A stretch of DNA of 64,000 nucleotides from Azolla caroliniana (Eukaryota > Plantae > Polypodiophyta), in contig JBHGNT010000012.1 in assembly GCA_043228905.1 (NCBI GenBank), forward strand, positions 5,890,001 through 5,954,000, in the 5' to 3' direction. A program made the position numbers and the translations under genes. Below, piece by piece: positions 1 through 64,000 of the stretch. Numbering within the stretch: the stretch's first letter is position 1; each line of letters starts with the position of its first letter. A model generated the notes under the pieces. That model searched no databases. It had not been told where the DNA came from and was given only the letters and a program-made list of their open reading frames with translations.

Positions 1-2216
1 GAGTTTATTGACATGATAGTCTTGAAATAGCTATATTCATTGGAAGCTCTATTTTATGGCTGTAGTATACTGGTTTATGACCTAATGCTTGGGCATGCCA
101 TTTGAGAACATGTTTTTTCTAAGTAATTCAGATATCATGTTCAAATGTGAAATTGTATTCAAGTTTTGTGAATGCTAACGCTGATGTAATCAAGAAAGAT
201 ATTAAAATACATTTCTTATTCCATTGAGTCATGCTAAATACATTTGAGAAAGAGAGATAGGGGAAGACAAAGAGTAGAAGATTATTCTCACATACATTTG
301 AGATGGATGTAGTTCAATTGGAAGGGTTGTCCAATAGGAGAGTAGAAGGTCAAGTGTTCAAGCCCCAGATCCTAGAAGATTGTGTATAATTGTTTTACTT
401 TGTCATATTTGTAATTCCAGTAGGCTATGTAGCCATACATAATAGATAGATTATTGTACTTTGTTGTATTTGAAATTCCAGTAGGCTATAGCCATGCCTG
501 ATAGATAGATTTTCTTATTATCCATATTGAGACCAAAAGTGAAACACTTTCACACTATCTTTGGGGTCTGCTCGAGAATTTTTCAACTGAATGTTGTGAT
601 TTAAGTGTGGGAGAAATGTGTGGAGGTATATGTGGTGAAAGCAGATATGAGCATGCTTGAAGGTGGTGCTTTATTGTGGAGTGATTGAAGAGAATGTGAG
701 CTAACTTGTATGGAAGCTATAATATCTATGTACTCGAGAAGTTTGCAAATGAATGTTGTAATTGAGAGTATGCATTGTGTTTGTGATGGAAATGTGTGGA
801 GGTATAGGATTGGATCTGCAATGTGACGAAAACAAAAACATGATCAAAGGTGAGGCATTGTAGTACTATAGACGGTTAGCAAAATGTGTATGTACAAATT
901 TCCCCTTGCATGTATCGAATGCTTGATCTCACATAAGAGAAAATGTGAGGTACGTTGTATGATGTGGATGGTGGAAGAGTTTGTGCTTCCATATGTTAGG
1001 TAACAAATGTTTTGTTGTGATGCCTTGTGTAAAGAAATCTGAGAGGGAAAAACAAAAAAAGTGAAATGTAACTTCCATTCTAATCTAAGAAGATAGAAAA
1101 ATAATACATATAGGCTAGGGTAAAAAACCTCATGGTGAGGGTAAAAGACGCGAGCAACCTACATGTCCATACACAACACTACCACAAGATATCAACAAAT
1201 TCCCCCTATGAATGATGTGGTGAACAACCACTTGGCACATACATAGGAAGGCACAAAAGGAAGCATAAAGCTTTAGAAAACATGTAGTTGGTCCTAGTTT
1301 ATCAGACGGAACAAGCATAGGGCACCGATTCACCAACGAAACACGAGAGAAGGTTTTGGTGCAACACTTCGAAGGGAGCCGACCTAGACTTCTATGCGTC
1401 AAAGTGGTAGAAATTGTTTCTTTTTCCCTCTGTGTATGTTGTTGCAAGAACTTTCAGCAAGGTGAGGTAACCTTCACAACATTCTTGTTGTTGTAAGAAC
1501 CTACTTTTCCATTTCTTAGTCACATTTCAACACTTTTTCAAGAGGTATTTTTCCTCTCTCAATCTACAAACAATAAATATATATTTACTTTTTTCTGGTT
1601 TACAAAAGGGAGGAGTGTTTGCCTATTTGATGTGAGATTGTGAAATAGAAGTTGTGTGTTAATCACTTTCCATTGATCCTAGGCTCACATACAAGTGGGT
1701 TGTTGTCTATAGGGGTCATACATAGTTCTTTTTTGTTTTTTCCTACGATGATAGTTGCATATACATAAAAAATTTCCCTCGAAGATAGTTGTGCTTGAGA
1801 CCAGCTAGCAAGTAGCGTCCCAACTATCATTAGGCGCTTAGAGTTGTAATCAAGAAAGTTTTCATTACCATCTAATTATCGAATACAATCATATAATGGA
1901 CGTATTCACATTACCCCATTGGACAAACTAGGTTAGGTTATTCTTGTAAATAGCATAAAGGGCATTTGCCCTAGTTTGGTTAGTATATAACCAACTTTGT
2001 AACTAGTTTGTAATGGCGTTGTTGGTTCTTTTGTTAATACAAAGTTTGTATTTTGTGCCTCTCTGTTTTTCTCCCTCTCTCTTCTTGCTAGTTGTCTCAG
2101 ACCTCTTAAGTTCCATTAATTCTATTCTACTTGTTTCTTCAAGTGCACAATGTGTACCATTATTGTAGACTAGATCATCATATTGTAAAGAACACAAGGT
2201 GATCATTCCCAACATT

Positions 2217-2228
2217 TGGTATCAGAGC
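2217..2228 (+). promoter_or_regulatory. Primer-binding site (tRNA-iMet) of element A
   Basis: TGGTATCAGAGC 2 nt after the LTR terminal CA. Confidence 0.9.
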
Positions 2229-2788
2229 AAGGTTTGTTCGTTGTTGGTCGTCATTTACAACTGCAAAATTGTACTTTGTGATAGAAAGAAGCATTGCTTG
2301 TTCCATTTCGTGCTCACTTTGGTTAGAATGCACTTCGGGTAGACTAGATACGGTCATACCTCCCTTTTGGTCATATTCACTACGAGCATAACTACAAACT
2401 ACTCAACCCTTGTCGAAATGGCTTCGACATCCAGCTCATCGGAAACGAGGCTTCGAAAATTTGACGACACCAACTTCAACTTCCGGAAGGATGCAAGACT
2501 ATCTGATCGTGAGGGGACAGATCAACTTGATCGAAAATGAGAAAGCTCCAGAAGAATACAAGTCGAATGAGTGGATAAAGTTGGATCAAAAGTGCATGTT
2601 ACCATTTAGATGCATTTGTCCGAATCCGTATATTACATCGTTCAATCATGTATGATAGCTTATGAGCTACGGAAAACATTATCAAACACTTACGAGAAAA
2701 GGGTGGCCACAATAAAGATATATTTGATTCGACGCCTTTACAACCTTCGGATGAAAGAATCCGATTCACTTATGACTCACTTGAATGA

Positions 2789-3140
2789 AGGCATAATCTC
2801 CCAAATTTTGGCTCAAGGAATGACGATTGATGATGAGTTGAAAGCTCTATTGTTAATGGGCACTCTTCCACCTTCGTGGGAAACCTTCGTCACGATTGTA
2901 TGACGTGTCGGCTACGACCATAAAATACTCTGAGATTATGAGCTCCATCCTATCCAAAGACGCCTGGAGGCATAATCTCCCAAATTTTGGCTCAAGGAAT
3001 GACGATTGACGACAAGTTGAAAGCTCTATTGTTAATGGGCATTGTTCCACATTCGTGGGAAACCTTCGTCACGATTGTATGACGTGTCGGCTACAGCCGT
3101 AAAATACTCTAAGATTATGAGATCCATCCTATCCAAAGAC
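2789..3140 (+). repeat. Tandem duplication (period 179 bp, 2 diverged copies) inside gag of element A
   Basis: GCATAATCTCCCAAATTTTGG...ATCCAAAGAC begins at 2791 and again at 2970. Confidence 0.9.
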
Positions 3141-3542
3141 ATTCATACATGATTAGGCAAGAGATGCTGAATCATGTAAATTCGGGGAAGTTTGGGTGAT
3201 CGACCAAACAATCGGGGAAGAAGTTCTTCATGGATGCCAACCAACACGAAGAGTCGAAGCAAGTTCAGGGATACACAGATGTGTAATTGTTGTAAGAAAC
3301 CTGGACACATCAAAGTTGAATGTCGTGTCCTCAAGGCCAAAAATGAAAAGGTTCAGAATTGTGAGCAAAAGGGCAACCGAACGGAGGAAGTGAATTTCTA
3401 CAGTGCAACTTCCATTGTCAGCTCTATGGCTGAAAATATTTCGGAGGATCCGAACATTCTCGTGGTCGAAAATATGGTCAAATCAGAAGTCCTAGTTGTG
3501 ACTCAAAAAGCTACGAGTTGGCTTCTCAATTTGGGAGCCTCT

Positions 3543-3625
3543 TGTTGGAGTTTGAGACCGTCAGTGCGGAAACAAGAACATCTATGCTTAGAAGATCAAC
3601 AAGTTAGCATGGTAGAGCAAGATCA

Positions 3626-3686
<61 letters not shown>

Positions 3687-6600
3687 GCACACACACACAC
3701 ACACAATGTGTAATTATATTATTTGAAACTCACAGTTACAACAAATGGAGGCAACAACCTTATGAGCTAGGTTACAAAGTCAATTATATGCTAACTAAGT
3801 TAGGGCAACTGCCCTTTGACATATTTATAGAATTGTCTTAAACCTAGTTTGTCCAAGGGATAGTGTGAATATGACCATTAGAATCCCGTATTCCACACTC
3901 CCCCGTAATGGGCATATACACTATGGAGAAAACTGTAATAAGAAACAAGATGTACAAGTTATACAAAGAGAAGTTTGAATATATCAACTTATAGTCAAAT
4001 CAATGACGACCGAGAGGAAACAAAGGCTGAATCGACTGGTTCGAGTGCAGAAGCTGGTTTGGTTGTCAAGGCTGAGTGCTCAAAGTTATCTTTGTTGTTC
4101 GACTTGATCGGACTGAATACTCCTTAAGCCCATTTGGTGCTGAAGTGACTGAAATTGATCAGTTGCGAGACACTTGGTCATCCCGTCTAATATGTTGTTA
4201 GTCGTAGAGATCTTCTTAAGGTCGAGCTTCCCTAAAGTTACACAGTTCCAAACCAAATGATACCAAATGTTGATATGCTGGGAGGCGTTATGATGAATTG
4301 GATTCTTTGATAGAACAACAACACCTTGACTTTCGTTGTAGACAATTGGAGCCGAATTGGGGTCGTCTTGTCGAAACGTACACGCTAGTCGATCGAGCCA
4401 TAGAGCCTCTTTCGCCGCATCGAACGCGGCTACGTATTCCACCTCGATCGTTGAGGTGGCCGTGCACTCCTGAAGTTTCGACTTCCACAAAATTGCTCCA
4501 TTGCCGAATTTGAAGTAGTTTCCGGTTTTTAACTTTTGACTATCCACACAGCCGACAAAGTCCGAGTAAGTGTAACCGATTACACCTAGGTTCTTGTTCG
4601 AATGGAAAAGGATGCCAATATATTGTGTGCCCACCAGGTATTTGAATACATGCTTGATTGCATTCCAATGCGATTGGCCTGGGTTGTGCATGAATCAACT
4701 GACGACTCCTACGGCATGAGTAATGTCATGTTGTGTCACCACTGGTGAAAAAATCTCGTCAAAGTCGATACCATATTGTTGTCGGAAACCCTTCGCGACT
4801 AATTTGGCCTTATACTTGGGACACGCAGAATCCGACGTGTCTTTGAGTCGATAAACCCATTTGCACGGAAGACCACGTCGGTTGTTCAGTAGTTCGACTA
4901 AGTCCCATGTTTTATTGTGCCGGATGGAGTTAATCTTCGACTCCATTGTTAAGTGCTAGGCGACCGAATTGGTGCACGCCGATGCTTCTTCGTATGACGT
5001 GGGCTCCTTGACATTCGTAAAGAAGATTCTAGGAGAGTATCTCTCTGATGGCTGAGATAATCGTTCAGACCTTCTAGGGGCGAGTGGGCCGCCGGATCAT
5101 CGCTAATGATCATCTCTTGGGTAGTCGATCCACTCTGTGGTTTGCTACGTAGGCTACTCTCTAAGTCAGCTAGTCTTGTGGAGGCGGCGTGCCGTGTTGC
5201 CGCTCTAGTGTGGAGTGTTGGGGCATCAAGAGGAGTCAAGGCATCTGAAAAAGTGACTCTTCTAACTTCAATCGACCTTTCCGCTGGTTTGTGCATCTTC
5301 GACTCGTTAATAACAACGTCTAAACTTCAGACGATTTTTCTATTTTTTCTGGATCCAGAGTCGGTAGCTGAATTTGCCTTCTAATCCATAGCCAAGGAAA
5401 ATACATTTCCGGGACCGTGGCTCAAGTTTTCGGTGATCATCCTTAGGCACAAGTGTGAATGCTTCACAGCGAAAAATCCCTAGCTTCTCGTAATTCGGCC
5501 TCTAGCCGATCCAAAGCCCTTGTGGGATTTGAAGTCCTTGAGGCCTACTCAGCGACATGTTAATTATGTGCACTGCAGTAAGGAGTGCCTCAGCCATGAA
5601 ATCATTTGATAGTCTAACGTGTTGCATCATGGTGACAATTCGCTCCTGAATTATCTGATTCATTCTTTCTGCAACGTCGTTCTGTTCTGGACTATATGGG
5701 GTCGTGAGCTCTCGTATGATGCCACCCTATCGACAAAATTTGAGGAATTTGTCCAATTGGAATTCTCCACCATTATCCGATCTTAAGCATTTCAGCTTTC
5801 GCTGATTGGTTTTCAACCATTGCAAACCACTCTTGAAAGATCGTGAACACTCGATCTTTGGTTATGATCGGATACGCCCACAGTTTTCTTGTCGAGTCGT
5901 CAATGAAGGTGACAAAGTAGGAGGAGCCGTCGAGAGACTGATGTGGCATTGGGCCACATACGTCCGACTGGACCAAATCAAGAGGACTTGACTCTCTCGG
6001 TTCTCTTGTCGGGTGTGAGGTAGCAGTCTGTTTGCCGTATTGGCAGTGCTCACAAAACTGGTGGTTTGAGAATGAGAGCTTGGGGATGTATCCGACTCTA
6101 GATAAGTGTGTTGTGTCGGCCTTGCTGAGGTGTCCGAGTCATCAGTGCCATAAAGATGACATTGGAATGTCTACTAGAAACAAGTCATCCTCTTTGAGTG
6201 TGACATATAGGGGGGTATGGGGAATGTACTTTTGGACCTCCAGCAAGCAGGAGGTTCCCCTTGTGGAGTGTCCACCCTCCTGAAGAGAAGCCAACACGGA
6301 TGTTGTCTTCGTTAAGTTGTCCGACCGAAATAAGTGATCTTGAGAGCTCAGGTATGTGTTGGACATCGTGTAGTACTAGTGTAGAGCCACCTAGGAGGTT
6401 GAGCTCTACAATGCCGATTCCAATTATAGCACAGTGCTGCGAGTTTCCGACTCAAACCTAGCCGGAATGCCGAACTGAAAATTGCCGAAATTGGGATCTA
6501 TGAGGGGTCACAAGATAGGACGCACCCGAATCCAAGAGCCATGTGCTTGATTCTTCAGTCGTAAGCAGAACTTATTATTGTGGGGGATGTGTTGTCTGAG

Positions 6601-7010
6601 TGTTGTTAGAGGGCCTTTGTGTGCCTTTAAGGACCTAGACTCGTGACGTCTTTTCAAGGGGGAAAGGGGGGGGGGGGTCTGTGAGGTAGTTCTATGGGGA
6701 ATTCGGCCTCCTAGGTGTTGAGTCTGGTCGATGCCTATGGCCTTAACCTGGGCGGGGTATGGGTCGATGTGTGCAGTTGTCGGGTGTCTCGTTCAGTCAC
6801 AAAATAGTTGTGGGTGGGGAGTTGGCTTCGTTTTGGGACCCAGAAGCGAGTGGCACCTTTATGCCAACCTTGGGTGTTTGTGAGTTGTTTTCTGACTTGC
6901 CAAACAACACGTTCTCCGCAGGGTGGTCCTTTAGTGAAAGTCGCATGGACATTCACCTACTTGCGTGGTGTGGATGTCCTTGTTCTGATGTTAGTGTTAC
7001 TCTGACCTTT
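3543..7010 (-). mobile_element. Decayed, 5'-truncated Ty1/Copia element B (related to A), inserted in the protease motif of A; 3' LTR 3543-3897
   Basis: Minus strand: PPT GGGGGAG then LTR TGTGGAA...CCAACA containing (GA)n/(CA)n. RNase H ORF 4086-4691, RT with core deleted (FSPVV joined directly to [12 protein letters not shown]), integrase ~5340-6100, protease WLLDSGAS ~6517-6540. Right boundary approximate and no right TSD found. Confidence 0.8.
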
Positions 7011-9599
7011 TATTTTTATGGCTCAAAAGACTCGGCCATCTAAGCAAAGCCGGCATCATGCACCTATCCAAATCCGGCAACATTCCCAAACTATCCTTTT
7101 TGAACCATCAGTTTTGTGAGCAGTGTCAATACGGAAAGCAGGCGGCTACATCACACCTGACCAATGTGCGAGAGAGTCGAGCCCGCTCGATTGATTCATT
7201 CAAACATTTGTGGCCCCATACCACATCACTCTCTTGGTGGCATGTTGTATTTCATCACGTTCATTGATGACGCAACTCGGAAGATGTGGGCTTATTCGTC
7301 TCTAACAAAAGATCACGTTTTCACGATCTTCAAGGAATGGCTCTCAATGGTCGAAAATTAGACAGGCTAAAAGCTGAAGAGCCTTCGATCGAATAATGGG
7401 GGAGAGTATAAATTGGACGAATTCATCAAACTTTGACGACAACACGACATCAGACATGAATTTACGACTCCCCACAGTCTAGAGCAGAATGGCATTGACG
7501 AACACATGAATCATACAATTTAGGAACGAATTGTTGCTATGTTGCATCATTCTGGACTCTCGGATGGCTTTTGGGCCTAGGAATTACTCATAGTTGTGCA
7601 CATTATCAATATGTCGGCAAATAGGCCGAGTGGACTCAAAATTCCGCTCTGAATTGGAAAGAAACCAGACTATGGAAAGGTGTGGATATTCAGATGTGAG
7701 GCATATGCACTTGTGCCAAGAGAAAAACGCTGAAAACTCAAGCCATGGTCACAGAAATGTATTTCCCTAGGATATGTACTTCACGGGAATTTCGGCTATC
7801 GACTTTGGGTTTCCGAGACTCGTCAAGTTGTTCAAAGCTCAGACATGGTCTTCAACGAGTCTGAAATGCACATTGTCAAGTCAATCGAACAACCGATTGA
7901 ATTAAGGAGAGTAACTTTTTTGGTCTTGCCAACTCCTTTAGACAACCCAACACTACACGCAACAATGGCAACACGGCAAGCTACCTCCATGGAACATAGT
8001 ACGGCTACATCCAGTACTTCGGAACCAACTATCTCTAAGAGAAGCCCACGAAGTGATCCACAAGGTGGATTGGCTATTGAAGAAACAATCCTCAACCATG
8101 ATCCGACTAGTTCAGTCTTACCGCGTAGATCTGAAAGACTATATAGCAGCCACAAGAGAGATATTCTCTCGGCCTCTTCTTTATAGACGCCGGTGAACCG
8201 ACCACATATGAAGAAGCTTTGACATGTGCCTACACTACACACTTGCGACTTGCAATGGAATCCGAAATGAATTCCATCCAAAAAAATTAGAATTGGGACT
8301 TAGTGGAACTGCCAAAGAATCGATGTGCACTCCCATGCATATGGGTCTTCCAACTTAAAGAGACATTTGATTTGGCAAATCCTAAGTATACTTAGGCCAA
8401 ATTAGTTGCAAAGGGTTTCCAATAATAGTATAGGGTGGATTTCAACGAAATCTTTTCACCCGTGGTGAAAATGACTACCCTTTGGTTCTTACTTGGTAGT
8501 TGTTGCCGAGGACTTACAACTTCTTCAAATAGATGTTAAAACAACCTTCCTCCATGGTGATCTACACGAGGAAATCTAATATATGGAGCAACCAAAAGGA
8601 TTCACTAGCAAATAAATTCGGTTCCCTTTACCCACTATTTGCTCATCAAAAGGAACATCTTTTGGTTGTCACATACTAGCCTATGACATGCATTTGGCAT
8701 GGCCGTTAAAGCCCACATGTCACAAAATGGTGTGGAAATTCTTGTTGAGAATAACACGGAATATTGCTCGGCCACAACCGAGTCACGAATCACTTGTCGA
8801 TGAGAATCAAAACACAGTAATGGGAAGTAGGGAGTGAGCGCATGTACACACACATACAATAGAGAGTACATGGGATGTTTACGTTGTCGCGTTGTTACAC
8901 GCGTACGTGTAGAAAGGGGCGGGACCATGGGGGTCTTGGACCGAGGAGCGAGAGAGAGAGAGAGCGAGAGAGATAGAGAGACGGAGAGAGAGATTCACCG
9001 ACATGTAGGAGCGAGAGAGAGAGATATAGAACGTAACACTTAATTATAATGACAGAGATTACAAACACCGACAGTTACAACCGACAATGCGGCGACGGAC
9101 CCGACACGGGGACCCTACTCACGCACACCGACGATAGACACACGACTCAAAGAAACAAAAAGGGAAAGGGAGCGACTCTGCTAGAAGCACACGGGCTGTC
9201 CACGAAGCAGAGGCAGCGACCTCCCGACACCCGCAGAGAGCGACGATTCACGTCCAAGAGAGAGAGCTCCCTCTTCCGTTCTGCAGCAACGCTTCCCTTC
9301 CTCCTCACACGCGATGCCTGTTTTCCCTTGTCCTCCTCCCTTTATTCCCTGTCCCTCTGACCGGGATACACATAATCCCCCCCTAATAAATGCATGCGGC
9401 TTAGTATTTACGTCCACCGGTTTGTGTGCAAAATATCAAGTCACGCGTCCATCCGTGTAAGGGCCGGTTTACACGCTTTCTCTCCGATTCCGCCTATGGC
9501 CGGTTTTCTTCACGACATCCACCCCCACCAAACCGCGCATCCACCGGTATGCGCCAGAGACGGGTAGATATCGAAGAAACCCGGCCTCACTCGTTGCTC

Positions 9600-12500
9600 T
9601 CCGATTCTCCACCGGACCCGAACTGATCGTCGTTGTCGCTCCCGCTCGCAGGCTCCGGCTCGTCTTCGAACCGCTTTGATCCACTTTCCGGCTACCGGCA
9701 CCACTAACCGTGTCCCGTCAAGTTCCGCGAGGTGGTATGTGCCGTTGCTGTTCACGCTCGTCACCATGTAGGGCCCGAACCATCTCCTAGCAAACTTTCG
9801 CACCGCTTTTTGCTGATTGTCGAGGCTGCTATCGTATACCAAGACCCCGTCGCCTTCCTCGATCTTCTTTGGTCGCAACCGGTGCGTCCGGTTGAACCGG
9901 GTCTTGTTCCGCTCCCTTGCCGTTCGCAGCCTTTCCTTCGCCTGTATCACGTCCTTCGGCCTCCGCTCGAGTTGCCGAATCCGCACCACCAGCAACTCCT
10001 CCCAGCTCATTTCGTCCTTCCAATCTACCGCCGCCCACGAAGAAACCGTCCATTCCACCGGCATGATCGGCTTTTGTCCGTACATTAGCTCCGCCGGCAT
10101 AAACCCTGTCACCGAACTGTGCGTAGTCCGGTCCACCCATAGCGCGTAAGGAAGGAGTCGCGACCAATTCCCGACCTGCCCACCGCATTCACGCACCAAC
10201 GCCTTTACAATCGGTCCATGCTCACGTTCCACCTTTCCGTTCGCCTCCGGATTGTACGCCGTGGTGAGGGAGAGTTTGACGCCTAGCCGGTCGAACAACT
10301 CCTCGTCCTCCCGCGCATCCAGCTCTCCCCGTCCGCGACGATCCTCCCGACGCACCTGTACCGACACACTACTTCTTCGATCAGGAACCGGCATACCGCC
10401 GCGGTTGTCTTGCTTTGCAGTGCACGGCCTTCCACCTGGTTCATTAAGTCTTCCCGTGCAAGCACCAGGTATCGCATCTGTCCTACCCCCATCGACATCG
10501 TCACCAAGTCCACCATCCACTTGAAATGGACCGTAGGTGGGTAGGTCGGTCGTAGCTCGTCCCGATGTCGGACTACGGAGTGCATCTGATAATTGTCGCA
10601 AGTTGTTACGAACCGATGCACGTCCTAGTATAGCCCCGGCCACCAGTACTTCTCCTTCAGCTTCTCGAACGTGGCCCACGTTCCGCGGTGTCCGGGCCAT
10701 GGGCTCTCGTGGAATGCCGCCAGTAGTTTCCCCTGTTCTTCTTTCTTTGCCACTACTCGGAGTGGGATGCCGCTTCTCTTCTTTGGGTGTTTCCATATGC
10801 ACCCGTCCCGCAGGAAGAATCGGTACGCCTTCCTCCGTATCCGGCTCGTCTCCTCTCTCGCCCATGCTACGTCCGGCGTCATCATCCGTAGGAACCTCCC
10901 GATTTGGAGCCACTCCCCGTCGTACCTGCTTTCGTCAAATTCGTTAAGCGCCAGAGTGTTCCCTTTCCTCGTCGTTACGTTAGCCGACCCGAAGAAGTCC
11001 TCGCCGACTTCTTCGTCTTCCGAAACCATGTCGTCTTCGTCATTGAACCTTGCCCTCGAAAGCATGTCGTCCATGGCATTGTCCTTTCCGGAGATGTGCC
11101 GTATCTCCAGGTTCGGGGACTTAATGTACGCTATCCACCGGAGCATTGCTAGGTCCGGCGTCGCGCATCCGCAAACCATGCTGAGTATCGGCAGACAGTC
11201 CGTCTCGATAATCACCTCCGTCCTGATCAAATAATCCTTGTCGGCCTTGACTGCCGAAACGACACCCCAAAGTTCGCGCTTAACTTGGGCGTACCCTCGC
11301 TACCGCTCGCTCAATACCTTCGCCCCGAACCGGATCGGGAATCGTACGCCGCCCTTGTCCTCTTGACTGATTACCCACCCGATCCCGGTCGGGCTGGTGT
11401 CCACCGTTACGCAGATGGGAACATCCTTGCCGTAAACCGCTTTACGGAGAGTCGGCGCTGCCGTAAGCACCTCCTTTAGTCTTCGAACCGACTCCGTGTG
11501 CTCCGTCCTCCACTCAAAGCTACGCCCCTTTTTCAATAGTCTGTAGAGGGGTTCCGCGACATGTGCGTAGTGCGGGATCCAGATGTGGTAGAACGCGCAT
11601 GCCCCCAAGAACCTGCGGACCTCTGTGACTAACACGCAAACATTCCTCATCGCGGAGATGGCCTCTACCTTTGCTGGAGACGGTTTCCTACCGTAAGGCC
11701 CGCATAGGTGTTCGACCACCAAGATCTTCGACTGTTCGAAGGCTGACTTTTCCCCGGAGAAGGTGAGCCTCGATCGCTCTAGTCTCTGCAGCACCTTCTC
11801 GCAGTCATCGACGTGGTACGCCACGAAATTCCGACATCCGTCCGGCCCGATTTCCTCGTCCCTTTTCTCCACCGGGCATCCCTTGATCGGGATGTCTTCT
11901 AAGAACTTTGTTCATCGCGTTCACCATGTGAGCCACTGAGTTCGTCCCTCCTTGTGGCAGGGTACACATCCGCACTAGGCCGAGAGGAGTCCGCATCGTC
12001 GTAATGTCTCTGCTCTCCACGGCTAGTTGGAACTGATCGTACCCCGAGTACAGATCACCGACAGAATAGATCGACCTTCCAGCGAAGGCCTCCGTGAACT
12101 CGTCTATGGTCGGTCTGATCCCTGCATTACGGATGGTCACCTTGTTGACCGGTTGTAGGTCCTGGATGAAGCGCAACGTGCCGTTCTTCTTCGGCACCGT
12201 AAACCACCGATTCGAGTACATGGCACTCAACAGTTCGAGGATGCCCATCTCCACCTTTTGCTTTAGGAGCTCCATAAACTTCGGGATGTGAGCTCTTGGC
12301 ACCGGAATCGGCTTGAGATTCCACGGCACATGCGGTACCGTGAAGATCACCATCGGTTCGACAACTGTCGGGTCTACGCACCCGATCTCCTCCGGTGAGA
12401 ATGCGAAAGCCTTCCTGTGCCTCCCGAGCATTCTCCGAAACTGGTCGTCCTCCGCCGGTAGTAGGAAGCCACCCCCACCGACCTTGAGCACCCGTAGCGT

Positions 12501-15184
12501 TATGTTGGTGAACCGGTGCCCTATGTCAGCCGGATTTCATAAACTTGGGTCCGACGCGACCCCTTTTATCCGCACATCGCTGCCCTCCGGCAAGGGTGCC
12601 GCGACTGGCCTCACCTTCCGGTCCACAGTCTTGTATTTCGTATCCACGCGGGCCGTCCGATCCGACCCGATCCTTTCCCCGAAGTTTGCGATGACTTCGT
12701 ACATTCCCATTGACCCCACCGGAACGGTCCAGTCTTCCCTAAGGTCTTCACCGATGACCTTTCGTAGTTTGTCCAAGGTGTCGTCAAAAGAGACCGCCTC
12801 CACGGCGCCGCTGATGCCCTCGTCGACGAAGAGGACTCCGCATCCCCTGAGCCGCTCCTCCGCTCGCTTCCTCTCCCTGCCGCTGACGCTGGTTATAGTA
12901 CAACCTCCGATGTCGGAGAACCAAAATTTCCTACCTATGGTACAGGTCTTCTTTTGTACTATACCTTTGTGGGGTTCTTCCCGGGTGTCCGGACTATCGC
13001 GGCCCCACGCCTTGACAGCCCTCTCTAAAAATCCCCTTGGGTTTCGCTGCCGAGGGCCTCGCGGTTACGCTCGTGGTTTGGTCGCACCGTTAGGAACTGG
13101 ACCGAGTGACGCTCGTCTTGGCTCTTGACTCTTGCATAGGCTGAACCGTTGTCCAACACCTTAGTCTCCATCCGTGCCGCCGTGATATATGGCTCCCCTA
13201 GTATAACCGGATGCGAGGACGTCTCCTGCACGAAGAAGTGCTGGTCGATCTCGACATCGCCGATTTTCACCCGTACATTCAGACAGGCCCCATGTAGTTC
13301 TTCCGTGGCGCGCGTCGCTGCCCGTATCTTCCAGCCATGCTTGGTGTTGATCGGCCATTTACCCTTCTTGTAGAAATCCATGGACATCAGATTGATTTCG
13401 GATCCATGGTCTACCAACGCCACCACTGGTTCCAGAACGTTGTCGATCCGTACAGGGGTTTCCGTAGTCGCCCTGGCCCAATGTGGCTTCGTGTAGTGGC
13501 TCCCCGCCAGCTCATCTTCCAGGGCTCTGTCTTCCAAGTGCGTTGTCCGCACTTCCACCGGCTTCTCCGGTTCCGGCTCCGTCGAGAGCCTCTTCCGCTT
13601 CACCAAGTCTACGATAGAGTCATGGAACTCCCTCTTGGCGATTCCCAGCACCTCCCGCAACGACAACTCCACTTTACTGTCAAGGATTTGCTCTTCAAGG
13701 ACCTTCCGTAGGTCCGTTGCTCTCTAGATTTCGGTGCTCAACCGAAACCCCGCCTGCTTCTTCCCATCCGGCACGCCTAGGTTGCCAGCACAGGTTGGTT
13801 TCGGTCCGAACCGGGTCTCATACCTCGGGGGGCCAACCCCTCCGGCTTTTCCTGCCCGTTTGTCCTCCACAAGAACCTCGTAGTTCTGGCAAGCGGCTTC
13901 TACGAAGCCCGTTTTCTCTTTGACCGGATCGTCCCAACCGGTGACCTCCTGGATCCGTTGTTCCACGCGGTCCGCCTCTTCCTTCCTCAGCCGAACACCG
14001 GAGAGGCCTTCTAGCACTAGCGGCCAGAATCCGGAGTCCTTCGCCTTCCGGGTCTCATCAACCCCGACCCGAATTCCCGCCAACACTGAGTAGTTAACGG
14101 CTTTGACGTGCCGTGCCGCGGCCTCTTCCATCAACCTCTTCATTCCGCCGCGCCTCGTATTCAGTTCAAGGGCTCTCCGGGTCTCGCTCGCGTGCACCCG
14201 CCCATTCCAGAGGTACACCACGTTGGTCCTGAGCGCGTTGGCGAAATCCGCGCAATCCTTCCGAATGTGACCGATCGCGTCACACCACATGCACCGCTGC
14301 CCAGCTGGCGGCCTCCGGTCGCGAGGTTGTTCACCGCTGTCTCTTCGGGCCTGTGCGATCTACAGGTCGCGCACCATCTGTGTTAGCTCCTCCAGAGCCA
14401 CTCCTCCAGATGGGCCTCTGACCACGTCGTTCGATGCCGACCCCGACTCCGGCCAGATTCGGGTCTCTTCCTTCCTCCCAGTCGGCACCGAAATCGGCTC
14501 CTCGAGCCTCCTCCCTGGGACCGGCCCCGACCCCGACGTGCTTCCGTCGCTCCAATCGCACCGTTTGTCGAAACGGCTGCAAACCCGTTTTACCACGGCC
14601 CAGTCCATCGTGAGCCCTTCGTCCATTTCCAATAGGGGCCCCACCTTTTCCTTGTCGAGTGCATCCACCGACTTGACAAACAGCAGTACTCGACTTGTTT
14701 CGAGCACCGTCCAGTCCAGCGTCGACAGCCACGCGAACCGTTTTTCGAACTCCTGGAGGAGCACCGACGTGTTCCTCCCTTTTTCGGGGCTTTCCACCCA
14801 CGCCATGAAGTCCTGCCTCGACAGCGGGAGCGAGTCGTCAAACCCGTACTTCTTGAGGAGTTGCAGCTCGAACTCCTCCCAAGTCTGGCATCCGGCCAAC
14901 ACCTCGAGCACCTCCGCATGGATGCCCGGCATCACCACCCGAGGGAATCCGGACAGCCGCATGTCCACCGAGATATCCCTCATGATCATTTCGGCCCGGT
15001 AAGCCTCCAAATAACGTGTGGCATCTTTCCCGCCGAAACGGCCTATAGAGTCGACAATCGATTCAATGGCTCTGTCGAGGGTACCCGTTCCCTCACGAGC
15101 GCACAACAGCCGGTCGACGGCCACCGCCATTGCCTCTGCTAGCTCCGATCCCCTCATCTTTCGACTCCTTTTCCGCCCTTTCAT
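9600..15184 (-). pseudogene. G1 gag-protease (15184-13025) and RT-RNaseH-integrase (13034-~9600), disrupted; RT catalytic region partly deleted near 11897
   Basis: CMWCDAIGHIRKDC, ALVDHGSEINLM, YSNRWFTVPKKNG..DLYSGYDQ..LPQGGTNS, VDTSPTGIG, FHESPWPGHRG..C..CQ-like, NGKVER, WFGPY. Confidence 0.9.
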
Positions 15185-18100
15185 GTCGGGTTCACCAAAT
15201 ATGTTGCGTTGTTACGCGCGTACGTGTAGAAAGGGGCAGGACCACGGGGGTCTTGGACAGAGGAGCGAGAGAGAGAGAGCGAGAGAGATAGAGAGACGGA
15301 GAGAGAGATTCACCGACACGTAGGAGCGAGAGAGAGAGATATAGAACGTAACACTTAATTATAATGACAGAGATTACAAACACCAACAGTTACAACCGAC
15401 AGAGCGGCGATGGACCTGTTGAGATACAAGCTCAACATCGGCCGGATCGGCTGAAGAAGCCGAGAAGCAGATCGGTTGGGACCGATCGGTTAGGCCGAGT
15501 ACATAAACCGGGAGGTCGTTAGGAAAGATATTCCGTGAGGAATATATTTGGGAGTTAGTGTAGGAGCTCTTAAATGAGCATTGAAGTATTGTTAGTACTT
15601 CGGTCAATCCTTCTAGGGCTTGTATAAAAGTGTTCACTGAGCACGTCTTATACACAGAGATTGAGTATTATTGTTGAATATAGTTTTTTGTGTTTCTCTC
15701 TCTGTCTCTCCCGCGTATACCGTGTAAGCCTAAGCTCTCCATTGAACCTGAGTTTCCTTCCTCTGTTCTGTCTTCATACTTGCTTCCGCACGCTACTTTC
15801 TACATGGTATCAGAGCGCGAGGGTTGAGAACCTCTCTGCAGCCGACACAGCTTAACGAAGAAGAACAAGAAGAACGATGGATAGAGGCATGGCGAGGTCG
15901 CTTCCAACAGAGAAGCTCGACAGAACCAACTACGCTTCTTGGTCCTACAAGATGCACCAGTACCTGCTCGGGCACGACTACTGGAGTTATGTCGAAGGAG
16001 CTAATGATGCGGCACCCGAATCGACACACAGAGACTTCCCGTTGTGGGACCAATCAGCGAGCAGGGTACTATACTGCTTCGCGTCGTGTGTGGGCGAACA
16101 ACTATTGAGCTATGTTCGGGATGCAAAGACGCCGAAGGGTGCGTGGGAAAATCTAAAGAAGATTTTCGCCGCAAGCACCACAGCCAGGAAGCTTCAGCTC
16201 CAACAGGAGTTGAGCAACCTACGACAACGCGATTTGTCGGTGGCGGACTATACCTCGAAGATCAAGGATATCTGCGACTCCCTTGCCTCCATAGAGGTGA
16301 ACATCGAGGAGAGCGAGATGGTCCAGATCTGTCTCAGAGGTTTGGCGTCGAAGTTCGGAGCGTTCTGAACGGCTGTGTGTACTTGGGAGAATACGCCGTC
16401 CTTTTTCGACTTATAGTCGATGCTCCTGGTAGAGGAGAACCACGCGGGTGCGTCGACAAGCACGCACACCGACAACAGAATGTTGTACACGGAGGGAGAT
16501 AGGCCCCATGGTCGTGGCGGACGAGGCGAGTTGGTACGCAATGGAAGCGGCCGACGTGATCAAGGAAGAAGGCACCGAAGTGATGCCGACAACAACTCTG
16601 GACCCTCCGGAAACAGGGGGAGTCGAAGCAATGAGAACCGGCAAGGGAAGTCCATCGCGGAGTGCTGGTACTGTGGCAAGAAAGGCCACAAGGAAAGTGA
16701 GTGCTGGAAGAAGTGCGCCGATTCGGAGAGAAATGGCTCCAGAAATACCGACAAGGGAAATCGGCAGCGATCGCACTACGTTGAAGACTCCGGGAGAGCC
16801 GGAGAAGGGTCTGTCTTCGTGACGAGACACGAAGCAAACTCAATGAAACAGAGCACCCCGAGATCGGATGAGGTGTGGTACGTAGACTCCGGCGCGTCAA
16901 ACCACATGACGAGCCATAAGGAGTGGTTCTCGTACCTTGAAAAACCGATACAACCTAGAGTAGTCGCAACAGGAGACGACACTCCGCATCCAATCGCGAA
17001 TGTCGAAGAAGTTCCCCTTAGCCATGTTGGGCAGAAAGGGAAACTCAAGAACGTGTTGCACGTTCCGACAATCACGAAGAACTTGGTCTCGATCGGACAG
17101 ATCGTCGACCAAGGGATGGAGGTTCGGTTTACACACCTCGGGTGCTTCATTGAGGAAGAAGGCCATGTGATTGCGCAAGGGCGCAGAGACGGGAGGATGT
17201 TCATCCTCGATTCCACTGACGGCGGCACCGCAATGTTCGCAAAGGACAAAAGACCAAGTCGGACATCGACTTGTGGCACAAGCGGATAGGCCACGTCAAC
17301 TATCAGCGGCTTCAAGATCTGCAAACGAAACAGGTAGTGTTCGGATTGCCCAAATTTAGTGGCCGAAAGGCACAAATTTGTGAAGCCTGCCAGCCCGGGA
17401 AGCAACACCGACTTCCCTTCCCCAACGAGCGAAACCGGAGCCGGAACAAGCTCAACCTTATACACTCCGATGTATGGGGGCCGGCACAAAACGTTAGTCT
17501 TGGCGGGAGCCGATATTTCGTCTCCTTCATCGACGACCACACGCGGCACACGTGGATCTACCTCATTGAGAGGAAGAGCGAAGTCTTCGACTGTTTCCGG
17601 GACCTCAAAGGGTTCGTGGAAGCCGAAACGGGATGAAAGATCAAGTGCCTGCGGTCGGATGGCGGGAAAGTGTACTTTTCCAGTCAATTCAACGGTTGTC
17701 TACAACAAATGGGAATTCGGCGCGAATTCAGTTGTAGATACACGCCAGAGCAGAACGGCGTGGCCGAGAGAAAGAATTGGTCGATTGTGGAAGCGGCACG
17801 GGCAATGCTGGAGGAGAAGAGCTTGCCCAAGTTCTATTGGGCCGAGGCGGTAAGGACCGCGGTATACATCCAGAACTAGATCGGAGACAAAGTGTCGGCG
17901 CACGAGCTATATTTCGGAACGAAGCCGAACTTGCGACACTTGAGGGTGTTCGGTAGCATTGCGTATGTGCATGTACCGAAGGAGAAAAGGAGGAAGTTGG
18001 ACGCAAAGGCCGAGAAATGCATCTTGGTCGGTTACTCGAACGAGTAGAAGGGTTACTCGGACAAGTGCTATAACCCTTGCACCAAACAAGCACGTGTCAG

Positions 18101-20262
18101 CCACGACGTTGTGTTTGACGAGTCTGCGTCCTGGTACCAGCCCCTGACTACGAACCTTGACTCCAATCCGAGCTCTGACGATGAGGTTAGCGAGGCCGAG
18201 ATGCCTCCGGATGAGCCCGAAATCGAGACCCACGAAGAGAGTCCGATTTCACTCCGGTTAAGTGGACCGATTGGACGACTGAGTCGGTATGACCAGTCCG
18301 ATGAAGAGCCGGCGAGTAGTGGAGACTCGGCCGTGCATTCCCCGCGCAGGAAGCTGAGGAGACGGCTTACGCGCAAAGAGAAAGGGAAGAAGAAGGTGTC
18401 GGATTCCGGCACGGAAAGGAACGAGTCAGACCGACGCGAGTCCGACTCCAAGGAAACCGGTGACGGGTCCTTAAAGGTGAAGACGGCGTCGACCGAGAAG
18501 GCCTCGACATCGGCTAATGTGAGATTACGCCGATCTACCCGCCAGAAGAACCCAGTTGTGCGGTTCGGATACGAGTACATGACCCGTGTAGCGGAAGTGC
18601 GTGAGCCGGAGAGCTACGTAGAAGCGGCTAAACACGCGAATTGGCGCGCCGTGATGGAGGAAGAGATGCACGCATTGGTGGAGAACGAGACCTGGGAACT
18701 GGTTGACGCACCGAAGGGGGTAAAACCGATCGGGTGTAGATGGGTGTAGAAAGTCAAGTACAACACCGATGGCTCGGTCAACCGGTACAAGGCTTGGCTA
18801 GTGGCAAAGGACTACGCGCAGAAACACGGCATCGACTACGATGAGACGTTTGCGTCGGTCCCGAAAATGACGACCGTCCGTGTTTTGCTCGCAGTAGCCG
18901 CGGCCAAGGGGTGGCGTGGCACCTACATCAGATGGATGTAAAGAATGTGTTCCTGCAAGGTGACCTTGAGGAACAGGTGTACATGGTATAGGCCCCAGGA
19001 TTTCACTCCGGAACGAACTCCTCGGCAGTATGCCGACCGAAGAAGTCCCTTTACGGACTGAAGCAAGCCCCGCGTGCCTGGAACATGAAGATCACGCAGC
19101 AACTGCGTCGGATGGGCTTCGTCACATCAAAATCGGACTCTTCCCTGTTCATCCGGAAAGGTCGACTTGGACCGGTTAGTATTTTACTATATGTTGATGA
19201 CTTGGTCATCACCGGTGCCGACCTAAGTGAAATCAACCGCGTGAAGCTCCAGCTTGCGGCATCGTTTGACATGAAGGATCTGGGGGACCTTCATTACTTC
19301 CTCAAGATCGAAGTGATCCGTACCCCCGAAGGCATATTGATCAGCCAACGTCATTACGTGCTGAGTATGCTCTTCAAACTCGGGATGGCCGACTGTAAGT
19401 CCGTCTCGACTCCTCTGGACAGAACCATCAAGCTTTGTCCCGATACGGGAAAGGTATGCGACCCGACGAGGTTCCGACAAATTGTCGGAAGCCTCATATA
19501 CTTGACCATCACCCGACCCGACCTCAGTTACCCGGTCGGGGTGATCAGTTAGTTCATGGCGCGACCTACCGAGGAGCACCTTCAGTGTGCGCAACGCGTA
19601 CTGCGGTGTCGTGAAGAAAACCGTCCACAAGCGGAATCGGTGCACCGGAGCGTAGGAACCGGCTCTTCATATATGTGCGCCTTATGTTGTACATAGAAGA
19701 TCCTCGGTAGGTAAGAAGTTAATAGGAAACGGCTCCTTCCTTGCCTATAAAAGGAGGGAGACAAGGAGGGGAGGGGGGATCGCGAAATAAGAGAGGACGA
19801 AGTGTTGTCGGATTGTGGGCCGAAGGCTTCTCTCTCTTCCAAACTCCATAGCTTCTTTCTGTGCAGGTTTCGGGAGGCTCGCGCTGCTCTGAGGAATGCC
19901 CGAGTGCTTCCGGCAGCACCTCCAACTTACTTCCTTCTTTCTGTGCGTTTACGAACAGGCATCGACATCTGTTCGCCGGCCTGTTCGGTTGTAACCGACT
20001 TCGTGTTTTTGTTGTTTGTCTCTGTTAATATTCACATACATTCCTTCGTGTCTCTCTGTGTTGGTTTCCCGCTTGCGTCTTCGTGTCGAAGGGCCGTGTC
20101 CCTGTGGATCTACGCTCGCACCTAGTGGACCTCTTTCCTTCTCCTTTCTCTCTTGCTCTTTGATACAAGACCCCCGAGGTCCCGCCTCATTCCACGCATC
20201 CGCGAGGAATACCTCGACACCTTGGTGAACCCCACGTGAAAGAGGCGGCAGAAGAGTAGAAG

Positions 20263-22342
20263 ATGAAAGGGTCGGATCTTGCGGAGGCCATGGCTTCGGC
20301 CGTGGATCGGATATTGAGCGCACGCAAGGGCTCCGGCGCCCTCGACAGAGCCATTGAGGCGGTCGTCGGTACGATCGGCCGGTTCAGCGGAAAGGATGCC
20401 ACGAAGTATTTGGCGTCCTACGGGGCAGAAATGCTGATGCGGGACATTTTGGAAGAGAGGCGTCTTGCCGGGTTCCCTCGAGTGGCGATGCCGAGCATCC
20501 ATGCAGAGGTGCTCGAGGTGCGGGCGGAGAGTCGTACCTGGGAGGAGTTCGAAGGCCGACTCCTAGAAAAATACGGGCTGGACGATGCGCTCCGGCTTTC
20601 GAAACGGGACTTCATGGAATGGGTGGAGTCCCCCGGCAAGGGAAGAAATGCGTCGGCACTCCTCTGGGAGTTCGAAGAACGCTTTGCGCGCCTTTCGGCG
20701 CTTGACCGAACCGTTCTGGATACGAGCCGGGTCCTACTGTTCGTCAAGTCGGTGGACGAGCGGGACCGGGATCAAGTCGGCTCCTTGCTGGAAACCGAAG
20801 ATGGGCTGACGACCGACTGGGTTGCGGTTAAGAGAGTCTGTGGCCGTTTCGACAAACGGCGAGAATGGGCTGACAACGGGGCGGCTGGTGCAGGCTCTAT
20901 CACAGCAAGGAGGCTTGAACCGGCACCGCAAGGGCAAAGGGAAGAAACCCGGGAATGGCTCGAAACCGGCATGGTCAGTGGCTCGTCCGGAGGAGCAGCG
21001 CTAGACGAGTTGACGCGGGCGATAAAGGATCTCCAGATCGTCCAGACTCGAAGGGAAGGCGGCGAACAGGTGCATGTGGTGCGACGAGGTCGGCCACATC
21101 CGGAAGGACTGCTGCGATTTCGCAGAAGCGTTGAGGAACCGGGTGGTGTACCTGTGGGAAGGCCGGGTGCACGCCGGCGACACCAGAAGGGCCCTAAACC
21201 GAAACGATGGGCGAGGAGGTATGAAGAGACTGATGGAAGAGGCAGCGGCCCGACACGTGGAGGCCATCCACTACTCGGCGTTGGCCGGTATTCGGGTCGG
21301 GGGCAGCGAGGCCCGAAAGGAGACCAAGGACGGGTTCTGGTCTGCAATGCTGGAAGGCCTTGCTAGCGCACGGCTAAGGAAAGATGAAACGAACCGCGCT
21401 GAAAGACGGGTCCGGGAAATAACCGGGTGGAGCGATCCGGTCGAGGAGAAGACGGGCTTCGTAGAAGCCGCCTGCCGGAACTACGAGGCTCTGGTAGAAG
21501 ACAAACGAGTGGGGAAAGCCGGAGCGGCCGGGCCCTCACAACGGTACGAGACCCGATTCGGGCAACGACGGAACGATGCCGGTGGGTCCAGCTCGCAAGA
21601 TAACCCTAGGAAGGGCGGATACCGACTGGGGACGGAAATAGAAAGGACTACGGACCTACGAAAGGTCCTAGAAGAACGGATCCTCGACAGCAAAGTGGAG
21701 CTGTCATTGCGAGAGGTGCTAGGGATCGCAAAGAAGGAGTTCCACGACTCCATTGTGGACCTGGTGAAGCGGAAGAGGCTGTCGACGGAGACGGAACCGG
21801 AAAGACCGGTGGAGGTGCGGACGACGCACATCGACGACATGGCGCTGGAAGATGAGTGGGCAGAGAGCCACTATTCAAGGCCGCACTGGGCCCGAGCGAC
21901 CACGGAAACCCCGGTAAAGATCGGAGATGTTCAGGAACCGGTGGTGGCATTGGTGGACTACAGTTCGGAAATAAACCTGATGTCCATGGACTTCTATAAG
22001 AAGGGGAAGTGGCCAATCAACACCAAGCACGGGTGGAAGATACGAGCGGCGACGCGTGCCACCGAGGAACTGCACGGGGCCTGCCCGAACGTGCGAGTCA
22101 AGATTGGCGACGTCAAGATTGACCAGCACTTCTTCATACAGGAGACGTCCTCGCACCCGGTCATATTAGGTGAACCATACATCACGGCGGCGCGGATGGA
22201 GACCAAGATGCTAGACAACGGTTTGGCCTACGCGAGGGTCAAAAGCCAGGACGGGTGCCATTCGGTCCAATTTCTGACGGTGCGGCCGAACCACGAGAGA
22301 AACCGCGAATCCCTCGGTGGCGAGAACCGGGAGGATTTTTAG
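20263..22342 (+). pseudogene. G2 Gag-protease ORF (one frameshifting deletion near 21070)
   Basis: ORFs 20263- and 21074-22342; CMWCDEVGHIRKDC knuckle; aspartic protease ALVDYSSEINLM...VILGEPY; ends ..REDF TAG. Confidence 0.9.
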
Positions 22343-25300
22343 AGAGGGCTGCCAAGGCGTGGGGCCGAGACAGCCCGGACACTCGGAAAAGACCCCACGA
22401 CTGTACGATAGGTGGGAAATTTTGCTTCTCCAACAACGGAGGGTGTATGGTAGTCGGCATCGTCGGCCGAGAAAGGACAAGGGCGGAAGTGCGACTTCGA
22501 GTGTGCGGAGTTCTCGGCCCGGACGAGGAAATTAGCGGAGCCGTGGAGGCGGTCTCCTTCGACGACACCTTGGGAATGCTGAGGAAGGTAGCCGGAGAAG
22601 ACCTTAGCGAAGACCGGACGATACCGGTATGTTCCGAAGAGATGTACGAAGTCATAGCGAACTTCAGTCGGGGGCTCGGGTCGGATCGGACGGCCCGAGT
22701 TAGCACGAAGTACAAGACTGTGAACCGGAAGGTAAGGCCAGTCGCAGCACCCTTGCCGGAGGGCAGCGAGTCCCGAATTAGAGGGGTTGCGTCGGACCCC
22801 AGTTTACGAGATCCGGCCTGCATAGGACACACCTTCACCGACGGAACGCTCCGGGAGCTCAAGATCGGTGGGGGCGGGTTCCTACTACCAGCGGAGGAAG
22901 ACCGGTTTTGGAGAATGTTCGGAAGGCACGGGAAAGCCTTCGCATTTTCGCCGGAAGAGATCGGGTGCGTAGACCCGACAATCGTGGAGCCGATGGTGAT
23001 ATTCACGGTACCGCATGTGCCGTGGAATCTCAAGCCGATTCCGGTACCGAGAGCTCACATCCCGAAGTTGATGGAGCTATTGAGGCAAAAAGTAGATATG
23101 GGCATTCTTGAACCGTCGAGTGCCCATACTCGAACCGATGGTTTACCGTACCGAAGAAAAACGGACATTGCGCTTCATTCAAGACCTGCAGCCGGTCAAC
23201 AGAGTGATCATTCGGAACGCAGGAATTGGACCGACCATAGACGAGTTCGCGGAGGCCTTCGCCGGAAGGTCGATTTACTTGGTTGGTGATCTGTACTCAG
23301 GGTACGACCAGTTCCAGCTAGCCGTGGAGAGTAGAGACATTACGACGATGCGAACTCCCCTCGGCCTAGTGCGAATGTGTACCCTGCCACAAGGAGGGAC
23401 CAACTCGGTGACCCACATGGTGAATGCAATGAACAAAGTACTGAGGGATTGCATCCCGGACATCACCATGCCGTTTCTAGACGACATCCCTATCAAGGGG
23501 TGCCTGGTGGAGGAGAAGGACGAGACAGTCGGGCCGGACGGATGCCGGCGATTCGTGGCAACACACATCGACGACTACGAGAAGGTGCTACAAAGGCTAG
23601 AGGATGCGAGGCTCACCTTCTCCGGGGAGAAATCGGCCTTTGGGCAATCGGAAATCCTGGTGGTCGGACACCTATGTGGACCCTATGGCCGGAAGCCGTC
23701 TCCGGCAAAGGTAGAAGCCATCTCCGCGATGAAGACCGACTGTAGCTCGATTACAGAAGTTCGGAGGTTCCTGGGGGCCTGCGCGTTCTACCACATATGG
23801 ATCCCGCATTACGCCCACGTTGCGGAGCCGCTATACGGGTTGCTGAAGAAAGGGCGAAAATTCGAGTGGCGAGACGAGCACATGGAGTCGATCCGGAAGC
23901 TGAAGGAAGCTCTTGCGGCAGCACCGACGCTCCAGAAGGCTGTCTACGAGAAGGGTACCCCAATATACATAATGGTGGATACGAGTCTGACCGGGATCGG
24001 ATGGGTCGTCAACCAAGAAGACGGGGACGGCATTCGGTTCCCGATCCGATTCGGCGCGAAGGTCCTCAGTAGGCGACAGCGAGGGTACGCCCAGGTTAAA
24101 CGCGAACTCTGGGGTATCATTTCGGCGGTAAAGGCCGACAAAGACTACCTGATCGGGACGGAAGTGATTATCGAGACGGATTGCCTGCCAATTCTCGGCA
24201 TGGTTTCCGGATGCGCGACACCAGACCTGGCGATGCTCAGGTGGATAGCGTACATCAAGTCCCTGGACCCGGAAATACGGCACATTTCCGGAAAGGACAA
24301 CGCCATGGCCGACATGCTTTCGAGGGCGAGGTTTGATGATGAGGGCGGCATGGTTTCGGAGGACGAAGAAGTCGGCGTGGACTTCTTCGAGGCGGCGTAC
24401 GTGACGACCGATGGGACGAGCACTCCGGCACTTAACGACTTCGATGAGAGCAAGTACGACGGCGAGTGGCTCCAGATCGGTGGATTTTTTAGCACAATGA
24501 CGCTGAATGCGTCATGGACGAAGGACGAGGCCAACCGGATCCGGAAGAAAGCTTACCGATTCTTTCTCCGGGACGGATACTTATGGAAGCACCCGAAGAA
24601 GAGGAACGGCGTCCCGCTCCGGGTGGTGGCGATGAAGGAAGAACAGGAGGAGCTGCTGACGGCCTACCACGACAGCCCTTGGGCTGGACACCGTGGAACG
24701 TGGGCCACGTTCGAGAAGATAAAGGGGAAGTACTGGTGGCCGGGACTGTACCGGGACGTGCATCGGTTCGTGACAACTTGCGAGAGCGGTCAGATGCACT
24801 CCGTAGTCCGACATCGGGACGAGCTTCACCCTACGTACCCGCCGACCATCCACTTCAAATGGATGGTAGATCTGGTGTTGAAGCTGATGGGAGTAGGACA
24901 GATGCGGTACCTGGTCCTGGCTCGGGAAGATCTGACGAACCAGGTAGAAGGCCGAGCCCTTCAAAACATAACGACCGCGGCCGTATGTCGGTTCCTGATT
25001 GAGGACGTGATATGCCGATACGGGTGCGTCGGGAAGATAGTGGCTGATCGCGGGGAGTTGGACGCCGAAGAGGCCGAGGAGCTATTCGACCGGCTAGGAG
25101 TCAAGCTCTCGCTCACCATTGCATACAATCCGGAGGCGAATGGGAAGGTGGAGCGCGGACACGGACCGATCGTCAAGGCGTTAGTTCGGGCATGCGGAGG
25201 TCAAGTCGGGAACTGGCCGCGGCTGTTGCCTTACGCGTTGTGGGCGGACCGAACTACGCACAGTTCGGTAACCGGATTCATGCCGGCAGAGCTCATGTTT

Positions 25301-25792
25301 GGGCAGAAGCCGATCATGCCGATGGAACGTACGATCTCCTCCTGGGCAACCATGGACTGGAGAGATGAGATGAGCCGGGAGGAACTGTTGACGGCGCGCA
25401 TACGAAGACCGGAGGACGTGGAGCAGGCTGCGGAAAAGCTTCGGGTGGCAAGGACCAGGAACAAAGCCCGGTTCGACCGGACGCACCGGCTCCGACCGAA
25501 GAAGATCGAGGAAGGCGACTGGGTGCTAGTCTACGACAGCAGCCTCGACAACCAGCACCGAGCGACACGGAAGTTCGCAAGAAGGTGGTTCGGGCCTTAC
25601 GTGGTACAAAGCGCCAACGACAACGAGACGTACCATCTGGCAGAACTCGACGGTACGAGAATGGCGATACCGGTAGCTGGGAAGCGGATCAAAGCGTTCA
25701 AGAAGCGTCACGACAACGAGCCGGATCCGGTTGACCTGGACCGGGACGACGAACGATCCGAAACTGAAGAAGAACCGACGGGCGGGGAATAA
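22333..25792 (+). pseudogene. G2 Pol: linker, RT, RNase H and integrase with GPY motif, no chromodomain; local frameshifts near 23120-23165
   Basis: ORFs 22255-23289 and 23108-25792; PFLDDIPIKG, HDSPWAGHRG, WMVDLV, IVADRGE, NGKVERGH, RRWFGPY. Confidence 0.9.
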
Positions 25793-28791
25793 AGGCTGGA
25801 CCGGTTTTCTCCGTCCCAACTCAATTTGGCGCATGCCGGTGGATGTGCGGTTAGGTGGGGGCGGATGTCGTGAAGAAAACCGTCCACAACCGGATTCGGT
25901 GCACCGGAGCGTAGGAACCGGCTCTTCATATACGTGCGCCTTATGTTGTACATAGAAGATCCTTGGTAGGTAGGAAGTTAATAGGAAACGGCTCCTTCCT
26001 TGCCTATAAAAGGAGGGAGACAAGTATGGGAGGGGGGATCGCAAAATAAGAGAGGACGAAGTGCTGTCGGATTGTGGGCCGAAGGCTTCTCTCTCTTCCA
26101 AACTCCATAGCTTCTTTCTGTGCAGGTTTCGGGAGGCTCGCGCTGCTCTGAGGAATGCCCGAGTGCTTCCGGCAGCACCTCCAACTTACTTCCTTCTTTC
26201 TGTGCGTTTACGAATAGGCATCAGCATCTGTTCGCCGGCCTGTTCGGTTGTAACCGACTTCGTGTTTTTGTTGTTTGTCTCTGTTAATATTCACATACAT
26301 TCCTTCGTGTCTCTCTGTGTTGGTTTCCCGCTCGCGTCTTTGTGTCGAAGGGTCGTGTCCCTGTGGATCTACGCTCGCACCTAGTGGACCTCTTTCCTTC
26401 TCCTTTCTCTCTTGCTCTTCGGTACAAGACCCCCGAGGTCCCGCCTCATTCCACGCATCCGCGAGGAATACCTCGACAGCGGTACGTAAGTGGCACTAAG
26501 GACCGAGGACTGATATATCGGACCGGTGCAGCCGTGCAGCTAGTCGGCTACACCGATGTTGATTGGGCTGGCAACGCCGCCGATCGCCGATCCACGTCTG
26601 GATACGCGTTCTCCCTCGGGAGTGCCGCGATCGCGTGGAGCAGTAAGAAGCAGCCGACAGTTGCACTGTCGAGCACCGAAGCTGAGTACCGAGGAGCGGC
26701 TGTCGCGACATGCGAAGCCATATGGTTGAAGCGGCTACTTAAGGACCTGCAAGAGGTGTCAGATCCGACGACGATCTACTGCGACAACCTCAGCAGCATC
26801 CAACTCGCGAAAAACCCCATTTTCCACGCACGGACCAAGCACATTGAGGTGAACGTCCTTTCCGGTGAAGTCGAACTTCAGTACGTTCTGACGGATCGGC
26901 AGACTGCGGACATCTTCACAAAGCCTCTTGGTCTGGACAAGTTGCGGCAATTCTCGGGTGTGCTCGGGTTGCGTCACCTCGACGTGCCGAACTTGAGGGG
27001 GAGAACAGTCCCGAACGACCAAGCAAGGCAGCAAGAAAGGAGCGGTGACCATGACACCGAGTCGGCTGACTCGTTTGTTGACTCGGTTGAAGACGGATCG
27101 GCTGAAGAAGCGGAGGGCGGACCCGCGGAAAAGTTTGGAAGAGGATAGAAGGGGAGCAACCAAAGGAGAGAGCTGAAGTCAACCACGCATAGGGGAGATG
27201 ACGCCATCGAGGGCGAGAAGACCGAAGACGAGTTGGAGACAGCCAACTCGGACGAGAGCGAAGACCGATCAGAGGAAGCCGAGTCGGTTCGGATGTTTGA
27301 TTCAAACACGCTGAATCAACCGAGGCCCAAGCGGAAGAAAAGGCAGTAGAAGAAGCGTCAACACCGCAACAACAGAAGAGCTGATGAGGGCCACATGAGC
27401 AGACAAGCCGACCGGAAGGGTCGAAGCGCGCGGAGTCGAACAGGTCGAGGAGCGCGAGCGAGGCGAGAAGCCAGGAGGAACCGGTGCTGTGAAGATCCCG
27501 AAGAGCCTCAAGTTGAGCTTGAGGGGGAGTGTTGAGAGACAAGCTCAACATCAGCCGAATCGGTTGAAGAAGCCGAGAACCAGATCGGTTGGGACCGATC
27601 GGTTAGGCCGAGTACATAAACCGGGAGGTCGTTAGGAAAGATATTCCGTGAGGAATATATTTGGGAGTTAGTGTAGGAGCTCTTAAATGAGCATTGAAGT
27701 ACTGTCAGTACTTCGGTCAGTCCTTCTAGGGCTTGTATAAAAGTGTTCATTGAGCACGTCTTATACACAGAGATTGAGTATTATTGTTGAATATAGTTTC
27801 TTGTGTTTCTCTCTCTGTCTCTCCCGCGTATACTATGTAAGCCTAAGCTCTCCATTGAACCTGAGTTTCCTTCCTCTGTTCTGTCTTCATACTTGCTTCC
27901 GCACGCTACTTTCTACAGGACCCGACACGGGGACCCTACTCACGCACATTGACGATAGACACACGACTCAAAGAAACAAAAAGGGAAAGGGAGCGACTCT
28001 GCTGGAAGCACACGGGCTGTCCACGAAGTAGAGGCAGCGACCTCCCGACACCCACAGAGAGCGATGATTCGCGTCCAAGAGAGAGAGCTCCCTCTTCCGT
28101 TCTGCAGCAACGCTTCCCTTCCTCCTCGCGCGCGATGCCTGTTTTCCCTTGTCCTCCTCCCTTTATTCCTTGTCCCTCTGACCGGGATACACATAATCCC
28201 CCCCTAATAAATGCGTGCGGCTTAGTATTTACGTCCACCGGTTCGTGTGCAAAATATCAAGTCACGCGTCCATCCGTGTAATGGCCGGTTTACGCGCTTT
28301 CTCTCTGATTCTCCCTATGGCTGGTTTTCTTCACGACAACGTGGAAAACCCTAAATGGTAAAACCCATGGGAGTCCACAGGCTCCTAACTATTACTATAT
28401 AAGAAAGGTACAAACAGAGACTCAGAGGCAACGGCCCCGAGCTCTATATCTTCCCCAGTCGGCGGTTACAACAGAGTATCACTATGTATCTCACTCTCAC
28501 TCTCTCTCTCTCTGTACAACAGTTATGCACATACAACAATATGACAACTACATCATCATCTGATTGCCCTAAGTCATATTTATATTATATGAACTTAGGG
28601 CTATTTACAAATATAGCCTCAATAGGCTTACTCAAAAAACATATTTACACATATGTCTTCTCATCCTGTTCTTACCGGGTCCATCCGATCCTTTTTCCGG
28701 ATCTCTTCCGGTTCTCATTGGGTCCTCTTTATTCATCACTAGATCCCATCCGGAGGGACCGATTTCCCAACAATCTCCCCCTTCACTCCGG

Positions 28792-29946
28792 TGTCGTGAA
28801 GATTTTCGGCAATGGTGTGAAAATCGCATAAAACATATGAAATTGAGTATGAATCATTTAAAACAATAATAGTGAAAATACTATTTTAAATAAGTTTAAT
28901 ATCTTAGTACAAAAAGATGGAGGTTTTCAAGAGCTTTCGAATGCACTTTACTACATAAGAAACGTACATCTAAGTCTCAAGTTATGTGGGTAGGAAGTTT
29001 GCAAAGGAAAAGAGAAAGATAAAATTGTGAGATATCCTACATAGACAGGACAAATAAGGATCTTACCATATATAAGGCAGAGCAAAAGCTATTATCTTTG
29101 TGTCTATGTATGGAGCATAGAGAGGTCAAGGTGACTTGAACTAAGCTTATTGGATGAGTGGGTGTGGCTTAGCTACTTGTAAAAGTTTTTGGCCAACCAA
29201 AACCGGCGGCCGGTGACCGGCAAGCAACTCAGGATGCGGACTGGGCCGGACCAAACAAATGCAAATCGGACGGATCGGTCGGGTCTGTTGATTGCGGTGC
29301 ATGGTGTCTTGTGCATAAAAGAAAAGGATGTAAGCAAGACTCGAACTTTGCACCTCCAAGATAGAAAACAATAAGCTTACCATTAAGCCAAATCATTTCT
29401 TTCGGGATTATATTTTTTTCATTATAACTTTACATGTAAATTCTCATATTAGAGCTTGATTGAATGACATGTGATGCATGAGCGCCAAATGGCAAACATC
29501 CATCACATGCATTCCATGCATTGTATGCATGTCTTGTACCCTCACATGCATCATATGCATGGGAGCATCTATAAAAGGGTGGATGAAAAAGATCAAAGGG
29601 GGAGCTATGTATTAATCAAGAAATTAAAAGTAAGAAATTCGTTATCCAATTGATGTATCAATTTTGTTCTTCTAATCTAAAGTCAAGAGTTCAATCTTAA
29701 TCTCTCTCAATCTAAAGTCAAGAGTTCAATCTTAATCTCTCTCAATCTAAAGTCAACCGTTCTATCTTATCTCAATCTTAATCTCTCTCAATCTAAAGTC
29801 AAGCATTCTATCTTATCTCAATCTCTCTCTCTCGATCTATCTTTAATCCTTTCTTGCTAAAGCTAGTGCGTACTTTGAGTCCTTCCTGTCCAGAACACCA
29901 GTGGTTCCGCCTCACGATCCGCACGTAATGACTGATCTTCACGACA
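28792..29946 (+). mobile_element. Solo LTR (1155 bp) related to the G clade, inserted 8 bp from the PPT of C
   Basis: 12-bp terminal inverted repeat TGTCGTGAAGAT/ATCTTCACGACA; flanks CCGG / TCGG (4-bp TSD, one C>T); 3' end resembles the G-clade LTR end (TCCAGAACACCAGTGGTTCCGCC). Confidence 0.8.
29672..29825 (+). repeat. ~35-bp tandem repeat within the solo LTR
   Basis: AATCTAAAGTCAAGAGTTCAATCTTAATCTCTCTC, about 4 copies with variants. Confidence 0.85.
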
Positions 29947-30187
29947 TCGGCATGGGATGTCTTGTCAGCCCGATCCGCTTTCAGCATGCGTTCAGCTTAT
30001 CGATTGTCAAGACCTTGGTCAGCATGTCGACCCGTTCTCCTCCGTGTGGATCTTCATCAACACGAACTCTTGATCTTCTACTCTCTCCCGGATCCAATGG
30101 TACCTCTCCTGGATATGTTTCGTCTGGGAATGGTAGGCTGCATTCTTTGCAAGGTGGATGGCACTTTGACTATCGCAGTAGAGCCGG

Positions 30188-33100
30188 TGTCGCGTTGTTA
30201 CGCGCGTGCATGGATAACAAGGCGGGACCACTGGGGTCTTGGACCGAGGAATAGGTGAGAAAAAGGGAGAGAGAGAGAGACACACACACACGCTCTCACA
30301 CGTATAGACAAAGAAGCGCACGGGAACGCGGCCCAACAACACAGGAGACACGAGTTGAATGAGGAATAGAGTATAAGAACACCAGTGTACGTATATAAAT
30401 ATATGTATGTAGACGACGCGAACGGTTACAACCGATCAGGTCGGCTAGATGGATACCGACGCCTTATCACCCACGCGCGCAGGGGAGCAAGATGGAGATT
30501 CTACCGGAAGCACACGGGCGTTCCACGGAGCAAAATCAGCCTCTCGAGAACTTGCGCAAAAGAAAGCTATGGAGAACGACAGGGAAGAGGAGCTCGGTCC
30601 CAGTCCGAAAGCACCTCGTCCCCTCTCGCGCGCGATACCTTCTCTCCCCGTCTCCCTCTCTTTTATATTTCAAGGAGGGAAACCGTTTTCACCCGTTTAC
30701 ATCACATTAATTCTCTGTCCTTTCGGACAGAGATACTCCTCGATTCTCCCTATAGAATATTGCTACCTAGGATTTGACTTTTGTGCCTACCTATCTATTA
30801 TACAACAAGGGGCGTGACCACGTGTAAGGGCCGGTTCACACACGCTATACACGGTTTGCGCCTGGGGACAGTTTTCTTCACGACATCCGCCCCCACCTAA
30901 CCGCGCATCCACCAGTATGCGCCAAATTTGGGTTCCTACTGGAGAAAACCGGTCCTTGCTTTTATTCCTCGTTTACCGGTTCATCCTCCGCCTCGGGCTG
31001 CTCGTCGTTGCTATCCATGCCCCCTAGCTCTGGCTCACCATTGTGTCGTTTCTTGAACGCTTTGATCCTCTTCCCCGCTACCGGTATCGCCATTTTCGTA
31101 CCGTCGAGCTCCGCGAGATGGTACGTCCCATTGTCGTTGGCGCCTGTTACTACGTAAGGCCCGAACCACCTCCTCGCAAACTTCCGCGTGGCCCTGTGCT
31201 GATTGTCGAGGTTGCTGTCGTAGACTAGCACCCAGTCGCCTTCCTCGATCTTCCTTGGCCGGAGCCGGTGTGTTCGGTCGAACCGGGATTTGTTCCTTAT
31301 CCTCGCTACCCGAAGTTTCTCCGTGGCTCGCTCTACGTCCTCCGGCCTCCGCTCGAGCTGTCGAATCCGCGCCGCCAACAGTTCCTCCCGGCTCATCTCA
31401 TCCCTCCAGTCCATTGTAGCCCACGAGGGGATCGTTCGCTCTGTTGGCATGATCGGCTTCTGTCCGAACATAAGCTCTGCCAGCATGAACCCGGTTACCG
31501 AACTGTGCATAGTCCGGTCCGCCCACAAGGCATAAGGTAGCAGTCGTGGCCAGTTCCCGATTTGGCCTCACACGCCCGTACTAGCGCTTTGACAATCGGC
31601 CCGTGTCCACGCTCTACCTTCCCGTTCGCCTCCGGATTGTACGCTGTGGTGAGCGAAAGTTTGACTCCTAGCCAGTCGAACAACTCTTCGGCCTCTTCTG
31701 CGTCCAACTCACCACGGTCAGCCACGATCTTCCCTACGCACCCGTATCGACATATCACGTCCTCAATCAAAAACCGGCACACGGCTGCAGTCGTCTTGTT
31801 CTGTAGGGCTCGGCCTTCAACCTGGTTCGTTAGATCCTCCCGAGCCAGCACCAGATCCCGCATCTGTCCTACCCCCATTGGCATCGTCACCAAATCCACC
31901 ATCCACTTGAAGTGGACGATCAGAGGGTAGGTCGGGTGAAGCTCGTCCCGGTGTCGGATCATGGAGTGTACCTAACAGCTTTCGCAAGTCGTCACGAACC
32001 GATGCACGTCCCGGTATAGTCCCGGCCACCAGTACTTCCCCTTTAGCTTTTCGAACGTGGCCCACGTTCCACGGTGTCCAGTCCAAGGACTATCGTGGTA
32101 CGTCGCCAGCAAATCCTCCTGTTCCTCCTTCTTCGCCACCACTCGGAGCGGGATGTCGTTCCTCTTCTTCGGGTGCTTCCATATGTACCCGTCCCGGAGA
32201 AAGAATCGGTACGCTTTCTTCCGAATCCGGTTGGCCTCATCCCTTGTCCATGTCGCGTCCGGTGTCATTGTTTTCAGGAACCCGCCGATCTGCAGCCACT
32301 CCCCGTTGTACTTGTTCTGGATTCAGGAACTTGATGTACGCTATCCACCTGAGCATTGCCAAGTCCGGCGTCGCGCATCCGGAAACCATGCCAAGAATTG
32401 GCAGGCAATCCGTCTCGATAATTACCTCTGTCCCGATCAGGTAGTCTTTATCGGCCTTCACCACCGAAACGATACCCCAGAGCTCGCGTTTAAACTGGGC
32501 GTATCCTCGCTGTCGCTCGCCGAACCGGATCAGGAAACGCATGCCATCCTCGTCCTCTTGGTTGACGACCCATCCGATCCCGGTCGGACTCGTGTCTACC
32601 GTTACGTAAATTGGAGTGCTCTTTCCATAGACAGTCTTTCGGAGCGCCGGAGCCGTGGCAAGTGCTTCCTTCATCTTCCGGACAGACTCTGTATGATCGT
32701 CTCTCCACTCGAATTTTCGCCCCTTTCTCAACAACCCGTATAGCGGCTCCGCGACGTGGGCATAATGCGGGATCCATATGTGGTAGAACGCGCATGCTCC
32801 CAAGAACCTCCAAACCTCCGTGACCGAGCTACAGTTGTGCTTCATCGTGGAGATGGCTTCTACCTTAGCCGGAGACGGTTTCTGGCCGTACGACCCGCAT
32901 AGGTGTCCGACGACCATGATCTCTGATTGCCCGAAGGCCGATTTTTCCCCGGAGAAGGTGAGCCTCGCGCCCTCTAACCTCTGCAACACCTTTTCGCAGT
33001 CATCGATGTGCATCGCCACGAATTTCCGGCACCCGTCCGATCCGATCATCTCATCCTTTTCCTCCACCGGGCATCCCTTGATCGGGACATCGTCCAAAAA

Positions 33101-36100
33101 CGGCATGGTGATGTCCGGGATACAATCCCTCAGTACCTTGTTCATTGCATTCACCATGTGAGCCACCGAGTTCGTCCCTCCTTGCAGTAGGGTACACATC
33201 CGTACTAGGCCAAGAGGAGTTCGCATTGTTGTGATGTCTCTGCTCTCTATGGCTAGCTGGAACTGATCGTACCCCGAGTACAGATCACCGACCGAGTAAA
33301 TCGACCTTCCGGCGAAGGCCTCCGCGAACTCGTCTATTGTCGGTCCGATTCCTGCGTTTCGAATGGTCACCTTGTTGACCGGCTGCAGGTCTTGAATAAA
33401 GCGCAGCGTGCCGTCCTTCTTCAGCACGGTAAACCACTGATTCGAGTATGGGACACTCGACGGTTCGAGGATGCCCATTTCGACCTTTTGCTTTAATAGC
33501 TCCATCAGCTTCGGGATGTGAGCTCTTGGTACTGGAATCGGTTTGAGACTCCACGGCACATGCGGTACCGTGAATATCACCATCGGTTCCACGACTGTCG
33601 GGTCTACACACCCGATCTCCTCCGGTGAGAATGCGGAAGCCTTCCCGTGCCTTCCGAGCATTCCCCGAAACAGGTCCTCTTCCGCCAGCAATAGGAAGCC
33701 GCCCCCACCGATTTTGAGCTCACGTAGCGTTATGTCGGTGAACGTGTGTCCTACGCGGGCCGGATTTCATAAACTCGGGTCCGACGCAACCCCCTTCATT
33801 CGCAACTCGCTGCCCTCTGGCAAGGGAGCCGCGACTGGCCTCACCTTCCGGTCAACAGTCTTGTACCTCGTGTCCACCTGGGCCGTCCGATCAGACTCGA
33901 ACCCCTTTCTGAAGTCCGCGATGACTTTGTACATCCTTTCCGAACATACCGGAATCGTCCAATCCTCTTTAAGGACTCCTCCGACTACCTTCCGCAGCTC
34001 CCCCAAGGTATCGTCGAAAGAGACCGCCTCCACGGCTCCGTTGATTTCCTCTCCAAGGCCGAGGATACCACATGCCCGAAGTCGCTCCTCCGCCCTTCTC
34101 TTCTTCCGGCCAACGACGTCGACCATCATACACCCTCCGTTGTCGGAGAACCAAAATTTCCCAGAGTACAGGTCTTCTTCGCTATTGTACACTTGTGGGG
34201 TTTTCCCGGAGTGTCCGGACTATCGCGGCCCCACGCCTTGATAGCCCTCTCTAAAAATCCTCTCAGCTTTCGCCCTCGAGGGTCTCGCGGTTCCGCTCAT
34301 GGTTCGATCTCACCGTCAAGAACTGGACCGAGTGACGCCCATCCTGGCTCTTGACCCTTGCATAGGCCGAGCCGTTGTCCAGCACCTTGGTCTCCATCCG
34401 TGTTGCCGTGATGTACGGTTCTCCTAATATAACCGGATGTGAGGACATCTCCTGCACGAAGAAGTGTTGGTCAATCTCGACATCGCCGATCTTTACTCGT
34501 ACATTCGGACAGGCTCCATGCAGTTCTTCGGTGGCACGCGTCGCTACCCGTATTTTCCACTCGTGCTTGGTGTTGATCGGCCATTTCCCCTTCTTGTAGA
34601 AGTCCATGGACATCAAATTGATTTCTAAACCGTGGTCCACCAATGCCACCACCGGTTCATGAACATCTCTGATCTTCACGGGGGTCTCCGTGGTCGCTCT
34701 GGCCCAGTGCGGCCTCGAATAGTGGCTCTCCGCCAACTCTTCTTCTAGTGCCATGTCCTCTATGTGCGTCGTCCGCACTTCCACCGGCTTCTCGGGTTCC
34801 GTCTCCGTCGACGGCCTCTTCCTCTTCACCAAGTCTACGATGGAGTCGTGGAACTCCTTCTTGGCGATCCCGAGCACTTCCCTCAGCAATAGTTCCACCT
34901 TGTTGTCGAGGATTCGCTCTTCCAGGACCTTTCGCAGGTCCGTGGATCTTTCGATTTCTGTGCCCAGCCGGTACCCGCCCTTCTTGGGATTATCCTGGGC
35001 GCCGGTTACACCGGCCTCATTCCGCCTTTGCCCGAATCGGGTTTCATATCGTTGCGAGGGCCCGGCCCCTCCGGTTTTCCCTACCCACTTGTCCTCCACC
35101 AGAGCCTCATAGTTTTGACAAGCGGCTTCGACAAAGCCCGTCTTTTCTTCCACCGGGTCACTCCACCCGGTTACCTCCCGGACCCGTTTTTCCGCGCGGT
35201 CCGCCTCTTCTTTCCTTAGTCGTGCGCCAGCGAGGCCTTCTAGCATCATTGGCCAAAACCCGGCTTTGTTCGTCTTCGGGGCCTCGCCACCTCCGACGCC
35301 GAATAGTGGACGGTCTCCGCGTGACGAGCCACCGCCTCCTCCATCAGCCTTTTCATACCTCCTCGCCCGACGTTTAGGTCCAGGGGCCTTCGGGTTTCGC
35401 TGGCGTGCACCCGACCGTTCCATCGGTACACCACGTTGCTTCTCATCGCCTCGGCGAAGTCCCCGCAGTCCTTCCAGATTGGCCAACCGCGTCACACCAC
35501 ATGCACCTGTTTCCAGCCAGAGGTCGTCGGTCACGGGCCTGTTCGCCACCGTCCCTCCGTGCCTGGGCGATCTGGAGATCTTTTACCATCCGCGTCAGTT
35601 CCTCCAGAGCTGCTCCCCCGGGCGAGCCCTTGACCATGCTAGTTGAAGCCGATCCGGTCTCGAGCCAATCTCGGGTCTCTTCCCTTCGCATTGGTGGTGT
35701 TGGCTCGAGCTTCCTTGCTGTGACAGAGCCCGCCCCTGTCGATCCTTTGTCAACCCATTCCCGCCGTTTGTCGAAACGGCCACAGACCCTCTTCACCAGG
35801 GCCCAGTCGGTCGTCAACCCGTCATCAGTCTCCAATAGGAGGCCTACTTGCTCCCGATCCCGCTCGTCAACTGACTTAACAAACAATAGGACACGACTTG
35901 TGTCCAGAATGGTCCGGTTAAGCACCGAGAGGCGCGCGAAGCGTTCCTCAAACTCCCGGAGGAGCACCGACGCGTTCATTCCTTTGTTGGGGGTCTCCAC
36001 CCACTCCATGAAGTCCCGCTTTGAAAGTCGAAGTGCATCTTCAAGCCCGTATTTTTCGAGGAGCCGACCTTCGAACTCCTCCCAGGTCCGGCTCTCGGCC

Positions 36101-37093
36101 CGTACCTCGAGCACCTCCGTATGGATGCCTGGCAACACCACTCGAGGGAATCCGGCTAGACGCCTCTCTTCCGGAATGTCCCTCATTACCATCTCAACCC
36201 GGTAGGACGCCAAGTAGCCCGTGGCATCCTTCCCACTAAACCGGCCAATCGTACCGACAACCGCCTCGATATCCCTATCAAGGGCGTCAGTGCCTTCGCG
36301 CGCTCACTATACAGTCCACAGCCGAAGCCATGGCTTCTGCGAGGTCCGACCCCCTCATCTTCTACTCCTCTACCGCCTGTTCACGTCGGGTTCACCAAAT
36401 ATATGTCGCGTTGTTACGCGCGTGCGTGGAGAACAAGGCGGGACCACTGGGGTCTTGGACCGAGGAATAGGTGAGAAAAAGGGAGAGAGAGAGAGACACG
36501 CTCTCACACGTATAGACAAAGAAGCGCACGGGAACGCGGCCCAACAACACAGGAGACACGAGTTGAACGGGGAATAGAGTATAAGAACACTAGTGTACGT
36601 ATATAAATATATGTATGCAGACGACGCGAATGGTTACAACCGATCAGGTCGGCTAGATGGATACCGACGCCTTATCACCCACGCACGCAAGGGAGCAAGA
36701 TGGAGATTCTGCCGGAAGCACACGGGCGTTCCACGGAGCAGAATCAGCCTCTCGAGAACCTGCGCAAAAGAAAGCTATGGAGAACGACGGGGAAGAGGAG
36801 CTCGGTCCCAATCCGATAGCACTTCGTCCCCTCTCGCGCGCGATACCTTCTCTCCCCGTCTCCCTCTCTTTTATATTTCAAGGAGGGAGACCGTTTTCAC
36901 CCGTTTACATCACATTAATTCTCTGTCCTTTCGGACAGAGATACTCCTCGATTCTCCCTATAGAATATTGCTACCTAGGATTTGACTTTTGTGCCTACCT
37001 ATCTATTATACAACAAGGGGCGTGCCCACGTGTAAGGGCCGGTTCACACACGCTATACACGGTTTGCGCCTGGGGACGGTTTTCTTCACAACA
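30188..37093 (-). mobile_element. Ty3/Gypsy element G3 (6906 bp), inserted in the RNase H of C; LTRs 30188-30885 and 36404-37093; coding region 30962-~36360 disrupted
   Basis: Paired ~690-bp LTRs, 4-bp TSD CCGG (30184-30187 / 37094-37097), perfect tRNA-Trp PBS 36380-36397, same protein motifs as G1/G2, internal deletion near 32315. Confidence 0.95.
36380..36397 (-). promoter_or_regulatory. tRNA-Trp primer-binding site of G3
   Basis: Plus strand reads TTCACGTCGGGTTCACCA, the 3' 18 nt of plant cytosolic tRNA-Trp as I recall it; one-mismatch copies in G1 and G2. Confidence 0.85.
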
Positions 37094-37327
37094 CCGGTAT
37101 TCCTCCTTTTGGATTCCTAGCTCTCCGATGAAGTCCTTTATCCTAATTATCTCCTTGTCGGCTTCTACAGCTGCCATGTACTCCGCCCCTGTGTGTCATG
37201 ATAACACTCACATCATGCATCAAAAGGATCATGGCACTCACATTATGAATCGAAAGGATTTAAACCCACGACCTTGTTGTACACATGTCAAATCCTTAAC
37301 CATTGTATTAATATTCTTATATGTATA

Positions 37328-37506
37328 GTCTCTAGAATATGAAATCTAATATCATAGGAATATTCTATATTACTCTACATTCTAGAATGACCTAGAATAT
37401 TCTAGAGTGTTCTATACCACTAGAACCTTCTAGAATACTCTAGAGATCTTCTAGATTACTCTACATTCTAGGATAACCTTGAATATTCTAGAGTGTTCTC
37501 TATTAC
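37328..37506 (+). repeat. TCTAGA-rich tandem/palindromic repeat block in chromovirus LTR U3 (also 42506-42685)
   Basis: Repeated TACTCTACATTCTAG..AATATTCTAGAGTGTTCT units ~85 bp apart, just upstream of TATAAATA (37508-37515). Confidence 0.8.
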
Positions 37507-37738
37507 TTATAAATAAGGATCTACCACCCATCCCAAACCTAAATTGGTTCAACGCCATTTTGTAGCCTACTCTTTGTAATCCATTTTACACTTCAATATA
37601 ATAATTCTCTTTCTATCTCTTTTTCTCTCTTTCTCTCTCTCAGTCTTGACAGTTTGAACCAATTTTTTCCTTTCATCTCTTCGTCTTCCACAAATTCTAA
37701 CAAGTTCTCTTCTTCCTTCTCCTCTCCTCTCGTAAGCT

Positions 37739-38863
37739 ATGGAGTCCGTGAGCAAACAAGAATACATGCGTGTTCTTTTTGAGCTCAACATGCTCACGAA
37801 TAAATTTGTGGCATTAGAGCATGAGAATCAAAGGCTACTTGGAGATCTACAACACGTGGGCGCCGAAAAAGCTCAACAATATGAAGAGTTATCACAGTGG
37901 ATTCATCAACTCGAGCCGATTATATTGTCATTATGTGAGCAAGCGTCGGGGGCTCAAAACTCCCCTAGAGAGCCAAAGATCAGCCTCCCTGCCAAGTTTG
38001 ATGGTACGAGGTCTTTATTTCGAGGCTTTTTGAATCAAGTTCGTCTAGTTATTCAGCTACATCCCAATCGGTATCCAACTGATGCTGCTCGTGTGGGATT
38101 AGTGGGAACTTTGCTATGTGGTACGGCATTAGCATGGTTCGCACCATTTCTCGAGAAGAAATCACCATTGCTGGAGGATTTCGAGGCATTTGTTAAAGAG
38201 TTTCAAACTAGTTTCGGAGACACCGACAGCACTAGGACAGCGATAAACAAGATTCGAAGGCTCCGACAAGGAGATCGTCCCGCGTCATCTTATGCAGCCG
38301 ATTTCTGTCTCTTGGCATGCAATATCCCTTGGGATGAGGCAGCTTTAATGGATCAATTCCGTCAAGGTTTGAGAAATGATGTCAAAGATCTTCTTCTTAC
38401 TTTCCCTGAAGATCCGCAGTCACTTACAGAAGCCATTAGTCGAGCTGTGCGATGTGTTAATCGCCTATTTGAGCGACGTTCTGAGCGCCAACAAATGTTA
38501 CGCCGCCAACCTGAGCAGACTTACGCTACTGTAGTCGCAACGCCTCCACAAGTTTCTAGACCCATTACAAGGGATGGCCCAACTCTGATGGAAATAGAGT
38601 CAACACAACGTCGTGGGCCGTTATCAGATGCTGAGAAGCAACGACGTCGAGCGCATCACCTCTGCCTGTATTGTGGCGGTCCAGGACATATAGCTATAAA
38701 TTGTCCACATAAACCTAGGCGTCAAGTATACCAAGTAAGTGCCCATGAAAACCCTACATCGAGTTCTATTGTTACTTCTAATAACATAAATAAGCTTCAT
38801 AGTCCATGCCATGAGAATAGATTCGATGTCTTTAGTCAATTAGAGGATGTGTTAAACGAGTAA
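37739..38863 (+). CDS. Chromovirus Gag, uninterrupted 374 aa (PEG10/sushi-like capsid plus CCHC knuckle)
   Basis: PAKFDGTR..FRGFLNQV, LLCGTALAWF, LRQGDRPASSYAADF, CLYCGGPGHIAINC. Confidence 0.9.
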   Translation: MESVSKQEYMRVLFELNMLTNKFVALEHENQRLLGDLQHVGAEKAQQYEELSQWIHQLEPIILSLCEQASGAQNSPREPKISLPAKFDGTRSLFRGFLNQVRLVIQLHPNRYPTDAARVGLVGTLLCGTALAWFAPFLEKKSPLLEDFEAFVKEFQTSFGDTDSTRTAINKIRRLRQGDRPASSYAADFCLLACNIPWDEAALMDQFRQGLRNDVKDLLLTFPEDPQSLTEAISRAVRCVNRLFERRSERQQMLRRQPEQTYATVVATPPQVSRPITRDGPTLMEIESTQRRGPLSDAEKQRRRAHHLCLYCGGPGHIAINCPHKPRRQVYQVSAHENPTSSSIVTSNNINKLHSPCHENRFDVFSQLEDVLNE

Positions 38864-41800
38864 GTCCGGCCAAAATAGGAGCCATTTGGCTGGACCATCC
38901 TAGCTATGTAGAGTTAGTTCCTAGTCGTGGTTCCATTTCATCAAATCAAGTGAGTCGAGTTTTTTCAACACAAGTCGGGCTTACCACATCTGCATGTCAT
39001 CGAGTCCTAGCCTCTGCCCTTCTAGATTCTGGAGCCAACTCTTGTTTCATGGATCGTGAATTTGCCTTGTCACAAAACATCCTCTTGAATAAGCTTCCCA
39101 ACCCAGTAGCCGTAGGAGTCATTGATGGACGTCCCATAGCATCAGGAGATATAGTCGAGGAGTCCGAGCCAATTAGGATAGTTCTTGGCAATTTGGCAAG
39201 CATAATCTCTTTCAACATTATTCGTAGTCCGGAACACCCAATAGTTCTAGGTCTCCCCTGGTTTGAACTCCATAACCCGAAGATTGATTGGATGAAAAGA
39301 ACAATTGAGGAGACCCGGGAAAAAAGCACAAACCCTGCATCCCTCTCTCCTACATGTGATAATAGATCCCCAGAGTTATCGCCCATCTCTTTACGACAGT
39401 TGCGGGTGGAAGGGGGGAACGAGGCCATGTTCGTCTTCGCAATAATAGCAACTCCATCATCCACTTCACGTGAGGCAGATATTAAACTACCAGAGAAATA
39501 CAAGGAGTTTTCAGATGTCTTTGATAAGGTGAAGGCCAATACATTGTCGGAGCATCGGCCATACGACTGCCCTATTGACTTACAACCAGGGAAAGAACCT
39601 CCATGGGGCCCAATTTATAATCTCTCCCCTGTAGAGCTAGAAACTTTGCAGGAATATATTGATGAGAATCTGGCAAACGGATTCATTCGGCATTCTAGAT
39701 CCCCTGTTGGTGCACCTATCTTCTTCGTTAAGAAGAAGAATGGGGCTCTTCGGTTGGTCGTGGATTATCGAGGGCTAAACAAAGTGACTATCCGGAATAG
39801 ATATGCTCTACCATTAATCCCGAATCTTTTGGAACGTCTAAGTGGTGCAAAATATTTCACGAAGTTGGACCTTCGCGAAGCATATAATCTAGTTCGGATT
39901 CACCCGGGGGATGAATGGAAAACAGCTTTCCGCACTCGCTATGGACATTTTGAGTATACAGTGATGCCATTCGGTCTCACGAATGCACCTGTTGTTTTCC
40001 AACATATGGCGAACGATATTTTTCGAGATTTTCTTGATATCTTCACTATAGTTTACCTAGATGATATTTTAATCTACTCAAAGACCCAAGAGGAGCATGA
40101 TGAACATGTTTGTCAGGTATTGCGTCGACTCCGAGAATATGGTCTCTACGCAAAATTAGAAAAGTGTAGTTTCGGCCAGAATCAAGTGGAATTTTTGGGG
40201 TATGTTGTATCATCAAATGGTATTGCTATGGACCCCATGAAGGTACAAGCAATTTTAGAGTGGCAAACGCCCCTTTCAATGCGTGATGTGCAATGTTTTC
40301 TCGGGTTTGCAAATTTTTATCAAAAATTTATTAAAGATTATTCCAAGGTTGTGCTTCCGCTTACTCAGCTCACACATAAAGATCGACCATTTATATGGAG
40401 TTCAGATGCAGCCGAGGCATTCGAAAGCTTAAAATGAGCATTTACAACGGCACCTATCTTAGCACATGTCGACCCAACAAAACGCTTCATCCTCGAAGCC
40501 GATGCATCCGATTTTGCACTAGGGAGTGTCCTCTCGCAAACTAGAGATGATGGACAACTACACCCTGTTGCCTTTCATTCACGAAAGTTTGAAGCTGCAG
40601 AGATCAACTACGAGATCCATGATAAAGAGCTTCTTGCAATCGTGGATTCATTTCAAGAATGGTGACATTTCCTAGAAGGTTCTTCTCAGCAAATCATTGT
40701 CTACAATGATCATAAGAACCTGACTTATTTCCAAAATGCTCGAGTCTTGAGTCGGCGACAAGCCCGGTGGGCGCAATTTTTGACTCACTTCGATTTTATC
40801 ATCATATATCGCCCTGGGAAGCAGCAAGGCAAAGCAGATGCTCTTTCTCGGCACTCTTATATGGAACTTCGTCCAGGGGAACCTGCATTTGAGCATCAAA
40901 AACAAATCCTTTTGGGTCCTAATCGATTACGATTAATGGTAGTTAACGCCATAACAACTCTTGAAAATTCCACTCTTCTTGATTCCATTCGAGATCATAT
41001 GGCCACTGATGATTTCGCCAAGGATGTTTTGGATCATATCGTCCCAGATCGTGCTTCTTGCTCACGGTCGAAAAATCCTCGTAATGACTATTGTCAGTTC
41101 TATTGGCATGGTGGTTGTCTATTTCGACAAAATTTATTGTATGTTCCTGATGGTCCCCCACGGCTACAAGTTTTGCAACATTGCCATGACTCACCAATGG
41201 CTGGTCATTTTGGAGTTCACAAGACTCTAGAATTAATTTCTCGACGCTATTGGTAGCCTCGCCTTCGGCATTTTGTTGAGGAGTATGTTCGGAGTTGAGA
41301 TATATGTTGTCGATCAAAGAATCCTCGTCACCGACCCTATGGCTTACTACAACCACTTCCCATTCCGGAAACTCCTTGGAAGTCTATATCCTTGGACTTC
41401 ATTACTGATCTCCCTGTTTCAAAAGGTTTTGATGCAATTCTCACAGTGGTTGATCGATTTACCAAAATGGCACATTTCTTGCCATGTACAAAGTCGATTA
41501 CTAGTCAAGAGGCGGCTAATCTCGTTATGCGGGAGGTATTTAGGCATCATGGTTTGCCGGATGATATTATTAGTGATCGTGGTCCACAATTCATCTCAAA
41601 GTTTTGGAAGCACCTGTTCAAACTTCTCCACATTTCAGTTAAGCTTTCTTCAGGCTATCATCCTGAAACAAATGGCCAAACAGAGCGTACCAACCAGACA
41701 TTGGAACAATATCTTCGTTGTTTCATCAACTATCAACAAGATGATTGGGTTGCTTTTTTGCACTTGGCGGAATTCGCTTACAACAACTCAGCCCATTCTT

Positions 41801-42371
41801 CTACAGGATATTCCCCATTTTTCGCAAATACGGGCTGTCATCCTCGGTGGACGATGAATGCGCATCCAGAAGTTCCTATCAACCCTGCCACCGAGGATCG
41901 TCTTAGTCACCTCCAAAAAATTCAAGCTAACATTCTCCACAATTTGCACGATGCTCAATTTACACACAAGAGGCTTGCCGATCGTCATCGTCTAGACTCC
42001 TCAAAAAAGTTCCGCATTGGGGATCATGTATGGCTTCTCCAACACAACATCAAGACTACTCGACCTTGCAGTAAATTGGATTACCAACGTTTTGGCCCTT
42101 ACATGATCACTGGTAAGATAAGTGATGTTGCATTTCGTCTTGACCTCCCTCCGCACATGCATCTTCATCCGGTGTTTCATGTATCCCTTTTGGAACCTTA
42201 TACTACAAGTTCAATTCCGGGCCGACTTACGACACCCCCACCACCTGTCGAGTTCTTGGACGGGCCTGAATTTGAAGTTGCTGCCGTTCTCGATTCTAAA
42301 ATCGTGTGCAACAAGCTGTATTACTTAGTCAATTGGCTAGGTTATACCCCCAATGATCGAACTTGGGATAG
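38851..42371 (+). pseudogene. Chromovirus Pol (PR, RT, RNase H, INT, truncated chromodomain) in the -1 frame, with several premature stops
   Basis: [72 protein letters not shown]. Confidence 0.9.
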
Positions 42372-42828
42372 TGTCATGATAACACTCACATCATGCATCA
42401 AAAGGATCATGACACTCACATTATGACTCGAAAGGATTTGAACCCACAACCTTGTTGTACACATGTCAAATCCTTAACCATTGTATTAATATTCTTATAT
42501 GTATAGTCTCTAGAATATGAAATCTAATATCATAGGAATATTCTATATTACTCTAAATTCTAGAATGACCTAGAATATTCTAGAGTGTTCTATACCACTA
42601 GAACCTTCTAGAATACTCTAGAGATCTTCTAGATTACTCTACATTCTAGGATAACCTTGAATATTCTAGAGTGTTCTCTATTACTTAAGGATCTACCACC
42701 CATCCCAAACCTAAATTGGTTCAACGCCATTTTGTAGCCTACTCTTTGTAATCCATTTTACGCGTCTATATAATAATTCTCTTTCTATCTCTTTTTCTCT
42801 CTTTCTCTCTCTCAGTGTTGACACTGTG

Positions 42829-45800
42829 GTTGACAACGCAACCGTCTTCTATAGCCTCGACTGCCACGAAACAGCTCCCTCTGCATAAGTCATGACATAT
42901 CCGAGTAGACCGGTTGGTATCCGCATCAGCCGACATATCCGAATCCGTGAATCCGTCAAGTTGGGGATTACCGGAGCCAAACCGGAGGCACATACTCGAG
43001 GTGCCTTTCAAATACTAGAGTATCCACTTGACCGCGTTCCAATGCTCTCTTCCAGGATTCCTCATGAACCAGCTCACCACTCCAACTGCATATCCAATAT
43101 CCGAACGAGCACATACCATCGCGTACATCAAGCTTCCGACAGCAGAGGCATATGGTATCTTCATCATATCCGTCTTCTCCACCTTTATCCTCGAACTTTG
43201 TTTTCTAGATAGCTTGCAATTTGCCAGAAGTGTCAATCCGACCGGCTTCGCCTCCAACATGTTGAACCGTTGAAGCACCTTTGTCACATATTTCTCCTAT
43301 GACAACCACAATAGCTTCTTCGTCCGATCCCGAATGATGTGCATTCCCAATATCTGTCTTGCCAGCCCCAAGTCTTTCATTAAGAAGGTCCGGTTCAGAG
43401 CCTTCTTCAGCATTTGTATCTTGACTTGGTCTTGTCTGACGATCAGCTCATCCACATATAGGAGGAGTATTAGGAAATCTCCTCTGTCAAATTTCTTCAC
43501 AAACACGGAGTGATCGGCTTGTGTTTTGTGGTACCCTTGGTCGGTCATGAAGGAGTCGAACTTTCGGTACCATTGCTAGGGAGCTTGCTTCAGTCCGTTT
43601 AGGCTCTTCTTCAGTCGGCACAACGGGTGCTCCTTCCCTTTCTTCTCAAATCCTTCCGGTTGATGCATGTAGATCTCCTCTTCGAGGTCACCATGGAGGA
43701 ATGTCGTCTTGAAGTCCAATTGCTCTACCTCAAGGTCCATGCTTGCCACTATGCCCTATACCATCCGGATGGATGTCATCTTTACTACAGGGGCAAAGAT
43801 CTCATCAAAATCCACTCCTTTCTTCTGCTGGAAGCCCTTCACCACGATCCGAGCTTTGTAACTTGGGGAATTTCCGGTATCTCTCGGTTTCAGCTTGTAC
43901 ACCCACTTTTTCCAGAGTGCTCTCTTCCCTTTCGGCAACTTCGTCAGTTCATACATGTGGTTCTCATGCAGAGAATCCATCTCATCCTACATGGCACTCA
44001 ACCACTTGCGGTTGTGGGTGTCTCTCTTTGCTTCTTCAAAGCTTTCCAGCTCCCCCTCATCGGTTAGCAACACATGCTCTGCATCCGGAAATCTCCGGGG
44101 GAACCTTCTCTCTCGAAGAGGATATCTCCGTCCTTAGCTTCTGACTACCGGTTCCTCCATTTGTTCCGAATCCGAATCCGATTCAGGATCTTGTCCGGTT
44201 CTGGTGTCTTCTTCTTCTTCTTCCGTCGGTTCGGTTTCCTATCCGCTTCCGGTCGGTTCGTCGAGTGTCATCTGGTTACTGGCCATCATCCGGTTTTCAA
44301 CAGGGTAGGTCCTTGTATCCTCAAACTAGTTTTCATTGGATGATCCTGAGTTGATCTTCTTCTTCTCCGACTCCCAGTCGGCAATGGTCTTGTCTTCCAT
44401 GAAGACTATGTCCCGACTCCATAACACCTTCTTGTCGACTAGATCCCACACCCGGTAACCAAACTCATCATCGCCATATCCAAGGAATATGCATGGTCGG
44501 GACTTCGGATCCAACTTTTCTCTCTAGTCCTTCGCCACATGCATGTAAGCGAGACACCCGAACACCTTCAGATGCCGGTAAGATACATCTTTACCGGTCT
44601 TTTGAGGTGAGTTTCCTCCCAAGGGTACTGAGGGTGATCTCTTTATCACATAGGTCGTCGTCGTCAGTGCCTCAGCCCAAAACGTCTTTGGTAACTCGGC
44701 ATGTGCGAGCATGCTCCGAACTCTCTCCATTATGGTCCGGTTCATCCTTTCGGCCAGCCCGTTTAGTTCTGGCATCTTCGACACGGTAAATTTGAGCCGG
44801 ATTCCCTTCGACCAGCAGTACTCCTCGAACTGCCCTCGGTATTCTCCTCCGTTATCTGCTCAAACCGCCTTCAACTTCAAGCCAGTTTCTCTTTCCACTC
44901 TCACGTGGAGCTCCTTGAAGACAGATAACACTTGATCCATCGTCTTCAACGGTGAGACCCACAGCTTCCAGTTGTGGTCATCTATGAACATCACAAAGTA
45001 CTGCGATCCGGCATGTGACTCTGTGTCCACTTGACACACATCGGTATGTACCAACTCCAGTGGTGCATTCCGTCTCGTCGGTGGTCTTGACCGGAAGGAG
45101 GTTCGGTTTTGCTTGCCTGCCAAACAATCGGTGCACTTCTCAAGTTGCACGTCCTTCACTGGAATGAGGTTGTCTTCGGCAAGCCTCTTCATCCCCTTCT
45201 CACTCATGTGACATAGTCTTTTGTGCCACAGCTCACCAGTAGTGTCGGATGCTACATTCACTTCTTCCTGGCATATCCAGGCATTCATCAAGTACAGTGT
45301 GTTGACCTTTCGGGCTCGAGCCACTATTAGGATCCCTTTGCAAAACTTCATAACTCCATTCCGGATGCTACCCGTGTAGCCTTCATCATCTAGCCGACCG
45401 GCTGATATCAGGTTCAGTCGAACCTCCGGAACGTGTTGAACATCCTTCAGCAGCAACTTGCATACGGTTGATGTCGTCAATAGCATATCTCCTATGCCAA
45501 CAATTCACCATGTACCTTCATTCCCAATCCGGACACAACTGTGATCTCCGGTTGTGTAGGATGAGAAGCATCTCCGGTCAAGTGTCAGGTGGAACGACGC
45601 TCCGGAATTGACAACCCACGTTGTCTCATCGCCGACAAGGTTTAACTCATTCTCCCCAGTAATGAGCATCAACTCCTCTTCACTTGTCACAATCGCCGAC
45701 GTTCCTTTCCGATCCAAACCATTTCGGTACGAACTCTTCTTCGAATCAAAGGTGCCAGTTTCTTTCTCTTTCCGGAAATGCCGACAGTTCTTCTGGAAGT

Positions 45801-46524
45801 GCCCCGGCTTCCCACAGTAGAAGCAAGTAGGCCTCCCTCTTGACTTCAACCTCATCCCCAATTTGTCCCGGTTTTGGGGACTCCGATACCGGCCTCTTCC
45901 CCGGTTGTGGTCATCTTCCATGACCAAGGACTTCGGATCAGTTCCGGACTCTCGGTCCTTCCGGCGAGCTTCTTCATCTAGCAAGCTTGATTTTACCCTT
46001 GCTAGGGACAATTGTTTTCCTTCCAGCCCGGCGTTGCCCAACGTGACAACTAACGTCTCCCAGCTATTCGGGAGGGAACCAAGCAGGAGCAATGCGAGTA
46101 CCTCATCAGCAAGAGGTACTTCGAACGAGGTTGCCTGGTGGATCATTCCCTGGAAGGCATTCATGTGCTCCGCCATACTAGAGTCGTCCTGGTATCGAAG
46201 CCTCACTAGCTTCCGGAATACCGAAACCCAATTAATGACATTCTTGTTCTGGAACATGATGTCGATCTTCTCCTAGATTTCATGAGCCTTGCTTTCTTCA
46301 TTGAAGTTATTGTATAGGCTCATGTCGATGAAGCACCGGATGTATGTCGTCGTCTTCATGTGCATCACCTCCCACACTGTGGCATCGATCTTGTCCGGTC
46401 TCTTGTCCCCAAACTGAACCGGCAACCAAAGATCTTTAACCACCAGCATATCCCTCATCTTAGACTTCCACACTGAGTAGTTGGAGCCGGTGAGCTTGAA
46501 CATGCCACCGAACAATTCTTCCAT
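42829..46524 (-). pseudogene. Gag-Pol of Copia C (gag, CCHC, PR, INT, RT), broken by stops and frameshifts; RNase H remainder at 37098-37193 and 29951-30187
   Basis: MEELFGGMFKLTGSNYSVWKSKM, CFYCGKPGHFQKNC, WVVNSGASFH, LWHKRLCHMSEKG, LLLYVD, IPYASAVGSLMYAMVC, LYCDSQSAIHLAKNAAYHSQTKHI. Confidence 0.9.
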
Positions 46525-46836
46525 CTCCTGTGATGTTCGCTCTGATACCAGTTTGTTGAGAATAACGCGGAATATTGCTCGGCCACAACCGAGTCACGAA
46601 TCACTTGATAAGAATCAAAACACAATAATGGGAAGTAGGGAGTGAGCGCACGCACACACACAGACAATAGAGAGTACACAAGATGTTTACGTGGAAAACC
46701 CTAAATGGGAAAAACCACGGGAGTCCACAAGCTCCTAACTATCACTATATAAGAAAGGTACAAACAGAGACTCGGAGGCATTGACCTCGAGCTCTGTATC
46801 TTCGCCAGTCGGCAGTTACAACAGAGTATCGCTCTG

Positions 46837-46872
<36 letters not shown>

Positions 46873-48309
46873 CAACAGTTATGCACATACAACAATATGA
46901 CAACTACATCATCATCTGATTGCCCTAAGTCATATTTATACTTATATGAACTTAGGGCTATTTACAAATATAGCCTCAATAGGCTTACTCAAAAAACATA
47001 TTTACACATATGTCTTCTCATCCGGTTCTTACCCGGGTCCATCCGATCTGGTTTCCGGATCTCTTCCGGTTCTCATCGGGTCTCTTCCAGTTCTCACCGG
47101 GTCCTCTTTATTCATCACCGGATCCCATCCGGTGGGACCGATTTCCCAACAATTCTTTCCTACTATGGCCACTTATCTAATTTTTTATTTTTCTGATTTT
47201 GCATTTTGTAAACAGTGCCAACATGATATTAAGCAAAACAGAAATGCACATAAGACCCTTGTTAACTCGTCCACTAGACCATTGGATCTTGTTCAGACGA
47301 ATGTTTGTGGACCTATGCCCACAAGTTCTTTTGGTGGTGCATTGTATTTTGTCACTTTCAGTGTTGATGCCCCTAGTGGAAAGTTTGGTTTAAATTATCC
47401 GGTTATGGGAAAGGATTGTGTATATACCCTAGTTTCATAAAATGCCTTGTTTTGGTTGAGTTGGAAAAGGGCATAACGCGTACAAGGCTTTATGTTCGGA
47501 CAATGGAGGTGAGTATAATGTTGAGTATCGACCAGCAACAACCGGTTAATACGCTTACGTATGAGGGTGCAAAGAACAAGTCGATACATAGACAAAGTAG
47601 AAAACAGAGAACAGAGACACAGAATGTTTTACGTGGAAAACCCGAAAGGGAAAACCCATGGGGTTCCACAAACCCCGAGAAACAAATCACTATATGTAGA
47701 GAGGAATACAAGGAGACTCGGAGGCAACAACCTCGACCTCGTCTTCGTCTGACAAATGGCGGCAGTGTTACAACTCTCTCTCTCTCTCTCTCTCTCTCAG
47801 TTACAAAGGCAACTACACATTGTAACTATGCAACAATAATGATTATCACACATACATAATGGCTTGCCCTAACAATATTTATACCCATACACTATATGAG
47901 TTATTTACAAATATAGCCCACTAAGGGCACATGGAGGCCATTTACAAATTTATCCTTGAGTCGGCTTTGGCCAACTCGGCTACTGGCCAAATCGATTATT
48001 CGATTTCGGTTAGTCGATTCTTCGAGAATTGATTTTCGGCTTTGGTCGAGTTTACGTATCAATTCCATTCCATTCAACTCGTGCTCTTCCCATCCGGAGG
48101 GACCTGTTTTCCCAACAAACTCCCCCTTCACTCGGCATGGGGTGCTTCGTCAATTCGACCCAGCTCACAACACCATTGTCAACATATCTGATCTGTTCCT
48201 CCGATGTCCGGATCTTCATCATAGCAAACTTCTTTTCTTCTACTCACTCTTGGAGCCAGTGGTATCTCCTCTGGATGTGCTTGGTCCTCGAATGGTGGAC
48301 GAAATTTTT

Positions 48310-48720
48310 TGTTGGGAATATGTCCCTCTACTGGGAGGAAGAACCGACTGAACAGAAAGCCGACAATCGATGACAAGGAAGATCCGACTGTTCAGAAAGC
48401 CGACAATTGAAGAGTCGAAAACAATGAGTCGATTGTTTGAAGATTCGACTATTCTTATTATAGTCATAATAATGATGATGATGTTAGGAAACAGGTATCT
48501 CGGATGGGGAGAGAGAGGAGTCGAGTTGATGAGGGACTCGGCTGATGCCGATAGGCCTTGGCCGAAACCAGAATTGTGTATATAGCCAACTCGGGAGACT
48601 ATAATTGTAAATAGTCTAAGTGTGGGCCCCATGAGGGCTACGTATGTAAATAGCCAGAAAGTTGTGTAAGTACATATAAAACTAGAGCAAACTTTAATAG
48701 TGATGAACAGTAGTTGTGCA

Positions 48721-48752
<32 letters not shown>

Positions 48753-49906
48753 AGTGAGAGCCACGCCATAGCTGTGTGTGTAACAGCAAACGTGAAGAGC
48801 CCCGTGTGGCTGATGCACTCGTGAGAGAGTGTTGTAATCTTCTCTGTATTGTATATCCACTATTTGTATAGTGAAGTTCTGTTCACCCGTGGTTTTTCCC
48901 GTTTTAGGGTTTCCACGTAAATCTCTGTGTACATCTTGTTTATCTTGTCTTCCTGGCATTTTGTGTGATTTGTATTTCAGCGTTGTCATAGTGTAATTCA
49001 CACACTACGGGAAAATTGCATTTTTGTTCCTCCGGATGGGACAAGGAGGACCCAGTAAGGAGGACCCAGTGAGAACTGGATGAAGGAGGAACCGGTAAGG
49101 AGACCCGGTGAGAGCTAGATGAAGGATGGAATCGGTAAGGAGGAACCGGTGAGAACCGGATGAAGGATGGAATCGGCAAGGAGGAACCGGTAAGGAAACC
49201 TGGTAAGAACTGGATCAAGCAAAACCAGCAAGAGCCGGATAAAGAAGGCCGGTGAGAGTCTCTCACCGGATGAAGAGACAAATTTGTAAATAGAAGAAAA
49301 GATTGTTGCATGCATAGGGCAGGATTCGAACCCTGTTCCTCCATGTTAACAATTTTTAAGCCTTACCACTATACTAACATATTATGAATTTTAAAGTTAT
49401 ACTAAACTTTATCCCATGTAAATATTCTAGATATGCATGGTACAAAAGTTATTCATGCATACACACTCGAGTTAAAAGAAAAGATGGGATAGAAAGCTAA
49501 TCATGCACATGCAATGTGCATGAAAACTAAAGTTAGGAAAAGCATGATGCTTGCATGTGATAAACTTAGACTCTTCCAACACTATATAAGGAAGAGAGAA
49601 AGATGTATAGGTGTTGTTGATTTTTATAAGGTTTGAATAATATAAAATAATCGTGGGATTCACGATTTTGCCATCTATTTCTCTCTTACAATCCAAGTAT
49701 CAATTAGTACACTATACTCGTGGGATTCACGAGTTTCATATCTTCTTCTTGCAATCTCTTCCTAACTAACATTATCTCATATTCTTCTTTCTCCTAGTCC
49801 AAAACCCCAGCGGTTCCCACCCAACTCACGCAAACGATCCGGCACTGAAAGGCACGACAACGTGTAATCTATTTATTGTGATTTATTCCACAACAATTTC
49901 TTGACA
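48310..49906 (+). mobile_element. Copia-type solo LTR in the RNase H of E, itself interrupted at 48984-49859
   Basis: TGTTGGG...TTGACA, TSD TTTTT; excision restores IAKNFVHHSRTKH of E; (GA)n and GTGGTTTTTCCC..GGGTTTCCACGT motif shared with the C and E LTRs. Confidence 0.8.
48984..49859 (+). mobile_element. Second G-clade-like solo LTR (876 bp) with purine-rich tandem repeats at 49040-49250
   Basis: TGTCAT...CACGACA, flanks GCGT / ACGT (4-bp TSD, one mismatch), 3' motif GTCCAAAACCCCAGCGGTTCC like the G-clade LTR end. Confidence 0.65.
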
Positions 49907-50590
49907 TTTTTCGCAATGTGGATGACACTTTGGTTGTCACAATGGAGTCGGAATTCTTCTTGTCGAATTCCCAGCTCACCAATAAACTCCTTCATCCATA
50001 TGAATTCCTTGTTGGCTTCAATGGCGACCATGTATTTGGCGTCCGTGGTTGACAACGCCATGGCCTTCTACAATATCGATTGCCACGAGACGGCTCCCCC
50101 TACATAAGCCATTACATATCCGGATGTGGACCGGCTAGTATCCACATCAGTCGACATGTCTAAATCGGTATAACCTTCCAATATGGGGTTACTTGAGCCA
50201 ATCGAAGGCGTTTGAGGTGCCTCTCAGATACCAAAGTAACCATTTGACCATTCCCCAATGCTCTCTTCCAGCATTGTTCATATATCAGCCTACTACCCTG
50301 ACAGCGTATCCAATGTCCTGCTTGGTACATACCATCACGTATATCAGGCTTCCGACTGCCGAGGCATAGGGGGCCTTCATCATCTCAACTTTCTCCGCTT
50401 TTGTTTTCGGAAATTGACTTCCAGATAGCTTACTATTTGTCGGCAATGTCAAGCCGACAATTTCGAATTTTGCATGTTGAATCTTTGGAGCACCTTTGTC
50501 ACATATTTCTCTTGTGACAACCATAGCAGCTTCTTTGTTCGATCCCGAACAATGTGCATCCCCAAGATTTGTTTTATCAGACCCATATCC

Positions 50591-51155
50591 TGTTGGATAG
50601 CAGGTTCCTCCAGATAGGAAGTGGGGCTCGAATCGAGGAAAAGGGGAGAATCGATTCCCATGGAGTCGATCAGTATTTCGGCCTCGGCCGAAATCGAAAT
50701 CGGGAGACCATATATGTAAATAGTCGGAATGTGCCCCTGTGAGCTATGTATATAAGTAGCCAGAAAGTTGTATATGTATAAATACAACTAGGGCAAACTT
50801 TAGAGGTATGAAGTTGTATGTGAATCATTATTGTTAGATAGTTAGAGAATGCAGTTGCCTCTGTAACCAAGAGAGAGAGTGGGTGAGAGTTAGTGTGCGT
50901 ATCTCTATAACCGTCTGTTTCTCAAACAAAGAAAATCTTGAGGTCATTGCCTTCGAGTTTCTTATTGTACTTCCTTTCATCATAGTGATATGTTCGGAGT
51001 TTGTGGACTCCACGTGGTTTTTCACTTTCGGGAATATATGTGTCTAGTTTATGAGTTTCTCATTTTCAATTCTTTCTTGTCTGTGACTGTCATTGTCGAT
51101 TTTGCACCTGAACATAAGTACGAGTAACCGGTTGTAACTGGTTCCGATCCTAACA
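50591..51155 (+). mobile_element. Copia-type solo LTR (565 bp) in the RT of E
   Basis: TGTTGG...CTAACA with perfect TSD TATCC (50586-50590 / 51156-51160). Confidence 0.9.
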
Positions 51156-54100
51156 TATCCTTCATCGCAAACGATTTGTTCAGGGCATCTTCAAACTTCC
51201 GATTTTCTTTGGGTCTTGTCTAAAAATTAGCATGTCGTCAACATACAATAGGAGGATAAGGAAGTCTCCTCCGTCATATCTCTTCACGAAGTCACAATGA
51301 TCGGCTTGTGTCTTGTGGAATGCATGATCTACCATGAATTATTCAAATTTTCAGTTCCATAGTCGGGGAGCTTGCTTTAGTTCGTACAAGCTCTTCCTCT
51401 GTTGCCATACTAGTTTCTCCTTTCCTTTCTCTTTGAATCCTTTCAGCTGCTACATGTAGATTTCTTCCTCTAAATCTCCATGCAGGAAAGAAGTTTTGAC
51501 ATCCAAATGTTCGACTTCGAGATCCATGTTGGCTGATATGCTCAGCACTGTTCATATGGATGTCATCTTCACCACCGGGGCAAATATTTTGTCGAAATCT
51601 ACACCCTTCTTCTGTTGAAATCCTTTTACGACAATTCGGGCTTTGTATATAGGTGGATTTCTTCCATGTCCCAGTTTCAATTTGTATACCCACTTGTACT
51701 GAAATGCCCTTTCCATTTTGGCAACTCAGTCAAAACATACGTGTGGTTCTCATGCAAGGAATCCATTTCTTCTTGCATAGCACTCAACCACTTTCAGTTG
51801 TGGGTATCCCTCTTTGCTTCCTCGAAGCTTTCCGGCTCCCCCTCATCGGTTAACAGCACATATTCTTTTTCCGGAAATCTCTAGAGGGGCCTTCTCTCTA
51901 TTAGAGGAATCTTCGGCCTTCGTTAGACGTAGTCGGCTCCTGTTCGACCTCTTCGGTCAGCTCTTCGTCTGAGTTGGATTCGGATCCTCGTTCAGCTGGT
52001 TCCCCTCATTCCTCAATCGGCTCTCAACTTTGCCGATTATCTTCTCAGTCGACTAGTTCATATCCAATTTCGGTCGAATCGAACGATATTCGATTTGGCC
52101 GATCATCAACTCGGCTCGAATTGGCAACTCGAGGCATATTTTCCATCTCGCAATCGGCTATTGTCTCTTCTCCATGAAGACTATGTCTCGGCTTCGAATG
52201 ACCTTCTTGCCGACTAAATCCCATAGTCAATAACCGAATTTGTCGTCGTCGTAGCTAAGAAATATGCATGGCCGATTTTTCGGATCCAACTTTTCTCTCT
52301 GGTCCTTAGCAACATGCACGTAGGCAAGATAGTCGAACACCTTCAGATGTCGATACGATACGTCTTTGCCGGTTACACCCTCTGTGGAATATCTCTATCC
52401 AGAGGGGTGTTGAGGGTGATATGTTTATCAAATACTTGCCATCATCAACTCCTCGGCCCAGAACGTGTTGGACAACTTGGCATGTGCTAGCATGCTTCGG
52501 ACCCTCTCCATAATAGTTTGTTTCATCCACATTGAGGCTATTTACAAATTTATTATCGAGTCGGCTTCGGCCGACTCGACTACTAGCCAAATCAATTATT
52601 CGATTTTCGGTTAGTCGACTTTTCAAGAATCGATTTTCGGCCTCCGTTCCATTTGACTCATGCTCTTCCCATCCAGAGGGATTTGTTTTCCCAACATATA
52701 ACTCTCACAATTTTGGTGACTTTTGTATGTCTAGAAGCATTCAAAGAGGGTTTACGACTCCTTACACCCCTATCCAGAATGATGTAGCTAAGAGGATGAA
52801 TAGAACCATGCATGACAAGGTTGTCTCTATGCTACACCATGCAAACCTCTTGTAAGGTTTTTAGGTAGAAGTTGTTTTAACATTAGTCCATGTAATTAAT
52901 CTATCACCGAACATAGCCATAAGCCTAAAAGTAGCACGACGGTTGTGGCCATGCAAGACACCTCATAATTATGTGAGGTTTGTTGGTTTCAATAAAAGCA
53001 TACTTAATGTGAGGCAAACACAATATGGATTGGGCCCTTGGTAGTTCGTGGGATAATGGAGAACATAGTGTGTAGAATTTGTGTGTCTCACGAAATACAA
53101 CTCTATGAATCAATGAAGGTGTCCCTTCCATCGATGGCGTTTGCTTGGATCTGGACCAACGTATACCCTCTTGGCGGCGAACCAAGCTAGGGTAGTCATC
53201 AAGTACCCTTTGAGCCACTAACTCACTTAACGGTATATGTGATGGTACTTAATCTCTCTCTCACTCACTCTCTTGCTTACTCTCATAGACAAGTAGAAGA
53301 TGAAGAAGAATATGTATATTACACCCTCTTACTAAGAGGTTTAGCACAAACAAGAGGAGATATTAGCATATATTAACTATACACTATCGCTAATCTCTCT
53401 TTATCTTATCAGATTACAAGAAGGAGAGGAAGCCTAGAGTTCTAATCACTAGGATATTTCTTAAGAATGAAGAAGCGGCTCAAAAGTCACCCCAAGGTGG
53501 ATTTTATAGCCTTTACATTATAAGTGTGGTCATTTCACACTAGGTTTCCCATTGGATTGGCTTGCCCTCTATTGGCTACTTCCACTCCCCTTTTTGTATG
53601 TCTTTTAGGTTCGTTATCCCTTGTCGATACTCCTTCTTCGTGGCTAGTGTGTGTCGTCTTCCAAACGCTTAACACATAGAATGGTGTTGAGAATCCTAGG
53701 ATGAAGCAAGTGGCCATGGTGGTTGGGGTGAACCGTTGAGGTGGTCACGTGGGGTATCAATAGTCACAAGCCTTTTGTTGCTCATGAAAATTATGAGACA
53801 CACATTGCTCTTGTAGGGGTACTTCCTTTCCATGGAGACTTCCTTAGTATTTACAAGGTGTTGGAGTAGCAATTGTTGTAATGGTAGTGGTGATCATTTT
53901 TGTGGTGGTGGTTACAATGTCTCATATCTAGGGGTGTAACTTGGTAAGTGGCGTCAGATATCAAGGTGTGATCAATGGTTGGTATCAATTGATGAGAGGC
54001 AATAACATCATCATTGGGAAGGTGAGTAATAACTTTATGCAAATGAGGAGCTATGGAAGGGATTTGTGGGAAGTTGGCATGCCATGAAAGAGAAGTTATG

Positions 54101-57100
54101 CACTTTTTGAATGAAGAGTTTACAATCAAATGTAAGGAAAAAGGAGTAGTTATTTGCCATAGAGTGGCACTATGAGATAGTTGCTTTCTAGAACACATTT
54201 GATATTCATGTGAAAGCACCCAATGATTTGTTGGTTATGACAAAGAAACATGGCCTTGTTGAAACATGGCCTTGTTGGAAAAGAAACATGTGGGTTACTT
54301 GCTAATTGGTGGAGGTTGTTTCACTTTAGTCGATAAACATGTAAGAGTTACTAGTCAGGAAGGCCTCCACTCAAGAGACCCTTATAACCCTCTAGATTAT
54401 ACAACACATAAGGAGGTCTTTCATGTTACAGTAGAATAACAAGCGAGTTTGGTAGTCATTGTGTTGACAAATATAGAGGAACGAGGCATGAAACACAAGT
54501 CCACATTAACTAAAAGTCACAACATTGACCCACAACAACTAATAACAATTGGCAACCACGACCCAAAGCTTCTTATACAATGAAACATGATTTGTACTGC
54601 GTGAGCCACCTCAAGGGCATAACATTAGTTAGATGTCGCACTATCGTACGAGGTCAATATACAATTATCGACACACTAGGGAAGTCTTACCTAATAATGC
54701 AAGCCAATCATTGACGCAAATTGTATACATAGACTTCCAAACAACGTATTATTTAGGATTGTCTATTCATTTAACACTTACTTAAAAGAGTTAGATGCAC
54801 AGAAACAAAATGTGAACAAAATGTTACTCAATGATGATATAAAAAATATTGCAAAAAAATCACATTATGCTTAAATTGTTATATAGTGCAATATTTACAT
54901 GGTTGGTGTGTCCTTAAGGAGCATTTAATTCCTATTTTACAAATATTTTATACTTTCAGCATACTCCCCTAGCCTTCTTGTTGGGTATACACCCATTGAA
55001 CGACCAACATCTAACCTATACCTAACGATAATGAAAAAATAAAATCTGGAAAGTAGGCAAATGTTGAACATCATGTATTGATAATCCTGTTTAGCTATAT
55101 GTGATATTGTCATTCAATATAGTAGTGGATTTCATCTCGATTACTAAAATATTGCTTCACACTCTCATTAAATATTTGAAGGGAACACCAAAAATTACAA
55201 GGACATGAACATGTAGAGTGACATCAAATATCTAAACATGGGATCCCAAAAACCAAGAACAAGGTTTTATCTTTTTTGCCTCTACCATAGTCTTGTATTG
55301 ATACCAAATGATTAGTGTAGATAATGTGTAGAAGAGCTAGAGCTTCATCTACTTGTAGCACTTACATATAACATTGTGGTTGGTCATCCTATTCTAAGTA
55401 ACATTACTAGAAAACATTTTGGAAATCAAGCGGTTGGTTTCTAAGTTGCTATAACTAGACGTTTGATATTGAAAGTGTGCAACAAATACCAAACTCTTGC
55501 CAATATAACCCTCATGTAATACAAAGAATTAATTAGATGAATGAAATAAAATGAAAATACTTGAATATAGTAGTAATGATACCACCCTCATGTAATACCA
55601 AGACTTTGGATATGGGATTGAGTTTTATTGCACTTTTGCTTTCAAATGTTTCATTGTATGTCATCTCTTTTTTATGGAGTTGTTCGTACATATTTATATC
55701 TCAATAAGGAGCCCATTACACTTGTGTTTAATTCTTATTTTTTACTTGATCATAAATGATCCATTAGCTATGCTCCAGATATCATAATTCAAGGGTGGGT
55801 AGTTGTCTAGTTCTAGCATGATGTATGATTTTTGTGTGCTACATGTTACTTTCAAAGTTGCTAATTATTTGTTTCCTTCCTCATCCTATAACTTTTCCCA
55901 TCTGTGATGTCCACTTCTTTGTCGGAATGATTTGAAAGCAACATTTCAATCTTTTTGTCGAAAACCTTTAAGAAGGCCAAGAATGACCCACGAATAGTGC
56001 TAACCAAAGAAAAAGATGACAAAATGATCATGTGAAACTTTCCTTGTTATTGAAACCTTTCCTTGAATCAAACATTTAGAATCATGCTTTGCTTATTTCC
56101 AAAATTACCTTTATATGTTTCGTTGCAATTCAGGATCTTAATCACTTGAAGTTCAAAACAACATTAAAATTCTAGTAATCTCACTTACAACACGCTCCCT
56201 CATCCTCAACTTTATCACCTTTCACCCTAATGTGTACGTAACAATAATGTTCACTTTCATGAAAACATGAGCATCAACTTGGCCAATGACCGAAGAATAT
56301 ACAATGTAATTATTAAAATGTTTGCAGCCATAATTTTTACATATTTTTTAGTAATTTTTCCTTGAAAAATAGATTTGTGGACACTCTTTCTAAATGTGTA
56401 CGACAATTCCTCTTGTTAACAAACATTTTGGCGACATGCGTACACTACTACCTCCATTGTAAAGTTTTAATGAAAGATTGATGTAAAACTCCAAAACCGA
56501 AAGTAAGTTCTAGACAAGCCAGCTGACAAAGTGCTACACATGATGGAGGCTAGTAAGATTGCAGAAAAAAGGACCACACTTGAATATATTTCCATCACTT
56601 AAAAAAAGGGTGGTTGCATTTCATAAAGCTTGCAAAATGGGAAACTAAAAGTGAGTTCCCATTGAATTCAGATTTGGTTGAAATATAGTTTTTTTGCCAA
56701 TTACACGACACCTTATGTGTGGCTTGGTACAAAATTATGAGAAACAAAAGGGTACATACATGAACACATTGTCAAGGAATATAGTATTACTCATATTTCA
56801 TTAGAGCAATAGTAATCCATCAACTATTTGACAAATAGACAAATGAGAGACTCATGAATAAATGTACACATAGTAAAGAATACCGTGCATTGCATGTGGA
56901 TCTAGCGATCATATATGCCTCCTTAAAGAAGTGCAGACAAAATGTTAGGATACTTGAAAGTTGAACTTTGACGGGATGCTTATTATCTTTTAGGTTGGTA
57001 TTAGAGCCTTGGAGAGTAGCTCGAGGGTTTGGTGAGAATCCCATAAATTGGATCCATGTGCATGGAACTAATATACACAAACAATAGTATGACATGTGAC

Positions 57101-60100
57101 CATAAATATGCTCGCAAATTGAACATATTGACAACATACACACGCATGAATATTGTTATGTATTCATTTTCCTTCTTTTATTAAAAGTTTGCGTTTGTCG
57201 TTGGTATGCTTGTAATGCTAATCTCAAAATTTTCATTTGTAATTTCTATGAGGGTAATAAATAACACATTACGAATTCCCTCAATTCATCGCATGTGACA
57301 AAACACATAGTGGTTTGCATTGAGAGGAGCAAGTTCAAGTTGTGAGCCATGGCCATCCCAATGAAACAACTATGCACATTTTTAAAGAAGATAAGCAAGG
57401 TATTTGGACAAAATATATAGCGCTGATTAAACTACCTATGAAATTATTTTATTAGCTAGTTTTTAATCAAGTATGTGTGATATTTAATGTCTTTAGATAG
57501 GGCAAAGCAATCATTTCAATTGATAGAAGTGTTTGCATTGCATCGCTTCAAAGATCACTCGAAGAAGCTTCGATGTGATATTCAAATCTCATTCTCATGA
57601 GATATAACAAAAAAGTTGCATAAACTAGCCAAAAAACGCTAGATGATTACCTTTACTTTAGCCGACTTATGCATAACTATTTCTAGGGTCTATCAAGTAT
57701 CATTCTTTAAGTTGACATCCTTTTTCTCGAACATGGTTGAAACTTGATAGTATGAACACATTTGGTTTCTTTTCATCGACGACTTTACACTTCGATGCAA
57801 GTAATAAATTTCAAACTTTCATGTTCAACAAGAAACTTCAATAGGCTTGCATAAAGGCAAACATATCAATAATCCTCGAATGGAGAACCCCAATCATCGT
57901 AAACCCAAGTGAAACACAAGACAAAAGAAACTCAACAACCATTTGACTGACATCAAAACGTCCAAAGCCCTCCAAATTATACTATTCCTTGCTCCTTCTT
58001 GTCACCATCCAATTAATATGCACATACTTTTAAGTATAGAGACATTGAATAAACAAGTAAATCCAATATAAAAAAAAACTCTAAGCATTTTATGATGTGG
58101 TTAAAAAGGTAAAGTAATTATAACGCTCTTTAGACATTCTTATTGCAAGTAGAACTATATCTCTACATGCTTTTGTTTACTACAAACCATTCCCTCTAAG
58201 GAAATTAAAATTATTTCAAAGTTAAATTATCGAGGCCTTCTAAATTTCTTCATGATCTTTTGACGGAGAGAGTTTGGAACTTGTATGTAACTTTGATTTT
58301 TATGATTGCCATTCAAATGTTCGTTAAACGTTCATCTAGCATTGAATATGAGTCTTTACTCCTACAATAGTCACTAGGTATGTAGGACCATTTTAGAAGG
58401 GTTGAAAGCGAGTTGCAATAAGTTTTACATGTCGATCTTAACTCAGATGTGAAACTATGATAGTATCAAACCATCATTTATTCTTTTACGTGATAATTAT
58501 GCTCTTGTAAAGATATGGGATTTGACATTGGGACCAAGATTTTTCAGTGGCTAGCAAAAGCCTTACAACTTACTCATACTTTGTTACTTTCTTCCTTGCA
58601 CAACATAAATGAAGGTCCCACTCCCTACAATATGTTTTGACGAAAATGACATTGTTAGGTTTGACACATTTTTGAATTGTTCCCAACCATTTAATAGAGA
58701 GATACATTTCTCCGTCGTGATCTTAAGAAGATGGATTCATTCTTGACAATGAAGTTCTATTCAAATTTCAAAATCCTAATTGAAGTGCATGTGTGTAGAG
58801 TGTAGCACATGCAGTCCAAAAACTAAAGAGCACACTAATGTGAATGAAGTCAAGAAAACCTTGCAGGTGGCTTGGTTTCAAGGCCACATCACCCCTTTGC
58901 CGTCCCTCTAGATCAAATAGTTGTCCGCTCACACATCATAAGATGTTTGAAATTGTCTCAAAATCGTAATAAACGATAAACAATAAATAAAACAACCCAT
59001 GCTCCTACACATTGACGTGTGACCACATCTTTCCATCACTTTAAAAGAAAACCCTTTTCACGTGCCAGTATGTAATGAATGAGGGCTGCTTTCCAAGCAA
59101 CACTTATATTTACGCAAGAAGTTAGGAAACATTACGCTCCATAAAAGTCCAAGCATGAAAAGTAAGATGAAACACATAAGTTACAGGGCAAGACATATAC
59201 ATCGTCGATTGTGGTGTAGCTTAAGCCTTCGAATAGTTATCCAGAGTATACATTTAGTGTATAATTGAATTATGATCATAATGTGGATTAGGTTTAGTTT
59301 ATTTGAAAAGTTTATCATGGTGCACCTTCAAGAGTGTGTTACTTCATATATTTTGTGTGATTTGAGCCTCAACATTGATGAAAGGGTTGCTTGGTACTTT
59401 GGAAAATAAACAAGCATATGTACAAGCATATTTGGGTCATGTTCCCTAGAAATTTAATCCGTTTTCGACATTCAAAGTCGAGAAGCTCAGAGTTTTTATT
59501 GACATTTTTCGGATTTGGTGTGTGGGGGGATGGGGATGAGGGGTAAAAGTAGCCTTATTTATATTGATTGAAAAGTTTGAGCGGACACATTTGATTTAAA
59601 GGGATCAACATCCGATACAACTGTAGTATACAGAAATTGCTTGGGCACTTTCGACAATCATCTAGTAGTTTTCGCCTAATTTCCTATTAAAGGGAAAGAA
59701 CAATTGCAGACCGACTCGTGAAGAAAGTTCTTTGGTGGTGCGCACTATTCGTCCGCGAGTTCCCCGGAATCCCGAGCCGAGCATTGATTCCCCCCCCCCC
59801 CCCCCCCCACCCTTTGGCATACCTTTCTCTTTGTGTTCTTTATTTTTTTTAACCTTTACTTCACTCAAAGTTGAAGGTGGAAGTAAAATAAAATCTTCGT
59901 CTTGAGTAAACTAAATCACATTACATTGATTAAGTTCTTTTTCTTCACCTCCAGTTTTTCCGATGCAAAAACTAGAAGCTAAATATATAATTAAGTGATT
60001 ATTTAGTTAATCAAGATTATGTAAGTTTTTTCCCAAACACGAAGAGGCTTGGAATAAAAAGAAGGAAATAGATTTGGCGCTAAAATTCTTAGATTAATAT

Positions 60101-60180
60101 AAGCCAGCTATATTTAATTTAGATTATTATTATTATTTGTGACAATTCAGTGATGGAAGAATATTAATGGCGGATCTTCA

Positions 60181-60189
60181 CCACGTGTC
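60181..60189 (+). promoter_or_regulatory. G-box/ABRE-like motif upstream of the RING gene
   Basis: CCACGTGTC ~1.1 kb above the ATG; further CACGTG near 59059 and TGACGTG near 59013. Motif match only. Confidence 0.35.
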
Positions 60190-60619
60190 TGCTAAGCGGA
60201 AAAGGAGCGAGAGAATAAAAAAAAAACAAAACACAAGAAGAAGAAGAAGAAAAGGGCGAAGGAAAAGAATCGTGGTGGGAATTTCGGAAATTGAGCAGAA
60301 ATTATAAATAAAAAAAGGTCGGGAAATTGTGGATATTATAATTAGGAAAACCACAAAATTACATTGTCAGGAAAGTAACACGAATAAAAAATTTGCATTA
60401 TGGAGGAATGAATAAATAAATAGATAAATAATAAATAAATAAATAAATAACTCTCTCTGCCATGTATAAGTAGAGAGAGAAAATGTTGTTTTTTTAATAT
60501 TGTTTACCTCAACTATCGAGTGCCAAAAAAAATAATTTAAATGGGAAGAAATTCAAATCGGATAATAATAAATAAATAATTAGCACAAAATTGATATGAG
60601 AAAAAATTTACCGCGACAA

Positions 60620-60777
60620 TCTCTCTCTCCCTCTCTCCCTCTCTCTCTCTCTCTCTTCTTCTTTCTTCTTCTTTCTCTTTCTTTCTTTCTCTCTCTCTCT
60701 CTCTCTCTGTCTGCGTCAAGATCACACCAGAACAGGAAAGAACGCCATAGCCGCACCTCATAATCATTCATTCATGA

Positions 60778-60815
<38 letters not shown>

Positions 60816-60884
60816 CACATGGGAAAACTTTAAGAGCTGAATCTTTCTAATGTAATTCTCTCTCTCTCTCTCTCTGTCTCTCTC
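60620..60884 (+). repeat. (CT)n / pyrimidine tracts, probably core promoter or 5' UTR of the RING gene
   Basis: Three CT microsatellites; such tracts are common near plant transcription starts. Confidence 0.7.
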
Positions 60885-61298
60885 GTGATGATTATACACG
60901 CCATCGCCTGCGTAACTATCGCTTTGCAGACCTTCCATTTGTATTCTGTTTCCAATTCTATCGTCATTTCCCTCTAGAAACACTTCCCACTTCATCTCCA
61001 TCGTCATCATCACCGTTTTCTTCTCTTTCCTGCCATATCTCAATTCTCTTGCCGATAATTGCATCTGTCTTCAGGCCACCAACATATCTGATTCCTTGGC
61101 AGGGAAAGAATTAACGTTCACTTTCTTCTTCTGTACCTTCTTCTCCGAGGCACAGCTCCAAGAAATCATACAGATTCTCTTGATTTCAGTATCCTACATT
61201 CCTTCCTGAGATTAGGTTTGTGTGATTCCTTTTTCTGTCTCAATTCTACAAGAGAAAGGATATACCTGTTGGTCAATACTGATCAACCTTAGCTGGCT

Positions 61299-63893
61299 AT
61301 GGCTGTTCAAGCTCAATATCCGTCCAGCATCTTGCTATCAGATCTTCGGAAGAGGTGATCATCATGAATATATAATAATAAGAACAATATCGATTAGTCT
61401 GCTTGGTTATAATTAGACCAAATACATCATAAAATAGCATTTCTGATCTGCTGAAACTATTAAATCAGGTTAAGCTCTGAGATGTATGGAATCGATAGTG
61501 GAGATATTAAACACGGCCTTGATTCTTCGTCTCAAGGTCATCATCATCATCATCTGCTTCACAGCTTCTATGGCGGCAGTACAGGTGTTTATAACCAAAA
61601 TTTCTTTATTTTATCGTTCTTTACTCCCGCCGAATATTTCCTCCATTCGTTTTTTGTTCTTTCACTCGAACCCTTATAAGTTGATTAATTATTTCTTCCT
61701 TTCGTTTCTTTACCTGCGTTTATCACTAGTCTTATCTCTTTCCATTTTTATGTTTGGCCATTCACAGCTTTCTTACGGTAAACATTTTATCTGTCTGTTG
61801 AGTACTCGCAGGAACCAGTGCCAGTAATTTACATCAAACTACTCCTGCGAATATCTCTTGCAATGTCACTGGCGCTCTAGACAATGTTCCAAATATCATT
61901 ATGACAAGAAAGAAACTCCGATCGTCAGAGAACTCTATTATAGAATCTAATTTACCTCCTCCAGTACATAACAGCACCAATAACAATACAACTAGCTCCT
62001 CTATGCAGAATCCCTCTCTGATTATTAGTAGTAATAATAATAATCCAACACATCATCATGAAGTCCTTACCAATTCTGCAGATTTAATGAATAATTGTCG
62101 AAACTTCTTTAATATACAAACCACCACAGCTCCTCCTGCAATATGCTTTAATAGTAGTAACAGCAATAATAATATGGTTAATGTTGCGTCGAGGTTTAAC
62201 ACTAATGGATTTAGTAATCTTCTTTCACGGCCTCAGCAGTTAACGGCTGCAGTTTCTTCAGTAACTAATGGAAACGATAATTTTACAATACCAGATAAAT
62301 CATCCTCCATCGTTCTTAATAATTCTTCTTCGAGTTATAGCAGTGGATTTCAGCTGCAGTACATTTTGCGGCAAAAACAAGACATTGATCAAATCATCAA
62401 TCTTCATGTAAGATAATCGAAATAGTATATTTCTAATCAGCATCTTATAATTCTTATCGTCATTCTCGTAGTATTTTAAACCTGAGTTGTGATTGTTATG
62501 CTTGCTTTCAGAATTGATTATGACCCTTCCGGATAGTGGCTTGCTATTAGTAGATCCTTTTAGATGCTGTAAATCACGGGATGGTGTAAGATTAGTTTTA
62601 ATAATTTTTACAATGATGAGATCAATATTTGTGTGCTGGTACTAGTTGTGTATGTTGTTGATATTATTACATACGTCTGAAAAAGTAGCTTGATTGTGTT
62701 GAAATCTGATAGCCTTTTTCTTGAACTGATCAGTTTGAAAAACGATAGCCATTTCCTTGAACTGATCAGCCTGAAAAACGAATAACTTAGAATTTCTTTC
62801 TTTTTTCTTTGTGATCGTAAAAGAGATGTCTTACGTTCGATAAATTAATCGATATGATTGTTGAAGAAGTGATATACGGATACAAGGTTCTTATGTGATC
62901 ATAAATTAGTAGTGGTTATATGATTTCTGATCTATCAAGTAATAAATATTTGTTTCCTTTGAACTTTAACGTCGAAGCCTATCTCTGAAGACTAGAGACC
63001 ACATAAGCATTTATTTGATCTCTTGATGAATGAAAACAATGATAACATGCAAGCTAGAACCACGCATAAGCATTTATTTGAACTCTTGATAAACGAAAAC
63101 TGATAACGTGCAAGCCTTTCTTTGAATTTAATTGATTGACAAGGAAAACTGAATGAATAATCTAATTTTTCTTCGATTTAATTTCTTCTGATGAATCCTG
63201 CTTGATGAAAAACTGATAGATTAAGCTTTTCTTTAATGTCTTGATCATTAGGGAGAACAGATGAAGAAAGCTATGGAACGAAAAATCCAACATCATAACA
63301 GGTCTCTCTTAGTTCTAATGCAAAAATGCATGGAATCAAGCATGAGAGAGAAAGAGATAGAAATCGAGGAAGCGAAACACAGGAATCAAGAACTAGAAGA
63401 ACGAGTGAAACAGATCAGCTTAGAATCTCATTTATGGCAAAATGCAGCTCGCCACAATGAAGCCATGGTGAATAGCTTAAGAAGTAATCTAGAACAAATC
63501 CTAGCTCAAAGCAGAGAACAACAAATCAATAATTTCGGAAGCCACGGTAACGATAACTATAATATGAAAGAAGGATGTGGAGAGACAGATGGTGATCATA
63601 TTGATGCAGACGAACATATAGATGCAGAATCTTGTGTTTATGGAGAAATAATAAGAGGAAGGAAAGATTACCACAGGGATGAAGATCATCATAACGTAGG
63701 AAATCCTTTGCTGAAGGAATCAATAATGGCAGGAAAACATCCTTGTCGGTTTTGCAAGAAGAATGAGGTCTGCATTCTTCTTCTTCCTTGCAGACATCTT
63801 TGTCTGTGCAAAGAATGTGATACCCGATTTGCTCATAATTGTCCTATTTGTGGATGCACAAAGAATGCAAGTATGCGCGTTTACTTGGACTGA
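61299..63893 (+). CDS. BOI: BOI-related (BRG / S-RNase-binding protein family) RING-HC E3 ubiquitin ligase, join(61299-61354, 61469-61584, 61812-62407, 63252-63893), 469 aa
   Basis: N-terminus MAVQAQYPS; all three GT-AG introns keep frame (56+116+596+642 = 1410 nt); coiled coil LEERVKQISLESHLWQNAARHNEAMVNSLRSNLEQ; DAESC motif; RING CRFCKKNEVCILLLPCRHLCLCKECD..CPIC. Family is secure, exact orthologue is not. Confidence 0.9.
62706..63116 (+). repeat. Two short tandem duplications in intron 3 (~36 bp x2 at 62706-62780; ~61 bp x2 at 62992-63116)
   Basis: GATAGCC..TTGAACTGATCAG..TGAAAAACG twice; CATAAGCATTTATTTGA.CTCTTGAT.AA.GAAAAC..TGATAAC.TGCAAGC twice. Confidence 0.8.
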
Positions 63894-64000
63894 AGTTTGA
63901 TGATCAGATCATTCAGCTTTAAAGGGTTCCTTGATTGTTCATCTTCTATATATAAGGTTTCTCATTCTTTTCATGAAAATTTCCTACCGTCCGAGTTCAG

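What the first reader, a model, noticed from the sequence alone, without database searches (positions are those of the whole stretch)
8881..49863. A Gypsy clade that makes 4-bp TSDs always centred on a CG dinucleotide
Seen: all five insertions of the TGTCG...CGACA clade have 4-bp TSDs of form nCGn. G1 ACGT/ACGT (8881, 28339), G2 GCGG/GCGG (19603, 26479), G3 CCGG/CCGG (30184, 37094), solo LTR CCGG/TCGG (28788, 29947), solo LTR GCGT/ACGT (48980, 49860). Every other element with both ends (ATTCT, GGACC, CTGTG, TATAA, TTTTT, TATCC) has a 5-bp TSD with no CG. Two of the targets lie in CG-poor LTR sequence. Known: most plant LTR elements make 5-bp TSDs with weak sequence bias, and yeast Ylt1 makes 4-bp TSDs. 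Inference: this integrase has no chromodomain and may select CpG, perhaps methylated CpG, which would steer it into silenced repeats without reading histones.
Basis: partly seen in the sequence, partly recalled or inferred. Interest (0 to 1): 0.85.

Follow-up and report, generated by a model that had tools for sequence, protein, structure and literature searches.

The report
Plant retrotransposons that insert at CG
All five insertions of this plant jumping-gene family sit in four-base duplications centred on CG, but that habit is already published for the moss Phygy lineage, which these elements likely belong to, and whether the enzyme senses methylation is untested.

Summary
All 10 TSD copies have CG at positions 2-3, the duplication is 4 bp, and local chance is about 1e-7. 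It extends beyond the window: 19 of 24 LTR-genome junctions in 80 related loci are NCGN, and 3 more are NCAN, the CpG-decay form. It is not new. Neumann et al. 2019 (PMC6317226) list the moss lineage Phygy as 186 elements, 4-bp TSD (100%), NCGN, mostly tRNA-Trp primer, no extra domain. Ginger1 transposons also target CCGG/CCGT. These elements show no chromodomain, second RNase H or extra ORF, and relatives of 7.3-8.8 kb overlap Phygy's size range. The tRNA-Trp call is from recall, and no Phygy sequence was available for a tree. CG is chosen over other bendable steps (19 CG, 3 CA, 0 TA, 0 TG), so the integrase likely reads the bases. Nothing here tests methyl-CpG sensing. The scan noted NCGN TSDs before, in another, likely fungal, genome (e1-10582392). 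Verdict: likely a new member of a known kind, probably in a fern.

The parts
8881..8884 (.). G1 TSD copy ACGT, inside the 3' LTR of a Copia element
   Evidence: single ACGT in the paralogous LTR
8885..9517 (-). G1 3' LTR (633 bp), with a purine tract next to it at about 9518-9531
9518..15201 (-). G1 internal region: degraded gag-pro-RT-RH-IN
15181..15197 (-). G1 primer-binding site (tRNA-Trp by recall)
15202..28338 (-). G1 5' LTR, split by a Copia insertion (15417-27917, TSD GGACC) that in turn holds G2
28339..28342 (.). G1 TSD copy ACGT
19603..19606 (.). G2 TSD copy GCGG, inside a Copia RT coding region
19607..26478 (+). G2 element, 6872 bp; LTRs 19607-20219 and 25866-26478 (97.2% identical); PBS 20223-20239; purine tract just before 25866
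23096..25792 (+). G2 RT-RH-IN open frame (898 aa, P0001): zinc finger, D592-D651-E686, GPY motif, acidic tail, no chromodomain; Glu654 aligns with PFV Ala188
26479..26482 (.). G2 TSD copy GCGG
28788..29950 (+). solo LTR 1 (28792-29946, 1155 bp) with TSD CCGG/TCGG; its ends match the LTRs of PBS-bearing relatives L019, L028, L029
30184..37097 (-). G3 element (30188-37093, 6906 bp) with TSD CCGG/CCGG; LTRs 30188-30885 and 36404-37093 (97.1% identical); PBS 36381-36397
48980..49863 (+). solo LTR 2 (48984-49859, 876 bp) with TSD GCGT/ACGT, inside a Copia-type LTR; shares the clade's U5 motif; no linked coding region found

Best explanation
These are non-chromovirus Ty3/gypsy retrotransposons, likely of the Phygy lineage, with 4-bp target duplications centred on CG, and their integrase likely recognises the CG bases directly whether or not they are methylated. 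Shown: LTR pairs, a conserved primer-binding site, a purine tract, RT-RH-IN order, no chromodomain hit, and NCGN at both ends. Inferred from the foamy-virus model (PMC4422553): the intasome cuts with a 4-bp stagger and kinks the target at the central pyrimidine-purine step. Inferred from my counts: it accepts CG and rejects the equally bendable TA, TG and CA, so base contacts add to bendability. Candidate contacts, untested: the acidic residue at the PFV Ala188 position and the conserved loop before the GPY motif. Predicted consequence: insertions drift towards CG-rich young elements with no need to read histones or methyl groups.
For: Window: 5 of 5 insertions, chance 1.3e-7. Related loci: 19 of 24 junctions NCGN, 9 of 11 at 5' ends and 10 of 13 at 3' ends, which fixes a 4-bp centre; background CG 0.039-0.040; CG peaks only at outward offset 2 (16 of the first 20). 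Central step 19 CG, 3 CA, 1 CT, 1 CC against background CG 0.040, CA 0.076, TG 0.063, TA 0.072. Other copies of the G2 family: loose ends after 26478 have a majority starting ACGT in 11 (X1) and 10 (X5) contigs. Phygy: 4 bp (100%), NCGN, tRNA-Trp 81%, 7656-9968 bp, no extra domain. Relatives measure 7264-8821 bp with two overlapping ORFs filling the internal region. No chromodomain, second RNase H or methyl-binding family. Named homologues lie in liverworts and a fern. High-information TSD motifs are known in Drosophila gypsy and Idefix clades, and local base choice by PFV and HIV-1 is largely independent of chromatin. D-R-G-[E/D] is present in 116 of 118 aligned relatives.
Against: No Physcomitrella Phygy sequence could be put in the tree: the REXdb FASTA and element table were too large to read, and no listed homologue was named Physcomitrium. 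G1-G3 measure 6.9 kb, below Phygy's published range. The tRNA-Trp assignment is recalled, and tool checks did not confirm it. 5 of 24 junctions are not NCGN. The 24 junctions are single-ended and come from collapsed assemblies: L011 and L019 have unmatched flanks at their two ends. The loose-end majorities have low agreement (0.55, 0.48) and 9 rows were not shown. In PFV, Ala188 contacts bases outside the central step, so Glu654 may not explain the CG. No result separates CG from methyl-CG.
Confidence: 0.75

Rival explanations
1. The integrase prefers methylated CpG, which would steer insertions into silenced repeats without a chromodomain.
For: All 5 window insertions sit in other retroelements. 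Nine of the 23 flanks measured have CpG o/e under 0.5, a sign of past methylation. Empty-site paralogues of the solo1 target include the decayed form CCAG. Phygy domains are reported enriched at centromeres in the liverwort Apopellia (passages).
Against: The window is almost all repeats, so nesting is expected. Many flanks are CG-rich (o/e 0.8-1.5). No methyl-binding family was found. Decayed TSDs show methylation at some time, not a preference at insertion. No methylation data were available.
Confidence: 0.12
2. The elements form a separate lineage, sister to Phygy or closer to fungal Ylt1-like elements, that shares the NCGN habit by descent from a deeper ancestor.
For: Window copies are shorter than Phygy. 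Phygy was defined as specific to P. patens. Fungal homologues exist (Smittium 39-41%; Atlas look-alikes in Basidiomycota and Oomycota). An unreviewed note reports NCGN TSDs in a likely fungal genome.
Against: TSD length, TSD motif, lack of extra domains and relatives' sizes match Phygy. Phygy is already reported in a liverwort. The nearest named relatives are land-plant proteins at about 50-70% identity.
Confidence: 0.2
3. The motif reflects DNA bendability alone: any flexible pyrimidine-purine step would do.
For: 4-bp integrases such as PFV favour a central pyrimidine-purine step. 22 of 24 central steps are of that class.
Against: TA, TG and CA together are five times commoner than CG in the flanks, yet give 0, 0 and 3 of 24.
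Confidence: 0.03
4. Chance, mis-drawn boundaries or ascertainment by the reader.
For: Only five sites, picked after the fact; two TSD pairs are imperfect.
Against: Boundaries are fixed by LTR pairs, empty sites hold one 4-mer, and independent loci repeat the motif.
Confidence: 0.01

Closest known systems
Phygy (non-chromovirus|Phygy, REXdb; Neumann et al. 2019, PMC6317226; passages, sections 9 and 13 and supplementary file 5 read)
   Same: 4-bp TSD with NCGN motif; no chromodomain, second RNase H or extra ORF; polyprotein fills the internal region; PBS likely tRNA-Trp (recalled); relatives' sizes overlap 7656-9968 bp
   Different: Host is likely a fern, not Physcomitrella; window copies are 6.9 kb; placement in a tree with Phygy references not tested
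Ginger1 DNA transposons (Bao, Kapitonov, Jurka 2010, PMC2836005; passages read)
   Same: Gypsy-type integrase with GPY/F motif, TGTNR ends, 4-bp TSD CCGG (75%) or CCGT/ACGG (24%)
   Different: Ginger1 are animal DNA transposons with inverted repeats and no RT. Here the outer TSD bases are looser (ACGT, ACGC, CCGC, GCGG also occur)
Selgy and TatI (REXdb)
   Same: Non-chromovirus elements of non-seed plants with 4-bp TSDs; TatI also uses tRNA-Trp
   Different: No NCGN motif is listed for either; Selgy is about 5 kb with tRNA-Ala; TatI carries an archaeal-type RNase H between protease and RT, not detected here
Fungal Ylt1-like Gypsy lineage (Novikova et al. 2010, PMC2864245; passages read)
   Same: Non-chromovirus; fungal homologues found at about 40% identity
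   Different: No Ylt1 sequence was compared, and no TSD motif for Ylt1 appeared in the passages read
Prototype foamy virus intasome (Serrao et al. 2015, PMC4422553; passages read)
   Same: 4-bp stagger and flexible central pyrimidine-purine step; the integrase core aligns at E 5e-15
   Different: PFV's preference is weak and not CG-specific; it has Ala188 where this clade has Glu or Asp

Membership tests
Ty3/gypsy LTR retrotransposon | LTR pair with TG...CA ends, PBS, purine tract, RT-RH-IN order | tested here: met
Phygy | 4-bp TSD | tested here: met
   5 of 5 window sites; empty sites hold one 4-mer
Phygy | NCGN target motif | tested here: met
   10 of 10 window 4-mers; 19 of 24 junctions in related loci
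Phygy | No chromodomain, second RNase H or extra ORF; polyprotein spans the internal region | tested here: met
   the window's own chromovirus does hit Chromo
Phygy | PBS complementary to tRNA-Trp (81% of members) | tested here: inconclusive
   One conserved PBS in G1-G3 and relatives. The match to tRNA-Trp is recalled; no tRNA gene was retrieved
Phygy | Element size 7656-9968 bp | tested here: inconclusive
   G1-G3 are 6872-6948 bp; five relatives are 7264-8821 bp, four of them inside the range; the difference is LTR length
Phygy | RT/RH/INT phylogeny groups with P. patens Phygy | not testable with these tools
   REXdb FASTA too large; no named Physcomitrium homologue listed; tree without references
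Chromovirus | Chromodomain at the integrase C-terminus; chromovirus RT clade | tested here: not met
   No Chromo hit; separated from the window's chromovirus by a branch with SH-aLRT 100 in a quick tree
TatI | Archaeal-type RNase H between protease and RT | tested here: not met
   The 295-aa stretch before RT in relative L018 has no Pfam or PDB RNase H hit; Atlas look-alikes are RT fragments or unnamed
Selgy | About 5 kb (4432-6724 bp), tRNA-Ala PBS, no NCGN motif listed | tested here: not met
   Sizes 6.9-8.8 kb and NCGN present
Ginger1 | DNA transposon with 40-270 bp inverted repeats and no RT | tested here: not met
   G1-G3 encode RT and have direct LTRs; solo1's ends match LTRs of PBS-bearing elements

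The most novel reading that the evidence does not exclude
A cross-kingdom integrase lineage (plant Phygy-like elements, fungal relatives, Ginger1) reads 5-methyl-CpG directly in the target-capture complex, through a clade-specific acidic residue and C-terminal loop, and so homes to silenced repeats and centromeres without a chromodomain.
Probability: 0.1. Interest if true: 0.75.

Novelty: new member of a known kind. Interest (0 to 1): 0.24.

Why it matters
The TSD rule is published, so the discovery value is low. What this adds is modest. A Phygy-like NCGN lineage is high-copy and recently active in another non-seed plant, likely a fern (LTR pairs 95-97% identical), with named relatives in liverworts and Adiantum. 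The choice is for CG itself, not for any bendable step. A conserved acidic residue at the target-contacting position gives a starting point for mechanism. Neumann et al. call Phygy the one plant lineage with a target motif, and my 10 literature searches found no mechanism for it (one search returned only that paper for NCGN). If methyl-CG sensing were shown, it would be a histone-independent route into heterochromatin, and a CG-specific integrase could be a useful tool.

Tried and rejected
No whole genome is held, so no paired genome-wide TSD set could be built. Relatives were not found in viral contigs. Genome contigs gave 4 short stray contigs; the two examined (L112, L115) gave no usable junction. 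tRNA check: 31 viral matches to the PBS complement held no tRNA; the genome-contig pattern found nothing; the string occurs in 38 papers, the 20 listed being nearly all plant small-RNA studies (listing only); the one miR894/Trp paper was uninformative. One search had a short-seed bug and was repeated. L076 was dropped from the 21 flank rows because it is a purine-tract junction; 4 junctions were added from BLAST. The tree is a quick tree of 48 rows, with 5 candidates dropped by the region filter; it has no Phygy, Selgy or Ylt1 reference. The single-sequence structure job had not finished, so there is no model and no fold search. Ylt1 TSD sequences were not in the passages or supplement hits seen. 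GingerRoot (PMC6839031, passages) has 6-bp GC-rich TSDs with no motif and was set aside. PMC7466625 (passages) gave no TSD data. The search for Ginger1 + Gmr1 + TSD returned nothing. Reading solo1 as an inverted-repeat DNA element was rejected, because its ends match LTRs next to a PBS or purine tract.

Full report
Anatomy. The window is a nest of LTR retrotransposons. A minus-strand Copia element (8743-47151, TSD ATTCT) holds G1 in its 3' LTR, and solo LTR 1, G3 and a chromovirus (37194-42823, TSD CTGTG, Chromo hit) in its interior. A second Copia (15417-27917, TSD GGACC) splits G1's 5' LTR, and G2 sits in that Copia's RT region. Solo LTR 2 lies in another Copia-type LTR. G1, G2 and G3 are 6948, 6872 and 6906 bp, with LTR pairs 95-97% identical. 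They are about 76-80% alike inside and share one primer-binding site and purine tract.
Noticed in passing
window 48305-49912: The Copia-type LTR that hosts solo2 probably ends at ...CCACAACA (about 49895), followed by ATTTC, so its TSD is not a clean TTTTT.
   Followed up: partly
24 junctions in L003-L067: In element orientation position 1 is A 13, C 9, T 2, G 0 and position 4 is T 12, C 7, G 4, A 1; ACGC/CCGC occur and GCGT/GCGG do not. This hints at an asymmetric target, but window G2 is GCGG.
   Followed up: partly
window 25055-25057 (P0001 Glu654): Acidic residue at the PFV Ala188 position in 116 of 118 relatives, where retroviruses carry small neutral residues.
   Followed up: partly
window 8881, 46689, 47631, about 48931: G1's target ACGT lies in a motif (TTTACGTGGAAA) conserved in several Copia LTRs of the window, so those LTRs offer a recurring landing site.
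   Followed up: no
L026:186-11295: LTR-internal-LTR-internal-LTR tandem arrangement with two primer sites; real tandem or assembly collapse.
   Followed up: no
L018:4216-5100; window about 22174-23165: A long stretch between the frameshift and RT with no Pfam hit; Atlas look-alikes come from oomycete and basidiomycete clusters.
   Followed up: partly
window 28792-28803 and 29935-29946: Solo1 has a 12-bp terminal inverted repeat, longer than in G1-G3.
   Followed up: partly
L018, L019, L029: The first open frame starts within a few bases of the 5' LTR end and runs through the primer-binding site, stop to stop.
   Followed up: no
L112-L115; P0297: Relatives of this eukaryotic element appear on short contigs in bacterial genome records, probably contamination.
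   Followed up: no
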